A stretch of 64,000 bases of DNA from Promethearchaeota archaeon (GTDB lineage Archaea > Asgardarchaeota > Lokiarchaeia > Sigyniarchaeales > SOKP01). Each line of letters begins with the position of its first letter. Position 1 is the stretch's first letter. Location: contig JBHLOI010000011.1 of the NCBI GenBank assembly GCA_048940645.1, positions 18,204-82,203 on the forward strand. The letters run 5' to 3'. This document shows, one piece after another, positions 1 through 64,000 of the stretch. The position numbers and the translations under genes were made by a program. The notes beneath the pieces are model-generated. The model did not search any database, was not told where the DNA came from, and was given only the letters and a program-made list of their open reading frames with translations.

Positions 1-444
1 TTTGAACCTTTACATTTATCATTTGCAGCACACTTTAAAAAAGAACTAGAACTTACAGAAAGGATTGATCCTTTCTGTGTAGATGAGGCTGTAAATGCTG
101 TTAAAAGAATTCAAGATGCATGTGAAGCATATGTGGCAACTGGTGGTTGTATATTTGGTTTTTGGTATGCGACTGAGATTTCTCCCTGGGTGAATGCGCT
201 AAATGCAATAACAGGACGATTATATACAGTTGAAGATTGGGTACAAATTGGTGAGAATCTATTCAATATGAAACGAGAATACAATTTACAATGTGGTATC
301 ACAAGTAAAGATGACTCTATAGGTTCAAGATTCTCTATTCCTATTCCAAAAGGGGGGACTAAGAAGAATGTACCTCCTTTAGAGGATATGGTGAAAAAAT
401 ATTATAAGATGCGGAACTGGGATTCCGAAGGAAAACCATTTTAA
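1..444 (+). CDS. aor: Aldehyde:ferredoxin oxidoreductase, C-terminal part (5' truncated by window)
   Basis: Frame open from base 1 (FEPLHLSF...). AOR C-terminal motifs GENLFNMKREYN...DD...RF and YY..RNWD..GKP. Confidence 0.85.
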   Translation, partial: FEPLHLSFAAHFKKELELTERIDPFCVDEAVNAVKRIQDACEAYVATGGCIFGFWYATEISPWVNALNAITGRLYTVEDWVQIGENLFNMKREYNLQCGITSKDDSIGSRFSIPIPKGGTKKNVPPLEDMVKKYYKMRNWDSEGKPF

Positions 445-478
445 ATTTTTCTTTTTTTTAAAAAATTGAGAATGCGCT

Positions 479-2461
479 TTATATTTTAACAAAAAGGTGT
501 AGAGCGGCCCCTACTCCAAGTGCATTTGATATTACCGCTGAAAAGAATAATTGAATAATATTAAATGAACTAAAAATCACAGCACCAAATGATTTGGTAT
601 ACTGAAATATAAGTGTATTTTGAATAACTACTATCAGTAATATTATGTAAGTAAAAAGCACAGAAGGGAAGAAAATCCAAGACCATGTTAAAGACATTAA
701 ATTTACTAGCACGTATATCGCTATGATGATAGTAACTTTAGATTTTAATCCTTCATTTTTAAGAAAATTTAATTGAGGGTAAACGACTTTTCTAAATAAA
801 ATTTCTATTGAAAAATAAATTGGAAACACTGTGACTGAACCTATAAGGAAGTTAATGTAATTAGAAGGCCACATAAAAGCAAATGGATAAGAATAAGAGA
901 AGATTAAATATAATATTATAAAATATAAGGAACATACTAAAGAATATAAAAAATATTTATATTTTACCTTGAACTTGAAAAGATTTTTGAAATCAGTCTT
1001 AATATCTTTTCTCTCTGTGCTTTTCAAATAAACTCTAAAACCTATAATCGTGAAGGTAATTGTTATTGCTGTTAAAATAATAAATACAATACTTATCGGT
1101 AAAATATAGGTGTGTATTGGATGAGTTGGAGAAAAAGAAAAGATAAAATAAATTGAAATAAAATAAATTGAGTATATTACCAATAAGATAAGAGTCCTTA
1201 AACTTACTTGAGTTGTAAGAAGTTCTTTAAGGTTGATTTTTCCCACATCTTTTTTATATTTTTTCAAATAAATAGCCGATTCAACTATCCCAAATAGCAA
1301 GATGATATTTAAGGAGGCGAGAAAAATACCTGGTAAACCAAATATCCTTTCAAATATCTCCCAATTTAATATGAATGCTGCCAAGAAGAAAATGATTTTT
1401 ATTACTCTGAAAACAATTTTAAGTTTGGATAACTTTTCTTCTACGCTAGGTTTGAATAGTCTACTTGCCATTTCTTTAGTTTCTGATTCGTGATTGGTTT
1501 GTTGATTTTTAGAGAAAAATTTTGCAGAATAGGAAATTAATAACAAGCATATTAAGAATAAAAGCCCTAGGGTGAAGATTATAACTATATAATTAACCAT
1601 AAAAGTAATTATAATAGGACCATTAATTGTTTCTGATCCAAAGAAATTTTCTTCAAACCAATTAATAGATTCAATGATTACAATATCATCAAGTAATTGA
1701 TGTCCTCCTCCTATTAGTGGATGCGTAATTTTAATTACTTCACATCCAGTTAAATTTTGAGCAACACCTGCCTGATTTTCGAAATTCAATAACTCATCAT
1801 GTTCATGCATAATTATGAGTAAATTATGAGTGTTTGTAGTATTCATAAGCTGAGCTGGTACATATTTGTTATAATCGCTTGTCTCAAATATCCCTACTTC
1901 TTGAGGATCAAAATTTACAAGTGGAGCCCATGCTACGGTAACATTGAAACGAAGATCTAAAGCTTGATTCATAAGTACAACCATGCCCCCTAAAGAATGT
2001 CCTATTAAACCAATCTGAGAAGAGTTGACATTAGCATAAAATGGTAAAGTCTCTAATTTGTTTAATAGGTTGGAGCAAGCTAGAGCTAAAGCAGGAATTC
2101 CACTCGGATCAATATCTGAAATACTTCCTCCACTTTCACCATGTCCATGGTAATCAAGTGCGGCGACATAAAAACCCCTTTTAGTGAACTCTATGGGAAC
2201 CCTTAAATCAAAATCTCTCTGACTCCCAAGTCCATGACAATAAATAAGTAATGGTCTATTATTTTGGAAGTCTAAAGTCTTTGAAGGGTAAAATAAATTG
2301 GCATATAATGTTGAACCACTGGATTGGAATTCTATTCTTTCATACTTAGAATAGCTCAGATTTTTATTAAAATGTAAATATATTAATAATCCTGTTAATA
2401 ATCCTATTAAAATTAAAATTCTCTTAAAAAATTTGATATCTTGTTTACTTATCTTATCCAT
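479..2461 (-). CDS. Alpha/beta hydrolase with N-terminal anchor and multi-TM C-terminal domain
   Basis: HGLG oxyanion motif, DYHGHGES, nucleophile elbow GHSLGG; about 10 hydrophobic helices C-terminally. Confidence 0.8.
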   Translation of the reverse strand: MDKISKQDIKFFKRILILIGLLTGLLIYLHFNKNLSYSKYERIEFQSSGSTLYANLFYPSKTLDFQNNRPLLIYCHGLGSQRDFDLRVPIEFTKRGFYVAALDYHGHGESGGSISDIDPSGIPALALACSNLLNKLETLPFYANVNSSQIGLIGHSLGGMVVLMNQALDLRFNVTVAWAPLVNFDPQEVGIFETSDYNKYVPAQLMNTTNTHNLLIIMHEHDELLNFENQAGVAQNLTGCEVIKITHPLIGGGHQLLDDIVIIESINWFEENFFGSETINGPIIITFMVNYIVIIFTLGLLFLICLLLISYSAKFFSKNQQTNHESETKEMASRLFKPSVEEKLSKLKIVFRVIKIIFFLAAFILNWEIFERIFGLPGIFLASLNIILLFGIVESAIYLKKYKKDVGKINLKELLTTQVSLRTLILLVIYSIYFISIYFIFSFSPTHPIHTYILPISIVFIILTAITITFTIIGFRVYLKSTERKDIKTDFKNLFKFKVKYKYFLYSLVCSLYFIILYLIFSYSYPFAFMWPSNYINFLIGSVTVFPIYFSIEILFRKVVYPQLNFLKNEGLKSKVTIIIAIYVLVNLMSLTWSWIFFPSVLFTYIILLIVVIQNTLIFQYTKSFGAVIFSSFNIIQLFFSAVISNALGVGAALHLFVKI

Positions 2462-2530
2462 CTTTATTTAATTTTAGATTTCAAAATATTTAATATTTTT
2501 AATTTCGTATGATAGAAATATGACGATTAG

Positions 2531-2546
2531 GGTAAAATTATTTAAA
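2531..2546 (+). promoter_or_regulatory. Canonical archaeal BRE-TATA candidate for Rab-like gene
   Basis: GGTAAAATTATTTAAA: purine-rich run followed by TATA-like box. Confidence 0.4.
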
Positions 2547-2621
2547 CTCCTCATTTTACTAACAATTTAAGAAAAAAAATAATTACTTTTCGATAAAGGT
2601 AGATTAAGCGTATCTTTTAAC

Positions 2622-3158
2622 ATGTCTGACGAAACAAAAAGACAATTAGTTTTTAAACTCGTTGTTCTAGGAGATAGTGCAGTAGGTAAAACCTCTCTAA
2701 TAAATCGATATGTAGAGCATACTTTTGAAAAAGACTACAAACCTTCATTAGGAGTTGACATAATAATTAAAGAATTAGATATAGAAGACTTGAACGCGAA
2801 GATTAGATTAATTCTTTGGGATATTGCAGGTCAAACTAAATATGATCTCTCGCGTAAATTGTTTTTCCAAGGATCTCAAGGTGCCTTATTAGTATATGAT
2901 ATAACTAGACCAAAAACATTTGAAAATATTGACAAAAAGTGGCTAAATGACCTTAAAAAATTTGGAAAAAAAGAACTTGTATATCTATTAATAGGCAATA
3001 AAAATGATTTAGAAGATTTAAGAAAAATACCCACAGATACAGGGATAGAATTAGCGAACAAATTAAAAGCTAGTGAATTCATTGAAACGAGTGCTAAGTC
3101 AGGTGAGAATGTTGAAAAAGCATTTGAGAATTTAGTTTATGCGCTCATGAAAAAATAA
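2622..3158 (+). CDS. Rab-like small GTPase (Asgard type, no C-terminal CaaX)
   Basis: G1 GDSAVGKT, G3 WDIAGQ, G4 NKND, G5 ETSAK. Confidence 0.95.
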   Translation: MSDETKRQLVFKLVVLGDSAVGKTSLINRYVEHTFEKDYKPSLGVDIIIKELDIEDLNAKIRLILWDIAGQTKYDLSRKLFFQGSQGALLVYDITRPKTFENIDKKWLNDLKKFGKKELVYLLIGNKNDLEDLRKIPTDTGIELANKLKASEFIETSAKSGENVEKAFENLVYALMKK

Positions 3159-3160
3159 AT

Positions 3161-3406
3161 CTATTTGATAAATTCCTTCATGACCATATGAGTGTTAGAT
3201 TCCTCAATTCCTTGAATCATATCAATTTTATCTGCAAAAATTTGATATAATTCCTCAGGTGTTTCTACAACTATTTCGGCTAAAACATCATAATCTCCCG
3301 TTAAAGACATAATTTTAGTGATCTGGGGAACTTTTTTTAATTCTTCAATTACCGGTTTTATTACACTTATCCCTAATTTACATAAAATAATTGCCTTGAT
3401 TGTCAT
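3161..3406 (-). CDS. Stand-alone Lrp/AsnC ligand-binding (RAM) domain protein
   Basis: 81 aa, LTGDYDVLAEI...I.GIEESNT pattern. Confidence 0.85.
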   Translation of the reverse strand: MTIKAIILCKLGISVIKPVIEELKKVPQITKIMSLTGDYDVLAEIVVETPEELYQIFADKIDMIQGIEESNTHMVMKEFIK

Positions 3407-3424
3407 AATTTTACTCCTCCTTTT

Positions 3425-4747
3425 TTATTCAATTGATATTTTTTGAATTTTATTGATAAATAAAATATCAATATTTTCAATTTCTTTTAATGGTTTTAAT
3501 CGTCTATTTACAAGATTATAGAAATCTTTAATAGAAGTTATTTTTACATCTAAAAATAAATCATGTTTTCCAATTAAAGCGGAAATCGATGTCACCCCAT
3601 AATACTTAAACACTCTTATCGCAACCTTTTTAATTGAACCTTTTTTTATTTTTAGTAGTAAGACGGCATGAACCAAATTTTTTACCTCATGAGAGTATCT
3701 AAGAATAAAAGTAAATGCTAGTAGAAAAATTACTATTATCAATAATTCATAAGGAAAATATTCATTTACAAAGATGACAGCAAAAATAATAGAGCCCATA
3801 GGATCAATTAAATTTAAAATACTGCTCCATTGACTATAAGTTAAATTTTGAGATTTCCAATTAACATTAGCAATAAAGACGAAGAGGTATGGGATAATTG
3901 TTGAAAAGATTATTAAAAAAATAATCTCCCATCTACCTAGAATGAGTAAAAGAATCCTAAATTGGCAAAAGAAAGTAGATACTTCATAAGTCAGATCAGT
4001 TTCTACAGGTAAGAAATATATGATGAATGCAAGTGGTATCATACAAACTACTCCTAATAAAAATGAAATTGCCATTTTAATGAGAAATCGAGGTATTTTA
4101 TAATCCTTATTTTTATTAATAATGCTAATTTCTTCCGTTGAATACGCATCTCTGTTAATAACTATATAAAGAAAAGAAATGGAAATACTAAAAATTAGTA
4201 AATAAATTATCCCATTTAACATGATAGGTTTCCCTTTTAATGTAGCTCCGGTATTTCCCACAAATATTAATATTATGATTGAAAATACTAAAATTAATAT
4301 ATACAATACCTTGAATATGTCAAATTTCTCAAAATTTACCCCCTTTTCATAGAATGCAATGAAAATTACACTTAAAAGAAACCCAATCATCGTAAATGTA
4401 ATTGAAGTAGTTTTTAACGTTAAAAAGAAAAATATAATGTTTAGAATTACTCCAAAAAATCCTAAATAAAGGTAATATGATATGTTTTTTATGTCAAAAA
4501 ATCTTCTGTTCTTATGAAATAGATTTTCAAATAGAAATCTAACTGAAATTGATCTCCTTTGTGTAAATCTATTGTTAATTAATACTAGAATTAGAGCTAG
4601 AATTAATAATACAAATCCGGAAATCAGAAATCTCAAAAATATAACCATAATAATTGAAACTTCTATGAATAAATCAGATACTATTATTGGAATAAAGCTC
4701 CATAATAGATTTGCCAAAATTATATTGATAATTAGCTTGTTTTGCAT
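3425..4747 (-). CDS. DMT/EamA-like transporter fused to C-terminal Lrp/AsnC ligand-binding domain
   Basis: About 10 TMs with LLWSF...FLRF and LIDP motifs; tail ALIGKHDLFLDVK...IENIDIL resembles a RAM domain. Confidence 0.7.
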   Translation of the reverse strand: MQNKLIINIILANLLWSFIPIIVSDLFIEVSIIMVIFLRFLISGFVLLILALILVLINNRFTQRRSISVRFLFENLFHKNRRFFDIKNISYYLYLGFFGVILNIIFFFLTLKTTSITFTMIGFLLSVIFIAFYEKGVNFEKFDIFKVLYILILVFSIIILIFVGNTGATLKGKPIMLNGIIYLLIFSISISFLYIVINRDAYSTEEISIINKNKDYKIPRFLIKMAISFLLGVVCMIPLAFIIYFLPVETDLTYEVSTFFCQFRILLLILGRWEIIFLIIFSTIIPYLFVFIANVNWKSQNLTYSQWSSILNLIDPMGSIIFAVIFVNEYFPYELLIIVIFLLAFTFILRYSHEVKNLVHAVLLLKIKKGSIKKVAIRVFKYYGVTSISALIGKHDLFLDVKITSIKDFYNLVNRRLKPLKEIENIDILFINKIQKISIE

Positions 4748-4897
4748 TATTTCAAATAAATTTTTAGAGTCAACATTTTAGATGTAATAAATAAAGATCA
4801 TAGAATTTCCTATAATTTGAATATTTTTGTTAAACATAAATCTACTAAAACTAGTGTCATTCCCATCTATTTCCCAACTCTCTTTAGAGTAAAAAAT

Positions 4898-4910
4898 CGA
4901 AAACTTTAAT
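4898..4910 (+). promoter_or_regulatory. Canonical BRE-TATA candidate for rocD
   Basis: CGAAAA-CTTTAAT matches a purine-rich BRE plus TATA. Confidence 0.45.
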
Positions 4911-4967
4911 CTTAAATAAGATTTTTAATTTAATGAATTTCTAATAAAAATAGATGTGTGAAATTTT

Positions 4968-6227
4968 ATGCCAAGTTCGAAAGAATTTATCGAAATGGAC
5001 CACGAATATTGTGCTCACAATTATCATCCAATTCCTGTTGTAATAACGAAAGCAGAGGGGGTTTGGGTATACGATCCGGAGGGTAATAAATATTTGGATT
5101 GTTTATCTGCCTATTCAAGCCAAAATACTGGACATTGTCATCCTGAAGTCATAAAAGCCTTAAAAGAACAAGCTGATAAAGTTACGCTTACTTCTCGTGC
5201 ATTTCATAATGATATGATGGGACCATTTTTAAAGAAACTATGTGAGATTGTAGGGCCTCATATTAATGACCCAAATATATCTGGAATTATGGCATTACCA
5301 ATGAATACTGGCACTGAAGCAGTAGAAACAGGTCTAAAAGTTGCCAGAGCATGGGGATATATCAAGAAAAAAATCCCAAAAGATCAAGCCCAGATTATAA
5401 TCTGTAGAGATAATTTTCATGGGAGAACGATTACAATTGTTGGTTTTAGTACTGATATTTCTGCTGTAAAATATTATGGAAACTTCGGACCTTATACACC
5501 AGGATTCACGATCATTCCCTATGGAGATGCTGATGAATTGGAAAATATTATATTAGAAATAGGTCCAGAACGAGTGGCTGGTTTTCTCTTTGAACCTGTA
5601 CAAGGAGAAGCTGGTGTTAAAGTTCCTCCAGAGGGATATATTAAAAAAGTAAGAGAAATCTGCAGTAAACATAATGTTTTAATGATCGCGGATGAAATTC
5701 AAACTGGTTTTGGCAGAACTGGAGAGCTATTTGCATGTGATCATGAGAATGTAAAACCAGATATGCTTTTATTAGGAAAAGCTCTTGGAGGTGGTGTATA
5801 TCCTGTATCTGGAATAGTAACAACTAAAGAGATTGTTGGACCTGACGTAATTAAACCAGGAACCCATGGAAGTACGTTTGGAGGTAATCCTTTAGCATCT
5901 GCTGTTGCTATGAAATCTTTAGATATTCACATAGAAGATCACTTAGCAGAACGCGCTAAACAACTTGGTGCTTATTTTATAGATGGACTTAAAAAAATCG
6001 CAGAAAAAGAAACAATTGTACCTATAAAAGAAATAAGAGGTAAAGGATTACTAATGGCAATAGAATTTTCAACAGAAGCGAGACATATTGTAGAAATGCT
6101 AAAAGATAATGGAATTTTAGCTAAAGATACGCACTCTACTACCATACGCTTTGCTCCACCTTTAATTATTACGAAAGAACAAGTAGATTGGGCTTTAAAA
6201 GTCGTAGAAAAAGTACTTGTAAGATAA
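4968..6227 (+). CDS. rocD: Ornithine--oxo-acid aminotransferase
   Basis: AHNYHP, LTSRAFHN, EPVQGEAG, DEIQTGFGRTG, PLP lysine in LGKALGGG, HGSTFGGNPLA. Confidence 0.93.
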   Translation: MPSSKEFIEMDHEYCAHNYHPIPVVITKAEGVWVYDPEGNKYLDCLSAYSSQNTGHCHPEVIKALKEQADKVTLTSRAFHNDMMGPFLKKLCEIVGPHINDPNISGIMALPMNTGTEAVETGLKVARAWGYIKKKIPKDQAQIIICRDNFHGRTITIVGFSTDISAVKYYGNFGPYTPGFTIIPYGDADELENIILEIGPERVAGFLFEPVQGEAGVKVPPEGYIKKVREICSKHNVLMIADEIQTGFGRTGELFACDHENVKPDMLLLGKALGGGVYPVSGIVTTKEIVGPDVIKPGTHGSTFGGNPLASAVAMKSLDIHIEDHLAERAKQLGAYFIDGLKKIAEKETIVPIKEIRGKGLLMAIEFSTEARHIVEMLKDNGILAKDTHSTTIRFAPPLIITKEQVDWALKVVEKVLVR

Positions 6228-6301
6228 AAAATCCGCTTACACACTATTTAAAATTTCCAAAAAAAAAAGATTTAAATAATTATAATGTTCTAAAATTTAA
6301 A

Positions 6302-8767
6302 TTAAAGATAATATATAAGATATTTCATAGACTCTGCTATACTCCTAATTTCCCAGTAATCATATCGCATTGGCTTGTATGTCCAAGTTTCATACAACAT
6401 TAATTGATCATAAGCATGAGGGCTCAGCTCCATGTATCCATTTATGAATCCACTTTGACCTGGTGGAATAACATTCATTGCATTAACCGTATCATCATAA
6501 ACTGACCAACCTCTTGTTTTTATCATTTCTACAACTTGGTTGTATGTTCCACGATTCATAGAATGCATTACAGGGGACGGTAATGCTCCCTGCGCTCCAA
6601 ACCATGTTTTCATAACTGGTGTAAGCCATGTATCCATATCAGGTCCACGTTCACCTATTAAATATGTGAGTGCATCCTTTAATACTTGATTAATGACGTC
6701 ATTTTTATCTTCGCCATTGAGATAATCATAATATAAAGGTAATTTTGAAGCAGGGCCATCAAATACGTGGATCAATTCACTAGTTCCTCTCCCCACTCCT
6801 GCGGGAAGGTCATCATCAAACACAGCGTTATCAATTCTTCTATACCACTCATCAAAGATTGTTAAGCCAGGATCGTCATAAGTAGCGGCAGGATCGGGAT
6901 AGCGTGGTAATTCAATATCATTATAATGATGATTCCATGCTTCTAAATAGGGTAATGCTGCTTGAATATCTGGATCAACAGAACTACTGGCAGCTGCTAT
7001 TAAATCATCTAATAAACTCATCGCTGGAATATGGTTATAGCCAGCATCCATATTAATGCCATTCATATCCTCGTATGTATGTTTATCCTTCATACTTAAG
7101 AGATCCTGTATTCGTTTAACACGATGTCCTTCACCCCAATCAACTTCTGCATAAGGCCAATTAGCTATTGGTTTATTATTCCAATTAGCAAGAAAACCTT
7201 CTTCAGGGTTAAGGCATTTTGGCATATCAGCGAACCCCCCTATACGTACCCATTCTTCTTCTCCAGTACCCCATAATGGAAATCTATCATCGATAATTCT
7301 TCCATCTTTACCTGTTACAGGCTTTATAGGGAAGTATCCAGAATGGCAATATGCTATATTTCCATATCTATCTGCCCAATAGAAGTTATGATTTGGTTGG
7401 ACCGTAGCACAAGCATCAAAAAAGTCCCAATGTGTTCGTGCTTGTTGAAAAAGAAGCCATCCCTCTTCAGCCTCAAGATCGTTTAAGTAATAAGGAGTTT
7501 TCATGGTGAAAGCTAAATGGTTATCTTCATCCTCCCCAATAATAGGCCCATGAATGGTACGTCTAATATCAAAATCTACGTAAGTCGCTTTTCCAGGGCC
7601 ATAAATTCTTTCGGTTCTTACATCCATATCCTCCCATACACCGTTATACAAATATTGGTTATGATTGTTAGGATTTAGAACTTCAATGTAAGTATCCATT
7701 ACATCTGAATTGCCAGTCGTAGAAGTCCAAGCTCCATGAGTGCTTACTCCAATCAGTATACAAGGAACCATAGGCATCATCATGCCAACAGCATTAATTC
7801 CAGCTCCGTGTAACCCTACTTCCATAACAATTTGAGGAATTGAGTGTCCCATTTGAGGCCCTCCTACTTGAAGCGCATTTCCCGATTCAGACTTAATTGG
7901 ACTAACTATCCACGCATTGCTTCCAAATGTAGTAGGTAATCCTAAAGATTCGAAGAGTTCAGTTTGTCCCATTTGAGCTTCCTCATAATTACTCCATACT
8001 TCATTTATATTGCTTGAAGCCTCAAGAATGCTACTAACATCATTTAAATCACCAGCAAACCAATTTACCTCTCCCATACACTCGCCTCTGATTGATGTTT
8101 CCGACCCAGGATCGTTTTGTGGGTATAGATCATTAAAGATACCCCATGCATCCTCTGGTCCATATCGGTTCATCAATGACTCTAACGCTGCAGCATACCC
8201 AAGCTCACCACCTCCACAACCTCCAAATCTCCATGCCATCATAGACATGATAGCTACACTATCTTCAATTGTCCAAGGTTCAGGAAGGAATCCAAATGCT
8301 AAATATTCAAGAGGTATCTTTGAAAGATCTCCCATCATAAGAGCCTGCAAAGCTTCATTGATATATGCATTCATCCCATCAACAAATGCTAATAACATCT
8401 CTTTAAGTTTTGCTTGTGGTTTAGTTGGAACCCATTTATTAAAAATTTCTAATAATTCTGCTCTACTATATCCTAGTTTTCTGGTCTGTAAATCCTGTTC
8501 TATTGTAGCTAAACCGAGTTCTGCAAGGCTTCCAAAAGCATTATGTCTATAAAGTTCTGCCTGCCACAGTCTATCTTGTGCCGTTATGTATCCGCATCCA
8601 AAACCCAATCCTTCTTTTGTTCTTGCGAAGACATGAGGGACGCCATAATTATCTCTTATAATTGTGATTCTATCATAACTATAAGGATATGGTTTAACAG
8701 GAGTTATTGATAAAATTGTGGTTAGAATCAATATTGATAATAAATATGCTAATTTCTTTTTATCCAT
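6302..8767 (-). CDS. Penicillin acylase family Ntn-hydrolase, secreted
   Basis: Signal peptide; RDNYGVPHV, AQDRLWQ, beta-chain start GSNAW, NWNNKP. Confidence 0.9.
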   Translation of the reverse strand: MDKKKLAYLLSILILTTILSITPVKPYPYSYDRITIIRDNYGVPHVFARTKEGLGFGCGYITAQDRLWQAELYRHNAFGSLAELGLATIEQDLQTRKLGYSRAELLEIFNKWVPTKPQAKLKEMLLAFVDGMNAYINEALQALMMGDLSKIPLEYLAFGFLPEPWTIEDSVAIMSMMAWRFGGCGGGELGYAAALESLMNRYGPEDAWGIFNDLYPQNDPGSETSIRGECMGEVNWFAGDLNDVSSILEASSNINEVWSNYEEAQMGQTELFESLGLPTTFGSNAWIVSPIKSESGNALQVGGPQMGHSIPQIVMEVGLHGAGINAVGMMMPMVPCILIGVSTHGAWTSTTGNSDVMDTYIEVLNPNNHNQYLYNGVWEDMDVRTERIYGPGKATYVDFDIRRTIHGPIIGEDEDNHLAFTMKTPYYLNDLEAEEGWLLFQQARTHWDFFDACATVQPNHNFYWADRYGNIAYCHSGYFPIKPVTGKDGRIIDDRFPLWGTGEEEWVRIGGFADMPKCLNPEEGFLANWNNKPIANWPYAEVDWGEGHRVKRIQDLLSMKDKHTYEDMNGINMDAGYNHIPAMSLLDDLIAAASSSVDPDIQAALPYLEAWNHHYNDIELPRYPDPAATYDDPGLTIFDEWYRRIDNAVFDDDLPAGVGRGTSELIHVFDGPASKLPLYYDYLNGEDKNDVINQVLKDALTYLIGERGPDMDTWLTPVMKTWFGAQGALPSPVMHSMNRGTYNQVVEMIKTRGWSVYDDTVNAMNVIPPGQSGFINGYMELSPHAYDQLMLYETWTYKPMRYDYWEIRSIAESMKYLIYYL

Positions 8768-8844
8768 TTAAAAATTTCACTTTTTTATTTTTTGTTTTTT
8801 CTTTTTATTAAATTCAGATTTCACGAACAAGTTTGTCGATTAAA

Positions 8845-8860
8845 TATTTAAACTTTACTC
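8845..8860 (-). promoter_or_regulatory. Canonical BRE-TATA candidate for penicillin acylase gene
   Basis: Minus strand GAGTAAAG-TTTAAATA. Confidence 0.45.
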
Positions 8861-8964
8861 TTAGAAGCTTTGCGTCAAAAAAATGAAAAAATTTAGTGTT
8901 TTTATCACACTAAATTACTTTTTTGGTAATATAATAGAAATTTTTATCCCAAAAAGTAAAAAGA

Positions 8965-9870
8965 TTAAATATAGAAATGCGTGCCAGCCTCTCCTTCTAA
9001 TGCTGCTTTAATTTTTTCAATGGACGTTATAATTGCTTGTTCACCTCCACTTTCTAAGAAATTAATTAACGCCTGAACTTTCGGACCCATACTACCTGGA
9101 GGAAAATGTCCTTCTTTCATATATTTTTTAGCTTCCATGATTGATAGTTTATCGAGATATTGAAAATCTATTGTCCCATAGTTTAACGCAACTTTTTCCA
9201 CATCCGTGGCGATTAATAAGATATCTGCACCAATTTGTTCAGCTAATTTGGAACTTGCTAAATCTTTATCAATCACAGCCTCTACACCATTAAAACGATT
9301 ACCTTCTTTGACAACTGGTATTCCCCCGCCTCCACAAGCAATAACAATAAAATTTTCTTCCATTAATTTTTTGATTTCTCTTCGTTGTACAATCCTTATT
9401 GGTTTTGGGGAGGGTACTACACGTCTCCAACCTTTTGAAGTTTTTACAAAACCAGGTTTTTTACGTTTGTATATTGGGCCAATTGGTTTAGTTGGACGTT
9501 TAAATGCGCGATCATTTGGATCAACTTCTACATATGTCAAAACTGTTAAAAAATATTTTTCAACATCCATTCCTAAATGCATAAGTTCTTCATCTAATGT
9601 AGATTCGATAAGAAATCCAATTTGTCCTTGGGTTTCTGCGACTAAAATCTCTAAAGGCATTTTAGATACTTCAGATGTAGCTTCTTGTTGAAGCAGAAGT
9701 GCGCCAACTTGTGGGCCATTCCCATGCGTTATTATTATATTATATTCCTTTGACAATTCAGCAATTTGTTTAATAGGAGCTTTTAGATTATTTAGCATCT
9801 GTTCTGCAGTTCCTATCTCCCCCGGCTTAATAAGAGCATTTCCTCCAAGGGCAACTATTAAAGTTTTCAT
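8965..9870 (-). CDS. arcC: Carbamate kinase
   Basis: ALGGNAL, THGNGPQVG, PTKPIGP, WRRVVPSP, GGGGIPV, VIDKD, GSMGPK. Confidence 0.95.
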   Translation of the reverse strand: MKTLIVALGGNALIKPGEIGTAEQMLNNLKAPIKQIAELSKEYNIIITHGNGPQVGALLLQQEATSEVSKMPLEILVAETQGQIGFLIESTLDEELMHLGMDVEKYFLTVLTYVEVDPNDRAFKRPTKPIGPIYKRKKPGFVKTSKGWRRVVPSPKPIRIVQRREIKKLMEENFIVIACGGGGIPVVKEGNRFNGVEAVIDKDLASSKLAEQIGADILLIATDVEKVALNYGTIDFQYLDKLSIMEAKKYMKEGHFPPGSMGPKVQALINFLESGGEQAIITSIEKIKAALEGEAGTHFYI

Positions 9871-10033
9871 CGCATATGGGTACTGAAGAATTTAAAATTT
9901 AATTACAGATATTATATTTTACTGTCCAAAAAAATAATTTAGTCTTTAAGTTTTTAAAAATTTTATGATTCTGAAGAGTATAAAATTCCCTCATTCCTTT
10001 TATAAATCCTTCTCCTCATTCTCATCATCCCAA

Positions 10034-10048
10034 TTTTTTCTTTAAATA
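10034..10048 (+). promoter_or_regulatory. T6C-TATA element
   Basis: TTTTTTCTTTAAATA in a divergent intergenic region, 53-62 nt before the 10094/10103 start. Confidence 0.7.
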
Positions 10049-10093
10049 TCCTCATAACTTCACATTATTTATCATAAAAAGTACAAATTTGAG

Positions 10094-11179
10094 TTGAAAA
10101 TTATGCAACTAGTAGAAGTTATAAGGGATATACAAACACGAATTCTAGAAAATCCAGATGAAATTATGAAATACATTCAAATTGGCATAAGTATCCCTAT
10201 ATTGCCAGAATTTTGGAAATATATGCGAAGTGATTTCGAAGAATACAATGCCAAATCGATCATTCTCGAAGAGGAAGTAGGTACAGAAACATTTGGAAAG
10301 ATGACCGATAAAGTAATTGGTCATACATTAGTCTATAATGACGGTGGGGATGTCTTATTTTTTGGATTTTTTAGGGTAATCGATCATGATCCGCGAAATA
10401 TCGAGGTTTTAGTAAATAGAATAATTGAGTATGCTCGTGAAAACGATTTCACTTCGATTCGAGGCCCCATTAATGTACCCACGGTCATTTTTGGATGGGG
10501 TTTTATGGTTGAAGGGAGTAGAAAAGATTTATTTATCGGCTCACCAGTAAATCCCCCAATTTATCAGAAAATGTTCATGGAAAAGGGGTTTACGATAAAA
10601 TTTCAAGAGGATAGATATTGGATGCCTGCTATGAAAATGGATCCATACCGTAATCCTGCTTTAAAAAAGAAAGGGGTAAATTTTGCAGAATATGAATTTT
10701 CCAATCCAGGGTTAGAAGGGATGATGCAAATCAAGGATGAGTATATCGAAATCCATGCAGACTATATGCCTCCTTCGGCAAAAATTACTCCCAAAGCATC
10801 AAAAAACTTTGATAATATTGTGGATTTCGTACATAGATATGGGACTAATTGGATGATGTGGATTGTGCGTCATAAAGCAACTGGGCAGCTTGCAGCCTGT
10901 GGTTACGTAATTCCAGATGTATTCCATAAAGACAGAAAAGGAGAACTTGACTCGATTAGCTTTCATGACTGGGTAGTCCATCCTAACCATCGTCGTAAAT
11001 ATCTCTCCATGCTAATGTACGGAGAAACTTCATTACGAGCAAAAGACCGAAAAACACCTCACTATATAAAACGGGGTTCATGGCCAGTGGGAGCTGACAA
11101 TATTGCCAATGCCAATGCTGCTAAAAAGATGGGCGGAAAAAAAGATAGAAGCCATGTAATATTACAATTGGAGTTATAA
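10094..11179 (+). CDS. GNAT-fold (YghO-like) N-acyltransferase
   Basis: FFGFF...RGPIN...GFMVEG...NPPIY...GF pattern; C-terminal VHPNHRRK and N..AN..AKKMGG acetyl-CoA-type motifs. Confidence 0.6.
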   Translation: MKIMQLVEVIRDIQTRILENPDEIMKYIQIGISIPILPEFWKYMRSDFEEYNAKSIILEEEVGTETFGKMTDKVIGHTLVYNDGGDVLFFGFFRVIDHDPRNIEVLVNRIIEYARENDFTSIRGPINVPTVIFGWGFMVEGSRKDLFIGSPVNPPIYQKMFMEKGFTIKFQEDRYWMPAMKMDPYRNPALKKKGVNFAEYEFSNPGLEGMMQIKDEYIEIHADYMPPSAKITPKASKNFDNIVDFVHRYGTNWMMWIVRHKATGQLAACGYVIPDVFHKDRKGELDSISFHDWVVHPNHRRKYLSMLMYGETSLRAKDRKTPHYIKRGSWPVGADNIANANAAKKMGGKKDRSHVILQLEL

Positions 11180-11227
11180 ATTAATTAGATTTTTTTTTAT
11201 TTTTATTTTATTTAAATTGTTATATAT

Positions 11228-11563
11228 TCATTCTTGATCAATTTTCTCTTTTAAACCATGATAAATAGTATTAATCCTTCCTCCTATTTGTTCTAAAAAT
11301 TCATTTCTTTCTTTTAGTTCTTTTAGCAACCTATCTGACGTTAAATTATGATGGGTATCATTTTCTAGCCTAACATACGAGGGGAAAAACTTTAATAGAT
11401 CCTCTTTCATTTTGATACGAGATTTTAGAATATATTCTCGAAGCTGCTTCTCGCTAATCTTTCCCGAAACTGCTTGATTAATAATGAGCTTTAATTTATA
11501 AAACTCCTCTTTTTTTAATAATACATCATCTAAAGCATCTTCTAATATGGTACTTATTTTCAT
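11228..11563 (-). CDS. Hypothetical protein, last gene of the 16836-11228 operon
   Basis: 111 aa ORF 7 nt downstream of the 1234 aa gene. Confidence 0.65.
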   Translation of the reverse strand: MKISTILEDALDDVLLKKEEFYKLKLIINQAVSGKISEKQLREYILKSRIKMKEDLLKFFPSYVRLENDTHHNLTSDRLLKELKERNEFLEQIGGRINTIYHGLKEKIDQE

Positions 11564-11570
11564 AGTATTA

Positions 11571-14500
11571 TCACCTATTTAAAAATTTTTTTAAGCTGAT
11601 ATACCAATCATACACCAAATTATACACTTCATTAGCTAAATGTTCCTGATTACCTGTTCTTAGCTCAATTTGCTCACACCTTTCGAATAAGCTTAATAAA
11701 TCATCAGCATAGAAAGGAAATCCTTGAATATCAGAAATTAGCTTGATAAACTCAACAACATTTTTTTTAGTAATTTCATTCTCAGGATGATAATAGTGAA
11801 GATAACACCTCTTAAAATAATCTGATAAAAACACTTTTAACATTTTAAGACTAGCAATAAATTGTTTATTTTCGATAAAATAGTTAATATTAAATAGATT
11901 TCGTAACATTTTTCCGTCAAAATTAAGCGTAAGTACGTTCTTAAGTCTTATTTGAGTTTCATGTGATAATTTAGGTGTTAAAAATCGGGGAACTCCAGAT
12001 GATTCCTTTTTAATTACATTAAATACAATATGACCCGGATTATTTGATTTCGCTTCATAATATTCCTGTATTGCTTTCTCATAAGCAGGACCAATAATTA
12101 GACAAGTCCTTGTAGATTGGCCACCTCCCGCAGCTCTGGGATGGTCTTCTACTAAATAATCATATCTTCGTAAAATTTCATAAATAGTATCTCGGATTAT
12201 CATAATTTGTTTTTTATTTTGAGAATAATTTTGAGAAATTTTGGGATGTAAATATTCCAAGAGCAATTTCTTTATTTTTTTTTCGTACAAGCCAGCAACA
12301 TTTTGTACAGCTTTTATTTGTTTAAAAAATCTAATTAATTCATTTCGATATTCGATGTATTCCCCTAAATCTCGTTCAAGCTTAGTTTTTTGAGCCAAGC
12401 TTAAAATCTTTTTTTCACTAAATTTCAAATCATAACCTAGGGTATCCATATGATCTACAATTTTATTATATTCCAATGGTTTCGCATTATTCACATCATC
12501 AATCAGGAGTATTACTGGAAATGACTGTTCCACGTCCGAACGTTTCATAAGTATTTGATTATGCTTTAAGTTTCGTAAGAAATGGATTTGATAATTCTCA
12601 TTCCTTGTGGAACTATAATATCCCGTCCCATGTAACTCATTTAAGTTTAACAGATTTGATAATGTGGCAATATCGCGTGAATCTGTGGTCCGAAAGGTCA
12701 CTAAATTGCTCAAAAATTTATATATATTAGGATGTAAATAGCGAATCTCATTTGCAGAGCAAATAATACCAAAGTTCTTTTCTTTTAAGGGATCAAAAAA
12801 CTTATCTATTAAACCATAATTTGCCACTTTATCTAAGTAGGCATTCTCAAAAACGATATCAACATGAGGGAGAAAAATAAATTTAGAGAAATATCGGGGT
12901 GAATTCTCACAGTAGCGGATTAATTTTGAAAGGACCAAAAACATAAGGTAACAGAGCGTTTTATAATCCTTTGAAATAGAAATATCTACAATAACCGTAT
13001 GATGAGTAGTGATGAATTCATGTACTTTCACTATATTCTCATCTGTAGTATGCAAAAACGTTAAATCTTCTTGAGAAATATCACTTAGAGTAGAGAGCAA
13101 TCCCTCAACAGTTGCATTTTTCTCATATTCTGGTTTGTGCTGAAGATCAATCTTTGCCAAATTTAAGTTTCCCCCATATTGACGAATACTATTTTTAAAG
13201 CTGTGCATAAAACGCTCATCTTTTCTAAAACTCATCGCATATGCCTCAAACATATACTCTAAATACTTGATATTATCATTTTCATAGGGAATTTCAGAAT
13301 CAAACGGATCTAGCGTAAAAGCCTTTCCTAATTTAAAATATAAGATATTCTGTTGAAACTTTGTATTTTCAAAGTAAGTTAGCAATCTTGACCATCTCCC
13401 GGTAAAATCAAAAATAAGGCAGGGGATTTCCTTTTTAATAAGTTCAGCAGCCATTTTCATATTAAGTAGTTCTCTATTAAAGTTTGTACCATTTGTAATC
13501 AATAAAGAATGAAGTTGTTCAAACAAAAATCCTGCTGGAACCTCTTCTCTCAATGTTTCTGTGTTTAAAGCGCGTCCAATTTCAATAAAATTGTCTAAAT
13601 GTAAGGGAGTATTAAACTCAGTTGCAATCTGGACATCTATTCCTTTCTTTAGTTCATTTGGGATGGTAATAATGCTTATAAGTGCAGTTCCTTGATACAC
13701 CACATGCCACAGGTGGGAGCCATTAGAATAAATATTATTGTTTTTTACCAGCTCGCATTGGAAACCAGATTCTAATAATTGTTTTTGAAGTTTGATCAAT
13801 TGAAATCTTTTAAAATTAGTTCGGAAGGTTTCCAGGAGTACAGTTCCCGCTTTATATAGCTGTTTATTAATGATGGATATAGATTTCGTGGAAACATGTT
13901 GGGTAGGTACACGAAATGAAGTTGAAAGTGAAAAAATTGATTCCCAAATACCACCACGTCTATCTAACCAATTATATCTATCCTCATCATTAAGTAACCG
14001 TCTTACGATGAAATTCCTTACTTTTTCACGAGTCTCCTTCGCATATTTCTTATCCACCTCAGCAAATGAAAGTGGACGGGAAATTGCTGTATAGGTAAAA
14101 GGTAGTTGATATCGGTTTACTCCTGAGAAAAATTTACTGAATGAACCAAATGGAGGCTTTAAAACCTTATTTACGGTGTACATTTTTATTCCGATTAATT
14201 CTTTGTTATCCATATGGGCAAAGAGAATATCAGGGATACGATTGGATAGAAAAAATCTTACATTTTGAAAGGGATCCACAACACTAATCTCTTGATAGTT
14301 AAAAAATTTTAAAGAGAATAGTTGAAAAAAGATGTTTTTCCACCAAATAATCAAGAGCACGGGGATGAAAATTATATTAAACATTATAATAAAAAGCATG
14401 GGAAAAGAAAGAAGTACGAAGTATGTATTGAAGATTACTAATAGTAGTGAGCTGAATATTGTTCTGAGTAGTGTAATTCTTTTACTAAAAGTGTTTAGAG

Positions 14501-15275
14501 TAGTTTTTTCAATAGAAACATCATTAAAGTCTTCTTGAAAAAGAGAAGATCTGATCGCGCCAATTATAGCATTACTTTTAAGAGATGTGACATGAAAATG
14601 ATGGTAATCGGAAGCAAATAAAGATTTAAGTTTTGCTCCGTAATGAAATAATTTTTCATTTAGTTGTCCAATTTTACGGGAATTTAGCGTCCCTTGTGTA
14701 GAGCTAAATACAACGATATAGATATAGGTCTTGAATGCTCCAGATCTTTTTTTGGTATGTACTACTTGATAGGTGAAGGGGACATACTCATTAATATCTG
14801 AAAATGCTTTTAAGAAATGCATTAGAGAGGGATGTACATTTTCAGCCATCACCCTAATAGAAAAGATTTTCATTCCAACTGTAAGAAGATCTTTATAATT
14901 TGTATAATACAATGTGCTTTGATCTTCCTTTATCTGCCAAAAAATGATATCCTTAAATGGATGGAACGTGGATTTCCCTCTCCATATAAAAAATGCTTCA
15001 TAAAAAACTAAGGAAAACCCTAACTCCAAGATAATTGTTAGACCTATTGTTAAATATAGGTTATTGCTCAAAAAATATGTCCCTATCATGAATAAAAAGC
15101 CAAAAATTAAGAGAAATATAGTCTTGCTTAAGGAATACTTTATGGAGATATCTCTCCGAGAAGGTTGTTTTTCCCAGATATATTGATATTGGAGTGATGA
15201 TTGAGAAGAATTCTTTTCTTTTTTCTTAGCAACTAATTTCTTTTCATGCAAATATTTTGTATAAAATTGGACCAT
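11571..15275 (-). CDS. Membrane-anchored VirB4/HerA(CedB)-like P-loop protein with degenerate Walker motifs
   Basis: Two TM-pair+domain repeats, then HSLLITNGTNFNRE (Walker A position), CLIFDFTGRW, FIFLPHVD (Walker B position), GIICSANEIRYLHPNI..LSNLVTFR, in HerA/VirB4 motif order. Confidence 0.65.
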   Translation of the reverse strand: MVQFYTKYLHEKKLVAKKKEKNSSQSSLQYQYIWEKQPSRRDISIKYSLSKTIFLLIFGFLFMIGTYFLSNNLYLTIGLTIILELGFSLVFYEAFFIWRGKSTFHPFKDIIFWQIKEDQSTLYYTNYKDLLTVGMKIFSIRVMAENVHPSLMHFLKAFSDINEYVPFTYQVVHTKKRSGAFKTYIYIVVFSSTQGTLNSRKIGQLNEKLFHYGAKLKSLFASDYHHFHVTSLKSNAIIGAIRSSLFQEDFNDVSIEKTTLNTFSKRITLLRTIFSSLLLVIFNTYFVLLSFPMLFIIMFNIIFIPVLLIIWWKNIFFQLFSLKFFNYQEISVVDPFQNVRFFLSNRIPDILFAHMDNKELIGIKMYTVNKVLKPPFGSFSKFFSGVNRYQLPFTYTAISRPLSFAEVDKKYAKETREKVRNFIVRRLLNDEDRYNWLDRRGGIWESIFSLSTSFRVPTQHVSTKSISIINKQLYKAGTVLLETFRTNFKRFQLIKLQKQLLESGFQCELVKNNNIYSNGSHLWHVVYQGTALISIITIPNELKKGIDVQIATEFNTPLHLDNFIEIGRALNTETLREEVPAGFLFEQLHSLLITNGTNFNRELLNMKMAAELIKKEIPCLIFDFTGRWSRLLTYFENTKFQQNILYFKLGKAFTLDPFDSEIPYENDNIKYLEYMFEAYAMSFRKDERFMHSFKNSIRQYGGNLNLAKIDLQHKPEYEKNATVEGLLSTLSDISQEDLTFLHTTDENIVKVHEFITTHHTVIVDISISKDYKTLCYLMFLVLSKLIRYCENSPRYFSKFIFLPHVDIVFENAYLDKVANYGLIDKFFDPLKEKNFGIICSANEIRYLHPNIYKFLSNLVTFRTTDSRDIATLSNLLNLNELHGTGYYSSTRNENYQIHFLRNLKHNQILMKRSDVEQSFPVILLIDDVNNAKPLEYNKIVDHMDTLGYDLKFSEKKILSLAQKTKLERDLGEYIEYRNELIRFFKQIKAVQNVAGLYEKKIKKLLLEYLHPKISQNYSQNKKQIMIIRDTIYEILRRYDYLVEDHPRAAGGGQSTRTCLIIGPAYEKAIQEYYEAKSNNPGHIVFNVIKKESSGVPRFLTPKLSHETQIRLKNVLTLNFDGKMLRNLFNINYFIENKQFIASLKMLKVFLSDYFKRCYLHYYHPENEITKKNVVEFIKLISDIQGFPFYADDLLSLFERCEQIELRTGNQEHLANEVYNLVYDWYISLKKFLNR

Positions 15276-15281
15276 AACTTA

Positions 15282-16148
15282 CTATTCCCCTCGCTTAAAT
15301 AATTTGCGATAGATAATAAAGAGAAGTAATGCTACCCCCAGAAAGGTAATTAGATACATGCTTAATACAGATACTAAATGCTGAAAGACTAACGACTCAT
15401 ATATGATAACAGCGTCTAAGAGAATGAAGACTATCACCCCCCCTAGAAGTAAATATTTAAGGCTTACCTGCTGAGAGATTTGATAATAGATATTATAAGT
15501 CAATTTTCCCGTAGCAGAAATACGTCCTTTAGATTTGTTTTTTAGAGAAGATTTTAATCTATTTAACTGTAAAGTTTGTTCAAAAGAATCTTTATTAAAG
15601 GAATCCTCCATTGACTTTCGTAATACTTTTTGTTTTTGTGCGATTTGTTGAAAAAGAAGAGATTTAACACGATCCCGATGATTAATTTTTTTCTTTCCTT
15701 TATTTGTTAAATATGAAAAGAGGTTTAAATCTGAATACTCATGCATATCTTTTGCTTCAAATGATTTGTATACGTTTGGAACATCAATCTTTCGTATTTC
15801 ATAATAAATTTCATAAAGTTCTTTGATATGATTATAGGGTAGGTCCCCTCTGAGCTTCATAAATAAAAGTTCTATGGTTTTTAGTGATTCGACAATTTCT
15901 TCAGGAACAATAATAACTTGTACAGATTTATAAAAAATTTGATTGATAAACTCGATATATTCAAATAAATGTTCATATTCAGTTTTTTTTCGGGCACGTA
16001 TTCCTAACTTAGCACTTATTTCATCTACTTTATTACTAATTAAGATTAGGCCTACTACTGCCAATTTTTTATAATTACCGGTAGCTTTGCATAACCGTAT
16101 TAAATTTTTTAGTTTTGAATCAGATAATTGAATATTCATTTTTATCAT
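15282..16148 (-). CDS. Hypothetical protein with two C-terminal TM helices
   Basis: 288 aa, tightly coupled in the operon; hydrophobic hairpin at C-terminus. Confidence 0.7.
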   Translation of the reverse strand: MIKMNIQLSDSKLKNLIRLCKATGNYKKLAVVGLILISNKVDEISAKLGIRARKKTEYEHLFEYIEFINQIFYKSVQVIIVPEEIVESLKTIELLFMKLRGDLPYNHIKELYEIYYEIRKIDVPNVYKSFEAKDMHEYSDLNLFSYLTNKGKKKINHRDRVKSLLFQQIAQKQKVLRKSMEDSFNKDSFEQTLQLNRLKSSLKNKSKGRISATGKLTYNIYYQISQQVSLKYLLLGGVIVFILLDAVIIYESLVFQHLVSVLSMYLITFLGVALLLFIIYRKLFKRGE

Positions 16149-16149
16149 T

Positions 16150-16836
16150 TCACCTTTTATAATCCTTTTTATGTTTATCTAGCTTTAGCTCCTCTTCTCT
16201 GATATATTTATCAAAATCCAGAGGTTCTTGAATTTTTTCAAGATAACGGTTAATTAAGTTTTCAGGAGAGTATGATTCCTTCTCGAATGAGTTTAACGTA
16301 TGGTAATAAAATATGGTATAAGGAAATAAAAGAATAAATCCAATTATTTGTATTAAATACCCAATATGAATTGTGTATAGAAATTGCACTTCTAGATTAG
16401 GATCATTCTGTTCTATAAATGGGAAATACAAATTATTTGGAAATAAATACCAAATAGGGTATATAAAGATATAGAAAGCGGTAAATAACACAGTGAAAAT
16501 GTGAATATATGCATAAAACCGTAATTTTTGAAATGGATGATCCTTCTCAATATCTTTAAATAAAACGCCAAATATAGAGAGGATTACCGATATAATAAAC
16601 AAAATTGTCATTGCAAGAGGTATAGAACTATTTTTTGGTTTATACAGTTCATTAAATATTGAACCAGAGGCAAATACAGGACTGTACCAATCAAAAAGTG
16701 GAGTATAACTCCAATAAATAACTTGTTCTCCTTCTATATTAAACCCTTGGAGAACATACCAATCTAAAAACAATGAAATTACAGCTAACACTAACCCAAT
16801 TACAAATAATTTCCTAAATATACTTTTTATTTCCAT
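16150..16836 (-). CDS. Membrane protein (about 4 TM), first gene of operon
   Basis: Hydrophobic helices; T6C-TATA element upstream. Confidence 0.7.
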   Translation of the reverse strand: MEIKSIFRKLFVIGLVLAVISLFLDWYVLQGFNIEGEQVIYWSYTPLFDWYSPVFASGSIFNELYKPKNSSIPLAMTILFIISVILSIFGVLFKDIEKDHPFQKLRFYAYIHIFTVLFTAFYIFIYPIWYLFPNNLYFPFIEQNDPNLEVQFLYTIHIGYLIQIIGFILLFPYTIFYYHTLNSFEKESYSPENLINRYLEKIQEPLDFDKYIREEELKLDKHKKDYKR

Positions 16837-16869
16837 ATTGATTATCCCTTAGTAAGGCTAGGTTGTAAG

Positions 16870-16884
16870 TATATAAAGAAAAAA
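16870..16884 (-). promoter_or_regulatory. T6C-TATA element
   Basis: Minus strand TTTTTTCTTTATATA, 41 nt before ATG 16836. Confidence 0.7.
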
Positions 16885-16891
16885 TCACTAC

Positions 16892-18598
16892 TTAATCATC
16901 TAAAAAATCCCCAAATCGAGCTATATATTCTGATTCTATTTCAGATTTTCCTTCTTTCTCATGTTCAAATAGCTCATTGTAATCATGTTCCGTTTTTTCA
17001 ACCAAATAATTCTCTGCCTGTTTTTGTTCAATCTTGGTCAATACCTTGTGAGTAGTTATTTTACCAAAGCATTCATACCCAAATTGCAGCATGAGTTCAT
17101 CGGTAAGCTCCTGGGAAATAATCTCTAAACTGGTATCATCCAAGGATAATGCCCTCTGATGATGTGGTACCAAGAAACCATTTTTAATTTCGCGCTGTTT
17201 CACCCTAAAAGTATAATAGAGATATCCAATCATTCCTGCATAGACTCCCAATATTCCATAACTTAAACCAATAAATGTCTGTAATAAAAATCCTAACTGT
17301 GATAATGCAAGAGTTATCATTAATGCCCCAAATCCCACAAAGGGTATCGAATATTGGCGTATCTTTTTTTGAAAGCTTTCTTCAACCTTGTATAATCTCT
17401 TTTCAGGGGGTTCCTCATGGTTATATTCTTCAATATTATAATATTTCTTTTCTAGAAAGCGTATTAATCTAGTCAATTGGTTAGTCTCTATGAAATGAAT
17501 ATTTGAGACCCTCTGAAAGGCAAAAGGAAGAGATTTTTCGATAAACTGTATAGCAGAATTGGAGATAAGGATTGGATCAATATATGGTTTAAATTGAGTT
17601 TGTCTAGAATATAGTGAGACGTCTATTGAGGTACTTTCACTTATGTCCATTTCTACCATGAGATACTTTTGAAGATAATGGAATATCTGTTTACGCTGAG
17701 TTATATTTTCTATTAAAACTTGCTGAATTTGTCTTAATTCCTCGATCCAAGTATCTAATTGCATATTTTTCTCCGATAATGAGTGAAATTTTACCTTTTG
17801 TTCTGAGACAATCAAATTATCCTCTATTAAATTAACTATTATAGGGCAAATTAATAAAATGTTCTTAGAGTTTTGCGTTTCAATAGTTTTGATAATAGTG
17901 AGATCAATATTAGAAAAGATATTTTCTAACTCCTTGCCAATTTGAGGGAAGATGTGAAACCCTTCACCTATTACTTTTTTACTGATTTTTTGGATGAGAA
18001 TATCTTCTTCTTTCAACTCACCCTCAATGGAAATCTTACTAAAAATATTCTCTTTTTCTATATCAATTTTGGCTGCTAGTATTTCTTCCTTCCTTTCCAA
18101 TCCCATTTCTGTTTTTGTATATTTTGAAAGTAAACTTTGATGTGGGTAAAAATATTCATTAACATCCAAATCAGTTTCATGAACATATCCCAAATACTCT
18201 TTAGCTGCTTTAACAAATTTTTTAGCAGTTGCTAGGCCAATCCCTTCTACGGTTGCCAATATTTTAGGAGAAGCTTTGGCAAGTTGGTCGATAGAATTAT
18301 ACCCAGCTTCCTTTAAGTTTATGGCATGGATAGAGTCAATGCCATTTACTTCTGTCAAATCATTTTTATCTTCTTTGATAACTGCTATTTTAGGTTTACG
18401 AGAAGTTAGGTTTGCCTTTATATGATTTGTAAATATTTCGAATTTAGGCTTCCATTCAGCATCAAGTTGCAATTCTGCTTCCTTTAATCCTCTTTCGGAA
18501 AACTTTATAGCTTGTTCTATATCTCCAGCTTCCATAGCTTGCTGTGCCATATTATAGATATATTTTAAATCCCATTTTTCATCAATCATATTTTGCAT
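16892..18598 (-). CDS. HhH DNA-binding domain protein with C-terminal TM hairpin
   Basis: DLTEVNGID...LKEAGYNSIDQLA...VEGIGLATAKKFV (RadA N-domain-like double HhH); two TM helices around aa 418-463. Confidence 0.7.
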   Translation of the reverse strand: MQNMIDEKWDLKYIYNMAQQAMEAGDIEQAIKFSERGLKEAELQLDAEWKPKFEIFTNHIKANLTSRKPKIAVIKEDKNDLTEVNGIDSIHAINLKEAGYNSIDQLAKASPKILATVEGIGLATAKKFVKAAKEYLGYVHETDLDVNEYFYPHQSLLSKYTKTEMGLERKEEILAAKIDIEKENIFSKISIEGELKEEDILIQKISKKVIGEGFHIFPQIGKELENIFSNIDLTIIKTIETQNSKNILLICPIIVNLIEDNLIVSEQKVKFHSLSEKNMQLDTWIEELRQIQQVLIENITQRKQIFHYLQKYLMVEMDISESTSIDVSLYSRQTQFKPYIDPILISNSAIQFIEKSLPFAFQRVSNIHFIETNQLTRLIRFLEKKYYNIEEYNHEEPPEKRLYKVEESFQKKIRQYSIPFVGFGALMITLALSQLGFLLQTFIGLSYGILGVYAGMIGYLYYTFRVKQREIKNGFLVPHHQRALSLDDTSLEIISQELTDELMLQFGYECFGKITTHKVLTKIEQKQAENYLVEKTEHDYNELFEHEKEGKSEIESEYIARFGDFLDD

Positions 18599-18621
18599 AC
18601 ATAGAATAAGTTTTATGTTTA

Positions 18622-18636
18622 TATTTAAAGAAAAAA
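18622..18636 (-). promoter_or_regulatory. T6C-TATA element (leaderless spacing)
   Basis: Minus strand TTTTTTCTTTAAATA, 31 nt before ATG 18598. Confidence 0.75.
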
Positions 18637-18649
18637 TTTTTTCTATTTC

Positions 18650-20131
18650 CTAAGAGACTATCTTAATTTTCTTTTTTCCTTGTATAGTTTTAGTTTTTGT
18701 CAGATAGTGGTTGATCAATTCATTCTTTAACTTTTCTGCTGCTTTTTCAATTTCACTTGCTGTCATTTCTTCAGTCTCATGTCCTGCATACTTATCCCAA
18801 GGAGAATCTGTCATAGAAATTTCTTCTTTTTGAAAAATTTTAAGCCCCCAACGGTTAGGATTTTTCCAATAGGGAGTTCCTGGAAATATTTGCAAGATTC
18901 GAATATCAGCAATATCCATCCCTGCACCATCTAATTCGAAAATTAAATCTTTTGTTTCTTGTACTGACTGCCAATTTTCTCCTGGTAATCCTATAACCCA
19001 CGAGCTACCACATAATAAGTCATACTTTTTTGCTGTCCCCACAGCATTGAATAAGTTTTTCACATGTTGATAACCATTACCATGATCCTTACCATTAAGT
19101 TTTTTCAAGACTTGAGGAGAACCAGATTCAGCCCCAAACCAAACAAAAAACGGATCAATTTGCTTTGTAAGTTTGGCAATATTATCAGTAAATAAGTCAG
19201 CTCGCGTTTCAAACATCAGTTTTATGTCTATTTCTGCGTTTTTATACATTTCTACAAACTTACTTAATCTTTGCTTGTTAAGAGTAAACGTTGAGTCTAC
19301 TAGGTATCCCCCTTTACATCCATATTCATCTAATATTTTAAGTTCTTGTCTTAAATTGCTTAGCGGTCTAAATTTTGCTTCTAATCCCCAAAAGTTTGCA
19401 TGTGCACAGAATGGACAATTAAAGGGACACCCTCTTGATGCTTGGATGTTGCAAAAGTGATTATCTTTCATGTAATCTGTAATACATAATCCCTCAAAAT
19501 CATAGGGCGGTATTTTGCTTAAGTCTGGTTCTACAGCATAATAAGGAGAAACATTTATCTTTCCTTTGCGAGTTCTAAAGCAAAAACCTTGGATATTTTT
19601 TCTTTCATTTAACAAAGGATGTTGGATGTATTGCTGAATAGCGACTTCTGCTGGACCTCGTATTAATTGATCAATTGATGAGTGTTTTAAGAAAAAGTCA
19701 GGATACATCGATGGTAATATTCCACCAATCATCACTGTTGTAGCCTGATTTACTTTTTTAACAATATTAGCATACCTAAAAGATTCATGAGCAGCTTCAG
19801 GGGAACCAATCGTCATCCATACTTCATTATAATCAATAGCTCTAATTTTTTGTTCAATTTCATCATCATTAACATATCGTTTTGTTGCATCCAAAATGAA
19901 AGGAATATGATGAGTTTCGACATTACTTTGCTTAGCGATTGAAGATAGCTGAGCTAAACCTAACGGTATTGAATGCAAGCTAGTAAGACGTAATCGATAT
20001 TTCCGATAGATTAAACCTATAGCGTAAATCAATAAATTATTTTTGCTTTTATTTTTTATATTTTGATCTTTGGTTAAAATTTCAAGTGGAGTATTGATAG
20101 GTTCTAAAAGTAACACATTCTTAAGTTTCAT
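18650..20131 (-). CDS. B12-binding radical SAM protein
   Basis: PLGLAQL and GG...S N-terminal cobalamin-binding domain; SRGCPFNCPFC; GAESGS; IGLPGE; FPGTP. Confidence 0.9.
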   Translation of the reverse strand: MKLKNVLLLEPINTPLEILTKDQNIKNKSKNNLLIYAIGLIYRKYRLRLTSLHSIPLGLAQLSSIAKQSNVETHHIPFILDATKRYVNDDEIEQKIRAIDYNEVWMTIGSPEAAHESFRYANIVKKVNQATTVMIGGILPSMYPDFFLKHSSIDQLIRGPAEVAIQQYIQHPLLNERKNIQGFCFRTRKGKINVSPYYAVEPDLSKIPPYDFEGLCITDYMKDNHFCNIQASRGCPFNCPFCAHANFWGLEAKFRPLSNLRQELKILDEYGCKGGYLVDSTFTLNKQRLSKFVEMYKNAEIDIKLMFETRADLFTDNIAKLTKQIDPFFVWFGAESGSPQVLKKLNGKDHGNGYQHVKNLFNAVGTAKKYDLLCGSSWVIGLPGENWQSVQETKDLIFELDGAGMDIADIRILQIFPGTPYWKNPNRWGLKIFQKEEISMTDSPWDKYAGHETEEMTASEIEKAAEKLKNELINHYLTKTKTIQGKKKIKIVS

Positions 20132-20164
20132 TTTGATACTTCTCAGAAAGTTATAGTAATAGAT

Positions 20165-20190
20165 TTTTTTCTTTATATTTAAAAGAAAAA
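20165..20190. promoter_or_regulatory. Back-to-back overlapping T5-6C-TATA elements (imperfect palindrome)
   Basis: TTTTTTCTTTATATTTAAAAGAAAAA between divergent genes 20131(-) and 20271(+). Confidence 0.6.
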
Positions 20191-20220
20191 TTAAGTTCTC
20201 TCTTCTTTTTCATTAAGATG

Positions 20221-20235
20221 TTTTTTCTTTATATA
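20221..20235 (+). promoter_or_regulatory. T6C-TATA element
   Basis: TTTTTTCTTTATATA, 43 nt before ATG 20271. Confidence 0.7.
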
Positions 20236-20270
20236 TCTTAAATCTAGTAAATTTACTGAGGTTTGTATAA

Positions 20271-20576
20271 ATGGGTGTAGAACCGTTAAAAGAAAATGGC
20301 AACATGAAACCTATTCCAAGAAAGATTTTTAAGTGCCCATTTTGTGGATTTTTAATTGAACTTGAAGTGGATCGTACATTATTCACACGGTATGTGAGCG
20401 AAAGCCACTTTTTGTATCCCCACTTGCATATTCATGGCAATCCACTTCATGGAACCCTCTGTTATTTGGATCCTAACATGGCAATACGAAATATTGAAAT
20501 TATCAGAAGTATCGAGATATTCAGGAGTTCCGATACATTCCAACAACTACTAAATAAATGCTTAAATCAGTTATAA
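20271..20576 (+). CDS. Small metal-binding protein (CxxC plus HxHxHGxxxH)
   Basis: CPFC...HLHIHGNPLH; SD-like GAGGT upstream. Confidence 0.65.
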   Translation: MGVEPLKENGNMKPIPRKIFKCPFCGFLIELEVDRTLFTRYVSESHFLYPHLHIHGNPLHGTLCYLDPNMAIRNIEIIRSIEIFRSSDTFQQLLNKCLNQL

Positions 20577-23116
20577 TAAAGATAGGTGAGCTTATTACTC
20601 TTTTAAATTTTACTAAAAAAGGTGAAAATGATGTTGAGCACCATAAAGAGGAAATTTTCAATTATATCCATGACGAGCGAATTCTACGAGTATTATTTGA
20701 ACAAAAAATTTTTCAGCTAAGAAATATCCAGAAAAAAGCGATTGAAAAGGGATTGTTTTTTAGAAAATCATTTCTAGTATGTGCTCCCTCAGGATCTGGC
20801 AAAACTATGATCGGAGAAATTTGCGCATTCCAAAACATTTTTAATAATTATGGAAAGTCTGTATATTTAGTCCCCTTTAAAGCCCTGGCTACAGAGAAGT
20901 ATTACTATTTTAAAAAATATTATAGCAGGTTCAATGTAAATATTGAGTTATCCATAGGAGATTATGATATAGATGATTCCGTATTGGCTAAAGCAGATAT
21001 TATTATCACTACATATGAGAAAATGGATTCAATTCTTCGCAATTTTTATGATAAAGAGTGGATCCATGATATATCTACAGTGATAGTAGATGAAATTCAT
21101 ATCATTGGTGAGTCAGATCGAGGTCCACGACTTGAATCACTAATTGTGCGGTTAAATGAATTCTTAAATTACCCCCAAATTATCGGACTTTCAGCTACCA
21201 TAGCCAACTCTCAATTTTTTAATAGCTGGTTATCTTCATTAGGGAACAATACTACACTTATTCTATCTAATGAGCGACCTGTACCTCTACATTATCAACT
21301 GAAAGTTACTCAAAATAAAGATTCTACCATTAAAAAAATTATTAAAAGCACGTTAGATCAAAAAGGTCAAGTGCTTGTCTTCCTAAATAAGCGAAAGTCT
21401 ACCCAACAGACCTCATTTCTACTAAAAAATGTAGTAATAAATCATATTGACATAAATAATCTTGATAATTGTAAAAAATTAGAGAAATCCTTAGAGGGGA
21501 TCAAGGGAGGACATAAGGAACTCAAAAAAATTGTAAAGTATGGATTGGCATTTCATCATGCTGGATTATTACCAAAAGAAAGAAAGTTAGTCGAGGATAA
21601 CTTCCGGAAGGGAATATTGAAAGTAATTTGTAGCACTACTACGTTAAGTGCTGGGATTAACACCCCTGCAAGAGTCGTGATTCTTAGGGATTTTAAAAAA
21701 TACGTCATTTCTGGGCATAACATCAAAAATTTTTCAGGGTATTATGAAAATGGAGATGGTTTTTCCTATTTTAAACCCTTCTCAGCAAATCAAGTATTTC
21801 AAATGTTAGGGAGGGCAGGTAGACCTGGACTGGATGCTGTTGGCTATGGGATTATTTTGGTAAATAATGTGGAGGAACGGAACTGGATTGAGGATAAATA
21901 TTTCCAAACTCTTTTAACTAAAGAAAGGCTTATCCCAAAGTATAATAACCTTGATTCTGGTTTGAATAAATTAAATACACTTAAAGAACAAGTGCTTTTA
22001 AGAATTTATGAGGAGGGAAATATCACAATAGATCAACTTAAATTATTTTTCGAACGTACATATTTTTGGTTTAATGTTAAACACAGAATGAATGATCAGC
22101 AAATCCCTATTGAACAATTTCTCATGATTAAGGAAATCACCCCCGAAAATATTCTCAAGCTCCATTCGGATAAGGAAAGGGTTAAAAAATTAGAATCCAA
22201 AAAAGATCAAATAAAGCTTTCGGAGATAACTAACTCTACAATCATGGGATTTATTAAAACTGCTTTTGGTGTGTTCACATGCCGATTTGATATTGATTCT
22301 GGGATTCAATGTTCCTGTGGCTTCAAGAATGGGATTTCTGATAATTTTGCCAATGATGAGTTTGCATTTGAATTTTGCGACCATATTACCTCTTTTTTGA
22401 AATACCTCATTGATGTCCCTGATCCAAGTTTCCAGAAGTACATTTCAGACATCATACCCAAATCAATTAAAAATCAATATATTCTTAATTATTTATTCGA
22501 AAAAGGGTTAATTATAAAGAATAATAATGGGCTGATTAAATGCTCTCAATTTGGTAAATTGATTATTAGATTATATCTGTATCCCGTATCTGGAGTTCTC
22601 ATTCGTCATAAATTAGAAAATTGTGCGTTAAATACTTTTCAAGAAATTATTAAAGAGGCATATGACGTTTTACGAGCAGAATATAAGGTAAGAGATTATA
22701 AAATGCTCCAACCGATTTTAGAATGGACAGATGAGGTTCCAATTGAGGAGATTTTAGAGAGATATAATATTATGGCCGGTGATTTGCATATGATCAGAGA
22801 TAATTTAGAGAGGATCATAACATTTATTGGGATTATTGCCATTCATTTAAGCGAAAATGGGTTTGATATTCAAGATGCTATGATTCGAGTATCAGAAATG
22901 GCAGAAACTCTCAAAATTCGTATTCATTATGGGATAAAAGAAGAATTATTTGACTTAGTATTACGATTAGATAACGTGGCACGAGTGAGGGCACGTATCT
23001 TATTTGATGCGGGATATCATACTGCTACTAAGGTGAAAAAAGAAGTTCCCTATATTTTGCATCGTAAAACAGGATTAGGTGTAAATTTATGTAAAAAAAT
23101 TATCAAAGGAAAATAA
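20558..23116 (+). CDS. Hel308/Ski2-like SF2 helicase with inserted SWIM zinc finger
   Basis: APSGSGKT, DEIH, LSAT, HHAGL, TLSAGINTPA, QMLGRAGRPG; CSCG...FCDH insertion; C-terminal HhH VARVRARILFDAGY. Exact start uncertain. Confidence 0.88.
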   Translation: MLKSVIIKIGELITLLNFTKKGENDVEHHKEEIFNYIHDERILRVLFEQKIFQLRNIQKKAIEKGLFFRKSFLVCAPSGSGKTMIGEICAFQNIFNNYGKSVYLVPFKALATEKYYYFKKYYSRFNVNIELSIGDYDIDDSVLAKADIIITTYEKMDSILRNFYDKEWIHDISTVIVDEIHIIGESDRGPRLESLIVRLNEFLNYPQIIGLSATIANSQFFNSWLSSLGNNTTLILSNERPVPLHYQLKVTQNKDSTIKKIIKSTLDQKGQVLVFLNKRKSTQQTSFLLKNVVINHIDINNLDNCKKLEKSLEGIKGGHKELKKIVKYGLAFHHAGLLPKERKLVEDNFRKGILKVICSTTTLSAGINTPARVVILRDFKKYVISGHNIKNFSGYYENGDGFSYFKPFSANQVFQMLGRAGRPGLDAVGYGIILVNNVEERNWIEDKYFQTLLTKERLIPKYNNLDSGLNKLNTLKEQVLLRIYEEGNITIDQLKLFFERTYFWFNVKHRMNDQQIPIEQFLMIKEITPENILKLHSDKERVKKLESKKDQIKLSEITNSTIMGFIKTAFGVFTCRFDIDSGIQCSCGFKNGISDNFANDEFAFEFCDHITSFLKYLIDVPDPSFQKYISDIIPKSIKNQYILNYLFEKGLIIKNNNGLIKCSQFGKLIIRLYLYPVSGVLIRHKLENCALNTFQEIIKEAYDVLRAEYKVRDYKMLQPILEWTDEVPIEEILERYNIMAGDLHMIRDNLERIITFIGIIAIHLSENGFDIQDAMIRVSEMAETLKIRIHYGIKEELFDLVLRLDNVARVRARILFDAGYHTATKVKKEVPYILHRKTGLGVNLCKKIIKGK

Positions 23117-23136
23117 TCTAACTATTGAAAGGAATT

Positions 23137-24114
23137 TTAAGAAAATTTTAATTTCCTTTTTCGTGTTACTAAAATTACTAAGCAAAAAATTGATAAAATC
23201 CCAAATGTAGTTATTAATGGAAAACTCCTAATATTTAAAGGCTTTTTAATTGAAAAAGTATCACTAATACTATAGAACTGTGGATGATCATAATCAATTA
23301 TTTTTATTATAAAGTTATGCCCCTCATATTCTCCAATATTCCAATTAAAATTTCCATCATTTTCGGTAAAATTATTTGTAAGTTGTTCCAAGAAACCATA
23401 TAAATTATCATGGAGTTCTATTTTAACCTTTTGTATGGGACCACTTGAATTCCAACTGATCCTAAAAATTGTTTTACTGTATAATATGTCTAAACTAGTA
23501 GGTCTTAGTATTGTTAGTTTGATTTCAATTGCTCTTAGCTTTATAAAAACATGGTCATTTTCATCCAATATAGTCTCGGCCTTTAATACTCCATTTGTAT
23601 CATATTCCCTCTGATGAATATATGTTTTATTAATCTCACTTTTCATTTGTTGAAATATAGATGAACCAACGCAATAATAGTCTAATGGGTATAGATCCTC
23701 GACTTCTTCAAGATAATCTTCTATAGGTATTGGTAAAAAAATACAAGCTTCAAATTGAATTGGATTTTTATATATTTGAACATTTTGTATGCTACCATTG
23801 TCATTAAAGTCCGTTCCATAATCCCAAAACTCAACATTTACACGCCAATAATTACCATAATCAGAAATATCCAGAATAAGTACCTTAAGTAAATCTCTTA
23901 CCCCAAAACTAGGTTCAGAACCTAAAACTTCAGTAAAAAGAGTAGAATTAAGTTCTTCAACCTCATAAATAAATTCATCACCTTCTTCTATTCCCAAAAA
24001 ATATTCTTGAGCCACTACTTCAACATTATAATAACAAAGAACTAATAATATGTTAAAAAAAGCAACTAAACAATATTTTTTTGAAAAACTTTTCATAAAC
24101 TTCGCTTTACTCAT
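23137..24114 (-). CDS. Secreted surface protein with Ig-like domain and C-terminal TM anchor
   Basis: Signal peptide; ISWNS.G.I..VKIEL...ENDGNFNW Ig-like motif; tail IRSFP-TM-RKRK resembles an archaeosortase-type sorting signal. Confidence 0.65.
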   Translation of the reverse strand: MSKAKFMKSFSKKYCLVAFFNILLVLCYYNVEVVAQEYFLGIEEGDEFIYEVEELNSTLFTEVLGSEPSFGVRDLLKVLILDISDYGNYWRVNVEFWDYGTDFNDNGSIQNVQIYKNPIQFEACIFLPIPIEDYLEEVEDLYPLDYYCVGSSIFQQMKSEINKTYIHQREYDTNGVLKAETILDENDHVFIKLRAIEIKLTILRPTSLDILYSKTIFRISWNSSGPIQKVKIELHDNLYGFLEQLTNNFTENDGNFNWNIGEYEGHNFIIKIIDYDHPQFYSISDTFSIKKPLNIRSFPLITTFGILSIFCLVILVTRKRKLKFS

Positions 24115-24280
24115 AAATCAATTATAAACTTCTGTCTCATAAAATAAACCATCACAAACTAATATAATATTTATGTTTTTGGTCCTCAAAGAATCTATAT
24201 TATTTTACTTTTTAAATGTATTTGTTTCCTCCTCTTTTTTTCCTTTTTATTGTTTCAAACTAGATATTTTAAGAAGGATT

Positions 24281-24589
24281 ATGAATGAATCAAAGGAATC
24301 TGAGGAATTCGATTGGGAAGATTATATTACAAAAAAGAAATCTCCTCAAGAATTCATGATCCGAGAATTTATTGTCTATAAGAAGTTAGGACAAAATTCG
24401 AATGAATATGTGATAAAAAAATTTGATAAGACTAAGGAACAAAATCTTGAAATGTTAAACCTTATTAAAGATATTTTGAACAATGTAGCCAATCTTACTC
24501 CTAAACAAATAATTGATTATTGTAACAGTCAAAGATACTTTATGAAACTTTATTTTAAACTAATACAGGAAGAATCTAAAAATGAATAA
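24281..24589 (+). CDS. Hypothetical protein (start revised from 24173 to MNESKES)
   Basis: AAGGA before ATG 24281; degenerate T7CC-TTTTTATT element at about 24235-24251 lies inside the longer ORF call. Confidence 0.55.
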   Translation: MNESKESEEFDWEDYITKKKSPQEFMIREFIVYKKLGQNSNEYVIKKFDKTKEQNLEMLNLIKDILNNVANLTPKQIIDYCNSQRYFMKLYFKLIQEESKNE

Positions 24590-24649
24590 ATTATTAAATT
24601 TTTAGTCCAATCGCCTTTTTTTATTCCTTCTTTGATAATCAATTTAGAA

Positions 24650-24663
24650 TTTTTCTTTAAATA
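24650..24663 (+). promoter_or_regulatory. T5C-TATA element
   Basis: TTTTTCTTTAAATA, 51 nt before ATG 24707. Confidence 0.65.
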
Positions 24664-24706
24664 AATTTAAAAATATTTAAATTTAAAAATAGTTAGTCGA
24701 TGAAAA

Positions 24707-24967
24707 ATGAGTTCTGGAATAGTAGAAAAAGATAAGGACGTTAATGTTAAGATAGATATACAAAGTGATCTTGAGTTAGAATATATATTATCTAAAATGA
24801 TTGTTCCTTTTACATATTTTTTGGAGGTAGAGCATGAACCTGATATTTATAATGGTAAAGAGTTGATTTCTTTTTCCCAAAGACATTCGACTTATAAAGC
24901 TCTTATGCTTACAGAATTTGAAGAAGCAATAAAAAACTTTTCAAAAGTTATAAAAACAAAGAAGTAG
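24707..24967 (+). CDS. Small hypothetical protein
   Basis: 86 aa ORF with upstream element. Confidence 0.6.
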   Translation: MSSGIVEKDKDVNVKIDIQSDLELEYILSKMIVPFTYFLEVEHEPDIYNGKELISFSQRHSTYKALMLTEFEEAIKNFSKVIKTKK

Positions 24968-24979
24968 ATAAAGAAAAAC

Positions 24980-25129
24980 CTAACTTTTCCTAAAGATTTT
25001 CACGGTATAATCCCAAATAGCAGGATTAGAAAACCCGTCTTCTCGAATCTCTTTTAGTACAGCCTCTTTATCCCTATCTTTTGGAGTTAATATAATGTGT
25101 TCTGTAATTCTTAATTCCTCTTTTATCAT
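24980..25129 (-). CDS. 49 aa microprotein MIKEELRITEHIILTPKDRDKEAVLKEIREDGFSNPAIWDYTVKIFRKS (not in ORF track)
   Basis: Strong SD TGAGGTG; variant element T8A-TTTATATA at 25174-25190 on the minus strand. Confidence 0.6.
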   Translation of the reverse strand: MIKEELRITEHIILTPKDRDKEAVLKEIREDGFSNPAIWDYTVKIFRKS

Positions 25130-25225
25130 ATTACACCTCATTTAGCAATTTTACTATCAAATAATTGCAGAAATATATAAATAAAAAAAATCTCTTTTTT
25201 GTAAGCAAATCCAGATGGTTCACAC

Positions 25226-25239
25226 TTTTTCTTTAAATA
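25226..25239 (+). promoter_or_regulatory. T5C-TATA element
   Basis: TTTTTCTTTAAATA, 57 nt before ATG 25289, divergent context. Confidence 0.7.
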
Positions 25240-25288
25240 TACCTGTTATTTTTAAACAGTACCAAAATCATCTGATATAAATATAATT

Positions 25289-26512
25289 ATGATTACCAAA
25301 AAAGTAGTTCCTTATATTGTACAACGGGAGGAGTTATTTCCTAACACGATAGATGAATATCTGAGAAGGCTAATCCCTCTGGTAAATGTAAACATTAATA
25401 GTGGAGCATGTTATCCATTTGAGCTGGAACATCGGTTAGGAAATACTAAGATCAATCCCTTTCTAAGAATTGCCCACCCAGATGATGCTCCAATCATAGC
25501 TGATATTTGTAAGGAAGTCTATGAGAATTCCTATCCCTATAAAGAAATGGAAGATGAGACATATGTGCGCAGCATGATCAAAAGCCCAACCAATCACTTT
25601 ATCTTATTTGAAACAGAATCAGGAGAGAATGCCGGTTGCTTCCGCTGTGCTTTGGATTTCGAGCATAAAAAAGGCTATATGGGAGGATTCATGGTGCGTC
25701 ACAAGTTCCAGAATAAGCTGGATGTGATTCGAGCAATTATGGGATCCTATATCTGGATGTGGAACTCATTTAAGGAAGATATTTTGGTATGGTATTGTGA
25801 AAATCGAACTGCCCATGCTTCTTCTCAGTATATTACCGCGGTATGCGGAATTAACACCATTGCTATCTTTCCCAATAAGGACATTTTTTTTGGACAAATC
25901 GAGTCTGATGTAATGGGAATCATTTATACCGAAAAGGTTTTACGAGAGATGAGAAGTGCTTTAGTTCCAACTCTCATTCCTTCAGCATTAAATTCATTTT
26001 TTTATTCAGATAAATTATATAGTCTCGGAAATATTAGAGTTGCCCAGCCATCTCTCAACCTGGATTTTAACTATATAAAAGGAATCTATGAGAATGTAAG
26101 GTGTGAATTTGAGGACGATAAGTATGGGTATAAACATTTTAAGTTCACAATTGCAGGAACAGATTCTTACTTTACATTCTTGCATAATACTCACATCCAG
26201 AATTTTGAGAAAGCTGATTATTCAGTCCAATCATTAGAGGAACTTTTTGTATTTATTGAATTTTTAAAAAAATTTATGAAGGAAAACACTATTCGCTATT
26301 GCGAGATGTTTATCTCAGCATATCGGCCTAAACATCAACAATTATTTTACGATGCCGGATTTCGGGCTCGAGGATATATTCCATGCTGGAACTACATACC
26401 AGAACAAAACAAATTTGAAGATTATATAGTGTTTAACTATTTTGAAGGCAATATTGAAAATATAGATTTATTACCTCTAGGATATGACCTGCTAAATTGT
26501 ATAGAAGTTTAG
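25289..26512 (+). CDS. GNAT-fold protein (tandem acetyltransferase-like domains)
   Basis: LRIAHPDDAPIIADI..EVY..SYPY, MVRHKFQNK, ENRTAHASSQ, GFRARGYIP. Confidence 0.6.
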   Translation: MITKKVVPYIVQREELFPNTIDEYLRRLIPLVNVNINSGACYPFELEHRLGNTKINPFLRIAHPDDAPIIADICKEVYENSYPYKEMEDETYVRSMIKSPTNHFILFETESGENAGCFRCALDFEHKKGYMGGFMVRHKFQNKLDVIRAIMGSYIWMWNSFKEDILVWYCENRTAHASSQYITAVCGINTIAIFPNKDIFFGQIESDVMGIIYTEKVLREMRSALVPTLIPSALNSFFYSDKLYSLGNIRVAQPSLNLDFNYIKGIYENVRCEFEDDKYGYKHFKFTIAGTDSYFTFLHNTHIQNFEKADYSVQSLEELFVFIEFLKKFMKENTIRYCEMFISAYRPKHQQLFYDAGFRARGYIPCWNYIPEQNKFEDYIVFNYFEGNIENIDLLPLGYDLLNCIEV

Positions 26513-26546
26513 TATTATAATTCTGCTGATTTATGAATTAAAAAAC

Positions 26547-27050
26547 TTACACTTTTAATAAAGTAAAATAGGCTTTTTCTGTATACTTTAAAACTCCATT
26601 TTTTATGGATCTTCTAATTAGCAATTTTAGTTCTAAGGGAGGGATATCATAATCTTTTGCTAGTATTTCAATCATATAGGCTGGAAATTTTTTATACCTT
26701 GAAGCTAATGTGTTTAGCAAGGCCTGAAATGTTAAAGTATAATCTTCCTTTTCTTTTGAAGTAAGTTTATCACTGAGTGCTTTTGGTGCAGAAAATAGAA
26801 TAAATTCATTTTCAATTGAAAATTGAGCCTCGCCCAAAGAATTTTGCTGTTGTTTCACTTTGTTTACCGCTTCAGTCATTCCATAGACGATTTCTCCCTT
26901 ATCTAAAATGTTCCTGACTTGATGAATTCTACCACAACGCAAACATTTTTTAGTTTTTTGGGTAGTTTTCACATAAGAATACTGTTGACATTTAGTACAA
27001 ATAAAAACCACATAAGGAGTTTGATCTTTTTCCCATTTTCTCTGCTCCAT
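26547..27050 (-). CDS. Zinc-ribbon (DUF1922-like) protein with C-terminal winged helix
   Basis: CTKC...KTKKCLRCG; helical C-terminus; overlaps hef stop codon. Confidence 0.65.
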   Translation of the reverse strand: MEQRKWEKDQTPYVVFICTKCQQYSYVKTTQKTKKCLRCGRIHQVRNILDKGEIVYGMTEAVNKVKQQQNSLGEAQFSIENEFILFSAPKALSDKLTSKEKEDYTLTFQALLNTLASRYKKFPAYMIEILAKDYDIPPLELKLLIRRSIKNGVLKYTEKAYFTLLKV

Positions 27051-29203
27051 TATAGGGTCTCCATTTTATGAACGTTTTCAATGATATTTTTTATTATAAA
27101 ATAGAGTTCTTCCACATCTTCTATGATAACTATTTGAATTTGGGTTTTTTCTGCAAATTCCTTAACTTTTTGTTTTATCACTCTTAATTCTCCATTTATT
27201 CGCTCGGTAAAGTCTATAAAATCCAATATGATGATGATAAGCTCATATTTGTGGTGAAATGCTTTCGCAAAATTGCACAGCTCATTTTGTAATGGTTTGT
27301 CAATACTTTCTGAAGAGTATATTTGGACAAGCACTTTCTCGTAGATTATAATATGTTCATCCATGTTGATAATGGAAAATTGAAATCCTTCCTTTTGAAA
27401 TTTCTTCCGCAATCCAAATTTAACAGGTAAAGATTTACTTACTTTTACTTTTTCCAGAAATTTTCTCTCTGTGGAAGTTTTATGGTCATGTATAAATTTC
27501 AATAATCCCGCTTGATGCTCTCGTTTTACTGGCATTGTATTAAGTGCTACTTTAGGAACTGTTTTCTCTTGAGCTTTCTGAATTACTGAAGCTCTAGGTA
27601 AAAAAGTCTTTTGTTTCCCTTGACTTTTAAGATTCACATTCATCCGTTTTAACTTATTCATTGCAATTTTCAGATAAATCTCATCATGAGTATTTTTACA
27701 ATAAAGAATTATAACTCTACCTTCTCGATGGCGAGCTGTCCTTCCTTTCCTCTGGATAAAACGTATTTCGGATGCTACCACATCATAAAATATTACCAAG
27801 TCGCACTCTGCAATATCAAGTCCCTCTTCTCCAACATTAGTACTTACTAAAACGTTATAAAATCCTTGCTTAAATTTTTCAAGAATTTCCAGTTGATTTT
27901 TTTGAGATAACCCTTTGTCATCCGTAGATTTCGTTGCCTGTCCCACAAATCGAGTGGTTTTAATACTTTCTACGGTATTCAGTTTATTCGTGATATTTCT
28001 TACTGAGTCTCGTAATTTGACAAAAACTAAAATTCGTGATCCTGGAGTGTTTTCTAATTGTTCTAAGATAATTTGTTTCAATATCTTATACTTTGGATGG
28101 ATTAAAGTTTCAGGAGTAAAATCATGATGTTTTAGTAGTTCTACATATAATTGGTATAATCTATATTCTGAAGCAAGAACCTTCACTGCTTTAGAGCTTG
28201 ACTTCTTTTTTGCATCCCCTCTCATTTTTTCTAAGTATCTAAGTAATACATCTAATCCTTGCTGTTCAATTAAGTCAATCATATGATATAAAATAAGGGC
28301 TTGAGCATTCACAGAGAGAGCAGTATACACTCCAGTCTTATCTCCATTATCATTTAATAATTTAACTAATTCTATATTTAATTTTAATAAATCCTTACGA
28401 AAAATTTTTTCTACTAATTTTTCCGCAGCGCCATCTAAGAAACCTAATTGATAAAGATATTGTAGTCGTTCTTTTAATAAATTTTTTATGACCACATATA
28501 CGTCTTCCATTAAATCTGTTAATTTTACGCCTATTTTATATATATCCATAGGCTTTAGATATGTTTTCACGTCCTGATCTGTCCTTGTTCGCGTATGAAT
28601 GTTCTCTTTGCGAATATGGAGGTTTTTACATAATTCACTAATTTTTCTTTGAGATGCTCCTGGAGATGCAGTTAATGCTAAAATATTTCCATCTGGATTT
28701 TGATCGAGATACTCATCTGCAATCAATGGATAGGGATAATCTCCAGAAGCATGATGTGCCTCATCAAATATGATTAAACACGTATTATTAAGCGAATATC
28801 TCCTTTTTACGAGATCATTTCTTAGGGTTTGCGGAGTATAAAAAACAATTTGGTGTTTAGTAAAGAGTTCTGTACGTTTTTCAGGGTTCACCTTTCCTGT
28901 AAGTACAACAAATTGTTTTTCAGGAATGGTCAATAACTTTTTAAAAGTCTCATAATGTTGATTGATTAGTGGTCTAGTAGGGGCAAGGATTATTATTTTA
29001 CTCTTTCTGGGAAAATTTTCTAAGGTATATGCTGTAACAAATACCGCAATAATGGTTTTTCCAAGGCCAGTGGGTAAAACCACGAGCGAGTTCTTATTTA
29101 CGCACTTTTTTGCAATCTCAAACTGGTATTTTCGATACTCAATATTTAATTCCTTAATAAATTCATTTTCAGCAATTTTATTATTTGAATTTGACAAGAT
29201 CAT
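27050..29203 (-). CDS. hef: Hef/FANCM-like helicase with degenerate C-terminal nuclease-like domain
   Basis: YRKYQ, LPTGLGKT, LAPTRPL, DEAHH, LTASPG, STNVGEEGLDI, QRKGRTAR; no ERKxxxD motif in the tail. Confidence 0.88.
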   Translation of the reverse strand: MILSNSNNKIAENEFIKELNIEYRKYQFEIAKKCVNKNSLVVLPTGLGKTIIAVFVTAYTLENFPRKSKIIILAPTRPLINQHYETFKKLLTIPEKQFVVLTGKVNPEKRTELFTKHQIVFYTPQTLRNDLVKRRYSLNNTCLIIFDEAHHASGDYPYPLIADEYLDQNPDGNILALTASPGASQRKISELCKNLHIRKENIHTRTRTDQDVKTYLKPMDIYKIGVKLTDLMEDVYVVIKNLLKERLQYLYQLGFLDGAAEKLVEKIFRKDLLKLNIELVKLLNDNGDKTGVYTALSVNAQALILYHMIDLIEQQGLDVLLRYLEKMRGDAKKKSSSKAVKVLASEYRLYQLYVELLKHHDFTPETLIHPKYKILKQIILEQLENTPGSRILVFVKLRDSVRNITNKLNTVESIKTTRFVGQATKSTDDKGLSQKNQLEILEKFKQGFYNVLVSTNVGEEGLDIAECDLVIFYDVVASEIRFIQRKGRTARHREGRVIILYCKNTHDEIYLKIAMNKLKRMNVNLKSQGKQKTFLPRASVIQKAQEKTVPKVALNTMPVKREHQAGLLKFIHDHKTSTERKFLEKVKVSKSLPVKFGLRKKFQKEGFQFSIINMDEHIIIYEKVLVQIYSSESIDKPLQNELCNFAKAFHHKYELIIIILDFIDFTERINGELRVIKQKVKEFAEKTQIQIVIIEDVEELYFIIKNIIENVHKMETL

Positions 29204-29208
29204 TATTT

Positions 29209-29793
29209 TTACTCTCCAGAATTAATTAATATTTTATTATCGTTAAGAATTAGTTCTTTAATTGGCTTATTCCCGCGTTGGTAAGAAAGAATCTGAACTC
29301 CAAGATCTACAGCTAATTTAGTAGGATATATTAAGCCATTCCCTCGATGTTCGAAAAAATAGGGATGGGTTCCTTTTAGTCTCTTAACTTTTTGAATGAG
29401 TTCTGAATTATTATATAAGACGTCAAATCCTCTACCAATCTTTATATGTTGGAAGTAAAAAATAATATCGCTTAATAAATTTGATTCTGCTTTAGTAAGA
29501 TTAATCTCATTAACCTCCAAATTATCTCCATCTTTTATTAGTGACTTTTTCTTCAGTGCTAAGTAAAGATTTGTGTTTTTCCTTTTTTTATACAGTATAT
29601 ATCCATCTAACTTAAAATGAAATAGTTCTTGAAACTGAAATATGAGATTTAACAACTCTTCACCCTCTTTTGGAAGCAACCCAAGAACGTCTTCTAATTT
29701 GCTAAAGTTAAAATTGGAATTTTGATGTTCATTGAATCGTTTTAAAATGTCTAATATTTCATGTAATTTTTGAATTTTCCAACTTGAGGGCAT
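29209..29793 (-). CDS. Hypothetical protein, first gene of hef operon (possible winged helix)
   Basis: 194 aa; element at leaderless spacing upstream. Confidence 0.65.
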   Translation of the reverse strand: MPSSWKIQKLHEILDILKRFNEHQNSNFNFSKLEDVLGLLPKEGEELLNLIFQFQELFHFKLDGYILYKKRKNTNLYLALKKKSLIKDGDNLEVNEINLTKAESNLLSDIIFYFQHIKIGRGFDVLYNNSELIQKVKRLKGTHPYFFEHRGNGLIYPTKLAVDLGVQILSYQRGNKPIKELILNDNKILINSGE

Positions 29794-29814
29794 CTAATCC
29801 TATAAGTCGTAGTG

Positions 29815-29830
29815 ATATAAAAAGAAAAAA
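29815..29830 (-). promoter_or_regulatory. T6C-TATA element (leaderless spacing)
   Basis: Minus strand TTTTTTCTTTTTATAT, 30 nt before ATG 29793. Confidence 0.7.
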
Positions 29831-29928
29831 TTATGGGTAGTTACAAAAATCAGTGATAAAAAAATAGATCATAATATTCATAGTAATGTAAAAAATTAAT
29901 CATCACTGAGTTTTGTATCAACCCAAAA

Positions 29929-32268
29929 TTATGAGTTTTTAATTTTTTTAAACTGTAAATGCTTTTTTGTGTTTATTGAATCCATTTTTTTGGAGGAGAA
30001 ATAAACCAAACAAATTGGACATGCGATTAAAATAACGCCTATTATTGTTGCATGAGTAAATTCACCATTGAAATCTTTAAAAAAGTTTGTATCCGCATAA
30101 TCAGGATTCGAAAAATTCTTTTCCATAAAGCATACCCAGTATAAGGCTTCATGGCAAATTTTTTTTCTCTCAATAGATAAATAAAATTCATAAAAAGTAG
30201 AATCGAATATTCCTGCTATGAGTTCTTGAATAGAACTTATCTCAAAATAGATATTTAAATCTAATAATTCTGAAATTAGATAACTGTAATATACATTCTT
30301 TATGTTTGTATAATCAAGATGCTTTATGATAAAATTCTTAATTTTAGAATCGTCTAAATCATAGAGATTAAGTAATCTTAACATATAAATGCCGAAATAT
30401 GTATTTTCAAGGGTAAAATCAAATTCATTATCTTTGCATGGACCAAAATAAAGTTCACTAGCAGTTTCTTCTACCTGATTGAGAATATACGTACTCAAAG
30501 CACTCACATCAAATCCAATATATAAAAAGTTACCTAAATTTAAATAATCTGCAAGGAGCTCCAAGGCACGGAGTGCATAATAAGTTGTTTCGAATTCGAT
30601 ACTAAAATTTTGGTATTCAACTGTAGAATGAATAAAGGAATAAGTTGGTAAAAAACCTCCATTATTTATATAATTATCATTTAAAAATTGACTTTGAATA
30701 ATTCTATTTACTATATCTAGTAAATCATGATTTAACTCGAACACTTCAAGTCTTGAAATCTTATTGAGTGTATCTAGTGCCAAAAAAGTACTTTTATGAG
30801 ATTGCATTCTTCCTATTTCATATATCCCATATGAATAATATTCAACTGGAAAGGAACGGAATATTATGGAATCAAAATTCATATTTGTACAGGATATAAA
30901 CATATCACCATCTTCTGCATAATCATAATAACAGGCACTTTCTATTAATTGGTATAGTTGAGAAATGGGAAATTCATTTATTTTATCGTCATATGCATTA
31001 ATCAATGAGTAAAGGAGTTGCAAGGAGGTATAGTCTTCTGAAAGAAGAGCGAATCCATCTAGGTAGAAATACTTTTCTAAAGAAGCAACAATCATATCTG
31101 TTTCAATGCTATTTAATCGTGAAAGTTCACCAACTTGTTCTAAAGAGCGAAGAATCTGAAAAGTATCAATTAACTCATGATATTGAATGTTTGTGGATTG
31201 CTCCCAGATGCCCCATGAATTTCTATTATTGAAGATGAATTGTGAAACATTTACTTTGGAATAATTAGAATAACCAGTTAAATAAGCCAATTCTAAGGCT
31301 AGAGCGCTTCCAATTACATCTAATTCGTTATGCTGTTTACAGAATGCTGAAAAATAGAAGTGATAATCGGATGGATTATATAGACGATTAAGATAGAGAT
31401 AAAAGTTATTAATATTAATAGAATCAATTTGATTGAATAATTCTAAACTTTTAAGGCAATAATATGCTGAAAGTAAATTAGGATCATTAAATTTAAGTGA
31501 GGAGATAATAAAATCGTCATCATTGAAGAAACCGCCAAAAAAATCGGGATGACTTCCAGTTGCTTGCAGTCCAACTATATAATCAATGATATTGTTCTTT
31601 ACTTGAGTATATAGATCCCAATTGTCTAATATATCGATTACTTTTATTGCGTAGAATGTATTATCCATAGTAGTTAATTTCAAATAGGGGGGAAGGGAAA
31701 TATCAAATTGTTTTCCAATAAAGCCGTGTCCCACAGGATTATAGCAATCCCAAATAAAGTCTATTATGCTTTGACTATCAATGAGATCCAATTTTCCAAG
31801 AATTTTCAAAGACAATACTGCATAACAATTAATCTCAAGCAAAGAGGATAAGGGATAGATAATTTCCTTGTGGGGATCACTTTCAAGCCACCGTTTTGCG
31901 TAGTTATCAATAAAAAGATTCTCATCTGATTGATAAAAAGCCATGATAAATTCAGTAATCTGAGTGGTATTAATCTCATCCAATCTGTCCAATTTATCTA
32001 AAATTTCGAGTGTATAATAAGTTGCTTGAATGGAGGGCTCATAAATCTGAGAAAAATACCCTTTTTCACCAAATTGTCCCAATTTTTTATTAAAGATGTT
32101 GTTTATCAACCCATGATATCCTAATGAAGAAGACGAGAGCCCTTCCTTCTCTGTATATGCTGCTATAGGAGGGTTATTGGAAAATCCAATAAAGAACATA
32201 ATATTCACTGTTAAAGAAACCATTAAAAGTATAGATAGTAAGTTTTTACCTTTCATTTTTATTTGCAT
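29929..32268 (-). CDS. Secreted/anchored prenyltransferase-squalene oxidase repeat (alpha/alpha toroid) protein
   Basis: Repeated TYYTLEIL / TFYAIKVI / AYYCLKSL / TYYALRAL helices with Q...GGF turns; N-terminal signal and C-terminal TM. Confidence 0.75.
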   Translation of the reverse strand: MQIKMKGKNLLSILLMVSLTVNIMFFIGFSNNPPIAAYTEKEGLSSSSLGYHGLINNIFNKKLGQFGEKGYFSQIYEPSIQATYYTLEILDKLDRLDEINTTQITEFIMAFYQSDENLFIDNYAKRWLESDPHKEIIYPLSSLLEINCYAVLSLKILGKLDLIDSQSIIDFIWDCYNPVGHGFIGKQFDISLPPYLKLTTMDNTFYAIKVIDILDNWDLYTQVKNNIIDYIVGLQATGSHPDFFGGFFNDDDFIISSLKFNDPNLLSAYYCLKSLELFNQIDSININNFYLYLNRLYNPSDYHFYFSAFCKQHNELDVIGSALALELAYLTGYSNYSKVNVSQFIFNNRNSWGIWEQSTNIQYHELIDTFQILRSLEQVGELSRLNSIETDMIVASLEKYFYLDGFALLSEDYTSLQLLYSLINAYDDKINEFPISQLYQLIESACYYDYAEDGDMFISCTNMNFDSIIFRSFPVEYYSYGIYEIGRMQSHKSTFLALDTLNKISRLEVFELNHDLLDIVNRIIQSQFLNDNYINNGGFLPTYSFIHSTVEYQNFSIEFETTYYALRALELLADYLNLGNFLYIGFDVSALSTYILNQVEETASELYFGPCKDNEFDFTLENTYFGIYMLRLLNLYDLDDSKIKNFIIKHLDYTNIKNVYYSYLISELLDLNIYFEISSIQELIAGIFDSTFYEFYLSIERKKICHEALYWVCFMEKNFSNPDYADTNFFKDFNGEFTHATIIGVILIACPICLVYFSSKKMDSINTKKHLQFKKIKNS

Positions 32269-32313
32269 AATTTTAATACAATAGATTATATTGTGATCAG
32301 AATAAGTTAGGAA

Positions 32314-32328
32314 TATTTAAAGAAAAAA
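32314..32328 (-). promoter_or_regulatory. T6C-TATA element
   Basis: Minus strand TTTTTTCTTTAAATA, 53 nt before ATG 32268; the T-run may double as the tfb terminator. Confidence 0.6.
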
Positions 32329-32361
32329 AATAGAATAAATAAAAGAAAAAAAATATTGGTG

Positions 32362-33627
32362 CTAGATTATAAGATCTCCATTAAATTGCGGAGGCCCTTT
32401 CACTTTCCAAATGCCTAAATCAAACAACTGATTATTAATAATAACAGGTTTCTCATTCTCTTTTGATGTTGAGAAATTTTCTTCAAATAGATTTTTAACT
32501 GCGTTTTTATTTACCTCACAAGAGATAAACATTGTATTATTTTCCAAGTCTCTTAACGCATAAAAATAATATTCATTATTATCATGCGGATTGAATATTT
32601 GCATCGCATTGCCTAATTCAATCTCGATTATTTCAGGAGCTATTTTTTCATTTTCTTTGAATTGATCTAATAATACACCAAGGTGTTCCATCACTTTTTT
32701 TAACAAATCAGCAGATCGTACCAAGCTTTTAAATCCAGGAATACGGAGGCGATTAAATATCTTTCTCTCTACTTGTTTATGAATAGTACTCATTCGAATA
32801 TTTAACCTATTACAAATATCACTTACTGTAATTGGATTTTCTGGCAAACAGAGAACAGAAATAGAGGTAGCCACTCCTACTACTACATCATCTTTAGTAT
32901 TTTTAATTGAATCCCATAATCTATATAGGATTTTTTTTGATTGATAATAAAAATACATTCCCAATCCAAAATGTTCGGTTAATTCCATAATTCTCTGAAG
33001 AATATACTCTTTTCGATTTCTCTCTTTATATTCTGGCATGAATTCATTAATCTGGAGCTTAAATGCTTGAAAATCTTTTTTAGAAATTTTTGCTACATCT
33101 AATAAAGCTCGCTCATCCACCGGTTTACATTCATATTTGTATGTGAAGTATATTACTATTGGAACCAATTTTTCAGGGCTTCTATATTTTGTACCATGAC
33201 CTAACTTTGTATGAATTTGTTTAAAGTTCTTTAAGATTTTACTCTTATCTGTAGCTGGGAGAGAAAGAGCTTCAAATATTCTGCCAATTTCAATAATAGC
33301 TTTTATTTCTACATTTTCATCATTACTTTTAATTGAATCAATCCTATTTAACCGTTCTAATCGATATGATTGAGGATTTCGTAATCTTTCTCGTTTGAAT
33401 CCAATTTTTGTTTTCCCAGGTGTGGCATATTGTAAAATATCTTCATTATAGGGCCGATGATATTGCATAATCTGGATGGGAAGCATTACTCCACAATCTT
33501 TACAAACAAATCCAAACTCATTTTGGATTATATCTGTTGAATTACATATATCACATCTTAACGAAGTACGCATCTCAACTTTATTTAATTGAGATTTATT
33601 ATGGGTTGCCAACTTAATCACAATCAC
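32362..33627 (-). CDS. tfb: Divergent transcription factor B (TFB/TFIIB) paralog with C-terminal extension
   Basis: Zn ribbon CDIC...FVCKDCG; cyclin repeat 1 AIIEIGRIFEALSLP...RSPEKLVPIVIY; repeat 2 HTH TVSDICNRLNIRMSTIHKQVER. Start uncertain (33627 GTG, or downstream TTG/ATG). Confidence 0.85.
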   Translation of the reverse strand: MIVIKLATHNKSQLNKVEMRTSLRCDICNSTDIIQNEFGFVCKDCGVMLPIQIMQYHRPYNEDILQYATPGKTKIGFKRERLRNPQSYRLERLNRIDSIKSNDENVEIKAIIEIGRIFEALSLPATDKSKILKNFKQIHTKLGHGTKYRSPEKLVPIVIYFTYKYECKPVDERALLDVAKISKKDFQAFKLQINEFMPEYKERNRKEYILQRIMELTEHFGLGMYFYYQSKKILYRLWDSIKNTKDDVVVGVATSISVLCLPENPITVSDICNRLNIRMSTIHKQVERKIFNRLRIPGFKSLVRSADLLKKVMEHLGVLLDQFKENEKIAPEIIEIELGNAMQIFNPHDNNEYYFYALRDLENNTMFISCEVNKNAVKNLFEENFSTSKENEKPVIINNQLFDLGIWKVKGPPQFNGDLII

Positions 33628-33740
33628 AAATTTTCTTAATTACTAAGTTAAAGAAGATGGGGAGTGGCCTTTTTAAATCTTATCCTCTTGATCAGAAATG
33701 ACTGATAGAATCTTTCTAATCACAAATTAGATTTTTCCAC

Positions 33741-33785
33741 TTATGTAAAAATGGGTAAAATTTCCATTTTATCGATCACCTCCTC
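33741..33785 (-). promoter_or_regulatory. Perfect SD (GAGGAGGTGA) plus 8-codon upstream ORF MEILPIFT ahead of tfb
   Basis: SD at 33776-33785, ATG 33767, TAA 33741-33743. Confidence 0.5.
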
Positions 33786-34039
33786 ATGATCTGAATTGAG
33801 GAAAAGTTGATATTATCATTAAAACGTTAAAATAAAGCTAAGTTTAAATCGCAAAATTGTATTAAACCCAAGATTTAGCTAATTTGGATTAACTAGAAGA
33901 TTTTAGATTTTTTACTTTTAGTAAAAGTTATTACTTTTCTTTGTGTTTAGTTTTTAGAAAGTGAAAAAAAATCCACTCCCAGTTAGCAGGAAACACAATT
34001 AAAACAATTTTTTTGACAAAAAAAATGCACCTAGAAGTT

Positions 34040-34066
34040 TAGCAGTAGGTATACCTGCTACTGTTA
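34040..34066. repeat. Inverted repeat TAGCAGTAG-GTATACCTG-CTACTGTTA in the tfb upstream region
   Basis: 9 bp stem with one G-T pair, with nested AGGTATACCT palindrome; GC-rich for this region. Confidence 0.55.
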
Positions 34067-34210
34067 AAAAAAAATTACTGGGATCAAGAAAATTAATTGG
34101 AGAAAAACTTTCTGGAATGTAAGTTGCAAATGGAAAATCTTTTAAAGAATTTTTTAAAAACAACCCGGAAGGAATAAACTTTTAACTTTCTTCTTCTTTT
34201 TTTTTTAAAA

Positions 34211-34225
34211 TTTTTCCTTTATATA
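34211..34225 (+). promoter_or_regulatory. T5CC-TATA element (leaderless spacing)
   Basis: TTTTTCCTTTATATA, exactly 29 nt before ATG 34247, divergent context. Confidence 0.75.
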
Positions 34226-34246
34226 ATTACACTTTATAATAGGATC

Positions 34247-35026
34247 ATGATATTCATTGATATGCTCATTTGGTTTTGTATTATTTTGACTATCTCACTT
34301 GTTAGTCAATTGATATATCGTTATTCTAAGGGACCTATTAGAGCATTTCTGAATGTGGTTGGCTTCATTGGAGTCTTCATTCACGAATTAAGTCATGCTT
34401 TGATGTGTATAATTTTTCGAGTGCCTCTTAGGGGCTTTTCAGTGAAATTTCGCTCACATTACACCAATGAAGTTGCCCCCCATGGAAGAGTGAAAATAGG
34501 AGAAGTGGAGCGTATATCATTTTTACAAAAGGTAATGGTATCAGTTGGTCCACTGATCATCTCTACATGGATCTTTTTATTCTGCCTTGATATAATAACA
34601 ATACAGGAAGCTGAACTTATGACCAAGATTGTCCTAGGGCTTATTATGGCGTCTCTATTAATAGGAGCAAGCCCTTCAGGGCATGATATTTACTACATGT
34701 TTTACTCATATGGCATAGATCCACTGTATTCCACCTACCAATTGTTTCTAACAGCATTAGCTATAATTATTGTTTATTTTGGAATTGATTTTTCATCAAT
34801 TGTCCTTCCCATGGAATTGTTTTACTACATTTTAGCTTTCTTTACGGTTATCGCATTCTATTTTACACTTAAATATTTTCTAAAATTTTTCTATTATCTA
34901 TACCGCCGGATATTCCACGCTTCACAGTTTACCTCTCGACAACTAACTCGTAAAAGGCATAAGCCTTATAAACCAAAAGAAGAATATTATGAGGAAAATT
35001 ATATTAAACGAGGGTATAATGAATGA
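34247..35026 (+). CDS. Membrane zinc metallopeptidase (M50-like, HExxH)
   Basis: GVFIHELSHA in a TM helix, later SVGP and SPSGHD; about 6 TM. Confidence 0.7.
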   Translation: MIFIDMLIWFCIILTISLVSQLIYRYSKGPIRAFLNVVGFIGVFIHELSHALMCIIFRVPLRGFSVKFRSHYTNEVAPHGRVKIGEVERISFLQKVMVSVGPLIISTWIFLFCLDIITIQEAELMTKIVLGLIMASLLIGASPSGHDIYYMFYSYGIDPLYSTYQLFLTALAIIIVYFGIDFSSIVLPMELFYYILAFFTVIAFYFTLKYFLKFFYYLYRRIFHASQFTSRQLTRKRHKPYKPKEEYYEENYIKRGYNE

Positions 35027-35361
35027 AGATCTTATGTTATTTTGTCATAATTATAGCCTTCATGATGTATTTTCAGAAGGAACCGATCTATACTGTCGTA
35101 ATTATAGGAATAGGGATTGGACTTTACATCTATTTTAAATCACGAAAAGGAAAGTCAGGTGTATTCGGAAAATTTCTAGGTGGTAACTCAGAAGATTCAG
35201 ATGACCGTATGAATGATTTAATTTTATTTTTCATGCTCCAGCAGATGGCTACTAATTCTTCCCAGCAACATGAATCCACAAAACAACGAGAGAAAGACAA
35301 GAAACAAGATCAAATTGATAAGATAAAGCACGAAGTTCTTGATCTTTTAGAGAGTGATTAA
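35023..35361 (+). CDS. Small membrane protein with charged C-terminal tail
   Basis: Two N-terminal TMs; ATGA overlap with upstream gene. Confidence 0.65.
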   Translation: MKILCYFVIIIAFMMYFQKEPIYTVVIIGIGIGLYIYFKSRKGKSGVFGKFLGGNSEDSDDRMNDLILFFMLQQMATNSSQQHESTKQREKDKKQDQIDKIKHEVLDLLESD

Positions 35362-36069
35362 ATGCAAGACTTTTTATTAGAAATTAAGACCTTACTTCAA
35401 TCTAGAATGCTGATATCCATTTATGGAAAATCAGGTACAGGAAAAACTTTTTTAGGCCTATATTTATTAGGTAATTTATTGACTGAAAAGGAACCATATC
35501 ATTATCAATGTATTTGGATACAAGCCTGTGAATTTTTTCCATCAAAACGACTCTCTCAGTTATTTCAAAAAGACCTTAACAAATTACAATTTCTAAGAAA
35601 TAATATTTTTATTACACCTTTGAAAAAACCATTTCTTTCTTATCAAGAACAAGCAGTTTTAATTTCCCAAATTCAACATAAAACTTTACCTCCTGAACTG
35701 AAGGTAATAATAATTGATAATATTTCACATCATTTACGATATGAAATTTCAAAATATGAAAGTATTTCAGAAAAAGTGTTTATTCTAAATGATTTTTATG
35801 AAAACCAACTATTTCCTTTAATTATGTATTGCCAACAAGAGAATATGATTCTCATATTAATTCATGAAGTGTCTTATAACCCAAACTTAAAAAAGATCGT
35901 GCCATTTTTGCATAAATTATATAACCGGATTGATAGTATTAATGTTTACCTGGAAAAAAACCTATTATCTGAAAATAAGATATTACATCTTATTTATTCT
36001 GATTATAATAATCAATTTAATTATCGTATTGAAAATCACGGCTTCCAATGGATTGAATCTCTCTTATAA
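35362..36069 (+). CDS. RadB/Rad51-paralog-like RecA-fold ATPase (core only)
   Basis: ISIYGKSGTGKT, E.FPSKRLSQL, VIIIDNISHHLR, ILIHEV. Confidence 0.75.
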   Translation: MQDFLLEIKTLLQSRMLISIYGKSGTGKTFLGLYLLGNLLTEKEPYHYQCIWIQACEFFPSKRLSQLFQKDLNKLQFLRNNIFITPLKKPFLSYQEQAVLISQIQHKTLPPELKVIIIDNISHHLRYEISKYESISEKVFILNDFYENQLFPLIMYCQQENMILILIHEVSYNPNLKKIVPFLHKLYNRIDSINVYLEKNLLSENKILHLIYSDYNNQFNYRIENHGFQWIESLL

Positions 36070-36107
36070 TATTTAAAGCAAAACTGTGTTGTTTATTGAT
36101 ATATTAA

Positions 36108-36572
36108 TTATTTTAGTGAATGATTCTCAGCTCCACAATTTAAGCATTGAAAGATCCCATGGTCCTCGTCAATATTTTTTAGGTTATTTTTTACCCCACA
36201 ATACCCACAGATATAGTTAACCCTTTCCGCTCCTAAATCTCCTATCTCTTTCTCAATTCGGAGCATGTATGTTATATTAGGTGCTGCTTCCATTTTTGTC
36301 TCAATAATTTCTTTTTTTTCTTCAATCCTTTTTCTCCTTTTTTCAATCCGTTTTCTCCTTTCTCCTTTTGTAGGAATAAATAACAACCAACCAAAAATAC
36401 TGATTAAAGTACCAACCAAAAAGAATTGAAGACCAGAATCAAATAAAATGAACTGAATTAATCCCACCAATTGAATTGGTATAGCAACAAGTAATAAAAT
36501 TACTGATATCCATAGGAATATCTTCTTAACCAAACCCAAAATACTCACCACGTTTGTGAGAATTAGATTCAA
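36108..36572 (-). CDS. Two-TM protein with C-terminal zinc ribbon
   Basis: Two TMs, basic coiled coil, CGYC...CLNC. Confidence 0.6.
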   Translation of the reverse strand: MNLILTNVVSILGLVKKIFLWISVILLLVAIPIQLVGLIQFILFDSGLQFFLVGTLISIFGWLLFIPTKGERRKRIEKRRKRIEEKKEIIETKMEAAPNITYMLRIEKEIGDLGAERVNYICGYCGVKNNLKNIDEDHGIFQCLNCGAENHSLK

Positions 36573-36697
36573 TATAAGTTTTTACAAATTTATCAAAAAT
36601 TTTAATCAGAGACTTTTTTGTTAATAATAATAATTGCGAAATAAAAATATCTGATTCAAATCTATTTAAAGCAAAAATCTCCTACTTGTTACCATTA

Positions 36698-36711
36698 TTT
36701 TTCTTTAAAAA
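36698..36711 (+). promoter_or_regulatory. T5C-TATA element (leaderless spacing)
   Basis: TTTTTCTTTAAAAA, exactly 29 nt before ATG 36733. Confidence 0.7.
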
Positions 36712-36732
36712 AGTCTACTTTTTATAGTTATT

Positions 36733-37113
36733 ATGGGACTCAATTCTAGTGATTCATTGAGAAAGGAAATTTGTTGTGTAATTTGTAATAAAAATATAAA
36801 AAAAATTGACGAAGTTTTCCAACTCTCTCACAAATTAGGAATAATATGTCAAAACTGTGTGAAAGTTTTTTCTCCTGAAGATATTGAAATAATGACCTAC
36901 TTATTTTTCATTTATGGGGGTTATTTTGGAAAATTCGATCAAAGAACTTTTTCCTTACCAGAGGCAATCAAATGTTTGACAAAGCAAGAATTTAATCCTA
37001 AAAACCGGATAATGATTGAAGATCTTAATGAAAGATTAGTCCATAAGGCATTATTACATGGAATTTCTCCAGTTAATCTAGTAAAAACGTTAGAAAACTT
37101 TTTGAATAGATGA
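36733..37113 (+). CDS. C4 zinc-finger protein, paralog of 49727..50113
   Basis: CVIC...ICQNC...FSPEDI...YGGYFG...KALLHGISP. Confidence 0.75.
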   Translation: MGLNSSDSLRKEICCVICNKNIKKIDEVFQLSHKLGIICQNCVKVFSPEDIEIMTYLFFIYGGYFGKFDQRTFSLPEAIKCLTKQEFNPKNRIMIEDLNERLVHKALLHGISPVNLVKTLENFLNR

Positions 37114-37143
37114 TATTGTGGAATTTCTTCTTTTTGTATTCAA

Positions 37144-37158
37144 TTTTTTCTTTATAAA
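37144..37158 (+). promoter_or_regulatory. T6C-TATA element upstream of radA paralog
   Basis: TTTTTTCTTTATAAA, 56 nt before ATG 37207. Confidence 0.7.
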
Positions 37159-37206
37159 TAAGGATTGTATCTAACTAGGTAATTAAAATTATAAATTGGA
37201 GTTGAT

Positions 37207-38461
37207 ATGAAAAATAGCTGATCTTAATCTTGTGAAAGGAATTAATGCTCGTCAAATAAAGTTGCTCCAAGAAAATGGCATCAGTACAGCTGAAGCTTTG
37301 GCTATGTCTCCTCATTCTATCGTATCAGATGTTGATGGTTTGGGTGAAAAAACTGCTAAAAAGCTTATTTGGAACGCTCGAAACGCATTAGGTATGACCG
37401 AATTTACCATAGCTGAAGAAATTGATGAAAATACTGAGTATATCACCACAGGCTCTTCAGAGTTAAATCGTATTCTTGGTGGAGGAATTGCCACTGGAAA
37501 ATTAACGGAGGTATTTGGACCATTTAAATCAGGAAAAACAAACCTCGCTCACACAATTGCAGTTACAATACAATTACCAGAAAAAAAAGGGGGATTAAAT
37601 GCTACAGTTGCATATATAGATTCGGAAAATACGTTTGCGAAAGAAAAGATTAAACGTATCGCCAAACGATTTGGACTTGATCCTAAGAAAGTGCTTTCCA
37701 AAATCCATCATGGAAGGATTTACAGTTCTGATCATCAACAACAGATGATTGTTAAAGCAGAAGCTTTATGTAAGACTCGTGGAGTGCGATTAATTGTAGT
37801 AGATAGTTTGATGGCCCTTCTACGAAATGAATATGTGGGCATCGGGATGTTAGCTAGACGCCAAAATGTACTCAATAACATGATCCATGCCCTATCAAGA
37901 ACGGCAGAGACCTATAATTGTGCAGTCTTGCTCACAAATCAAGTAGCTACAAAAATGGTAGGAATGTTTTCAGCTGATGATGCAATTGGAGGAAATATTG
38001 TCGCTCATGGTTGTCATTTTCGAGTGATGTTCAAAACCAAAGGATTTTCTTCTAACAATTCTTTGAAACGTAGAGCTATTATTGTGGATGCCCCAGATTT
38101 ACCTCCTGAAGAATGTGAATTTTTCATAACCAGTGCTGGTATTGCTGATTCTGATCAAGTTGAAATGCCAAAATCTAAAGAAATGGATTTTCAAATTGAG
38201 GCCTTATACGAAGAATCAAATGTTAACCAAGAAGAGGCAGTTGAGTCCAATATTGAGACAGAGGAATCAGATGAAAGTGATCTTACCAGTGTAAAGGGTA
38301 TTGGAAAAGGCACTGCTGAAAATTTAATGAACTACGGAATATCTAGTATCTCTCAATTAATTGAGTCTGATCCAGAGGACGTGGCATCAAAAATAAGCGG
38401 TATATCTTTAAAAAAGGTACAAGAATGGCAGGAAAATGCACGAGCAATTTTACAAACCTAA
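37207..38461 (+). CDS. radA: RadA/Rad51 recombinase paralog with extra C-terminal HhH domain (apparent +1 indel after ATG 37207; in-frame GTG at 37232)
   Basis: N-terminal HhH, FTIA polymerisation motif, GPFKSGKT, YIDSENTF, LIVVDS, RQ, TNQV, IGGNIVAH; acidic linker then DLTSVKGIGKGTAE. Confidence 0.9.
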
Positions 38462-38559
38462 TTCTTAGTTTTTTTCTTCTTATTTTAAAAAGGAATAAAT
38501 CGAACATTTCTTTAACAAAAAGGTTAAATAATGAGATATAATCTTTTTAAAATAGAAAA

Positions 38560-39153
38560 ATGAACATAACAAACTATGAAAAACGTAAAAAAATTGGACT
38601 CTCTTTAATAGGAATTGGAACTGGTGTTTACTTATTGGGTCTTTTTGTCTTTCGTGTCTTATTGACATATCTCTCTAATTTATATTATGACCCTCCCATC
38701 GTCCCAACATTATATTTTAATATACAATTATTACAAAATTGGAGCTTCATGGTGGGTGTTATTATTTTTTTTATTGGAGTGCCTTTTTTGGATCAGTCTT
38801 TAAGGAACAGAGGAAAAGAAAGAAGTGAATATAAAATTATAAAAAATTACCACAAAATTGGTATCTCATTGATAATAACTGGATTCATAATCCTGGTATT
38901 AGGAATTATAGGAGGTTGGATAATATCAGGTTACTACAGGGGATTGATGTCACTGACATCAAGGGTGGGTTTTGGTTTACTTTCAGCACTATTATGGTTT
39001 TTCTTACTTTGTGTTGGAATAGGTATTATACGCACATCAAAGAACATACAAAAATGGAATAAATCAAAAGTAAGTATTATTAGCAGTAGAATTATTATAA
39101 CCATTGTTATTGTTTATTTTATTCTTTTTATTCCTCTTTTTCCTCTAGGATAA
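38560..39153 (+). CDS. Membrane protein (about 5 TM)
   Basis: Hydrophobic helices; KIGLSLI/KIGISLI internal repeat. Confidence 0.6.
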   Translation: MNITNYEKRKKIGLSLIGIGTGVYLLGLFVFRVLLTYLSNLYYDPPIVPTLYFNIQLLQNWSFMVGVIIFFIGVPFLDQSLRNRGKERSEYKIIKNYHKIGISLIITGFIILVLGIIGGWIISGYYRGLMSLTSRVGFGLLSALLWFFLLCVGIGIIRTSKNIQKWNKSKVSIISSRIIITIVIVYFILFIPLFPLG

Positions 39154-39196
39154 CTCCTAGACCTCTATTCTAATATAGCATATGAAAAAAGAAAAA

Positions 39197-40213
39197 TTAT
39201 TTTTCTTTAAATTTAAAGCTGATATCACCTTTCCTGCGATAATGAAAGACAATTAACACTAAAACTCCAGTAATTAATCCCGCACCTAGGATTGTGTATA
39301 GCCCTAAATCAAGCGGTATAGAAAAATTATTTGCTATGGAGGATTGATTATCATCAGGTGACGGAGGATTACAAATCGGCCCGTTGTCCACAATAGCGTA
39401 GGCAACATTCATCCAGTCTACTTCACAATAAACCCTAATACCAATGGTGTAGGGTCCTCCTATTGCGGTACCAAATGAAAATATGTTTACACTTGCTATA
39501 GATGCTAGGGTGTCATTTTCATAAATTGCGAATGGAATAGCATTAGGATCAATAATGTTATATATTACGCCCCCTTTGCTACTTAGATTCATAGATATTG
39601 AGGATACTCTCCCAATATAAAATTTATAACTTCTATCTGTTCCAAAAAATACCTCGTGTGATATAAAAAAACCATCTGAAAAACAAGTTACCTCATAGAA
39701 AATAATATTTCCGAATTCTTGCTGAGTAATTTTATCAAACAGACAATTTACATCTTCTCTTAATATTTTTATTTTAATATTAAGATTTTCCTCAAGCGTT
39801 GCTCTAAACATGAATGTATAGTTTCCGGCAACGGCAGTCCCAAATGGAATTGAAAATTCGCCATCTATTTGGGAAATATAGGTATAAAATATTTGAAATT
39901 CCCGATTAAAGCTATCCCATAGTGTAATATTCATATAGCAACTATGGGGAGTTACCACACTTACAATAATAGTATGCATGTAGGTTCTTAATAGGTCGAA
40001 GCTTAAGGTGTATGTATCTTGTGTTTGGGTAAAGGTGAATACTTTGCAAATATATTCGTGATTGCTGGTGTGAATCCTATTGTGTGTTAAATTCCCCAAT
40101 GATTGGGAGGAATTAGCAAGCGATCCATTATCTCGATATATATTGGGTGAGGAAAGTATTAAAAATCCGCCAAGAATTAAAATATATATAATTTTTCGTT
40201 TTTTAATATCCAT
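39197..40213 (-). CDS. Surface protein with two beta-rich repeats and C-terminal TM anchor
   Basis: Signal anchor; repeats FGTAVAGNYTF and FGTAIGGPYTI; C-terminal TM plus basic tail. Confidence 0.7.
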   Translation of the reverse strand: MDIKKRKIIYILILGGFLILSSPNIYRDNGSLANSSQSLGNLTHNRIHTSNHEYICKVFTFTQTQDTYTLSFDLLRTYMHTIIVSVVTPHSCYMNITLWDSFNREFQIFYTYISQIDGEFSIPFGTAVAGNYTFMFRATLEENLNIKIKILREDVNCLFDKITQQEFGNIIFYEVTCFSDGFFISHEVFFGTDRSYKFYIGRVSSISMNLSSKGGVIYNIIDPNAIPFAIYENDTLASIASVNIFSFGTAIGGPYTIGIRVYCEVDWMNVAYAIVDNGPICNPPSPDDNQSSIANNFSIPLDLGLYTILGAGLITGVLVLIVFHYRRKGDISFKFKEK

Positions 40214-40520
40214 ACACCTCTAACTCTTTAAATTCTGATTTTAATCCATGGATAATAACGCATCTATCATAATCAATACAACTAAAGCACGGTTTATCTG
40301 TCCAAAAATAGGCTGATTGGTGTGGACGTTCTATAATAAGTATTGGAAAGTTATTTCGAGGACAATTCAAGGCAGAATTGCTGATTTTACCTTTTTTGGG
40401 TAAAGGGTAAGAAATCTTGCAGATTTCACATTTTACAAACCGCTTGTAATTACTAGTTTTATACATTGTAAGAGAGCACTTACACTTAGGGCAAATCCCT
40501 ATCTCTTCTAATTTTTTCAT
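40203..40520 (-). CDS. Topoisomerase-I-type zinc-ribbon repeat protein
   Basis: IGICPKC...KRFVKC..C...YPLPKKG...CP pattern, as in type IA topoisomerase C-termini. Confidence 0.65.
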   Translation of the reverse strand: MKKLEEIGICPKCKCSLTMYKTSNYKRFVKCEICKISYPLPKKGKISNSALNCPRNNFPILIIERPHQSAYFWTDKPCFSCIDYDRCVIIHGLKSEFKELEVYGY

Positions 40521-40566
40521 TCAAAGGTCACATTACAATAAATTTAGAATACAGTATTTTTTGCCC

Positions 40567-40581
40567 TATATAAAGAAAAAA
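40567..40581 (-). promoter_or_regulatory. T6C-TATA element
   Basis: Minus strand TTTTTTCTTTATATA, 54 nt before ATG 40520, divergent context. Confidence 0.7.
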
Positions 40582-40653
40582 TTAGAAATCATGGAGAGAC
40601 CCTCCCTTTATATAAAATACTATTTGTATTACTCTACGATTTTTCTAACCTCA

Positions 40654-40668
40654 TTTTTTCTTTAAATA
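40654..40668 (+). promoter_or_regulatory. T6C-TATA element (leaderless spacing)
   Basis: TTTTTTCTTTAAATA, exactly 29 nt before ATG 40690, divergent context. Confidence 0.8.
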
Positions 40669-40689
40669 TCCATAATCAAATATCTCATT

Positions 40690-40914
40690 ATGGTCTTTTT
40701 TGATTATTTTGATGGGTTCCAGACAGGAATTGAATTTTTAATCGCATTAGGATCAATTATTGGGTTATTAGGTCTAATCATGGGAATTATTTTTTTAATT
40801 TGGGGGGGATCTAGATTGCGATACAAAATGCTTGGAGTTGTACTTGTTTCAATTGTTCTTTTAGTAATCTGTGGATTCGATACAGGATTAAAATACTTCA
40901 CCATTTACCGATAA
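40690..40914 (+). CDS. 74 aa two-TM protein, VirB2/CedA1 pilin-like architecture
   Basis: Amphipathic N-helix, Gly-rich TM1, basic loop GGSRLRYK, TM2. The CDS is solid; pilin identity is inferred. Confidence 0.6.
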   Translation: MVFFDYFDGFQTGIEFLIALGSIIGLLGLIMGIIFLIWGGSRLRYKMLGVVLVSIVLLVICGFDTGLKYFTIYR

Positions 40915-40935
40915 GAATTTAAAAATAAAGGAGAT

Positions 40936-41301
40936 TTAATGATATCCTTGGGACGATTGTTCTCCTATCTGAAATCCCAATAACTCAAATGCTTGTCCCG
41001 TAAGAAATGCTCCTATCCACAGTAAAAGAATCCCAAAAGCCATATATTTAAGATAGATTTTTCTGTTAAAAATAGTTCCCAGAATTGAAAATCCAAATAT
41101 AATCCATCCTGCCCATATACAAAGGTCACCAAGTTTACTAAAAATGAAATGAAAAAAGGTTCCTACTTGATACTGTAAGTTTATCCCGAAGAAGGGTACA
41201 TAAATTGCGATAATCGCAAATATACCAATGAATACCCATGTAAATGCTTTCGATTTGTGTTTTCTTTCTCGAATAATATAAATTCCATCCTTTCTGGACA
41301 T
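40936..41301 (-). CDS. Three-TM membrane protein (start revised to MSRKDG)
   Basis: AAGGAAGGA SD before ATG 41301; element upstream. Confidence 0.65.
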   Translation of the reverse strand: MSRKDGIYIIRERKHKSKAFTWVFIGIFAIIAIYVPFFGINLQYQVGTFFHFIFSKLGDLCIWAGWIIFGFSILGTIFNRKIYLKYMAFGILLLWIGAFLTGQAFELLGFQIGEQSSQGYH

Positions 41302-41355
41302 AATTTCCTTCCTTTTTATGATTATTGAAAGTTTGACGAACAATAACAATGAGAA

Positions 41356-41370
41356 TATTTAAAAGAAAAA
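41356..41370 (-). promoter_or_regulatory. T5C-TATA element
   Basis: Minus strand TTTTTCTTTTAAATA. Confidence 0.6.
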
Positions 41371-41449
41371 CAGCATCTCTCTTTTTTTGTTTAAATATAT
41401 AGAACAATGAAAAATATCAAAACAAAGTTTATTGATAAATTGAGGTTTT

Positions 41450-41599
41450 ATGCCAGGTCTCCACGAATTTGATGAATATGTTTTATATAGTTGGCGTAAT
41501 GAACAAATTAAAGAGCAAATTAAAAAAAATAAACATGTTAAGCGTATTCGTAATAAAAAAAAAAAAACGAATAAAAAATTAGAGATCGGATATTCCTAG
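41450..41599 (+). CDS. 49 aa basic microprotein MPGLHEFDEYVLYSWRNEQIKEQIKKNKHVKRIRNKKKKTNKKLEIGYS (not in ORF track)
   Basis: SD TGAGGT at 41441; variant element T7G-TTTAAATA at 41382-41397. An A13 run makes the C-terminus uncertain. Confidence 0.55.
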   Translation: MPGLHEFDEYVLYSWRNEQIKEQIKKNKHVKRIRNKKKKTNKKLEIGYS

Positions 41600-41715
41600 T
41601 TTTTTTAGAAAAAGAGTGCTATTTGCTTTACCAAAAATTTTTTTACGATATTCTTTTCATATTATAATATTTTTTAAGAAGAATTAGAATGGATGTTCTT
41701 AAAGAAAAAGAATAA

Positions 41716-41729
41716 TTTTTCTTTAAATA
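41716..41729 (+). promoter_or_regulatory. T5C-TATA element (leaderless spacing)
   Basis: TTTTTCTTTAAATA, exactly 29 nt before ATG 41751. Confidence 0.75.
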
Positions 41730-41750
41730 TTTTTAGTAACATTTTTTCTC

Positions 41751-41846
41751 ATGAAAGAAGATCTAATGGATATTATTGGATTAATCGCAGCATTTGGTGT
41801 ATTGTTAGGATTAGGAATATGGTTTAGTCTTCTGGTATTTCTTTAG
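41751..41846 (+). CDS. 31 aa single-TM microprotein MKEDLMDIIGLIAAFGVLLGLGIWFSLLVFL (not in ORF track)
   Basis: Clean TM helix with GxxxG; element at the diagnostic 29 nt spacing. Confidence 0.6.
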   Translation: MKEDLMDIIGLIAAFGVLLGLGIWFSLLVFL

Positions 41847-41957
41847 GATGATATAAAATATGGGTATTTTAATAAATTTCCCAATACTTTTCACGTAAAC
41901 CCTTTCTTTTATAAATCCTAATTTTCTGTAAAGAATTTTATTTCGTTAAACCAGATA

Positions 41958-41972
41958 TTTTTTCTTTTAATA
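41958..41972 (+). promoter_or_regulatory. T6C-TATA element (leaderless spacing)
   Basis: TTTTTTCTTTTAATA, exactly 29 nt before ATG 41994. Confidence 0.75.
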
Positions 41973-41993
41973 TATAGTATTTCTATTTACATT

Positions 41994-43094
41994 ATGGGAG
42001 TAAAATTACATAATCTTATTATCCGCAAAAAATTGGATTTTTCTGATTTAGCAGGAACCATTATTGCAATCGATGCTCCCAACATTATAATGAGTTTATT
42101 TAATTTTGTCCGTAAAAATTCAGATGGTAGTCCTGCTGGTTTAATTTTAGATCGAACCCAACGTCCAATTTCTCATTTATATGGTCTTTTATATCGAATT
42201 AACTTCTATTATAGTAAGAAGATTTTTCCTCTATTCTGCTTCGATGGAAAAGTATCTGAATTAAAGAAACTCATAACTAAAGACCAGTTAAACGATTATC
42301 TATTTACTCAGAAATGGTACCAATCTGCCTTGAGGTCTGGCAATAATGAATTAGCAAGAAAAATCGCATTAAGTAAAGAGTATTTATGGCAAAACATTAT
42401 TCAAGAATCAAAACAACTCCTTAATAATCTTGGAGTACCGTATTTCGATTCTCCGGCCTCAGCAGAGTCACAATGTGCCCAGTTAGTAAGAGATAAGATT
42501 GCTCATTATTCCAATTCCCAGGATTTTGATTCTTTAGTATTTGGGTGTCCCCACTTAGTTCAGAACATTTCAAAGTCATTACGAAGAAAAGTCCACGGAA
42601 AATGGACGTATCAGAAAATTATTCCCTATAAAATTAATTTAAAAGAGAATTTACACTCCTTAGGAATTGATCAGTTTCAGTTAGTTGATATGGTCATCTT
42701 GATGGGATGTGATTATTTTCCTGGTGTCAGAGGAATCGGTCCAAAAAAAGCCCTTAATTTGATAAAAAAATTCCATTCTTTAGAAAAGGTAATATTTCAA
42801 GAAAAAAAAAGATATAATTTCAAAGCGCTTACTTCAGATTTAATTATTAAAATTCGAAAACTATTTTTACTTCCAGATGTGTTATCTTCATATTCTGAGA
42901 TCACTTGGAACATACCAAATGTACCCCTGGTTAAATCCTTTTTATGTGAGCAGCATTTCTTAAATAAAGAGCGAGTGCAAAACAATCTCAAGAAATTCTT
43001 ACGGAATTTTGAGAAGTGTAGAGAATTTTTTGTCACTCAAAAAGATAAGCCTCGTATTATTCAAAAAACATTAAATCAATACTCCTTAATTTAA
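41994..43094 (+). CDS. fen: Flap endonuclease 1 family protein, divergent paralog
   Basis: MGV, IAIDA, SHLYGL, FDGK, AESQCA, SQDFDSLVFG, GCDY.PG..GIGPKKA; PIP-like QKTLNQY. Confidence 0.88.
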   Translation: MGVKLHNLIIRKKLDFSDLAGTIIAIDAPNIIMSLFNFVRKNSDGSPAGLILDRTQRPISHLYGLLYRINFYYSKKIFPLFCFDGKVSELKKLITKDQLNDYLFTQKWYQSALRSGNNELARKIALSKEYLWQNIIQESKQLLNNLGVPYFDSPASAESQCAQLVRDKIAHYSNSQDFDSLVFGCPHLVQNISKSLRRKVHGKWTYQKIIPYKINLKENLHSLGIDQFQLVDMVILMGCDYFPGVRGIGPKKALNLIKKFHSLEKVIFQEKKRYNFKALTSDLIIKIRKLFLLPDVLSSYSEITWNIPNVPLVKSFLCEQHFLNKERVQNNLKKFLRNFEKCREFFVTQKDKPRIIQKTLNQYSLI

Positions 43095-43098
43095 CCAA

Positions 43099-43113
43099 TT
43101 TTCCTTTATAAAT
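43099..43113 (+). promoter_or_regulatory. T4CC-TATA element
   Basis: TTTTCCTTTATAAAT, 62 nt before ATG 43167. Confidence 0.55.
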
Positions 43114-43166
43114 AACCATTTTATGGAATTGGTAAACAATTCTTTTCCATTCCATATTGATGAGTT

Positions 43167-43763
43167 ATGGCAGATACTATCGCAAAAAAGTTAATGCCCA
43201 CTAGTGTTTTAGTAAAAATTCTTCTTGATTTTTCCTCAAAATCTACGGTATTGAATTACCTATTCCGGAAAAAAAGTTTCGTTGATTCCCATGAAAATAT
43301 CTTAGTTCTTTCCGATTTCACTATTAATAAAATTTCCCAAGAAGTAAATGTTCCTTTTGATACAACCGAAGGAATTATTATCCAATGTTTACTTAATATG
43401 TTTTACTTTAAACGTGCCTTAAATTGTGTTAGATTCATATGGAACAATGATATGGAAAAACTCAGGCGGAGATTAAGGGTATATTTATATAAAGCACATC
43501 GAATTGCTCCTGTGTTTGATTATAAACGAGCCAGGACAAATAGTGAAACTCTCATTACATTAATGAAGAGGAGTTGCTATTTCCCGCGATTCACTACTCA
43601 GCTTGCTTTAGTAATATATGTAACTGATGCGAATAACCAGCATAAAATCTTTGATACGCCCATTCTCCAGCGGAATCTACGAGCTTTTTGCGATTGTTCT
43701 GCATTTGCCTTTCATCGAGCAAGAAATAAGTTGAGAATAAATAATCAAGGTAAAACTTATTAG
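43167..43763 (+). CDS. Protein with C-terminal TFB-like cyclin/HTH repeat, no zinc ribbon
   Basis: QLALVIYV...LQRNLRAFCDCSAFAFHRARNKL aligns gap-free to the TFB pattern AAAALYI...TQREVAEVARVTEVTVRNRYKEL. Confidence 0.5.
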   Translation: MADTIAKKLMPTSVLVKILLDFSSKSTVLNYLFRKKSFVDSHENILVLSDFTINKISQEVNVPFDTTEGIIIQCLLNMFYFKRALNCVRFIWNNDMEKLRRRLRVYLYKAHRIAPVFDYKRARTNSETLITLMKRSCYFPRFTTQLALVIYVTDANNQHKIFDTPILQRNLRAFCDCSAFAFHRARNKLRINNQGKTY

Positions 43764-43888
43764 ATTTTTTCTGTGCTAATGGACAACTGCTTTAAAAACA
43801 TAAAAAACATATTTATTACCAAAATTGTTATATTTTGAATTTCCTTATTTTTTTATTGATAAAATAAGACAAAAAAGAGGAATCTGAG

Positions 43889-44293
43889 TTGAAGGATAAA
43901 ATTAAGCTTACATTGCCATTAGTTACTTTAAAAATATTAAATAGTCTTTGTATTCTGTTCAGTGCATTTATATTGATAAGTACTTTAAGAGCTTTGTATT
44001 TTCTCACTGCTGATCCTCCAGATTTACCCTGCCTTATGTGTGAGGGATGCCCCTGTCCACCTAGTGATTTTGTTATAGCCAGAAATTATTATCTTAATTT
44101 CTTGTTCCCAACGTTGATTTTCTCAAATATAATATTGATTGCTCTTTGTATCATTTTAATTTCAATTTTGAAATTTAAATATAGCTTCCTCAAATTAACT
44201 CTTTTTATAAAAAAGTATGGAAAAAGTGAGGATTTATTCAAAGCATATAAATCTACAATCCAATCTAATGATTTTAACCTTAAATATAGATGA
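43889..44293 (+). CDS. Two-TM protein with Cys/Pro-rich loop
   Basis: PPDLPCLMCEGCPCPP between TMs. Confidence 0.55.
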   Translation: MKDKIKLTLPLVTLKILNSLCILFSAFILISTLRALYFLTADPPDLPCLMCEGCPCPPSDFVIARNYYLNFLFPTLIFSNIILIALCIILISILKFKYSFLKLTLFIKKYGKSEDLFKAYKSTIQSNDFNLKYR

Positions 44294-44332
44294 TTTAAGA
44301 ATAATTATTCTTAGAAGTGTTTATTTAGAGTA

Positions 44333-45661
44333 TTACTTTTTCATATTTTTTAATTTTAATTTTCTCGATTTTAAAAAATTTTGAAATTCAAAATCACTTA
44401 TTTTATCTGCTTCGAGGGCTCCCGTACTTTCTAGATACTTTTTAAAATCTTTAATAAGAGAGATAACTTCTTCTTGTTTAAAATTTTCTTTAAAAATGAA
44501 ATTATTTCGCTCTAAAATAAATTCAGAATACCACCAATAAAATATGACAGTTATAAGTATAATTAGGAAATTGTTTACTAAACTAATCTGACTTTGACTA
44601 GCATAAGTTCCTGAGATTGAACCAGCTCCAATAATCATAATGATTTGCCCTTCAAAATATAAAATTGTGAATGCAAAAAGGAAAAATGATAAATTATTGG
44701 GAGTAAATATCTTAAATCTGAAAAGTTTACCTCCTAAACCCTTTAAGACCAAAATTGCTGTTAAAATCATTAAAAGAATGTCAATAACTACTCTGAAAAA
44801 ATCGAATCCATGGATTTCTGTTACTCTTCTAAACGACCAAATGAAACTAAACGATCTATACCATAAGTAAAGCCATATAAATATGTAAAATAATGAAGAA
44901 AAAACGTTTGGCGTTTCATTTTTAATGCTTTTAATAAATAAGTTAATTACTTTATAAGAGGTTATGATTATGATAATATACATTGCTATATTCCATCCAT
45001 TAAACCAATAAATTGGTTCTAATGAATCTCCTGGACTTTGAATTTCAAAATAATTTAATAATCCAAAATAAGTACTTAATTGGAACACAATTGGTAATAT
45101 TAATCCAATAGTTAAGAATACGTAACTGTATATTCTACTAATATTGGACTCTCTATTTCTAGTTATTAATATATCATTAGCTTTATTCGAAATGCTAACC
45201 ATAATTTTTCTAATAAAGAAAATCTGGATCAAATTCCACCCAAAATAAATAATAACACATGAATATGGTAGTATTATATCCCAACCTAAAAACTGAACTG
45301 GTATTTGTGAAGAGGAGCCAAAGAAGAAATAGATTAATATTAAAATTAAGCAAATTCCAAAAGTAATCATTAGGATTGTAAGCTTTTTTATGGTATGTTT
45401 TCTTTCTTTTGAGAATATTTGAGCCTCCATTTGAGGGATCATACTAATAAACATTAAGATTAAATAAGTAAGAGTAAAGGAAATGGTTACAATCAAGACA
45501 ATATTACCGATATCCTCTTTTGGATAAAGGCTAAGAACAGTAATTACAATTATAATTAAAAAAAATAAAATCGTATAAATAATATGACTATGTTCAAATA
45601 ATCTGTGAAATCTTGTTTTAATAGTTTCTTTATCCTTTATAGTATTAATATTTTCATTCAT
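44333..45661 (-). CDS. Polytopic membrane protein (about 10 TM)
   Basis: Hydrophobicity pattern; no family recognised. Confidence 0.7.
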   Translation of the reverse strand: MNENINTIKDKETIKTRFHRLFEHSHIIYTILFFLIIIVITVLSLYPKEDIGNIVLIVTISFTLTYLILMFISMIPQMEAQIFSKERKHTIKKLTILMITFGICLILILIYFFFGSSSQIPVQFLGWDIILPYSCVIIYFGWNLIQIFFIRKIMVSISNKANDILITRNRESNISRIYSYVFLTIGLILPIVFQLSTYFGLLNYFEIQSPGDSLEPIYWFNGWNIAMYIIIIITSYKVINLFIKSIKNETPNVFSSLFYIFIWLYLWYRSFSFIWSFRRVTEIHGFDFFRVVIDILLMILTAILVLKGLGGKLFRFKIFTPNNLSFFLFAFTILYFEGQIIMIIGAGSISGTYASQSQISLVNNFLIILITVIFYWWYSEFILERNNFIFKENFKQEEVISLIKDFKKYLESTGALEADKISDFEFQNFLKSRKLKLKNMKK

Positions 45662-45705
45662 AGCTCTAATAGTTAAATTATTTCGATAATATTATTTCTA
45701 ACTCA

Positions 45706-45720
45706 TTTTTTCTTTAAAAA
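45706..45720 (+). promoter_or_regulatory. T6C-TATA element
   Basis: TTTTTTCTTTAAAAA, 55-61 nt before the RPA start, divergent context. Confidence 0.65.
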
Positions 45721-45767
45721 TATTTATTATAATTTTAACTTATCTGTCTATTTATTAATATAAAGAG

Positions 45768-46694
45768 TTGATTATGAGTTCATACATGGAAGAGATATAT
45801 CAAAAACTTATTGAACATGGTTTTTCAAAAAAGGAATTAGAAAACGAAATTAATAAGAAAGCAAAGGAATATGGTGGATTTATGTCTAAGCAAGGTATCC
45901 TTTTTATCATTGCTAAAGAATATGGAATGAATATTAATTCTCCAGAAATAGAGACAGAGCTTTATCAGAAGGTTGAGGAGAATATAAACTATGATGAATT
46001 TACTATTCCTATTTCCAATCTCAAAGAAGGCATGGAAAATGTAGTGTTATTGGGTAAAATTTTAAAATATGTTCCTCCAAAAGAATTTCTACGTAAAGAT
46101 AATTCCATTGGGGCAATTTCCTCATGTATTATTGGTGATAATTCAGGGGATATAAAAGTTGTCATGTGGGATGAAAAAGCAATAGCAATGAATAATGATT
46201 CTTCTAAAGAGGGCGAATTAGTAAGAGTAATTAGTGATTATATCAAAATAAATCGAAATGGAAACCTAGAAGTTCATGTAGGAAAAAAAGGCAAGATCAT
46301 TTTAGCACCTAGAGATATAAATTCAAAGATTAAAAAAAAATTAGCAGAAATACCATATAAAAGGAAGGAATTCAATAATCATTTTTCAATTAGTGATCTA
46401 ATCAATAAATATTCGTTTATTCAAAAATTAAAAGGACAGGTTCACATTAAAAAATTCAAGGAAATTACCAAAAAGGATGGTGAAAAAATGTTTTTATTAA
46501 AGCTAATTTTGAGTGATGATACTGGATCTGTTTGTATGAATATTTGGGGTATGAACGCTATAGAAACTTTGAAACTTATTGAAGAAGGAGATCATATTAT
46601 TGTAAAAAATCTTTCTGTAAAATTCAATTCTTATACTAGTGAAAAGGAGCTTTCCTTTACTAAAAAATCTACCTTAGAAGTAGTTTCTTTTTAA
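45768..46694 (+). CDS. rpa: Replication protein A / SSB with two OB folds
   Basis: N-terminal helical domain (KAKEYGGFMS...IIAKEYG); OB folds ISNLKEG..NV.LLGKI...GDNSGDIKVVMW and LSDDTGSVCMNIWG. Confidence 0.85.
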   Translation: MIMSSYMEEIYQKLIEHGFSKKELENEINKKAKEYGGFMSKQGILFIIAKEYGMNINSPEIETELYQKVEENINYDEFTIPISNLKEGMENVVLLGKILKYVPPKEFLRKDNSIGAISSCIIGDNSGDIKVVMWDEKAIAMNNDSSKEGELVRVISDYIKINRNGNLEVHVGKKGKIILAPRDINSKIKKKLAEIPYKRKEFNNHFSISDLINKYSFIQKLKGQVHIKKFKEITKKDGEKMFLLKLILSDDTGSVCMNIWGMNAIETLKLIEEGDHIIVKNLSVKFNSYTSEKELSFTKKSTLEVVSF

Positions 46695-46767
46695 AAGAAT
46701 TTACTGAAAAAAAAGTCCCACTCTCTATGTTCTTACTTTAATTATTTGATATTCTTTTGTTCAATTG

Positions 46768-47088
46768 TTAATTTATACTTTCTTTCTTCTTTAATAATCG
46801 GTCCTTATATTGATTTGCCTTTGGATGAGTGGGTGTTATTTCTAAGGCTTTTTCATAATATTTTAAAGCTTCCTGATAATTTCCCATCTTCTCATAGGTT
46901 TTACCCAACATTACCCAACCAGTATCGTATTTAGGGTTTATAGTTAGTACTTTCATCCAATTTTCAATTGTGTTATCATAATTTTTAGAAAAAGAATATT
47001 TAACAGCTTGATGAAAGTATTTATTATAATCCTCTACCTTTATCTCCTCTTCTTCTTCATTTTTTTCTTCTTTTTTAGGAATATTCAT
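46768..47088 (-). CDS. Small TPR protein
   Basis: INPKYDTGWVMLGKTYEKMGNYQEALKYYEKALEITP. Confidence 0.8.
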   Translation of the reverse strand: MNIPKKEEKNEEEEEIKVEDYNKYFHQAVKYSFSKNYDNTIENWMKVLTINPKYDTGWVMLGKTYEKMGNYQEALKYYEKALEITPTHPKANQYKDRLLKKKESIN

Positions 47089-47183
47089 TACCTCTTAAAG
47101 TAATTTACATTGAACATTCTTTATAATTTGTATATTGGGATTCAAATATTTATAAGTATTATTGTGAATATCTCATTTTCAAT

Positions 47184-47198
47184 TTTTTTCTTTAAATA
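47184..47198 (+). promoter_or_regulatory. T6C-TATA element
   Basis: TTTTTTCTTTAAATA, 51 nt before ATG 47242, inside the over-extended 47110 ORF call. Confidence 0.7.
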
Positions 47199-47241
47199 CT
47201 ACTGCTTAACTCTTCTTATAAAATACGAAAGATGTGATAAA

Positions 47242-47775
47242 ATGTCATTTTATGTACCAAAAGTATTATATGAAAATGAAATTGCTGAAGTGCTAGATGA
47301 AATTCGATATAGCTATGGAAAGTTAACGAGAAAGGGATTTATTTACGGTCTAATTGCTATCGATCAAGATGCAAAAATTATTGCAATCGATTCACGATTT
47401 GATCGTAAATTGAATTATTGGGATTTGAGCTCTATTGGAGCAGCATTATATGGAGTTGCTCGTCAAGCTCAAGATTTCTTTGATACTCAAGCTTTAATTA
47501 GAGCCACATTGATTTTTAAAGATTTACAATTATACGTTAAATCGGTCGGTTATGTGGATCTTCCACAAAAGGGAAAGAGAGAGATCTTAGTTATCTTATT
47601 GGTTAACAATGAAGTAAATATTGGTGTTCTTATTTTACAAATGACCAAATTCGCAGAAAAAATTCGCAATGCCATTAAAAGAAACAATGAAGTAATGACT
47701 AAATTAGAAATGAATGAAGCAGAGCTTAAGAAATATCTTAAAAATCTAAAACAGAAGGTATTTGGATCTACATAA
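47242..47775 (+). CDS. Roadblock/LC7 (MglB-like) domain protein (start revised to MSFYVP)
   Basis: LIAIDQDAKIIA...LSSIGAALYGVARQA...ILVIL...VNIGVL Roadblock pattern; directly upstream of an MglA-like GTPase. Confidence 0.75.
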   Translation: MSFYVPKVLYENEIAEVLDEIRYSYGKLTRKGFIYGLIAIDQDAKIIAIDSRFDRKLNYWDLSSIGAALYGVARQAQDFFDTQALIRATLIFKDLQLYVKSVGYVDLPQKGKREILVILLVNNEVNIGVLILQMTKFAEKIRNAIKRNNEVMTKLEMNEAELKKYLKNLKQKVFGST

Positions 47776-48478
47776 GACATTTATGGAGGAGGATATCATA
47801 TTGTCAGTAGGTTCAAATGATGTAGAAGATATTAAGAAGAGTGAAATAGAAATGAGCAAGGAAACTACTCCAAAGGCTCTTAAGGAAATTTTACAATTTA
47901 AAATTGTATACTGGGGTCCGGGTGAATCTGGAAAAACAACCAATTATTTTCGATTACGTGAAAAGTTTAATGGAATAATATTAAATAAAGGAGTCTCAAT
48001 TGAAACTACGGATGGAAGAACTCTATGGCAAGATTCTATTAGAATTTCTTTCTTTCTAAATCTTGGAGATGTAAAATTCAACATAATTGCTCAGATAGTA
48101 ACATGTACCGGTCAAGAACGCTTTCTCCAAACCAGAGAATATGTACTTGATGGAGCCGACGGAGTGGTTTTTGTTGGAGATTCTAAATATCAAAAAATGG
48201 AACAAAATAAACGTAGCTTTCGGGAATTAGTAAGCTTTACCAAGAAGACTAAAATTCCTTATGTAATACAACTAAATAAGAGAGATATAGAGGATGCCAT
48301 AGCAATTGAAGAGTTTAAAAAGCAACTAGGTTTACCATCATCTGATTTTTATAAAGATGGAACAGCAGTGGTGTATCCAGTAATTGCATTAAGTGGAGAA
48401 AACGTAAAAGAATGCTTTGAAGATTTGATTATTCAGGTTATCTTCAATTATTTTAAGAATAAACTCAATCTAATTTAA
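47762..48478 (+). CDS. mglA: MglA-family small GTPase (true start may be ATG 47783 or 47852)
   Basis: KIVYWGPGESGKTTN, T.DGRTLWQD, TCTGQ, VLDGADGVVFVGDS, QLNKRD. Confidence 0.85.
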   Translation: MDLHKTFMEEDIILSVGSNDVEDIKKSEIEMSKETTPKALKEILQFKIVYWGPGESGKTTNYFRLREKFNGIILNKGVSIETTDGRTLWQDSIRISFFLNLGDVKFNIIAQIVTCTGQERFLQTREYVLDGADGVVFVGDSKYQKMEQNKRSFRELVSFTKKTKIPYVIQLNKRDIEDAIAIEEFKKQLGLPSSDFYKDGTAVVYPVIALSGENVKECFEDLIIQVIFNYFKNKLNLI

Positions 48479-48504
48479 GTTTTAATTGAACCATTATTTT
48501 TTAG

Positions 48505-49683
48505 GTGGATCCTTTGGATACGGGTTATGATTTTATACAACCAGAATTTTTAAACATTCTGTTCTTTCAACAAAAAAGCCTAGTTATAGCTCCCTATGTA
48601 GATTTGAAACATCTTCATTCTCTTGAAATTTTCACAGTCGGTTATAACGTAGTTGATTTAGATTCCACAGCACTACATAATATCAGTGAGATCGTTGAAC
48701 TAGAAAATAATAATTCTTATTCTCAAACTCCATGCTTCTTCTTTATAACTAATATTAACAGCAATCAACTTCATGAAATAATAGAATTAGATAATATCCA
48801 TTGCGTTATTAATGCATGTGAGAAAATTGATTCCACCATTAATAATGGACGTTTTGTTTTTTATAATAAAAAGAATGGATCTTTTTTAAATTATGATCCA
48901 ACTAAAATTAATTTAGAATTTGAAAAACAGCTAATTAATAATTCTAAAAATAAATCTATTTTGCAGGATAAAATTTTGCGAATAAAAAGTATTGCTACCA
49001 CTATTTTCACTGAATTGAATGAAGAATTAAACATAAATAGCCGTAAAATTTCTCAGATCCTCTCTGAATATGATCCTAAATATTGGGATAAAATCCTTGA
49101 TTTTACACGACGCTATTATAAAATTGAGATTCCTAAAGCTGATATTAAGTTCTCTTTCAACAAAAAATCAAAACATTCAAATAAAAAATCGTTAATTGAT
49201 TTCTCAGATGAGTATCATACTATTGTATCTAGCAATAAAAAACTTGGTCGTGAATTTATTCAACTACTTCATGATTACCGCAGCAGAAGAGTAAATCCTT
49301 CAAATTTAGATTTGGAACAACTATATAATCCTCAAAAACTCTATGAATATTTACGAAATAATCATTGGAAAAATGGAATTGATCGGGAATTTTTAACTGA
49401 ATGGCAAAGAATGAACAATACAAAATATACATTAGATAAGGATGATCTCTCTGATTTTTATAGAATATTTAACATTCTTAAAGTTCCTGAGGATATATTA
49501 ATCAATTTCTCAACAGAAATAATGAATTATGATGAGCCTTTTGCCAGTAACAAAGAAGTAATATTTTCAGAACAAAATAATAATAAAGACTCGCAATCTA
49601 ATTCAAATCCTTCAATTAAAAACTTCCCACAATTCAAAAAATGGGTATTAAAAAAATTAGATGAAATTGAAAAATTGCTTTAA
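48505..49683 (+). CDS. Hypothetical protein, probably co-transcribed with mglBA
   Basis: 392 aa ORF 26 nt after mglA; no motif recognised. Confidence 0.7.
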   Translation: MDPLDTGYDFIQPEFLNILFFQQKSLVIAPYVDLKHLHSLEIFTVGYNVVDLDSTALHNISEIVELENNNSYSQTPCFFFITNINSNQLHEIIELDNIHCVINACEKIDSTINNGRFVFYNKKNGSFLNYDPTKINLEFEKQLINNSKNKSILQDKILRIKSIATTIFTELNEELNINSRKISQILSEYDPKYWDKILDFTRRYYKIEIPKADIKFSFNKKSKHSNKKSLIDFSDEYHTIVSSNKKLGREFIQLLHDYRSRRVNPSNLDLEQLYNPQKLYEYLRNNHWKNGIDREFLTEWQRMNNTKYTLDKDDLSDFYRIFNILKVPEDILINFSTEIMNYDEPFASNKEVIFSEQNNNKDSQSNSNPSIKNFPQFKKWVLKKLDEIEKLL

Positions 49684-49689
49684 TTACAA

Positions 49690-49705
49690 TTTTTTCCTTT
49701 AAATA
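49690..49705 (+). promoter_or_regulatory. T6CC-TATA element (leaderless spacing)
   Basis: TTTTTTCCTTTAAATA, exactly 29 nt before ATG 49727. Confidence 0.75.
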
Positions 49706-49726
49706 AGTTTAGTTAATAAAAAAATT

Positions 49727-50113
49727 ATGATGATTCAAGAACCAATTAAAAGGAAAACAAATCTACCTGTTGCACAATGTAGAATATGTCATACTGATAC
49801 AAAAAAACAATCTAAAATCTTAAAATTGGGAAATAATTATGAGATAATTTGTAGTGAATGCTCCAAAATGTTTTCACTTGAAGACATTCATTTAATGTAT
49901 AATATGTTTACTGCCTTTGGTGGATATTTCGGGATGCTAAAAGATACTGTATCTTCTACATATAAAATTATAACCAAATTAGTAAAAGAATATGATTTAC
50001 AAGAAAAGGATTTAAAACCAACTGAAGTTGATGTAAAAGTTCTTTATAAAGCATTGCTCTACGGTATTACTCCGAGGCAGCTAATACAAGGTGTTAAATT
50101 GCTACATGAGTAA
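49727..50113 (+). CDS. C4 zinc-finger protein, paralog of 36733..37113
   Basis: CRIC...ICSEC...FSLEDI...FGGYFG...KALLYGITP. Confidence 0.75.
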   Translation: MMIQEPIKRKTNLPVAQCRICHTDTKKQSKILKLGNNYEIICSECSKMFSLEDIHLMYNMFTAFGGYFGMLKDTVSSTYKIITKLVKEYDLQEKDLKPTEVDVKVLYKALLYGITPRQLIQGVKLLHE

Positions 50114-50219
50114 TTTCTAATTAAGATAGAATTATCATATTATCTGAAAAAATTTTAGAGATCTTTAAATAATGAGAATCATACATTTTTTTTAGTAGAC
50201 TTATATCCGGTTTACAAAA

Positions 50220-50399
50220 ATGGATAAGGAATATCACTGTCCTCGATGTCAAAATCGTAATATAATTGAATATCAGGATTCAATTGAATGCCCTAGATGT
50301 GAGCTTGATTTTGATAAAAAAGATTTAACACTCTATGACGATGATCAAATTCTTTCTCTTCAAGAAAAATCAGGTTTCATTAATTCTTTTGATGATTAA
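50220..50399 (+). CDS. 59 aa zinc-ribbon microprotein MDKEYHCPRC...IECPRCELDF... (not in ORF track)
   Basis: Two CPRC motifs in an intact ATG-TAA frame. Confidence 0.7.
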   Translation: MDKEYHCPRCQNRNIIEYQDSIECPRCELDFDKKDLTLYDDDQILSLQEKSGFINSFDD

Positions 50400-50487
50400 C
50401 GACATTAAAAAATTCTTAATTGTATTTAAAAATAAAAAAATTAATTCTCTCTCTTTTATTATTAAAGTTCTTTTTTTTTAAGTTTAT

Positions 50488-50958
50488 ATGGAAAAACCAA
50501 TCTCATATTTTGATTGGAAATTACATTTTCGGAATAATCTTCCTCATAAAAATAGAAAAAAATCAGCTAATACCAAATCGATTTCTTTAAATGAATTTAA
50601 AGAGTTATTACAGAACTTTTATAAAAAAGAGAGTCTACTTAAAAGTGGAGGGATATTATCTTCTCAATTTGATTTTCAAAATTTAAATTTATCTAATGGA
50701 ATGATTATATGTACTATTAAAAATCCATCTGCTCAGGATTATGAAATTGAGATTAATAAAGAAGGCATGTATATACACCATAGATGTCAAGAATTTCGGA
50801 ATCTCAATAAATTTGAAAAATATTTTTGTTCTCATATAATACGGTTATTCTTCATATTAAAGGAAAATGATAGACAGAAAACAGAAGATTTATTAGATCA
50901 TATATCTTCAAATGACTACAATTTCTTCCCAAACATTAAAAAAAAGACAAAGAAGTAA
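50488..50958 (+). CDS. SWIM-like zinc-finger protein
   Basis: YEIEI...HHRCQEF...FCSHI (HxC...CxH). Confidence 0.6.
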   Translation: MEKPISYFDWKLHFRNNLPHKNRKKSANTKSISLNEFKELLQNFYKKESLLKSGGILSSQFDFQNLNLSNGMIICTIKNPSAQDYEIEINKEGMYIHHRCQEFRNLNKFEKYFCSHIIRLFFILKENDRQKTEDLLDHISSNDYNFFPNIKKKTKK

Positions 50959-51164
50959 AATTTTGGAATTATTATGAAATTAATTTTTCGAGTACTTTAA
51001 ATAACTTAATTAGGATACCAATTTGATCACAAATTTTCAATAGTCTATTCCTATAATTCCTACTCATTGGATGCTATTATTTTCGGAAATATGTTTCCTA
51101 CATATTTCCTCCTATTTTTCAGTTTCAAAGTCTATGACTATAGAATAAGGATAGAGTAAGACAA

Positions 51165-52715
51165 TCATATTTCAAACTTATCGTTCTTTTCTTTCTTTTT
51201 CTTCAAATTTTGCCTATCTTTTTTATCTTCATATAGTTTAACAGGCTTAGAGTAGTCAATAGGCATATCACATATCCAACAAACATTCTCTAGAGCGGTT
51301 ATTGCTCGAGCGCAATTTTCGCAATAAATAGCTCCACACTTACATATGTATGAAAATCTTAGTACTTCACCTCGACAGACTAAGCAAATTTTAGTCTCTT
51401 TGGTAATTGCTACTTTCTCCTCCCTAACATAAGCCGTAGGTATAGTAGGATTTCGAATCATACCCTTAATCTGCTCATCTAAGCGAGCTAAATCAGCACG
51501 ATCTGCCATAGAAGCACCATCACTTTCTAATTTTTGCCATAAGTCTTCCTTTTTAAGTAAATCATCATATTCTTTAGCAATTTTGATCGACAATTGAGTA
51601 AGACCAAATCTTCCAGCTACCTGTTGAGCTTGAGTTAAAAACCGTTTAGCTTTCTTCACATCAAAAGTTAATAATGATAACTTTGCCTGTAAAAGGTGAG
51701 TTTCACACAGAATCCAGTAGGACTGCTGCTGCTCACTAAAATCTATTAATTTTTGGATATATGGTTGTATCTCATCTATTATTTCAGGATAATTAGTAAT
51801 ACGCAGTTCAATAAGGAGTAAATCACAAATATTAATAATGGTAAAAATACGTTTTTTAGCCCAAACTGATTTTATACCACTAGAAATTTCTTCAGTTTCA
51901 ATAATTTGTTTAAAAATTTTTTCAGATTTAACTCTATCTTTTGAACGTAGGCTCATTTTCAACATTAAAGCTTTATAATAGCGATATAAAACGTTATTCA
52001 CTTCACTTTTATCCTTTTCTCTAATCTCACTCATTTGACGGAAGTAATAATTTGCTTCTTTAATATCACCCTTATCAAGCAAAATATCAATCATAAATCC
52101 TAGCTGATATATTAACCAAGGTTGATATTGAATTTTAATAGCTCTCTCTGCATATAATTTCGCCTTTTCATAATCACCCAAAAATTCGTATTTTTCAGCA
52201 ATATTAATAAGACTTGCCGAGGTAAGTTCTTTATTTTTACTGCCCTTTGCAAGTTCAAAAGCTTTTTTATTAAGTTCAAGAGATCGTTGAATCTCTCCTT
52301 TCCAAGTGAAAATATTAGCTTTTATTCTGACCAAAAAAGACTCTCGTTCTCTTAAATCTATTGTTGAAGCTACTTTAATTTTCTTAAAAATATCTTCTGT
52401 TTTTATCATTAAATTTTCAGTTTTACTCACATTCCCTTGCATTATATGAGAAAATGCTTGAATCAGTAAAACATCTAAATATGTGAGTAAATCTTCTTGT
52501 TTCTGACATTCTTGTGATAATTTTTCAGCATGAGCAATTACTTCTGTGAATCGACCTGATTTATAGACCAGGTTTAATTTTACAAGTTTAAAGGAAAGTA
52601 ATTCTTTAGGAGAAAAATCGTCTCTTTTTTCTAATTCTAAAACAATTTGAGAGGATTCCTTAATTTTCCCCTCTTCCATAAGCTTTTTTGCTTGAATCAA
52701 TTTTTTTGATAACAA
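51165..52715 (-). CDS. TPR-repeat protein with C-terminal RING-like C8 zinc finger
   Basis: TPR helices (GEIQRSLELNKKA, GDYEKAKLYAERA); CLVC-x9-CKC-x4-CENC-x10-CWIC. Confidence 0.75.
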   Translation of the reverse strand: MLSKKLIQAKKLMEEGKIKESSQIVLELEKRDDFSPKELLSFKLVKLNLVYKSGRFTEVIAHAEKLSQECQKQEDLLTYLDVLLIQAFSHIMQGNVSKTENLMIKTEDIFKKIKVASTIDLRERESFLVRIKANIFTWKGEIQRSLELNKKAFELAKGSKNKELTSASLINIAEKYEFLGDYEKAKLYAERAIKIQYQPWLIYQLGFMIDILLDKGDIKEANYYFRQMSEIREKDKSEVNNVLYRYYKALMLKMSLRSKDRVKSEKIFKQIIETEEISSGIKSVWAKKRIFTIINICDLLLIELRITNYPEIIDEIQPYIQKLIDFSEQQQSYWILCETHLLQAKLSLLTFDVKKAKRFLTQAQQVAGRFGLTQLSIKIAKEYDDLLKKEDLWQKLESDGASMADRADLARLDEQIKGMIRNPTIPTAYVREEKVAITKETKICLVCRGEVLRFSYICKCGAIYCENCARAITALENVCWICDMPIDYSKPVKLYEDKKDRQNLKKKKEKNDKFEI

Positions 52716-52849
52716 TTCTATTTCTCTTTAGCTTTACTCCTCTCTATAATTTCTTAAAAGATCTAAATAAGGAATTCTAAGTATTCTAAAAATTCGCTTT
52801 AATAGATATTATTATCTCAATCTTTAAAAATCTAATAAAATTAAAAAGT

Positions 52850-53782
52850 CTAAAGCTTATCTCGTAAAAAGAGCATTATTGCTTTTTGACTATGGAGTCG
52901 ATTTTCTGCTTCATCAAAAACTATTGAGTGGGGGCCATCAATTACTTCTGCTGTTTGTTCATATCCTCGCATTGCTGGTAAACAATTCATAAAAATTACA
53001 TCATCTTTAGCTATCTCTATAATTTTTGAATTAACTTGGAATGGCATAAAAGCCATTTTCCTTTCCTCTTCTTTCTCAATTGGTATTCCATAGCTCATCC
53101 AAGAATCAGTATAGATAATATCTGAATCTTTTGCTGCTTCAAAAGCATTATGCAAAACATTTACTTCAGCTCCAGTTGTTTTTGATAACTTTTCAACTTC
53201 ATCCAAAACAATTTGTTCTGGAGTGTATCCATCTCCATTGGGACAAGCAACATCCATCTTCAAACCATATAGGGCGCATATTCGCATCAAATCGTATGTA
53301 ACGTTATTATATGCATCTCCAAAATACGACATTTTTAAATTAGATAACTGACCTTTTTTTTCTTTAATGGTCATAAAATCTGCGAGAATCTGACAAGGAT
53401 GAGCAAAGTCATCAAGCATATTAATAACTGGAACATCGGAATGTTTTGCGAGATCCCAAATATCTTCTCTTTTGAAAACTCGAGCAGCAATTAAATTAAC
53501 ATACCGAGATGCAACTTTAGCTGTATCATGAATGTTTTCTTTTTTGCCAAGAGGAGAATCCTTTATCGAGTAAAATATGGCATGGCCACCTAACTGTTGC
53601 ATCCCTGTTTCAAACGAAATTCTTGTTCTCAGTGATGGTTTCTCAAAAAGCATTAATAATGTTTCGCCTTTTAATGCAGTCATGAAGTTTTCAGGATTTT
53701 TTTTAATTTCAATCGCTTTATTGATTATTTTCTCACATTCTTCTTTAGAGAAATCAGATATTTTTAATAGATGCTGAACCAT
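52850..53782 (-). CDS. argF: Ornithine carbamoyltransferase
   Basis: FEKPSLRTR, HPCQILAD, YTDSWMSYG, NCLP, EAENRLH. Confidence 0.93.
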   Translation of the reverse strand: MVQHLLKISDFSKEECEKIINKAIEIKKNPENFMTALKGETLLMLFEKPSLRTRISFETGMQQLGGHAIFYSIKDSPLGKKENIHDTAKVASRYVNLIAARVFKREDIWDLAKHSDVPVINMLDDFAHPCQILADFMTIKEKKGQLSNLKMSYFGDAYNNVTYDLMRICALYGLKMDVACPNGDGYTPEQIVLDEVEKLSKTTGAEVNVLHNAFEAAKDSDIIYTDSWMSYGIPIEKEEERKMAFMPFQVNSKIIEIAKDDVIFMNCLPAMRGYEQTAEVIDGPHSIVFDEAENRLHSQKAIMLFLRDKL

Positions 53783-53902
53783 TTCTAATATCTCAAAATT
53801 TTTTATTAATAATTATATATTAAAAAGAAAGATTAGATATAAATCAAATAAAGTTAGTCGTTACTGAGAATTAATTCCTTTAATATTGAGGAAGATCAAC
53901 TT

Positions 53903-55540
53903 TTAGACAGGGCGGCGTAATACTTTTCCTGAAAATATCCGCTTTTGTTTATTATTCTCTACAGCAAAAATTCCATTAACGATTACATAGGGGATACCTT
54001 CAGGAAACTGATGCGGTTCCTCATAAGTTGCTTTATCAATTACGGTATCTGGGTTAAAAATAACAAGATCTGCCCAAAAATCTTCCTTTATTAATCCGCG
54101 ATCGGTTAAACCTAATCTTAATGCAGGGAAAGAAGTCATTCTCCGAATTGCATCTTCTAATGTTAATAGTTTTTCTTCTCTAACGTATTTACCTAAAATT
54201 CGTGGATAGGTTCCATAAAATCGAGGATGATATTTACCAAAATTATGTCTACTTGGAAGGCCTACCCCATCTGTACCAACCATATGATATGTACCTGTCA
54301 TGATCCTACGGATGTCTTCTTCTTCCATTGTTTCAAGGGTTACAGTAGAACCACCCTTATCATCAATTAAAATTGAAAATAAGGTTTCCCACTCATCTTT
54401 CATTCCTTTAATTTTTGTAATTTCCGGAATGCTCTTCCCTTCAATATACTTCCATTTCTCAGATACAACAGAGGATAAGTAAACACATTCAAATCCATTT
54501 CTTCTGATAAAATTTTCCCATCCTTCTTTTTGGTTAGTTGTTTCTTTTTTGATTCTTTCTTGAATCATTTTTTCTTTAATACGTTCAAGTAATTTATCAG
54601 GACCACCTTCATGCACCCATGGTGGAAGTAATGCACTTAGAGTAGTCCATCCTCTATTATAAGGGTATTGATCATAAGTAATACTGATGCCACGATTATT
54701 TGCTTCAGCTATGAGTTTTAAAGTTTCCTTGCTTTTGCCCCATGAAATTCTACCTGAAACTTTATGATGAGCAATATGGCCACCTCTACATTCAGATTTT
54801 TCTACAATTTCAATACATTCTCTAATTGCATCAATCACGTTTTTTCCTTCATCACGAATATGAGAAAAGTATAATCCACCATATTTGGCAATCACTTTAG
54901 CCACATCTATGATCTCTTTAGTTTTAGCATAAACCTGAGGAGCATAAATTAAACCAGTACTCATTCCAAAGGCACCAGCTTCCATCGCTTCTATGGCGTA
55001 TTCCTTCATCTTCTCAGTTTCAACAGAAGTAGGGGGGCGATTTTCGTATCCAGGTCCACCAGCAATGCGTATATTTTCAAATCCAACCACAGGAACTAAA
55101 TTTAATACGCACTGATCTTTTTCTAATTTAAATAAATATTCTTTAAAAGTATTCCATGTATATTGATAATCTTTATAAAGAGGAATTATACGAGCATAAA
55201 ATTTTCGAAATTCTTCGACATGATCGGGATGAATGGGGGCTAAACTATTCCCACACATTCCTATAACATTAGTGGTTATACCTTGACGTATGAAAGATTC
55301 CGCTCTATTATAAATTGGCAGAATATAATCAGTGTGAGAATGCGTATCGATGAATCCTGGGCAGATAATCATCTTAACCGCATTAATCTCTCTGGATCCT
55401 TCATTCCTTATTTTTGATCTTATTTTTTTTATCTTCCCATCTTTTATTCCAATTTCTCCATGATACCATGGATTGCCTGTTCCATCAATAATTCTTCCAT
55501 TTCTAATTATTATATCAAAACTCATTTTTACATATTTCAC
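53903..55540 (-). CDS. N-acyl-D-amino-acid deacylase (amidohydrolase)
   Basis: PGFIDTHSHTD, GMSTGLIY, HIRDEG, HPRFYGTYPR, ADLVIF. Confidence 0.9.
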   Translation of the reverse strand: MKYVKMSFDIIIRNGRIIDGTGNPWYHGEIGIKDGKIKKIRSKIRNEGSREINAVKMIICPGFIDTHSHTDYILPIYNRAESFIRQGITTNVIGMCGNSLAPIHPDHVEEFRKFYARIIPLYKDYQYTWNTFKEYLFKLEKDQCVLNLVPVVGFENIRIAGGPGYENRPPTSVETEKMKEYAIEAMEAGAFGMSTGLIYAPQVYAKTKEIIDVAKVIAKYGGLYFSHIRDEGKNVIDAIRECIEIVEKSECRGGHIAHHKVSGRISWGKSKETLKLIAEANNRGISITYDQYPYNRGWTTLSALLPPWVHEGGPDKLLERIKEKMIQERIKKETTNQKEGWENFIRRNGFECVYLSSVVSEKWKYIEGKSIPEITKIKGMKDEWETLFSILIDDKGGSTVTLETMEEEDIRRIMTGTYHMVGTDGVGLPSRHNFGKYHPRFYGTYPRILGKYVREEKLLTLEDAIRRMTSFPALRLGLTDRGLIKEDFWADLVIFNPDTVIDKATYEEPHQFPEGIPYVIVNGIFAVENNKQKRIFSGKVLRRPV

Positions 55541-55550
55541 TGTAGAATTT

Positions 55551-56717
55551 TTATTTTAACTCTTCTTCTTGACAAAATTCACGTGAACCTCTAAGATCTG
55601 TTAAAATTTCATTATCTTTTGATGTTAAGTTATCAATTAAGATACGACTTATTAATTCTCCTACTCCCGGTCCTAACATAAATCCTTGCCCACACATACC
55701 AACAGCATTTATATAACCTTCAATATTATCAAATTTTCCTACTATAGGATTACCATCAGGAGTCATGGGATATAATCCCCGCCATGTTCGCCTTATCTTT
55801 ATATTTCTTAATCTAGGTAATAATCTTATCATACGTTTTGCAATTTGAGGTAAAAATGAGCTAGTTTCTCTTCTATCAAATCCTATGATGTTAGGTTTAG
55901 GAGTTAGACAGAATATTATTTTCCCTTCTTTATTTTGATAAAAATAGTAATTTTTAGAATTTCCAAATAAGGAATCTACTGCTGGTTGAATATCAACTAC
56001 CATAGTGGAGAAAAAATTCTGTACAGGCTCAGTGATACCAGCTTCATGTGACTCAGGTGTTACCGGTAAATCAGTTCCAATCATCTGACCTATATCTTTA
56101 GCATATGCTCCAGCAGCATTAACTACATTTTGAGTTTTATATGAGTTTTTAGTGGTTTTAACTCCAATTATTTTACTATTTTTAGTTAAGATATCAATTA
56201 CTTTTTCATTGAATTTATATTCTGCTCCATTATTTTTTGAATGGCGATAAAACGCATGTAAGGATAATAAAGGCGAACAATTTCCATCCTCCGGGCTATG
56301 AGTTCCCCCATACAAATTTTCTCCATTAATTCCAGGAATTAAATTTTTAATTTTTTCTGGGGTAACATAATCAATATTAAGCCCATAACCTTTTTGAAGT
56401 TTAACAGTGTTTCTAAGCACTTTTTCATCCTTTTCTGTAAAAGCCAGAAATGTATAACCACCCTGAGACCACCAAATATCATCTCCATACTTTTCTTCCC
56501 AAGTAGAAAATATCTCAATAGATCTTTGACACAACCAAATCTTACTTTTCTGGGAATGTGTGGCTCTTATACCCCCTATTGCATGCTTGTTGTCAGCTTG
56601 TGCTACTGATGGTAATATATCAATTACCAGAGTTTTTAAATTTTTTTTAGATGTCGCCAAAGCTGTTGGAACCCCTATGCTTCCAGCTCCGATAATGATA
56701 ACATCATATTCTGTCAT
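55551..56717 (-). CDS. FAD-dependent oxidoreductase, proline dehydrogenase/sarcosine oxidase beta-subunit family
   Basis: GAGSIG, VVNAAG, RTWRGLYPMTPDGNPIVG, GQGFMLGP. Confidence 0.88.
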   Translation of the reverse strand: MTEYDVIIIGAGSIGVPTALATSKKNLKTLVIDILPSVAQADNKHAIGGIRATHSQKSKIWLCQRSIEIFSTWEEKYGDDIWWSQGGYTFLAFTEKDEKVLRNTVKLQKGYGLNIDYVTPEKIKNLIPGINGENLYGGTHSPEDGNCSPLLSLHAFYRHSKNNGAEYKFNEKVIDILTKNSKIIGVKTTKNSYKTQNVVNAAGAYAKDIGQMIGTDLPVTPESHEAGITEPVQNFFSTMVVDIQPAVDSLFGNSKNYYFYQNKEGKIIFCLTPKPNIIGFDRRETSSFLPQIAKRMIRLLPRLRNIKIRRTWRGLYPMTPDGNPIVGKFDNIEGYINAVGMCGQGFMLGPGVGELISRILIDNLTSKDNEILTDLRGSREFCQEEELK

Positions 56718-56719
56718 AA

Positions 56720-58804
56720 CTATTTTTCTCCTTTCGTCTCCTTAACTTTGGCAAAAATGCCCATTGGAACCTCAATAAATAAAGGACGGTTTGTTCCTTG
56801 GTTTATCTGATTATTTAAAACACCTTCTTCACGAAAAATTCGATTAATAAGAGGTGTACATGTTTTACCTCCACAAGCACCCATTCCAGCTTTTGTCAAA
56901 GCTTTTAGTTCGTTAAAATCTCTTACACCATATCGAATCCATTTCCGTATTTCTCCAACGCTCACTCTCTCGCAACGACATATAATAATATCATCATCCG
57001 TAAGAGGAGTCTGATAATAATCTATAGGTTGGTTATAATATGCCTTTTCTAGTTTGATGCCCACAGCTTTCTTAGCTATTATTGAGGGTAAAGTAACAGT
57101 AATAAGTTGTGTTCTAGGAAATTCTGGTAATATCCGTGATCGTACTATTTCAAATTCTCCTAATTCTTCTTCATTGCCAACCACAACGACTATTTGTCCT
57201 TTTTCGATTTTTTTATCACTTAATTCAAGTGGAAAGGTAACTCGTGGGTTATTTTTATCTTTTCTATAATCAACTAAAGTTACTGCTAAGCCTGGGCACA
57301 CCGCAACACAATTTCCACACCCTATACATTCTTTCTCATCTTTGAAATAAGGTAATTGAGTGATAAGGTTATCTATCGTTTCTATTTGTTCTTGAGGACA
57401 TACGGTTGTACAAGGATTACAAGGAATTTCTTGATTACAGTGAAATAATGGAAAAATTCCTTCTTCCATAGAAATAACTTCAGTCTTAATTGGTGAAGGA
57501 GGTTTTGCTTTCATTATATTAGCAAAATTTTGCAGTTTATCTATGTCTTCATCGAAATCTATTTTCATTTCTTTCAAGATTTTCAAGGCTTCAATTCTGC
57601 CAGTAAAAATTGCTGTTGATGCTTCCGCGATCTCTTGGGCATCACCAGCCACCCACACTTTCATGTTAAATTCTTTAGCCTTTTGATAAAACTCGTCTAC
57701 TGAATTTAAACCAACAGCAATGAGTATTGTGTCACATATAAAGGTTTGTTCAGATCCTTTGATGATATTATTATCTTTATCTAATTTCCCAATGGTAATT
57801 GATTCAACTTTATTATTTCCATTTGCAGAAATTACTGTATAATTTGTGTAGATTGGAACACCCATCCTTCTAAGTTTATCTTCATGTACTTTGTATCCTC
57901 CACATTGAGATAATGCTTCAACTAATCCCACAACTTCTATTCCTGCTTGAATAGCATGATAACCTGTGATTAAACCAACATTACCTCCTCCTACAATAAA
58001 TATCTTATTAGCTGATTTCACTAAGTCTCTATTTACTAACGTTTGGAAAGCACCAGCACCGTAAACTCCTGGAAGTGTATTACCAGGAAACACTAACATT
58101 TTTTCTCTAGCACCAGTCGCCACTAGAAGATATTTTGGTTTTACCATTGCATATTCTACATTATTTCTTAAAATTCCTACAATCCCATCGCTAAAAACAG
58201 CTATAACTGTACTATTTAACCACACATTTACTGTTTTCAATTCCATGACAGAAGTTCCAAGAATTTCTGCTATTTCGATCCCCCTCTTACCTGCATAAAC
58301 ATCTTTTTGTGAGCCAAAAAATTTATGTGTTTGAAGAACAAGTTTTCCTCCTAAATGATCTTTATCATCAACAAGAATTACATTAAGACCATAATCTCCT
58401 AATATTTTAGTAGCTGATAATCCAGCTGGACCTGCGCCTATAACAAGAACATTTGCTTCAATAATTTCCGGATCTCCAATCTCCACAGGATTATCAAGAG
58501 GAGGTAAGTCTGGGAGCCCATTGCAACTTTCTATAATCATTCCTTCTTTAAGGGGCGTCATACATGCTTTAACAGGGATGTCATTTGCAATCACATTGCA
58601 TTGTGAACATTGACCATTTGCGCAGAAAATACCTTGAGGGCTTCCATCCTTTACATGATGACCAAAAATTCTTATTTTATTGAGAAAAAGAGCGGAGGAT
58701 ATAACCATTCCCTCAAAACCTGTTAATTCTCTCCCGTTGAATTTAAAATTTATTTTCTTTCTAATAGGTATTTGTAAGATGGGATGTTTAGTTAAATTCT
58801 CCAT
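56720..58804 (-). CDS. Fused 2Fe-2S/FAD/4Fe-4S/BFD oxidoreductase, proline dehydrogenase alpha-type
   Basis: CANGQCSQC, GAGPAG, ATGARE, CNPCTTVCP, CIGCGNCVAVCP, CRCE...GMGACGGKTC. Confidence 0.88.
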   Translation of the reverse strand: MENLTKHPILQIPIRKKINFKFNGRELTGFEGMVISSALFLNKIRIFGHHVKDGSPQGIFCANGQCSQCNVIANDIPVKACMTPLKEGMIIESCNGLPDLPPLDNPVEIGDPEIIEANVLVIGAGPAGLSATKILGDYGLNVILVDDKDHLGGKLVLQTHKFFGSQKDVYAGKRGIEIAEILGTSVMELKTVNVWLNSTVIAVFSDGIVGILRNNVEYAMVKPKYLLVATGAREKMLVFPGNTLPGVYGAGAFQTLVNRDLVKSANKIFIVGGGNVGLITGYHAIQAGIEVVGLVEALSQCGGYKVHEDKLRRMGVPIYTNYTVISANGNNKVESITIGKLDKDNNIIKGSEQTFICDTILIAVGLNSVDEFYQKAKEFNMKVWVAGDAQEIAEASTAIFTGRIEALKILKEMKIDFDEDIDKLQNFANIMKAKPPSPIKTEVISMEEGIFPLFHCNQEIPCNPCTTVCPQEQIETIDNLITQLPYFKDEKECIGCGNCVAVCPGLAVTLVDYRKDKNNPRVTFPLELSDKKIEKGQIVVVVGNEEELGEFEIVRSRILPEFPRTQLITVTLPSIIAKKAVGIKLEKAYYNQPIDYYQTPLTDDDIIICRCERVSVGEIRKWIRYGVRDFNELKALTKAGMGACGGKTCTPLINRIFREEGVLNNQINQGTNRPLFIEVPMGIFAKVKETKGEK

Positions 58805-58845
58805 TTGGATTCATGGGTTTTTTTAAGTTTTTTTTTAAGTTAATT

Positions 58846-61026
58846 TTATTGATATTGTTTAATAATCCTAATGATATCATCAAAATCAATACCTAATTCT
58901 CTGATTTTTTCAATTTTAGGACAGCCTTTTTCATTCCATCCTCTTTCTTTATATACAGCGTTTTGTAACTTCTCATATTGTTCCTCACGATGTTGGCGCA
59001 AAATTTTTATTTTCTCTTTAGTAGATTTAGTAGAGATATCTTCTCCTAATTCAATAAGTTGTTTATCGTATCTTTCTTTACGGCTTTCGTATTCGAGGGG
59101 AGTGACTGGCCCCATAGCTCTATAAGGAAAATTTGAGTCATGTTTTCGAAGGCCTTTACCTTGTCTAATATTAAATATTCGCTGTAAATTATAGACTCTC
59201 TCAGACATATTGATTAAATCATCTGGAGTCGATTTAAATCCTGTAACAGCAGAAAAGTATTTAGCATACCATTCAACATGGTCAGGAACTTTTGCACGAA
59301 CTAACTCTCCGGTTTTAGGATCTTTAATTGGATAGTCTGCTTGGCTTTCTGGCTGGATATCATTCCAAGGTAATTTACAGAGTCCACAAAGGCTGAACCA
59401 AGTACGCCACAGAGGAAACCAACGCAATGCTTTCGCTTTATCTTCAAATGTGGGAATAGATTGTCTTATAACATCTTCAAAAATTAACCATGCCTCATCA
59501 TGCTGAGGTCCCTTATTTGTAAGACCATATCCTCCTTGTTGTGATAGTGATTCCTTAGTAACATATTCAGAAAATTCTAATCCCTTATGTTCCATCCCTA
59601 TATCTTGGACAAATTGAGGATTTGCATTATAATTTTCAGTAAAGATTCTTTTCATTTCTTTTATTCCTTGTCCTACAACAACTCCAAAACCTTCCCCTCT
59701 AGCCATCTGATGTATTAATTCTATGGCTTCTTTAGCATTACCAAAATTGAGATCTAATCCTCCAGTAATATCTTTATTTAATATCCCTGCTTCATAGCAC
59801 TCCATAACAAAAGCAATTCCAGTTCCAACCGAGATTGTATCAAGACCATAAGTATCACAGTAGAAATTTGTCTCCAAAACCCATTTAGGATCCCATACAC
59901 CCCAATTAGAACCAACACCAGCGATCGTTTCATACTCGGGTCCATCTACTATAACTTTTTTTCCTTTGAATGGACCTGTCATGACTTCATAATCTTCAGA
60001 ATAATGAGAGCAGCTAACGGTACAACCAATCCAACATCCGTCTGCACCTTCTTTTCCTGAATATATGTTTTTCCAGACGTCTCGAGCAAAAGGAATATCT
60101 TTTCCTGATATTTCTTTATGCGCTCCAAATCTAAAATTTTCAGTAGGTAAGAGATCGGCAGCATTCATTATATCTGGTAAATGACCTGTGCCAACTCTCC
60201 TCATTTCATTCTGATGAGCATCAAGTTTCATTACCTCTTGAGTATGTTTTATTCCAGTTTGTCGGGCTGCTTCTAAATCAGCAGGATTATTGGAATTAAC
60301 TGTTGTTTTAGGAGAATGACATACTAATGCTTTTATTCTTTTATCTGTAAAAACAGTTCCAATTCCTCCTCTTCCTGCTTGCTTACAAGATGCCCAATTT
60401 CTTCCTCTTACAAACCAAGAAAAATTTAACATGCCCCACTTAGTGTATTTTGCAGCAGGACCTGTACTTACAACTGAAACACGCTGCTTTTCATTATTAT
60501 CTTCTGCATATTTCTCTGTAAGTTGCTGAGTAAGTTCATGAGAAAAACTTGATAGATTGTCTTCATCCTCAACAGATTCTATTTGTACAACACGATTAAT
60601 ACCATCAATAAAAATAATTACTTCTTTTTCTGCTTTTCCTTGAATTTCAATCGCATCAAACCCAGAAAATTTCAAATAGGGTCCAAAATAACCACCAACA
60701 TTGCTGTCAACAATTATACCTGTCAAGGGGGAAATTGAAGTTACTATTGATTTACCTGATCCTGGATAAAAAATACTTCCGCCTAATGGACCGGAAGAAA
60801 TACAAATTTCATTTTTAGGGTCATCCCATTTAACCTTTTTGTCTTTCGGAAGAGAGTTCCACATGAGCCATAAATCAAAACCTTTACCACCGATGAACTT
60901 TTCCTTCATCTCATCAGAAACAGGTTTTATAGTAATTTGATTTTTAGAAAGATCAATATACAAGGTTCTATTAGCATAACCCTTTTGAACTTCGTGAATT
61001 TCATATTTCTTCTCTGCTATAATCAT
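58846..61026 (-). CDS. aor: Tungsten-dependent aldehyde:ferredoxin oxidoreductase
   Basis: FIGGKG, SPLTG, DSNVGG, AGRGGIG, GPEYET, DTYGLDTIS, ERGW...GCP. Confidence 0.92.
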   Translation of the reverse strand: MIIAEKKYEIHEVQKGYANRTLYIDLSKNQITIKPVSDEMKEKFIGGKGFDLWLMWNSLPKDKKVKWDDPKNEICISSGPLGGSIFYPGSGKSIVTSISPLTGIIVDSNVGGYFGPYLKFSGFDAIEIQGKAEKEVIIFIDGINRVVQIESVEDEDNLSSFSHELTQQLTEKYAEDNNEKQRVSVVSTGPAAKYTKWGMLNFSWFVRGRNWASCKQAGRGGIGTVFTDKRIKALVCHSPKTTVNSNNPADLEAARQTGIKHTQEVMKLDAHQNEMRRVGTGHLPDIMNAADLLPTENFRFGAHKEISGKDIPFARDVWKNIYSGKEGADGCWIGCTVSCSHYSEDYEVMTGPFKGKKVIVDGPEYETIAGVGSNWGVWDPKWVLETNFYCDTYGLDTISVGTGIAFVMECYEAGILNKDITGGLDLNFGNAKEAIELIHQMARGEGFGVVVGQGIKEMKRIFTENYNANPQFVQDIGMEHKGLEFSEYVTKESLSQQGGYGLTNKGPQHDEAWLIFEDVIRQSIPTFEDKAKALRWFPLWRTWFSLCGLCKLPWNDIQPESQADYPIKDPKTGELVRAKVPDHVEWYAKYFSAVTGFKSTPDDLINMSERVYNLQRIFNIRQGKGLRKHDSNFPYRAMGPVTPLEYESRKERYDKQLIELGEDISTKSTKEKIKILRQHREEQYEKLQNAVYKERGWNEKGCPKIEKIRELGIDFDDIIRIIKQYQ

Positions 61027-61181
61027 AGAATTTCATTCCTTAAAGTTCTAATTGTTATATTAAAAACATAATTTTGAACTATGATGGTTTAATGAGACTT
61101 TAGAATTAAATATTATTTAAATAAATTTAAAAAAGAAATATAAAAATAGATTTACGATATTTTACTCTGATTAGGATTGTT

Positions 61182-61745
61182 TTAAATCATACTAGCTAAC
61201 TCTTTAGCCCATTTACGAATCTCATCCCAATTTCTTGAATCGTATACTCCTGGCTTTGTTTCTTTAATTCCTGCAGGGATGAAATTTTCTTTTTCTTCAT
61301 CTAAGGCTTTTCTAGAAAATTTACCCATCTGATTATAATCCCAGATACCTCCAAACATGGTCATTGATATTGGATTCAAATCATATTTAGAAGCTTTATC
61401 TTCAAGGTATTTTTTTGTAATTCTATCAATTTCATCATGCTCTCCCTTATATTCTAGGAGAGCTCGTGCACCTGACGACACAAAAATAGCCACTTTCTTT
61501 TTCCTGAGCTCACCACTGAACTTGTTTAAAAATGCTTTAGCCTTACTAGTCCACATATTAATTCTCATTCCGCTCCCAATAATAACAACCTCAAATTCTG
61601 AGATATTTTTAACTTTTTCTTCTTTGAGATTAACCACTTTTACCTCAAATCCTTCACCTTGAAGAACTTTGGCAATTTCTTCTGAGGTACTAGCTGTCGC
61701 TCCATAACGAGTACCATATGCTATTAAAATTTTGGTTTTTTCCAT
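61182..61745 (-). CDS. Flavodoxin-domain (HemG-like) protein
   Basis: IAYGTRYGAT, VIIGSG, DSRNWDEIRKWA. Confidence 0.85.
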   Translation of the reverse strand: MEKTKILIAYGTRYGATASTSEEIAKVLQGEGFEVKVVNLKEEKVKNISEFEVVIIGSGMRINMWTSKAKAFLNKFSGELRKKKVAIFVSSGARALLEYKGEHDEIDRITKKYLEDKASKYDLNPISMTMFGGIWDYNQMGKFSRKALDEEKENFIPAGIKETKPGVYDSRNWDEIRKWAKELASMI

Positions 61746-61795
61746 TTTTTATCTCTCTTTTTATACACCAATACATCTTTCAATTAGTTGAAATT

Positions 61796-63136
61796 TTATT
61801 TTAAAAATTCTATTATAAAATCATCAAGCACTTCTTCTATAGTCGGACTTTTTATGGCTTCGATATCATAGCTTACTCTTACAATTGGTTTATTACTTTT
61901 TATTAATTTTTCAAGATCTATTGGACTGCCATCAATAATAACTTCAGCTTCCGCATTATTCAGTGTTTCCTCCATATCCTTAATTTGTTGATCATTATAT
62001 CCCATTGCTGGAATTATTTCAGTAATTTGAGGAAATTCTTCAAATAAATCTTTCATTGTTCCAGTAAGATAAGGTCGGGGATCAACTATGATTGCTCCGT
62101 TATTTTTTGCAGCAACGTACCCCGCTCCATACGCCATATTTCCATGTGTTAGAGTAGGGCCATCTTCTACAACGATTACCCTTTTACCATTGATTTTATG
62201 AGTATTATCAACCATTACTATTGAATTAGTATAAATTTTTATTGCATTTGGATTGAGTTTATTTAAATTTTCTTCGACTATTTTAACATCCTCAGGTTTC
62301 GCACTATTCATTTTATTGATAACAAAAGCATCAGCATATTTTGCATTGACCTCTCCGGGATGATATTTAACTTCATGGCCAGGTCTTAATGGATCAACGA
62401 CAATAAAGAGTAAATCAGTAACATAGAATGAAATTTCATTATTTCCGCCATCAAAAATTATTATATCTGCCTCTTTTTCAGCTTCTCTAATGATTTTTTC
62501 ATAATCAACTCCTGAATAGATTACTAAACCTTGCTCAATATAAGGCTCGTATTCTTCCCGCTCTTCAATTGTACAATCATATTTATCTAAATCTTCATAT
62601 TTTTCAAAACGCATGACATTTTGTTTAACCAAATCACCGTAAGGCATTGGTTCTCGTATAGCAACTACTCGGTAACCTTTACTTTTTAAATATCTATAGG
62701 TGGCTCGAGAAACCTGACTTTTTCCACAACCTGTTCTTACAGCACAAATAGCAACTACAGGTTTATTAGCTTTAATTTGAGTGAACTTTCCAGAGATTAA
62801 CCGGTAATTAGCTCCCGCACTAAGAACTCTTGATGCCTTATGCATAACTTCTTCATGAGATACATCAGAATAAGCGAATACAACCTCATCTACTTCATAT
62901 TTCTTTATAAAATCTTCAAGTAGATCTTCTGATACCATTGGAATTCCATCCGGATATAAATCTCCCGCTAATTCTGCGGGAAATTTTCTTTCGGCCTCTT
63001 CTGTAGTACCAATGTTTTGTTCTCCTGCAATGGTAAATGCTATAACTTCATATTCGTCATTGTTTTTAAAAACAGTGTTATAAACATGAAAATCGTAACC
63101 TAACGCACCTATAATAACTACTTTCTTTCTCTTCAT
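61796..63136 (-). CDS. cDPGS-related P-loop synthetase, likely arginine synthetase (ArcE-type)
   Basis: GALGYDFH...EVIAFT...PAELAGDLYPDGIP, AVRTGCGKS, PMPYGDL, TIEEREEYEP, DGGNN, EDGPTLTHG; arginine-catabolism neighbourhood. Confidence 0.7.
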   Translation of the reverse strand: MKRKKVVIIGALGYDFHVYNTVFKNNDEYEVIAFTIAGEQNIGTTEEAERKFPAELAGDLYPDGIPMVSEDLLEDFIKKYEVDEVVFAYSDVSHEEVMHKASRVLSAGANYRLISGKFTQIKANKPVVAICAVRTGCGKSQVSRATYRYLKSKGYRVVAIREPMPYGDLVKQNVMRFEKYEDLDKYDCTIEEREEYEPYIEQGLVIYSGVDYEKIIREAEKEADIIIFDGGNNEISFYVTDLLFIVVDPLRPGHEVKYHPGEVNAKYADAFVINKMNSAKPEDVKIVEENLNKLNPNAIKIYTNSIVMVDNTHKINGKRVIVVEDGPTLTHGNMAYGAGYVAAKNNGAIIVDPRPYLTGTMKDLFEEFPQITEIIPAMGYNDQQIKDMEETLNNAEAEVIIDGSPIDLEKLIKSNKPIVRVSYDIEAIKSPTIEEVLDDFIIEFLK

Positions 63137-63532
63137 AAATGTAAACCTTTCTCATAGTATTCTTTCGTTTATCATATTATTAAATTTGAGATTTGTTATA
63201 ATAGTTTTTAAAAGTACTATGGGAATAACAACCCATTATTAAACCATTTAGGTTCAATCTTATACGAATTACATGTTTCTATATACAAGGAATTTAGTTT
63301 AATTTTAGAAGAGATCAGCATCCTTAGATAAGATAAATATAGATTTAAAGGAATAATGTTTGTAACGATGAATGATTTTGTTATTATCAATGGGGAGAAC
63401 ACTCAAATAATTGAATATTAGATGCAAATTAATTTATAATTTGTATTAATAACAATTTTGGATTCCCAAATTCTAAAAAAATAAATCAAATTCTATTCGA
63501 ACGAAATATCGTTGAAATTATTAATGTCAGAT

Positions 63533-64000
63533 TTACAATTTTCCTCCATATACAGGGAACATGCTAGCCTTTCCATAGTCTTTGATTTGGTCCACATTTT
63601 TTAAGAATTCCATATCCTCTTCAGAAATTACAAAATTCACATCTGCATTGTTTTTCATATGTGCCGGATTTGCAGTTTTAGGTAATGGAAGAAGGCCAAG
63701 CTGAAGGTCATAACGAATTGACAATTGCGGCACTGAAACACCATATTTCTCAGCAGTTTTTATAACTTCTTGATTTTTCATTAATTCTCCATGTGCAATT
63801 GGGGAATAGGCCTCTACAAGAATGCCCTTTTCTTGACAATATTGAATGAGCTCTTTAGGTGTGTTGCTTATATGCGCTAAAATCTGATTTACCATTGGTT
63901 TTACAGAGCAGAATTCAAGGATGTTATCGATGTCTGCTTTTTCAAAGTTCGAAAGACCAATGGCACGAAGTTTTCCGTCATTATATGCTTCTTCAAGAGC
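63533..64000 (-). CDS. Aldo/keto reductase, C-terminal part (5' truncated by window)
   Basis: Frame open to window end: GKLRAIGLSNF...PMVNQ, EAYSPI, LPKT. Confidence 0.9.
   Translation of the reverse strand, partial: ALEEAYNDGKLRAIGLSNFEKADIDNILEFCSVKPMVNQILAHISNTPKELIQYCQEKGILVEAYSPIAHGELMKNQEVIKTAEKYGVSVPQLSIRYDLQLGLLPLPKTANPAHMKNNADVNFVISEEDMEFLKNVDQIKDYGKASMFPVYGGKL

Follow-up and report, generated by a model that had tools for sequence, protein, structure and literature searches.

A candidate alternative-TFB regulon of membrane and recombination genes in a Lokiarchaeial family

The window analysed here, 64,000 nucleotides (64 kb) of a contig from a Promethearchaeota archaeon, holds a 43-kb island inserted between the genes for carbamate kinase and ornithine carbamoyltransferase (Table 1). 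The island encodes a TFB, membrane and surface proteins, paralogues of recombination enzymes and small conserved or Cys-rich proteins, and many of its transcription units begin at the same promoter element. We found no published description of the island.

Table 1. Features of the island and its flanks, by position in the window.
Positions	Strand	Feature	Remarks
8965..9870	-	Carbamate kinase	island flank
9871..52849	.	Whole island	43 kb
10035..10048	+	Element	before 10094-11179
10094..11179	+	Soluble protein	distant paralogue of 25289-26512
11228..11563	-	111-aa protein	final gene of membrane operon
11571..15275	-	1234-aa membrane protein	two TM hairpins, VirB4/TrwK/HerA-fold domain
15282..16148	-	288-aa protein	C-terminal TM hairpin
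16150..16836	-	228-aa polytopic membrane protein	first gene of membrane operon
16870..16883	-	Element	before membrane operon 16836 to 11228
16892..18598	-	568-aa protein, (HhH)2 domain, two TM segments	PF14520, E 7e-10; TM prediction
18622..18635	-	Element	before HhH membrane protein gene
18650..20131	-	B12-binding radical SAM enzyme	not conserved across the orthologous islands
20176..20190	-	Variant element, one extra T	before radical SAM gene
20222..20235	+	Element	before 20271 and Hel308-like gene
20271..20576	+	101-aa four-Cys protein	5' of Hel308-like gene; conserved into sister family
20558..23116	+	Hel308-like Ski2 helicase paralogue with insertion	canonical copy on C53 31% identical
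24173..24967	+	Two small conserved proteins	138 aa and 86 aa
24650..24663	+	Element	before 24707-24967
25226..25239	+	Element	before 25289-26512
25289..26512	+	407-aa soluble protein	kept in all islands examined
26547..27050	-	Zn-ribbon protein	DUF1922/DUF5817
27050..29203	-	Hef paralogue, helicase part only	NF010337 positions 4-555 of 781
29209..29793	-	194-aa protein	first gene of Hef operon
29816..29829	-	Element	before operon 29793 to 26547 (194 aa, Hef helicase, Zn ribbon)
29929..32268	-	779-aa protein	N-terminal signal/TM, C-terminal TM anchor, alpha/alpha-toroid (prenyltransferase-like) domain
32314..32327	-	Element	before gene of 779-aa surface protein
32362..33627	-	Island TFB	Zn ribbon, shortened B-reader, two cyclin repeats, HTH
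33628..34211	-	TFB gene control region	~200 nt conserved
34212..34225	+	Element, CC variant	before operon 34247..36069
34247..36069	+	Operon	7-TM protein (259 aa), 112-aa protein, RadB/KaiC-like ATPase (235 aa)
36698..36712	+	Element	before 36733-37113
36733..37113	+	126-aa Cys-rich protein	paralogues at 49727-50113 and on C24
37145..37158	+	Element	before RadA paralogue gene
37232..38461	+	RadA paralogue	extra C-terminal HhH domain; canonical copies 41% identical
39197..40520	-	Operon	105-aa nine-Cys protein; 338-aa protein, TM segments at both termini
40567..40580	-	Element	before 40520 to 39197
40655..40668	+	Element	before 74-aa two-TM ORF
40690..40914	+	74-aa pilin-sized protein	two hydrophobic helices; 29-nt promoter spacing
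40936..41349	-	137-aa three-TM protein	paralogue on C12
41356..41370	-	Variant element	directly 5' of three-TM gene as called
41384..41397	+	Element, G variant	before 49-aa basic ORF (41450-41599)
41716..41729	+	Element	before 31-aa one-TM ORF
41751..41846	+	31-aa single-TM micro-ORF	predicted via promoter spacing
41959..41972	+	Element	before FEN1 paralogue gene
41994..43094	+	FEN1 paralogue	canonical copy on C37 33% identical
43099..43112	+	Element, CC variant	before 43167-43763
43167..43763	+	198-aa basic protein
45707..45720	+	Element	before RPA-like gene
45768..46694	+	RPA-like OB-fold protein	C43 copy 30% identical
47185..47198	+	Element	before operon 47245..49683
47245..49683	+	Operon	Roadblock/LC7-like (177 aa), small Arf/Ras-like GTPase (238 aa), 392-aa protein
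49692..49705	+	Element, CC variant	before 49727-50113
49727..50113	+	128-aa Cys-rich protein	paralogue of 36733-37113
52850..53782	-	Ornithine carbamoyltransferase	island flank

The membrane operon encodes a 1234-aa protein that the initial annotation had called VirB4/HerA-like. A search of its sequence profile against the PDB gave no match. Its AF2 model (pLDDT 71) has a RecA-like ATPase fold with a VirB4-type N-domain, and Foldseek ranked TrwK/VirB4 at the top (E 1e-9), followed by HerA, T. pseudethanolicus VirB4 and TrwB. The likeness holds for the fold, but the Walker A motif GxxxxGK[ST] is absent from 24/24 orthologues, whose consensus at that position reads ITNGT...RE. Without a P-loop the protein cannot be a motor, and for this reason no active translocase motor was found for the membrane machine. 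The membrane-tethered HhH protein described at the outset was confirmed, and the likeness of the 74-aa peptide to a pilin is one of size and two hydrophobic helices only. The membrane and surface proteins evolve fast, with 27-40% identity compared with ~80% for the flanking genes.

For each of the island recombination genes, the rest of the genome contains a more canonical counterpart that is 30-42% identical to it. The RadA paralogue matches PF08423 (E 7e-70) and HHH_5 twice, and scores 321.9 bits against the curated RadA model NF003301 (cut-off 259). Divergent RadA, FEN1 and Hel308-like proteins are present as annotated, the RPA-like protein can be described as OB folds, and the RadB-like protein returned a weak match only. 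Similarly, the Hef paralogue has the expected helicase part but no Pfam match to the ERCC4 nuclease domain, and of a proposed MglAB pair the small GTPase stands while the Roadblock match is weak (E 0.011). A second gene pair like 10094-11179 and 25289-26512 is present on contig C11.

The genome carries nine canonical TFB genes besides that of the island. The island protein was not detected by PF00382 at a threshold of E 0.01 and matches the Pfam model Zn_Ribbon_TF only at E 1e-3. Alignment with canonical TFBs by hhalign (probability 97.7%, E 1.3e-12) extends over 253 columns that start at the Zn ribbon, reach the HTH and include both cyclin-fold repeats, and the best Foldseek matches of a low-confidence structure model (pLDDT 56) are TFIIB, TFB and Brf chains. 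The ribbon cysteines C25, C28, C42 and C45 align with the canonical ribbon and are invariant in 11 orthologues. In the shortened B-reader region YHRPYN stands in place of the (W)RAF/RAY of canonical paralogues, the HTH recognition helix, which does not vary within the island family, reads RMSTIHKQVE rather than the canonical TEVTLRxRYK, and a C-terminal extension of ~130 aa follows. The helix, as MSTIH[KR]QV, is among the best-conserved stretches of the island TFB family and served as a search pattern. Together these results agree with the initial annotation that the block encodes a divergent TFB: it is a genuine TFB, and strongly divergent.

The T6C element described below is absent from the control region of the TFB gene. 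This region contains a purine-rich stretch with TTTAAAAA and, after an SD-like GGAGGTGA, a short ORF; the gene has its own separate promoter, which is purine-rich and BRE/TATA-like. Judged by its sequence, such a distinct promoter would fit a regulatory cascade.

The island promoter element is T-rich, ends in C and lies directly 5' of the TATA box (TTTTTTC-TTTAWATA). The exact pattern TTTTTCTTTWWAWA has 64 matches genome-wide, 16 of them within 10034-50958, where 0.68 would be expected from a region making up 1.07% of the genome (P 6e-17). A looser pattern used for counts, TTTT[TC][CG]TTT[TA]?WWAWA, has 177 matches genome-wide; all of those in the window lie inside the island (22/22, expected 2.0, P 1.5e-16), and the 21 kb of island flanks in the window contain none. 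Since the reversed control pattern has 162 genome matches (3 on the contig of the island), the element outside the island is at background level. Furthermore, T4[TC]C precedes the TATA box in only 1/229 non-block ORFs having a TATA box at leaderless spacing, and therefore the element is not a generic promoter. The shared non-canonical element that had been proposed is real, block-specific, far above chance and not equally common at other promoters.

Twenty sites were mapped by a PWM scan and two one-base variants were read from upstream sequences. Over these sites the distance from the start of the TATA box to the start codon is 29-81 nt, with leaderless spacing of 29-31 nt at seven. All 22 sites are intergenic, between called ORFs, and every mapped element points toward a gene or small ORF. 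The true start of the three-TM gene at 40936-41349 is probably downstream of the called TTG. With few exceptions, the block genes that lack the element are genes missing from other islands.

The VirB4-like gene is found in 88/121 genomes of the order and 76/101 of the family, and the island TFB in 73/101 of the family. Island gene order is colinear in relatives, and the element recurs only within orthologous islands (five congeners and four other genera). By these sequence comparisons the island, its TFB and the element are conserved together across genera of one Lokiarchaeial family. The genes for the VirB4-fold protein, the HhH membrane protein and the polytopic partners are syntenic with the recombination enzymes across the family, and in a sister family the VirB4-fold protein still adjoins recombination genes. 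Island promoters of the sister family carry TTTYG-N-TTTTAWAWA instead, with 5/20 genome matches within 18 kb of a 6-Mb genome, and the helix of the sister-family island TFB reads [TS]ASTVY... The element and the recognition helix thus differ together between the two families. Linkage is not universal, as the nearest island-TFB homologue in the closed genome G051 is 1.2 Mb from the island. In G085 and G088 the VirB4-like gene is present and the TFB was not detected; since the G085 contig ends 2.3 kb past the VirB4-like gene, absence of the TFB there cannot be concluded.

One rival reading takes the island for a mobile element that came from a conjugative plasmid or a virus and is by now domesticated, or else still selfish. 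In that case the private TFB and promoters would drive a programme of the element itself, and the set of RadA, mediator, SSB, FEN and helicase would serve its own recombination-dependent replication or integration rather than host DNA exchange; the gene set does resemble the recombination-dependent replication kit of phage T4. The two flanking genes are adjacent, 130-160 bp apart, in the congeners G008 (C26) and G016 (C22), an empty site from which it follows that the island moved as a block. Copy number also varies: G008 contains the island three times, with similar coverage for each copy, and in G120 (10 contigs) there are two VirB4-like genes, an island-type TFB lying ~19 kb from one of them. 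The fast divergence of the membrane and surface proteins and the VirB4 fold, a hallmark of conjugation, point the same way, as do the TFBs encoded by Asgard mobile elements and WyrdV1 (bioRxiv 10.1101/2021.07.29.453957). Against this, no integrase, transposase, Orc1/Cdc6, primase, polymerase or capsid gene was matched by Pfam in the island, and searches found no terminal direct (att) repeats, no tRNA gene, no PHROG match for 10 unknown island proteins and no IMG/VR relative of the island TFB. The VirB4-like gene, with its dead P-loop, is widespread in the family and single-copy in the closed genomes G102, G038 and G051. In a quick, unrooted tree of 24 rows it respects genus boundaries, the two genera splitting with one change (support 99), and the island appears to follow the genus phylogeny by vertical inheritance, with no incongruence with the host. 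We therefore consider a mobile element rather unlikely. That mobility genes are missing was correctly noted at first; the description as a resident chromosomal system agrees with the vertical inheritance and missing integrase but not with the 43-kb insertion here or the two to three copies in some genomes.

An intracellular programme for DNA damage or replication stress, in which no DNA crosses the membrane and the membrane proteins have unrelated roles or else tether or sequester DNA or repair foci, is unlikely. The enzymatic cargo is indeed one of repair and recombination, a UvrA-like gene elsewhere in the genome bears the element, and no active translocase motor was found; but the synteny of the membrane genes with the enzymes reaches into the sister family for the VirB4-fold protein, the surface proteins evolve fast, in the manner of recognition proteins, and the genome already has a full canonical repair set. 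It is distinctly unlikely that T6C is not read by the island TFB and is instead the operator of another regulator overlapping the BRE, or a T-tract tuning TBP bending, with the TFB-like protein as cargo or, as TFB3, a non-DNA-binding co-factor. Such a reading could draw on the unlinked TFB of G051, on several small Zn/Cys-rich island proteins that could bind DNA, and on G063 (99% complete), which has 15 strict element matches versus 3 control matches and in which neither the island TFB nor the VirB4-like gene was found. However, the element abuts the TATA box at the exact BRE position with fixed polarity, the protein keeps both cyclin repeats and the HTH with its conserved helix, and helix and element change together between families. 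An anti-virus defence island of HerA-fold and Ski2-type helicase modules seems highly improbable: HerA-fold proteins are known in Sir2-HerA and DUF4297-HerA systems and the Hel308-like protein matches Hachiman HamB helicase models (E 1e-43), yet PADLOC matches are confined to the generic SF2 helicase core; neither the VirB4-fold protein nor those unknown proteins that were searched gave any, the Pfam matches include no HamA, Sir2 or effector nuclease, and RadA, RPA and FEN1 are not defence modules.

An alternative-TFB regulon has partial counterparts elsewhere. Bacterial competence sigma factors (ComX/SigX, SigH) join a dedicated initiation factor and a private promoter element to DNA-uptake and recombination genes, as proposed here; in contrast, their initiation machinery is unrelated, and the island regulon is one contiguous 43-kb block. 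TFB3 is truncated, without the DNA-binding cyclin core, acts alongside TFB1 and has scattered targets with no private BRE, whereas in the island TFB both cyclin repeats are retained, as is an HTH, with a new helix; its candidate targets share one block and a private element, and the VirB4-like protein is P-loop-less. Like the Ced system of Sulfolobales and Ted of Thermoproteales, the island encodes, on the chromosome and by vertical inheritance, a VirB4/HerA-fold membrane protein that has polytopic and small hairpin membrane proteins as neighbours. By TM layout, the 228-aa polytopic protein and the 74-aa two-helix peptide might be candidates for a CedA/VirB6-like protein and a CedA1/TedC/VirB2-like pilin. 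CedB and TedB are active ATPases, unlike the island protein, and the island has in addition a complete recombination toolkit and a TFB of its own. In the DNA-damage response of Sulfolobales TFB3 drives the Ced DNA importer and Ups pili (PMC6101594, PMC6101591), a parallel to the proposal here, with a TFB paralogue turning on a conjugation-related membrane DNA-import machine together with repair functions (PMC6101594, PMC6101591, PMC9905601). The cell-cycle factor TFB2 of Sulfolobus acidocaldarius is likewise a full-length paralogue with its own regulon, although its BRE resembles that of TFB1, differing mainly in spacing (bioRxiv 10.64898/2026.09.06.749720), while the island element belongs to another sequence class, pyrimidine-rich and C-ended. 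Extra TFBs also occur on discrete DNA blocks in Asgard mobile elements and WyrdV1 (bioRxiv 10.1101/2021.07.29.453957); the gene sets of these elements include integrases, PCNA, primases or capsid genes, and CRISPR spacers target them, in contrast to the island, which has no such genes and whose TFB has no relative in IMG/VR.

Based on these comparisons, the reading as an alternative-TFB regulon is well supported, and the island is probably switched on as one unit. Under some upstream signal a housekeeping TFB would transcribe the island TFB gene from its ordinary purine-rich BRE/TATA promoter. The island TFB, with its rewritten helix and the single TBP, would then read the pyrimidine-rich T6C directly 5' of the TATA box, and ~22 mostly leaderless transcription units would fire at once, much as under an alternative sigma factor. 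One part of the cargo would be a membrane complex of the P-loop-less VirB4/HerA-fold protein, polytopic and hairpin proteins and the HhH DNA-binding membrane protein, which would also take in the small hydrophobic peptides and rapidly evolving surface proteins. The other would be a private recombination set of RadA, RadB-like and RPA-like proteins, FEN1, the Hel308-like helicase and the helicase-only Hef. We infer that the island TFB reads the element, that the island genes are co-expressed and that DNA is moved. The explanation that we favour, somewhat tentatively, is a vertically inherited, self-contained alternative-TFB regulon of a Lokiarchaeial (Promethearchaeia) family for membrane DNA uptake or exchange and recombination. 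Its most likely purpose would perhaps be DNA exchange, with DNA taken up or exchanged at the membrane and then recombined.

The 100 nt upstream of every ORF were read for promoter signals, and a recurrent sequence, WTTTTTTC-TTTAWATA, was found in which a T-rich stretch ending in C (T6C) lies directly 5' of the TATA box. The window belongs to a 3.83-Mb MAG (G000; 126 contigs, 29.8% GC) with 64 matches to the exact pattern TTTTTCTTTWWAWA, 16 of which lie inside the block that was originally delimited, 1.07% of the genome (P 6e-17). The roughly 60 small-GTPase paralogues of this MAG fit a Loki-type Asgard archaeon. A looser pattern allowing CC, G and one-base variants returned 177 genome matches against 162 for its reversed control, and all 22 of its matches in the window fall within the island; thus essentially all of the excess of the element sits in the island. 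These 22 sites are all intergenic, lying between called ORFs, and the mapped sites face a start codon. At seven of them the TATA box starts 29-31 nt upstream of the start codon, a leaderless spacing, and at the others 41-81 nt upstream; micro-ORFs of 74, 31 and 49 aa are predicted from promoter spacing. A comparison set of 229 ORFs outside the block, which also have their TATA box at leaderless spacing, shows a slight excess of A in the bases upstream, and T4[TC]C precedes the TATA box in just one of them. The pattern counts and their control therefore confirm the shared non-canonical promoter element proposed in the initial annotation, which had also raised its genome-wide frequency as a point to be checked. 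Upstream regions of tRNA genes gave no consensus for a canonical BRE, with only 16 tRNAs found. The block genes that lack the element (at 23137, 38560, 43889, 44333 and 46768) are also absent from most other islands.

The TFB encoded in the island is highly divergent. Pfam gives only a weak Zn-ribbon match, and the protein escapes PF00382, a model that detects nine canonical TFB genes at other places in the genome. A profile of 11 island-TFB orthologues matched the canonical paralogue profile along 253 columns that run from ribbon to HTH (E 1.3e-12, 97.7% probability). The best PDB sequence matches are to TFIIB cyclin 1, and a low-confidence model (pLDDT 56) best matched TFIIB, TFB and Brf chains. 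The protein has a shortened B-reader and continues for about 130 residues beyond the HTH. In its recognition helix, RMSTIHKQVE stands in place of the TE[VA]T[IL]RxR[YV]K of the canonical proteins, and MSTIH[KR]QV is one of two conserved stretches picked as a pattern by the search tool. In public data the family comprises 456 clusters at 50% identity, of which 139 have E values of 1e-30 or lower. Against its nine canonical TFB genes, G000 has only one TBP with two repeats and, on contig C83, a 420-aa open frame containing just one such repeat, a haloarchaeon-like TFB expansion in an Asgard genome.

The T6C element was not found in the 620-nt region upstream of the TFB gene itself. About 200 nt of this region are conserved in six species (G000 aligned with loci L002-L006) whose TFBs are 61-89% identical. 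In the conserved stretch, TTTAAAAA is immediately preceded by a run rich in purines; there are also an invariant CACTCC(C/T)CATCTTC, a pair of GATCAWGAGGA boxes, and a short ORF whose length varies, with an SD-like GGAGGTGA ahead of it. The stretch may be the site of a regulator or encode a leader peptide. A structured RNA is not claimed here, the consensus fold being weak (-5.7 kcal/mol).

Features of the window and related loci (window positions unless a contig is named)
Feature	Location	Strand	Remark
Small GTPase	2622-3158	+	about 60 paralogues across the genome
Carbamate kinase	8965-9870		left flank
Island	9871-52849
Block originally delimited	10034-50958
Looser element matches	10035-49705		22 sites
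Soluble protein	10094-11179
VirB4-like membrane protein	11571-15275	-	1234 aa
Soluble protein	25289-26512
Island TFB	32362-33627	-
Conserved TFB upstream region	33628-33900	-
7-TM protein operon	34247
Three-TM gene	40936
TPR + RING-like zinc-finger protein	51165-52715	-	right edge of island
Ornithine carbamoyltransferase	52850-53782		right flank
Window in G000	C104:18204-82203
Satellite locus (L029)	C12:1-15705		five elements
Paralogues of the two soluble proteins (L035)	C11:152144-155433		adjacent
Isolated element (L034)	C46:24075-26096
Isolated element (L033)	C83:19629-20960
RadA fragment in G032	C1:1881456-1881839		131 residues

Comparison with related genomes, a check suggested in the initial annotation, showed gene order and motif conserved together with this TFB clade. 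The island is colinear in four congeners (G019, G010, G008 and G016) and is also present beyond the genus (in G076, G120 and G102, and partially in G059), and the element is present again in the relatives' islands and nearly absent from their flanks. The congener G018 has an eroded island (contig C17, L013-L016) at the chromosomal site that the island occupies in G000; this version lacks RadA, FEN1, RPA and Hef, retains the VirB4-like and Hel308-like genes only as truncated copies missing most of their sequence, and keeps the TFB and several promoter elements. Of 121 genomes in the order, 88 yielded the VirB4-like gene; of 101 in the family, 73 yielded the island TFB. Neither was detected in G063 (99% complete), where strict element matches number 15 versus 3 for the control. 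In G085 and G088 the VirB4-like gene is present and no TFB was detected; the G085 contig stops 2.3 kb beyond the gene.

In the sister family, the closed genomes G038 and G051 carry a core cluster consisting of the VirB4-like gene, Hel308-like, Hef and RadA paralogues, Roadblock and GTPase genes, and two small Cys proteins. G038 additionally has a TFB (22% identity); the TFB homologue of G051 is not linked to its cluster. A PWM of the island element has no match in either cluster. Instead, the cluster promoters share TTTYG-N-TTTTAWAWA, with 5 of 20 genome matches inside 18 kb of 6.03 Mb in G051 and 3 of 13 in G038, and the TFB helix in this family reads [TS]ASTVY[ST][HR]xK. In G032, a closed 4.4-Mb genome of the same family, island queries recovered no VirB4-like gene and no island TFB; a fragment of an island-type RadA is present, 62% identical to island RadA. 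Together the comparative evidence supports well, short of proof, the candidate alternative-TFB regulon put forward in the initial annotation.

The promoter element allows annotation of regulon micro-ORFs and satellite loci. On contig C12 of G000, an 11-kb stretch contains five island-type elements, placed ahead of unknown genes and marking a satellite locus of the regulon; its genes include paralogues of the 7-TM and three-TM genes and a 671-aa AAA/mad8-like ATPase, and a 728-aa gene has a relative inside the G008 island. Isolated strong matches on C46, C83, C7, C117 and C119 precede genes for a 673-aa UvrA-like protein, a LAGLIDADG protein and three large unknown proteins, possible outlying members of the regulon.

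Every recombination protein of the island has a more canonical copy elsewhere in the genome, at 30-42% identity, and many of the island's products are membrane or surface proteins. The VirB4-like protein was recognised by fold search only, its soluble part having a fold like TrwK/VirB4, HerA and TrwB (pLDDT 71; Foldseek E 1e-9); Walker A is absent from all 24 orthologues, and PDB profile searches with this protein and with the 407-aa and 392-aa proteins gave nothing usable. Between G000 and G008 the enzymes are 58-86% identical, the membrane parts 27-39%, and the two flanking genes 79-83%. Paralogues of the two soluble proteins, 40% identical to the product of 25289-26512 and 35% to that of 10094-11179, adjoin on C11, which suggests from gene order that the two products may act as a pair.

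A virus or provirus was rejected as the main reading, since the 10 largest unknown proteins have no PHROGs match and the TFB has no relative in IMG/VR. A defence island was likewise rejected, the PADLOC matches being to the generic helicase core only. The island had also been described as a resident system without mobility genes, and this holds in part. It is bracketed by ordinary metabolism genes, no integrase, att repeat or tRNA gene was found in it, a repeat search for att sites across it returned only the promoter element itself, and the window contains no tRNA gene and no Rfam family. A quick, unrooted tree of the VirB4-like protein separates two sampled genera by a single change (support 99). 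What did not hold is a fixed position: in G008 and G016 the same two flanking genes lie 130-160 bp apart and the island is at another place, and therefore the whole block relocated in the lineage of G000, G018, G010 and G019. The two genes are 6 kb apart in G102. The TPR/RING-like protein at the right edge belongs to a family represented 15 or more times in the genome, including twice on this contig upstream of the window, and such repeats could mediate rearrangements. Copy number varies, with one VirB4-like gene each in the closed genomes G102, G038 and G051 and two to three copies in G120 and G008. The three G008 island copies (DNA 75-87% identical) lie on three contigs of similar coverage in a MAG with 9% contamination, and either true paralogy or a mixed bin would account for them; in G120 (10 contigs), two VirB4-like genes, one about 19 kb from an island-type TFB, point to true paralogy.

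No paper describing the island was found. As precedents, TFB3, which drives Ced and Ups (PMC6101594, PMC6101591, PMC9905601), and TFB2 (bioRxiv 10.64898/2026.09.06.749720) come nearest, and TFBs are carried by Asgard MGEs (bioRxiv 10.1101/2021.07.29.453957). If the alternative-TFB regulon is correct, it would provide the clearest example to date of a TFB paralogue in archaea that alters which promoter sequence is recognised, as opposed to acting through spacing or co-activation; initiation factors of the archaeal and eukaryotic type would then act like bacterial sigma factors, with a cis code readable from the genome. The hypothesis is testable. In the closed 6.03-Mb sister-family genome the core cluster is present and has a private element of its own.

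DNA exchange is a plausible function of the island. We regard as unlikely a Lokiarchaeia parasexual cycle in which a master TFB reading a BRE code of its own would act as a developmental-type switch for species-specific cell-cell recognition, DNA transfer via a conjugation-derived, ATPase-dead membrane scaffold, and recombination by dedicated RadA, RPA, FEN1 and helicases. Such private recombination machinery would resemble in its logic the split between meiotic and mitotic paralogues, Dmc1 versus Rad51. The Lokiarchaeia are closely related to the ancestor of eukaryotes and belong to the archaeal lineage nearest to eukaryotes. The island joins a conjugation-related membrane machine to a second, private recombination toolkit in that lineage; should it carry out DNA exchange, it would have a bearing on gene flow and recombination before meiosis.

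Follow-up and report, generated by a model that had tools for sequence, protein, structure and literature searches.

The window, a 64-kb stretch of DNA from a Promethearchaeota archaeon, carries a 43-kb gene island between argB and argF (Table 1). In G010 and G018, an equivalent block also lies between argB and argF, and the two genes are separated by 130-160 bp in G008:C26 and G016:C22 and by ~1 kb in G015:C27. We searched the block for a tRNA gene, an att-like repeat, and an integrase, and none of these was found. The AF2 model of the 1234-aa membrane protein shows a pLDDT of 82.7, and Foldseek matches it to HerA (4d2i, E 2.6e-9) and VirB4 (4ag5_A, TMt 0.65). The Walker A motif (GxxxxGK[ST]) is absent from 48 of 48 homologues, and we read the protein, from its predicted structure, as a putative HerA/VirB4-fold pseudo-ATPase. 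The Atlas lead for this protein is to DUF87/HerA clusters. We also read the island as carrying spare recombination genes (RadA, FEN1, a Hel308-like helicase, and an RPA-like protein); other RadA genes of this genome lie on contigs C2 and C40, and a second FEN1 gene lies on contig C37.

Table 1. Features of the island and its flanks. Distances (nt) run from the first T after the C of the element to the start codon.
Feature	Position	Strand	Gene or unit served; remarks
argB	8965-9870	-	block flank
Block between argB and argF	9871-52849		43 kb; regulon core ~10035-50113
Element TTTTTCTTTAAATA	10035-10048	+	361-aa gene (start 10094 or 10103); G018 and G010 orthologues also with element
HerA/VirB4-fold membrane protein, 1234 aa	11571-15275	-	HerA/VirB4/TrwB-type fold in C-terminal 715 aa
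Element	16870-16883	-	four-gene membrane operon 16836-11228, including HerA/VirB4-fold protein; 41 nt; kept in G008 (three copies), G012, G015, G017
Element	18622-18635	-	568-aa membrane protein with helix-hairpin-helix domain (start 18598); 31 nt
Inverted T-run-C pair around one AT-rich core	20166-20190		plus copy 20166-20179; minus copy 20177-20190, 53 nt before B12/radical-SAM gene (start 20131)
Element	20222-20235	+	101-aa gene and Hel308-like helicase (20271-23116); 43 nt
Variant TTTTCCTTTTTATT	24238-24251	+	small gene (start 24281); 37 nt; orthologues with TTTTTCCTTTTTAA
Element	24650-24663	+	86-aa gene (start 24707); 51 nt
Variant TTTTTATTTATATA, A for C	25174-25187	-	49-53-aa ORF
Element	25226-25239	+	conserved 407-aa gene (start 25289); 57 nt
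Element TTTTTCTTTTTATA	29816-29829	-	operon 29793-26547: 194-aa gene, DEAD-box helicase, DUF1922 gene; 30 nt, putatively leaderless; spacing kept in G008:C20, G008:C49, G018, G010
Element	32314-32327	-	779-aa protein, prenyltransferase-like toroid domain (start 32268); 53 nt
Divergent TFB/TFIIB-fold protein, 421 aa	32362-33627	-	candidate reader of element
TFB-like gene promoter	33653-33685	-	purine-rich GGATAAGA, TATA box TTTAAAAA, conserved box GGCCACTCCCCATCTTC (candidate operator)
Element TTTTCCTTTATATA	34212-34225	+	259/112/235-aa operon including AAA protein; 29 nt, putatively leaderless; 29-30 nt in G018 and G010
Element	36698-36711	+	126-aa gene (start 36733); 29 nt, putatively leaderless; 29-30 nt in five other islands
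Element	37145-37158	+	RadA paralogue with extra C-terminal HhH domain (37232-38461)
Element	40567-40580	-	105/338-aa operon (start 40520); 54 nt
Element	40655-40668	+	74-aa gene 40690-40914; 29 nt, putatively leaderless
Variant TTTTTCTTTTAAAT	41357-41370	-	membrane protein gene (start 41343 or 41301)
Variant TTTTTGTTTAAATA	41384-41397	+	49-aa ORF (start 41450)
Element	41716-41729	+	31-aa ORF (start 41751); 29 nt
Element TTTTTCTTTTAATA	41959-41972	+	FEN1/XPG paralogue (41994-43094); 29 nt, putatively leaderless; 29 nt in G008:C12 and G008:C20 despite unrelated spacer sequence
Element TTTTCCTTTATAAA	43099-43112	+	198-aa gene (start 43167); 62 nt
Element	45707-45720	+	RPA-like OB-fold protein (45768-46694)
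Element	47185-47198	+	operon: 177-aa gene (start 47242), Arf-like GTPase, 392-aa gene; 51 nt
Element TTTTCCTTTAAATA	49692-49705	+	128-aa gene (start 49727); 29 nt, putatively leaderless
argF	52850-53782	-	block flank

The element consists of five to seven T's with a terminal C (sometimes CC) and passes directly into a TATA box of 8 bp; single islands contain a mixture of C, CC, A, and G junctions. The copies listed in a preliminary description of this DNA are all present, each within 1-2 nt of the position reported. That description proposed a comparison with shuffled DNA, in which the excess is clear: the window contains 14 exact copies of TTTTTCTTTAWAWA, all inside 10035-47198, against 0.22 expected from dinucleotide-preserving shuffles (largest 2), and 34 copies with at most one mismatch against 4.0 expected. 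Genome-wide (3.83 Mb), 14 of the 31 exact copies lie in the island block. The enrichment also holds once AT content and T-runs are controlled for. Exact intergenic matches number 14 in 6.1 kb in the island and 10 in 661 kb in the remaining genome, with equal base composition, a density ~150-fold higher (Poisson P ~4e-26), and TTTAWAWA follows TTTTTC at 14 of 44 sites in the island, compared to 10 of 2606 sites elsewhere. These results confirm that the T-run-C elements exist and are much too frequent to be due to chance.

Of the 25 conserved transcription units in the island, 24 have the element or a variant with one changed base upstream, and every intergenic copy is oriented toward a start codon, as had been claimed, including those in intervals between divergent genes. 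Seven lineage-specific inserted genes show no upstream match to the element, and the inserted gene at 36108-36572 has a one-mismatch match ahead of it at 36663-36676. Chance copies in coding regions had been anticipated, and the few one-mismatch matches found there look like chance; the reported partial match upstream of argF is also present. A near-match at 39200-39213 lies in a palindrome (39185-39212) with convergent genes on either side, and it looks like a terminator rather than a promoter.

Remeasured from the first T that follows the C, the start codon lies exactly 29 nt away in the genes starting at 34247, 36733, 40690, 41751, 41994, and 49727, at 30 nt in the gene starting at 29793, and at 31 nt in the one starting at 18598; these values agree with those first reported. 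The remaining distances are indeed larger, but the range given for them (41-63 nt) was too narrow, and the measured range is 37 to 81 nt. A start codon 29 nt past the first T places the TATA box at -29 to -22, and this geometry fits an archaeal start site at or adjoining the ATG. An A is found at +29 in 67% of 121 orthologous promoters, while the start codon is found at 29-30 in only 32 of the 121. The proposed leaderless geometry is supported by this A and by the TATA position. Transcription would most likely start ~29 nt past the first T of the TATA box, so roughly a third of the transcripts would be leaderless, and the others would have leaders of ~5-50 nt.

The element and its 29-30 nt spacing are kept before orthologous genes in 11 related islands from three genera, where the flanking sequence has diverged. 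Among the 121 orthologous promoters from 12 islands, in which positions -5 to +2 are fixed by the search pattern, T accounts for 97-100% at -6 to -3 and is followed by C at -1, and the flanking positions are near background. Strong Sulfolobus BREs have A at -3 and A/G at -6 before the TATA box (PMC5817253), whereas T occupies these positions in 100% and 97% of the island-type promoters, respectively. Elsewhere in this genome, GAAAAA- and GTAAAA-type words are favoured in upstream regions in the sense orientation, and TTTTTC is the complement of the GAAAAA-type word. The purine-rich elements reported before the TATA boxes of flank genes are all present, at ~4898 (CGAAAA), 2531 (GGGTAAAA), and 8860 (GAGTAAAG, minus strand). 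The orientation toward start codons, the coverage of conserved units, and the spacing kept in 11 islands support, at the level of sequence, the earlier proposal of a core-promoter class whose BRE position is taken by a pyrimidine tract.

Among the conserved transcription units of the island, the TFB-like gene alone lacks the element. TFIIB, TFB, and Brf chains make up the entire top 40 of the Foldseek matches to its product (best E 6.7e-7), with a TMt of 0.70 to the Pyrococcus woesei TFB core 1d3u_B, and hhalign aligns it to the canonical TFBs of this genome over 251 columns (probability 98.1%, E 9e-14). Pfam shows a weak Zn ribbon alone (E 1.3e-3) and no match to PF00382. The AF2 model is moderate, with a pLDDT of 69 overall and ~77-93 (for the most part 80-93) across both cyclin repeats. 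The protein retains the Zn ribbon and the two cyclin folds. Its B-reader is also changed, and it may therefore fail to act as a standard initiation factor. Conservation is highest in the DNA-reading helix, which is rewritten to RMSTIHKQVER compared to GVTEVTLRNRYKEL in canonical TFBs, and whose residues M279, S280, T281, Q285, and V286 are invariant across 54 homologues. Upstream of the gene, the purine-rich/TATA/box layout is found in 13 of the 13 copies inspected and the T-run-C element in none of them, and the conserved box occurs only once in the genome.

The TFB-like protein is encoded by 53 of 68 genomes sampled from one family, compared to 0 of 232 genomes from other families. Exact motifs cluster around all three TFB-like copies of G008 and likewise in G013, G018, and G010, and five genomes with no detected copy (two of them single-contig) show the motif at control level and unclustered; these counts come from related genomes rather than independent samples, and the co-occurrence is also expected from simple linkage in one inherited island. 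In four genomes where the TFB-like gene was missed, two other island genes were detected all the same. Genus g12 has mostly T-run-A-TTTAAATA as its element and KMSTINYQVKN in place of RMSTIHKQVER as the reading helix, a co-variation of helix and junction base that is based on one lineage.

We consider it probable (about 60%) that the island has a private TFB/promoter pair, in which a TFB paralogue reads the T-run-C in a sigma-factor-like manner and controls a self-contained regulon. The T-run-C occupies precisely the 6-7 bp in which TFB usually recognises an A-rich BRE, with the strands swapped, and the nine ordinary TFBs should therefore bind such promoters poorly. The island TFB paralogue, which we infer to be the reader, would bind the block together with TBP and recruit RNA polymerase. 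Because its own gene has an ordinary purine-rich promoter and a conserved box lying between the TATA box and the presumed start, it would stand at the top of the hierarchy: a signal would turn on the TFB gene, which would turn on ~24 island promoters and a few outside. The genes under this control would include those for the spare recombination and repair proteins and for the membrane module with the HerA/VirB4-fold pseudo-ATPase. A class private to one island, with its own TFB-like factor, goes beyond the preliminary description.

Compared to the canonical archaeal promoter (P. woesei TFBc-TBP-DNA, 1D3U and 1AIS), the island promoters share an 8-bp TATA box ~26 nt before the presumed start, a conserved 6-7 bp block directly upstream of it, where the TFB C-terminal helix-turn-helix binds, and a TFB-fold protein available as reader. 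However, the block is T-rich and closed by a C, where the canonical one is A-rich, and the candidate reader differs from canonical TFBs, which carry VTEVTLRNRYKEL in the reading helix, and is not recognised by the Pfam TFIIB model. Paralogous general factors dedicated to a subset of genes are found in Sulfolobus acidocaldarius TFB2 (cell-division wave; bioRxiv 10.64898/2026.09.06.749720), Sulfolobales TFB3 (UV response; PMC6101591), and the multiple TFBs of haloarchaea. The likeness extends to a regulated TFB gene atop the hierarchy and, for TFB3, to a regulon of DNA exchange and repair. However, TFB2 and TFB1 promoters have similar BREs and different spacing, whereas the island element is radically different; TFB3 lacks the DNA-binding core, whereas the island paralogue keeps both cyclin folds; and here the regulon is physically clustered in one island. 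By analogy, the island TFB probably reads the T-run promoter much like a bacterial alternative sigma factor. ECF-type factors are likewise initiation-factor paralogues with changed DNA specificity, act at promoters that the housekeeping factor should ignore, and are encoded next to their regulon, but their protein family and promoter architecture are unrelated to those of the island.

It is highly improbable that the T-runs are mainly oligo-T terminators or insulators ahead of ordinary AT-rich promoters, with no special class involved. T-runs do terminate archaeal RNA polymerase, some copies lie beyond the 3' end of a preceding gene, and the near-copy in the palindrome lies between convergent genes. 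However, as the preliminary description had argued, terminators do not simply account for the pattern: copies occur in the divergent intervals 20166-20235, 25174-25239, and 40567-40668, where there is nothing to terminate, the C is invariant, as is its direct contact with the TATA box, and the rest of the genome is equally AT-rich yet lacks the arrangement. A site for a separate activator, encoded by the island or the host, that recruits ordinary TFB to weak-BRE promoters (precedents are Ptr2 and PF1088) is a better alternative but still unlikely; the TFB-like protein would then do something else. Help from upstream factors at weak-BRE promoters is established (PMC5817253, PMC6061795), and many small conserved island proteins of unknown fold could bind DNA. 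The block also resembles ATTTTC, with A at -8 in 54% of promoters and TTTC at its end. A comparable word, non-palindromic, rich in T, and likewise closed by TTTC, is the A(N)TTTC hexanucleotide found in UV-inducible promoters of Sulfolobus (PMC5817253), at DNA-transfer and repair genes with weak BREs. That hexanucleotide is bound by Orc1-2 (PMC6061795), and no Orc1-type regulator was found in the island. Moreover, the Sulfolobus word occupies -44 to -39 and has a separate BRE downstream of it, whereas the island block (~-36 to -30 from the presumed start) abuts the TATA box and replaces the BRE, leaving little room for both an extra factor and the TFB helix. The TFB-like gene is the sole exception to the element and is most conserved in its DNA-reading helix; all other conserved island genes are preceded by the element, which excludes them as the first switch.

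Reading of the element by the island TFB is compatible with a further proposal, which concerns the nature of the island: that the block is an integrated or formerly mobile conjugative (ICE-like) element with the promoter and TFB homologue as its own expression system. We regard this as possible, though doubtful. The block separates argB from argF, which are neighbours in three other species of the genus, its RadA and FEN1 are extra paralogues, and the TFB-like copy number varies (three in the 10-contig G229, of which two share a contig, and four or five in G192). TFIIB homologues lie next to type IV secretion genes in all thaumarchaeal ICEs and also occur next to archaeal type IV secretion-like loci (PMC6563490). 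These loci and the Ced/Ted DNA-import systems (PMC9905601) share with the island a TFB homologue linked to a membrane module with a VirB4/HerA-fold protein and small membrane proteins, and a location that varies among relatives; a private promoter class is not mentioned in the available portions of those papers. Compared to them, the island lacks an integrase and a VirD4-type coupling protein, and its VirB4-like protein lacks Walker A in all 48 homologues. Searches of the block gave no integrase, relaxase, coupling ATPase, tRNA target, or flanking repeat, and the island shows no PHROG matches. Moreover, the island is inherited across the whole family, with the TFB-like gene in most of its sampled genomes, and its proteins are 35-77% identical between related islands, as expected under long vertical inheritance.

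The element that marks the island consists of a T-run and a C, standing in the BRE position and fused to the TATA box TTTAWAWA. The window contains 14 copies of its exact form, TTTTTCTTTAWAWA, where shuffles predict 0.22, and all of these copies fall inside the block between argB and argF; with one mismatch allowed, there are 34 matches against 4.0 expected. Ordinary genes flank the block, namely those of a Ras-family GTPase, ArgD, a penicillin amidase and ArgB to one side, and argF with oxidoreductase genes to the other. Proteins of the window have homologues in MAGs named as Promethearchaeota (Loki-type Asgard). The whole assembly (3.83 Mb, 126 contigs, 29.8% G+C) contains 31 exact copies, of which 14 are in the block and 3 on a 15.7-kb contig (C12), while the remainder are scattered. 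The enrichment, for which the preliminary description proposed a test against shuffled intergenic DNA and promoters outside the block, is borne out: intergenic DNA matched for base composition holds 2.3 copies per kb inside the block and 0.015 per kb outside it (Poisson P ~4e-26), and TTTTTC is followed by the TATA word at 14 of 44 block sites and at 10 of 2606 sites elsewhere. Chance in AT-rich DNA is ruled out by the shuffles, by a Markov simulation of the island's intergenic DNA and by the low count in 661 kb of intergenic DNA outside the island. A genome-wide promoter type is also ruled out, with TTTTTC forming the six bases before TTTAWAWA at 14/97 sites inside the block and at 17/7830 outside.

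Coordinates of the features discussed (window positions unless a contig is named)
Feature	Position	Strand	Remark
Exact copies of the element in the window	10035-47198		all inside this span
1234-aa membrane protein	11571-15275
Possible bidirectional promoter	20165-20192
TFB-like protein	32362-33627	-	421 aa
Promoter of the TFB-like gene	33653-33685	-	carries the conserved box (candidate operator)
Direct repeat, two copies	36070-36083; 36663-36676	+	14 bp, identical
Lineage-only gene with a one-mismatch match	36108-36572		match at 36663-36676
Terminator-like palindrome	39185-39212
FEN1 paralogue, start codon	41994
Lineage-only genes without the element	23137-24114; 38560-39153; 43889-44293; 44333-45661; 46768-47088; 50488-50958; 51165-52715
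Second, partial cluster	C12 2043-8032		locus L001
Element and 745-aa protein	C117 335-2608		locus L002
Exact motifs in a longer repeat	C7:36649; C83:21014; C119:2196
Island of genus g12	G170, C5:190001-250000		loci L070-L072

The geometry agrees with that of an archaeal core promoter, in which the TATA box lies ~26 nt before the transcription start and faces the gene. As had been described, the elements are aimed at start codons, TTTAWAWA pointing at one in all intergenic copies, and the reported spacings are exact: 29 nt to the ATG of the genes at 34247, 36733, 40690, 41751, 41994 and 49727, 30 nt for 29793 and 31 nt for 18598. The view that the elements are not merely terminators likewise stands, because several copies are located between divergent genes. 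One near-match to the motif that is no promoter is accounted for by a terminator-like palindrome, AAAGAAAAA-TTA-TTTTTCTTT, between convergent genes. Between one pair of divergent genes, the sequence TTTTTTC-TTTATATTTAAAA-GAAAAAT has a single AT-rich core with inverted T-run-C blocks on both sides, and could be a bidirectional promoter with one common TATA box.

We compiled a matrix of 121 orthologous promoters, numbered from the first T of the TATA box, in which positions -5 to +2 are set by the search pattern. It shows A at -8 (54%), T at -7 (72%) and at -6 (97%), T at -5 to -3 and C at -1 (each 100%, fixed by the pattern), and T or C at -2; positions further upstream are at background level. 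Downstream, +10 to +12 are pyrimidine-rich, +13 is a purine in 82% and +29 is A in 67%. A shared transcription start near +29 with a T-A initiator would be the simplest reading of the matrix, with the start codon at 29-30 nt in only 32 of the 121 promoters; in these 32, and at 8 genes in the window, the TATA box is placed at ~-29 to -22 from the ATG. The FEN1 paralogue begins MGVKL, in keeping with known FEN1 N-termini, so its start codon looks right and a leaderless mRNA is predicted for it.

The promoters outside the island look different. Purine-rich blocks before the TATA box, noted earlier at flank genes, are found at argD, the Ras GTPase gene and the amidase gene, and the most strand-biased 8-mers in 2459 upstream regions of the genome are AGTGAAAA, TAGAAAAA, GGTAAAAA and GGAAAAAA, as would be expected for an A-rich BRE. 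These purine-rich words surfaced only in the strand-asymmetric 8-mer analysis; derivation of ordinary promoters via TTTAWAWA, via the position relative to ATG or from 17 tRNA upstream regions gave a signal made up almost only of an SD-like G-rich patch. Strong Sulfolobus BREs have A at -3 and A or G at -6 (PMC5817253), whereas the island promoters have T at both positions, so that no purine-rich BRE adjoins their TATA box. Read on the opposite strand, TTTTTC is GAAAAA, so that the element resembles a BRE flipped in place.

The element is retained upstream of orthologous genes across 11 related islands (three in G008, one each in G010, G018, G012, G005, G015 and G017, and a full and a partial one in G229, a genome of another genus in which the gene order is partly shuffled), despite a divergence that leaves the island proteins 35-77% identical to those of the window. 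The element or a one-base variant precedes 24 of the 25 transcription units conserved in related islands. The genomes compared are kin, and counts across them are therefore not independent. At the FEN1 gene, the element and the spacer to the ATG are TTTTCTTTTAATA and tatagtatttctatttacatt in the window, TTTCCTTTTTATA and gaaccgaattacctaaactac in one G008 island (C12), and TTTTCTTTTTATA and atctgtaatgacctaaattgt in another (C20); the ATG stands at 29 nt in all three, and the spacers are unrelated. No element was found before 7 genes inserted into the block in this lineage only. An eighth such gene is preceded by a one-mismatch match, TTTTGCTTTAAATA. This ORF is bracketed by an identical direct repeat, TATTTAAAGCAAAA, and resembles a small insertion that has duplicated its target.

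Archaeal and eukaryotic transcription initiate with TBP and a TFIIB-family factor, and the island encodes a divergent protein of this fold, which is the candidate reader of the element. In Pfam it gives only the TFIIB Zn ribbon (Zn_Ribbon_TF, E 1.3e-3, below the cut-off) and no match to the PF00382 cyclin repeat, and a sequence search against solved structures gave no match. At least 374 homologues are 45-90% identical. C25, C28, C42 and C45 are invariant in 54 homologues and align to the ribbon of canonical TFBs, which identifies a Zn ribbon despite the weak Pfam score. The AlphaFold model built with the 54 homologues has a pLDDT of 69 overall and ~77-93, mostly 80-93, over residues 100-320. 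The best 40 Foldseek matches of this model in the PDB are all TFIIB, TFB or Brf chains (best E 6.7e-7), and the P. woesei TFB core on BRE-TATA DNA (1d3u_B) aligns with TMt 0.70 and rmsd 4.3 over 208 columns. Against 5 of the genome's 9 ordinary TFBs, hhalign gives 98.1% probability (E 9e-14, 251 columns) from the Zn ribbon through the last helix-turn-helix; both methods thus recover two cyclin-fold repeats. The BRE-reading helix and the B-reader differ from the canonical ones: the ordinary reading helix GVTEVTLRNRYKEL aligns to IRMSTIHKQVER, RMSTIHKQVER standing in place of VTEVT-R-RYKEL, and H-RPYN is found where the canonical B-reader has PEWRAF. M279, S280, T281, Q285 and V286 are invariant in the 54 homologues. 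All 9 ordinary TFBs (on C43, C117, C116, C86, C87, C57, C88, C42 and C36) have two TFIIB repeats and the VTEVT-R-RYKEL-type helix, and the genome encodes one TBP (C22) and one more TBP-domain protein (C83).

The TFB-like gene is the sole conserved island gene that never carries the element. In 13 of 13 copies inspected, a purine-rich stretch in its promoter precedes a TATA box (GATTTAAAAA or similar), which is followed by a conserved box, CACTCCCCATCTTC / GGCCACTCCCCATCTTC here and ACTGGTGATCTT in another sub-lineage. This box is unique in the genome. It lies downstream of the TATA box and ahead of the presumed start site, at a usual binding position of archaeal repressors, and would be a candidate operator for whatever turns the regulon on. 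An element-free, purine-rich promoter with such a box fits a two-step switch.

Our tentative interpretation, to which we give a probability of roughly 0.4, is an orthogonal initiation system in one Asgard family. A TFB paralogue with a rewritten helix would read a strand-inverted BRE (T-run-C, the complement of GAAAAA), and an island for membrane DNA handling and recombination would be insulated from the 9 housekeeping TFBs and fire only when the factor is made; helix and element would co-evolve between genera, MSTIHKQ with T-run-C and MSTINYQ with T-run-A. Island promoters in genus g12 are mostly T-run-A-TTTAAATA (9 with A, 3 with C and 1 with G) and the reading helix there is KMSTINYQVKN; in genus g14 the helix is KMSTIQSQVKK and the elements are C-type. 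The co-variation of helix and junction base is a single contrast and would serve as a lead only. The g12 genome also encodes a second, short TFB-like paralogue (232 aa) without a Zn ribbon, itself behind a T-run-A-type element.

To our knowledge, TFIIB-family paralogues have until now been seen to specialise only with similar promoter elements. If true, the proposed system would give archaea their first example of an initiation factor whose promoter code is truly its own, and a paralogue reading such an inverted code would illustrate how orthogonal specificities arise among TFIIB-family factors, the step behind the separate eukaryotic TFIIB, Brf and Rrn7 systems, here in Asgard archaea. Related logic is known elsewhere, and no paper in the collection searched describes the T-run-C promoter or the island. 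Genes for pili, DNA import and repair in Sulfolobales are controlled by the TFB paralogue TFB3 together with an A(N)TTTC word upstream (PMC5817253, PMC6101591); the logic is similar, but the island TFB is more complete. The A(N)TTTC/Orc1-2 hexamer lies at -44 to -39, upstream of a separate BRE (PMC5817253), whereas the island block runs up to -1 of the TATA box, at ~-36 to -30 relative to the presumed start, and is therefore not placed like that element. TFIIB homologues are also carried by archaeal conjugative elements and type IV secretion-like loci (PMC6563490), again with similar logic, but the island is without mobility genes.

The element would mark a co-regulated set of ~35 mostly unknown genes. 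They include spare copies of recombination and repair genes, namely a RadA paralogue with an extra HhH domain (other RadA genes are on C2 and C40) and a FEN1 paralogue (another is on C37), together with a Hel308-like helicase, a DEAD-box helicase with a DUF1922 partner and an RPA-like OB-fold protein. Also recognisable are an AAA protein, an Arf-like GTPase operon, a B12/radical-SAM enzyme and an HhH-domain membrane protein; ~15 island proteins have no family assigned, and scans of ~20 with Pfam (E up to 1) and PHROGs yielded no usable match. The C-terminal 715 aa of the 1234-aa membrane protein (pLDDT 82.7) have a HerA/VirB4/TrwB-type fold (HerA 4d2i, E 2.6e-9; VirB4 4ag5, TMt 0.65). A Walker A motif is missing in 48 of 48 sequences, the protein and its 47 homologues, with LLITNGTNFNRE at the expected place; the domain is thus a conserved pseudo-ATPase rather than a decayed gene. 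Taken together, the products of the island may serve a programme of DNA uptake, or of DNA exchange and recombination.

In the course of the family's evolution the island has changed place and been duplicated. G008, G016 and G015 have argB next to argF, whereas 43 kb lie between the two genes in the window, in G010 and in G018; the argB-argF spacers of relatives are too diverged for alignment. TFB-like copies number 1 to 5 per genome, with two on one contig in G229. Such variable location and copy number among relatives, including an empty site in three species, would be expected of an integrative-conjugative element, which would also carry active VirB4 and VirD4 ATPases; here the fold is present without Walker A, and no second HerA/VirB4-type ATPase was found in the island. 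Pfam scans of block ORFs of at least 80 aa found no integrase or recombinase family, and neither a tRNA gene nor flanking repeats were found at the island. Viral hallmark genes, as a provirus would carry, were not found either, with no PHROG family for 10 island proteins (E up to 0.01). The island looks long resident rather than recently acquired.

Gene and motif occur together. Among 301 sampled genomes of the phylum, the TFB-like protein (E up to 1e-20) is found in 53 of the 68 that belong to the window's family (8 genera) and in none of the 232 from 29 other families. Some genomes without a detected copy keep other island genes at contig ends, and in these the absence may reflect an assembly gap. 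All three copies in G008 lie inside clusters of 7-11 exact motifs, and the single copies of G013, G018 and G010 have motifs nearby. The motif is unclustered and at control frequency in 5 genomes where no copy was detected, of which two are single contigs.

Exact copies are also found outside the island. On C12, distant paralogues of the island genes at 34247, 40690 and 40936 stand behind 3 exact elements, and C117 has an exact element at a distance of 30 nt upstream of the gene for a 745-aa treble-clef Zn-finger protein; the regulon therefore extends past the island. The exact motifs on C7, C83 and C119 lie upstream of 842-, 443- and 599-aa ORFs, respectively, the first of which has no Pfam family. 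All three are within a common longer repeat (TTTTTCTTTATAAA-yCTCTGGCATCTTyTCC...TTTTAAGAA), which could be a repeated element.

Follow-up and report, generated by a model that had tools for sequence, protein, structure and literature searches.

A cluster of recombination genes on an accessory, probably mobile island in a genus of Lokiarchaeia-type Asgard archaea

Six genes for Hel308-like, Hef, RadB-like, RadA, FEN1 and RPA proteins lie close together in the genome of a Promethearchaeota archaeon (GCA_048940645.1), and the question is whether they are the housekeeping genes of the cell, a second set devoted to a cellular programme, or the equipment of an element that comes and goes. The window, which is the whole stretch of DNA analyzed here, comprises 64,000 nt of contig JBHLOI010000011.1 (positions 18,204 to 82,203 of the forward strand). 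A first-pass annotation had read the cluster as a near-complete homologous-recombination toolkit made of programme-specific paralogs, conceptually similar to meiosis-specific DMC1 versus RAD51. All six genes were located where that annotation had placed them. On balance, we favor the reading that they form the DNA-processing module of an accessory island of ~40 kb in a genus of Lokiarchaeia-type Asgard archaea. The island is accessory and probably mobile, which sets it apart from a core programme of the meiotic kind.

Insertion site and distribution of the island

The island was delimited at positions 9871-52829 (~43 kb, also put at ~40 kb; no strand assigned) by the adjacency of its flanks in congeners. 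An amino-acid kinase gene (8965-9870) is located on the left, and an ornithine carbamoyltransferase (OTCase) gene (52850-53782) on the right, both belonging to the arginine pathway. The gap between the two genes is 43 kb here, whereas it is 100-160 bp in two congeners (G008:C26 and G016:C22), in which the site is empty and yet the syntenic block is present on other contigs. The adjacency of the kinase and OTCase genes in congeners that carry the block elsewhere indicates that the block is an insertion at this site. In a third congener, G018, the same site contains an eroded remnant of 21 kb, which lacks RadA, FEN, RPA and Hef, and in which the genes for Hel308 and a 1234-aa protein are truncated. 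The conserved core, extending from about 11228 to 50113, is syntenic in at least six other loci.

At least one ortholog of the island RadA, FEN or RPA was found in 14 of the 19 genomes of the genus, and the block is missing or eroded in congeners that are 98% complete. Each carrier genome has one to four copies, and the block occupies at least three sites; its distinct flanking contexts number no fewer than three or four. Up to four copies, differing from each other by 5-40%, are present within one genome; FEN is present four times in G008, and RPA three times in G017. The estimated contamination of the multi-copy genomes is 8-9%, and the single OTCase ortholog in G008 argues against a mixed bin as the source of its multiple copies. 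The island proteins evolve faster than their surroundings, as the identity within the genus is 33-86% for island orthologs compared to 77-88% for flank genes. Ordinary genome rearrangement could be a partial cause of the differing block locations, in a genus that shares ~80% protein identity.

Nine or more loci in the genus repeat the island gene order, and partial linkages centered on RadA (RadA, FEN and Hel308; RadA and FEN; RadA, Hef and Hel308) occur on contigs that belong to further families of the same order. This recurrence indicates that the clustering reported in the first pass is real and not a product of chance. The dispensability of the island, its own transcription factor and motif described below, and its different chromosomal sites in related genomes together suggest that it is accessory and probably mobile. 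The proposed programme is not a fixed feature of the cell, as the block is dispensable, missing from this site in some congeners, degraded in one and multi-copy in others.

The recombination proteins and their paralogs elsewhere in the genome

The proposed deviation from the housekeeping consensus holds for every one of the six genes, each of which scores below its family cut-off or below its own paralog elsewhere.

The Hel308-like helicase (20558-23116, 852 aa) follows a 101-aa ORF in a two-gene operon on the + strand (20271-23116; promoter motif at 20222-20235). It has the Pfam domains DEAD, Helicase_C and Helicase_dom4_arc (archaeal helicase domain 4), and its best score to the Hel308-type NCBIfam models is 403 bits, below their equivalog cut-offs of 887-1216. 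No canonical Hel308 was found elsewhere in the genome, which is estimated to be 89.6% complete; the island copy is the best match and may be the only Hel308 of the cell.

The Hef-like helicase (27050-29203) is encoded on the - strand in an operon (26547-29793; motif at 29816-29829) together with a 194-aa ORF (29209-29793) and a Zn-ribbon protein (26547-27050) that matches DUF1922/DUF5817 in Pfam. Its DEAD, RNA_helicase_helical and Helicase_C domains are those of an SF2 helicase with the helical insertion domain present. It scores 571 bits on NF010337 over positions 4-555 of the 781 in the model; ERCC4 is not matched and nothing aligns past position 555, which indicates that the C-terminal nuclease/HhH2 part is missing. 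The Hef on contig C50 reaches 862 bits over model positions 9-780, includes the nuclease and also matches Xpf.

These two helicases are the point of departure for reading the block as a defence island, for example a Hachiman-like one built around a Hel308/Ski2-type HamB helicase. In the PADLOC search, the Hel308-like protein matched HamB models at 147 bits and the Hef-like protein matched PbeA and Cas3 weakly, and defence islands are typically variable and fast-evolving. However, these matches are generic and weaker than those to Hel308 (403 bits) and Hef (571 bits), and neither HamA nor another effector nor any further PADLOC match was found in the island. A recombinase combined with an SSB and a FEN is not a known defence architecture, and we regard this reading as very unlikely.

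The island-type RadA recombinase (37232-38461, + strand; motif at 37145-37158) stands out by a changed L2 loop, an acidic linker and, at its C-terminus, a second HhH. In the alignment, its Rad51 domain, N-terminal HhH, FxxA, Walker A and B motifs and catalytic Glu are all kept, while the L2 loop is rewritten and carries the insert FKTKGFSSN. It scores 321.9 on NF003301 (cut-off 259) and 288.2 on TIGR02236 (cut-off 361), compared to 449 and 427-431 bits for two canonical RadA proteins on contigs C2 and C40. On the eukaryotic models, it reaches 262 for RAD51 (cut-off 478) and 261 for DMC1 (cut-off 448). In the tree, the island RadA proteins, including versions from three other genera, form their own clade (SH-aLRT 100, stem 0.76), apart from the host RadA and excluded from the eukaryotic Rad51 clade (SH-aLRT 100). 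An identity with eukaryotic RAD51 or DMC1 was rejected on these grounds. The comparison with DMC1 and RAD51 thus survives as a loose analogy and loses its phylogenetic content, given the nearly equal scores and the separate clade. Clustering at 50% yielded one full-length cluster of island RadA, beyond which the score dropped from 678 to ~230 bits.

Upstream of RadA, a small zinc-ribbon protein of the CxxC...CxxC type (36733-37113, + strand; motif at 36698-36711) was delineated from an alignment of 16 homologs; it has a paralog at 49727-50113, and a fold comparison gave no match. Further upstream, a + strand operon (34247-36069; motif at 34211-34225) encodes a polytopic membrane protein (34247-35026) whose HExxH is invariant among orthologs, a 2-TM protein (35023-35361) and the RadB-like ATPase (35362-36069). 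The last scores 35 bits on the radB model TIGR02237, below the cut-off of 172, and its Walker A and B motifs are invariant among orthologs. Its matches to PDB profiles (Rad57, 1e-10; XRCC3, 2e-7; RadA, 4e-5; RadB, 3e-4) identify it, at the level of sequence, as a RecA-fold ATPase with Rad57 and XRCC3 as its best solved relatives.

The FEN1 paralog (41994-43094, + strand; motif at 41959-41972) scores 265 bits on TIGR03674, below the cut-off of 352, compared to 428 for the copy on contig C37. Six of the seven acidic active-site residues are kept in the alignment; in the SEGE motif, one Glu is replaced by Ser in the clade of the genus and retained in the versions from G029 and G030. The C-terminus has a PIP-like sequence, QKTLNQY. 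These retained residues, like the motifs kept in RadA and in the RadB-like protein, speak for functionally intact proteins. With ~185 bits to archaeal FEN1 and 136 bits to its human counterpart, the island FEN is closer to the former. The short RPA paralog (45768-46694, + strand; motif at 45707-45720) consists of the RPA N-terminal domain and two OB folds, without the zinc-finger region that is present in the longer RPA on contig C43 (568 aa). Their scores are 97 and 194 bits, respectively, the former being below the cut-off of 442.

The search of the genome thus returned two canonical RadA genes, a FEN1, a full-length Hef and a longer RPA, all on other contigs and with the same GC as the island. 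The claim that the island genes are extra paralogs is borne out for RadA, FEN1, Hef and RPA, of which better copies exist elsewhere, and fails for Hel308, of which the best copy is here. That the six genes are housekeeping genes that are neighbors by chance is supported by the absence of a better Hel308 and by the limited completeness of the genome; higher-scoring copies refute this explanation for four of the five families, and the loss or erosion of the whole block in nearly complete congeners is also against it, which makes it extremely improbable. The description as a near-complete toolkit was overstated, as no recognizable end-resection or resolvase gene is present in the block; NurA is encoded outside it, on contig C52, and Hjc was not detected anywhere in the ~90%-complete genome.

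Regulation, membrane proteins and search for mobility genes

The six genes share one promoter motif, TTTTTC[C/T]TTWWAWA, consisting of TTTTTC and a TATA element. At a distance of 22-74 nt, it precedes the genes for FEN, RPA and RadA themselves and, in the operons of Hel308, Hef and RadB, the first gene, so that the motif would drive all six directly or through operons, in agreement with the individual and operonic linkage proposed before. The window has 21 instances, every one of them within 10035-49705. The strict 14-mer is present 14 times in the whole genome, 8 of them in the 43 kb island, compared to 0.07 expected (Poisson P ~1e-14), and the enrichment of the motif in the block is ~116-fold. 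TTTTC precedes the TATA box in 67% of island promoters compared to 0.9% genome-wide, and in about 18 island promoters the BRE position, which directly precedes the TATA box, reads TTTTTTC. The motif is retained at the orthologous promoters of other island copies.

A divergent TFB/TFIIB-family protein with a C-terminal extension of ~100 aa is encoded at 32362-33627 on the - strand. Its sequence is marginal, with nothing in Pfam and a PDB profile match at E = 0.09. An AF2 model was therefore built from 10 orthologs and searched with Foldseek, where the top 40 matches were TFIIB, TFB or Brf without exception; relative to the TFB core of P. woesei, the TM-score was 0.71-0.73 and the rmsd 3.6-3.9 Å. 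The N-terminal zinc ribbon is supported by a CxxC...CxxC that is invariant among orthologs. As modelled, the protein has a TFB fold, with a zinc ribbon and two cyclin-like repeats. From its co-occurrence with the motif at the BRE position, we infer that it binds the BRE and recruits RNA polymerase. The island probably regulates itself, with a private motif at ~18 promoters and a divergent TFB-fold protein of its own. These results support the view that the island RadA, FEN1, Hef and RPA are co-regulated extra paralogs, with the private motif and the TFB-fold protein among them.

The left end of the conserved core is a cluster of membrane proteins (11228-18598, - strand; TM scan) that is syntenic in all copies and encodes a 1234-aa protein, two smaller TM proteins and an HhH protein with an HHH_5 domain and two predicted TM segments. 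The 1234-aa protein showed no VirB4 homology in searches of Pfam and with a PDB profile, neither of which gave any match, and it has no Walker A pattern. The HhH domain and the membrane topology are what would suggest a DNA-transfer apparatus. The TM scan also revealed surface or membrane genes with three motif promoters between RadA and FEN (39197-41349, no common strand). They encode an anchored repeat protein (39197-40213, - strand), a 105-aa protein (40203-40520, - strand), a 74-aa 2-TM hairpin (40690-40914, + strand) and a 3-TM protein (40936-41349, - strand), all of which are kept in all copies. Near the right end is a highly conserved trio on the + strand (47110-49683), consisting of a 221-aa protein, an Arf/Ras-type small GTPase (47762-48478; Pfam Arf/Ras) and a 392-aa protein; orthologs of the first two are 65-76% identical.

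Searches of this copy and of the edges of two others with Pfam, PHROGs and PADLOC found no integrase, transposase, relaxase, coupling protein, replication initiator, capsid or terminase. No tRNA gene, flanking direct repeats or att site was detected. Horizontal mobility is probable from the distribution of the block only. If the block were an integrated virus, or an element resembling one, with the recombination-dependent replication of phage T4, this would account for the functional list of recombinase, mediator-like ATPase, SSB, FEN-type nuclease and two helicases, as well as for the own transcription factor and the patchy, multi-copy distribution. However, the island has no matches to capsid, portal, terminase, DNA polymerase or primase, and ten of its proteins that belong to no known family have no PHROG match. 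The island-type RadA is also absent from IMG/VR, where the sole match is 36% identical, and a viral origin is accordingly considered highly improbable.

The rival nearest to the earlier programme reading treats the block as non-mobile: it would be an inducible regulon that belongs to the cell and is sited on a variable chromosomal island, in which a specialized TFB would turn on a surface or import apparatus and dedicated recombination paralogs in response to DNA damage or for DNA exchange, like TFB3-driven Ups/Ced. The missing genes for mobility and replication initiation, the host-like GC, the presence of the block in most genomes of the genus, the private TFB and motif, and the site common to three genomes by descent are all consistent with this rival, and the PIP-like box of the FEN implies cooperation with the host PCNA. 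However, clean empty sites in genomes with the block elsewhere, up to four copies per genome that are 5-40% apart, erosion or loss in near-complete genomes, and divergence much faster than that of the flanks would be unusual in a vertically inherited cellular regulon. We therefore regard such a regulon as possible but doubtful.

Proposed function and comparison with known systems

In the accessory-island reading, the island TFB would act with the host TBP and RNA polymerase to read the private BRE-like element and to turn on every operon of the island at once. Roughly half of the genes in the island would provide a membrane or surface apparatus, including the HhH DNA-binding membrane protein, and the soluble half would handle single-stranded or branched DNA. 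The short RPA would coat ssDNA, on which the island RadA may form filaments and pair strands, possibly loaded by the Rad57/XRCC3-like ATPase. The Hel308-like and the nuclease-less Hef-like helicases would remodel D-loops and forks, and the FEN paralog would trim flaps while docked on the host PCNA via its PIP-like tail. By analogy, the likeliest purpose would be recombination coupled to intercellular DNA transfer, or else recombination by which the element maintains or replicates itself. In a bolder form, which we consider unlikely, the island would be a self-contained, horizontally spreading DNA-exchange island, whose orthogonal TFB-promoter pair, surface apparatus and private recombination set bring about transfer and homologous integration between cells.

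In the UV response of Sulfolobales, TFB3 activates the Ups pili and the Ced DNA-import system, which are linked to DNA exchange and recombination repair. The island would resemble this system in that a specialized TFB paralog co-activates a surface or membrane apparatus tied to DNA exchange and recombination repair. However, Ced and Ups occupy fixed positions on the chromosome and work with the housekeeping RadA, whereas the island is variable and has its own recombinase, SSB and FEN, a full-length TFB fold, a distinct motif at the BRE position and no confirmed CedB/VirB4-type ATPase. Bacterial competence regulons, driven by ComX or ComK and including SsbB, DprA, ComM and ComEA, are core and scattered and reuse the housekeeping RecA. 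They are similar to the island in having a dedicated transcription factor and promoter box, an HhH membrane DNA receptor and DNA-processing paralogs, a second SSB among them, although they belong to another domain of life and other protein families, and the island is a single, probably transferable block. The recombination-dependent replication module of phage T4 (UvsX, UvsY, gp32, RNase H and UvsW/Dda) is a comparable selfish-element inventory of recombinase, mediator, SSB, FEN-type nuclease and helicases; unlike T4, the island has many membrane proteins and lacks polymerase, primase and virion genes.

Like ICEs and the integrated elements of Asgard archaea (PMC11529989, PMC8813620), the island is ~40 kb in size, patchy and eroding, and its insertion polymorphism, with empty sites and several occupied ones, is that of an ICE. 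Unlike ICEs, it has no integrase/excisionase, relaxase, coupling protein, att site or repeats, or confirmed type IV secretion ATPase of the VirB4 type, and membership by gene content was rejected on the Pfam, PHROGs and PDB-profile searches. Neither of the two papers mentions RadA, TFIIB, VirB4 or FEN on any element.

Extra RadA paralogs that branch apart from the canonical copy were reported in some Asgard MAGs by Matsuo et al. 2025 (PMC12722695), with eukaryotic Rad51/DMC1 monophyletic and outside all Asgard RadA; the genomic context was not given. Our tree gives the same picture, the island clade being compared with the paralog clade of that paper by description. Here, the extra RadA has a second C-terminal HhH and is located on a dispensable island with FEN, RPA and helicases, in a genome with two canonical RadA besides. 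Similarly, the island FEN fits, by description only, the Asgard Fen1-2 (PMC12680538), a long-branching, non-canonical second Fen1 that accompanies the canonical Fen1-1 in Lokiarchaeia as well as in further Asgard lineages. That paper places Fen1-2 in the cellular replisome, as a paralog related to the Fen1 of eukaryotes, whereas the island FEN is island-borne, patchy, multi-copy and closer to archaeal than to human FEN1. Reconstructions of eukaryogenesis currently treat the long-branch second copies of RadA and Fen1 as cellular paralogs; if the DNA-exchange-island reading were true, such islands would be the source of both, including Fen1-2.

Recombination genes of the island and their copies elsewhere in the genome

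The first-pass annotation had reported six clustered recombination genes between 20558 and 46694, and all six are present there: genes for a Hel308-like helicase (852 aa), a Hef-like helicase (717 aa), a RadB-like RecA-fold ATPase (235 aa), RadA (409 aa), a FEN1-like nuclease (366 aa) and an OB-fold RPA-like protein (308 aa). They lie in an insertion of about 43 kb (the island, approximately 9871-52829), within which no end-resection or resolvase gene was recognisable. The window corresponds to C104:18204-82203 of the source genome (G000), a MAG of 3.83 Mb in 126 contigs with a completeness of 89.6%. The GC content is about 30% across the entire window and is matched by the contigs of this genome that bear paralogs, and the nearest database relatives of the window proteins carry Promethearchaeota or Lokiarchaeota MAG labels.

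When all ORFs of the region were compared with the whole source genome using tblastn, each family had a paralog at 30-42% identity elsewhere. Against the curated models, the window RadA scored 322 / 288 bits, whereas the copies on contigs C2 and C40 scored 449 / 427-431 bits. The window FEN1 reached 265 bits (cut-off 352) versus 428 bits for the copy on C37, and the window RPA reached 97 bits versus 194 bits for a 568-aa protein on C43. The window Hef scored 571 bits over model positions 4-555 of 781 only, while the copy on C50 scored 862 bits over the full length and has an additional Xpf nuclease match. For Hel308 the window copy scored 403 bits versus 192 bits on C53, and a whole-genome family search found none in G000 better than the window copy. 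The genes had been proposed to be extra, programme-specific paralogs rather than the only copies in the genome. That they are paralogs holds for RadA, FEN1, Hef and RPA, four of the five families, each of which has a more canonical copy elsewhere; it is not supported for Hel308, of which the window copy is the best.

In the alignment, the island RadA still carries its HhH domain at the N-terminus and FxxA, together with Walker A (GPFKSGKT), Walker B and the catalytic Glu. The protein has a rewritten L2 loop and a short insert, and its C-terminus consists of an acidic linker and a second HhH pair; this C-terminal HhH tail is missing from the versions of two genomes of other families of the order (G029 and G030). 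Orthologs at 74-96% identity occur in about half of the 18 congeners; other families of the order have versions at 50-60%, and canonical RadA matches lie at about 40-44%. In an exhaustive search, the island RadA formed one full-length 50% cluster at 678 bits, after which the scores fell to about 230 bits. The island type is absent from IMG/VR, where a single relative at 36% was found.

The RadA tree was calculated from 94 intein-free, non-fragmentary sequences of 295-430 aa under LG+C20 by a quick search with SH-aLRT support only. The island clade has a support of 100 and a stem of 0.76 and takes in the other-family versions, with the backbone of the tree left unresolved. Both canonical copies of G000 fall in a different clade (support 98), and eukaryotic Rad51 forms a separate one (support 100).

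The two canonical RadA genes (C2:20551-21549 and C40:8223-9497; loci L010 and L011) group together, and both copies are seen in most genomes of the genus; the C40 protein has an acidic N-terminal extension of about 90 aa with a CxxC motif. In one island lineage, RadA is split into a core ORF of about 290 aa and an ORF of about 141-150 aa for the linker and second HhH, with an overlap of a few bases between them. The same split at four loci (L026:1-1250 on G008:C12, and G008:C49, G015:C255 and G017:C32, all of the genus) suggests either that the split is stable or that a programmed frameshift is at work. In G026, a single-contig genome from another family, C1:1881456-1881839 encodes a fragment of 131 residues, 62% identical to the island-type RadA, which was probably left behind by an island since lost.

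The RadB-like ATPase has invariant Walker A and B motifs. Its best solved relatives are Rad57 (1e-10), XRCC3 (2e-7), RadA (4e-5) and RadB (3e-4), a ranking that sets aside tandem RecA fusion constructs, because their repeated copies inflate the scores. Because its operon also encodes a polytopic HExxH membrane protein and a 2-TM protein, the ATPase may serve a membrane machine, instead of or besides acting as a recombination mediator. The HExxH protein (34247-35026), which is encoded first in the operon that ends in the ATPase gene, has an invariant motif and is probably an intramembrane metalloprotease.

Of the seven acidic residues, the island FEN has kept six, one Glu being replaced by Ser in the clade of the genus. 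It also has a PIP-like C-terminus, and it scores nearer to archaeal FEN1 than to human FEN1. The short island RPA combines two OB folds with the N-terminal domain of RPA.

Promoter motif and TFB-like protein of the island

A single upstream motif recurs in the island, in which TTTTTTC is directly followed by a TATA box (TTTAAATA). Of 14 occurrences of the strict 14-mer in the 3.83 Mb genome, eight fall inside the island of 43 kb, where 0.07 would be expected (P about 1e-14); the TATA box alone is not enriched. The 21 relaxed matches of the window are all confined to 10035-49705, with none in the flanks, and TTTTC precedes 67% of the gene-proximal TATA boxes in the island versus 0.9% genome-wide. 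The FEN, RPA and RadA genes each have the motif upstream, as do the operons of the Hel308-like, Hef-like and RadB-like proteins. The motif is kept at the orthologous promoters of other island copies, though the proteins there are only 35-65% identical. In many genes the motif ends 22-24 nt upstream of the start codon, a distance which suggests leaderless transcripts.

The island gene at 32362-33627 has no match in Pfam. An AlphaFold model of its product, built from ten orthologs, is confident at residues of about 100-320, and its best 40 Foldseek matches are all TFIIB, TFB or Brf proteins. The model superposes on the core of Pyrococcus woesei TFB bound to BRE and TATA with a TM-score of 0.71-0.73 and an rmsd of 3.6-3.9 Å. 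We infer that this island TFB reads the island motif, whose TTTTTTC occupies the BRE position.

On a short contig of the source genome (C12:500-6000), paralogs of the island genes for a 74-aa hairpin protein, a 3-TM protein and the HExxH protein are accompanied by three motif copies. This region may represent a piece of a diverged second island or else an outlying portion of the regulon.

Gene order and insertion sites

The neighbourhoods of the RadA orthologs were compared over ±20-40 kb. The conserved gene order spans from a membrane-protein cluster (11228-18598) to the gene at 49727-50113. It was found in G002, G008 (contigs C20, C12 and C49), G015 and G016, all of the genus, and large parts of it in G005, G012 and G017. 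In other families (G029, G030 and G025), RadA again adjoins FEN, Hel308 or Hef homologs on short contigs. Within the genus, 14 of 19 genomes have at least one island ortholog of RadA, FEN or RPA; the island-type FEN and RPA track the island, FEN being present four times in G008 and RPA three times in G017. The gene order of the island is also seen on a public contig that bears the label Hermodarchaeota. Hermod-, Hod-, Thor- and Odinarchaeota labels on RadA matches of about 75% identity were set aside as evidence for transfer, as the sole contig examined holds only island genes and its host cannot be judged.

Island proteins are 33-86% identical within the genus, versus 77-88% for flank genes. 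The island copies of G008 differ mutually by 5-40% at the protein level, and the copy on C20 is nearer to that of G002 than to its sister copies. A mixed bin is unlikely to explain these copies, because G008 has a single ornithine carbamoyltransferase (OTCase) ortholog.

The flanks of the island in the window are metabolic genes. The amino-acid kinase (8965-9870) and OTCase (52850-53782) genes are 43 kb apart in the window and directly adjacent in G008:C26 (102 bp) and G016:C22 (about 160 bp), and both of these genomes bear the block on other contigs. In G010 the block occupies the same site, divided among several contigs. G018 has a 21 kb island remnant there, without the RadA, FEN, RPA and Hef-like genes and with internal deletions in the Hel308-like gene (residues of about 208-748 missing) and in the gene for a 1234-aa protein. 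The islands of G002, G008:C20 and G015 have another flank in common, and those of G016:C1, G008:C12 and G008:C49 have others; in a search of G000 for a reciprocal empty site, the flanks of the G016 and G008 islands mapped to contig ends or weak matches.

Between G002:C152 and G008:C20 on the one hand and G015:C255 on the other, which have one flanking gene in common, the island body of about 45 kb is inverted relative to the flank and the adjacent zinc-ribbon gene, which suggests an inversion of the entire body. The matching region of G008:C26 lacks the penicillin-amidase and amidohydrolase genes that lie close to the insertion site in the window (6302-8767 and 53903-55540), so variation in this neighbourhood is not confined to the island.

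No integrase, transposase, relaxase, replication initiator or virion gene was found among the window genes, and no integrase, relaxase or Rep among the edge and cargo genes of two other island copies, where the matches were metabolic or cargo only (M20 peptidase, ThiF-like, radical SAM, PALP and ferredoxin). The AT-rich boundaries showed no att repeats, the window no tRNA gene as an integration target, and PHROGs no match for ten unknown island proteins; PADLOC returned generic helicase matches only. Because no mobility gene, tRNA gene or flanking repeat was found, mobility is deduced from distribution and not from mechanism.

Nature of the island and its relation to described Asgard proteins

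About half of the island genes are predicted to encode proteins of the membrane or surface, one of which is an HhH protein with two predicted TM segments. Pfam, a search for Walker A patterns and a PDB profile of six orthologs detected no similarity of the 1234-aa protein to VirB4 or HerA, and a DNA-transfer apparatus is a lead only for this membrane set. PDB profiles of two proteins of unknown kind (392 and 407 aa) gave no match.

The most conserved non-recombination genes (47110-49683) encode a 221-aa protein and an Arf/Ras-type small GTPase, at 65-76% identity across copies, followed by the 392-aa protein. Two zinc-ribbon paralogs of about 125 aa (36733-37113 and 49727-50113), each with its own motif promoter, bracket the part from RadA to the GTPase, and a third paralog is found on C24 of G000. 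The model of the zinc-ribbon protein upstream of RadA has a moderate pLDDT of 65 and no fold match at E <= 0.001. A ThiF/E1-like gene (L047:11443-12267, with orthologs in G008:C20, G002, G015, G016 and G008:C49) adjoins the membrane cluster in all other island copies and is missing from that of the window; a 47% paralog lies on C11 of G000 next to paralogs of the window genes 25289-26512 and 10094-11179.

The programme proposed in the first-pass annotation is best understood as an accessory island that regulates itself, carries a DNA-processing module of its own and is probably horizontally mobile. Candidate purposes are transfer-coupled recombination, element maintenance, or an inducible response owned by the cell. 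The TFB and the motif at the BRE position offer a putative natural orthogonal pair that can be tested. The presence of the island recombinase alongside two canonical RadA proteins in one cell is likewise amenable to testing and raises the question of how their filaments are kept apart or mixed.

No published description of the island was found in the literature searched, and the Asgard mobile-element papers (PMC11529989, PMC8813620) do not mention RadA, TFIIB, VirB4 or FEN. Matsuo et al. 2025 (PMC12722695) described a second RadA clade in some Asgard lineages, with eukaryotic Rad51/DMC1 outside all of these, and a long-branch Fen1-2, related there to eukaryotic Fen1, was reported in many Asgard lineages (PMC12680538); neither study gives the genomic context. 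Such extra copies have recently entered the debate over where the recombination and replication proteins of eukaryotes came from (PMC12722695, PMC12680538). If the extra RadA and Fen1 ride on dispensable, fast-evolving and probably transferable islands, their long branches, patchiness and apparent affinities need to be read again, with transfer by mobile elements and long-branch artefacts as live explanations.
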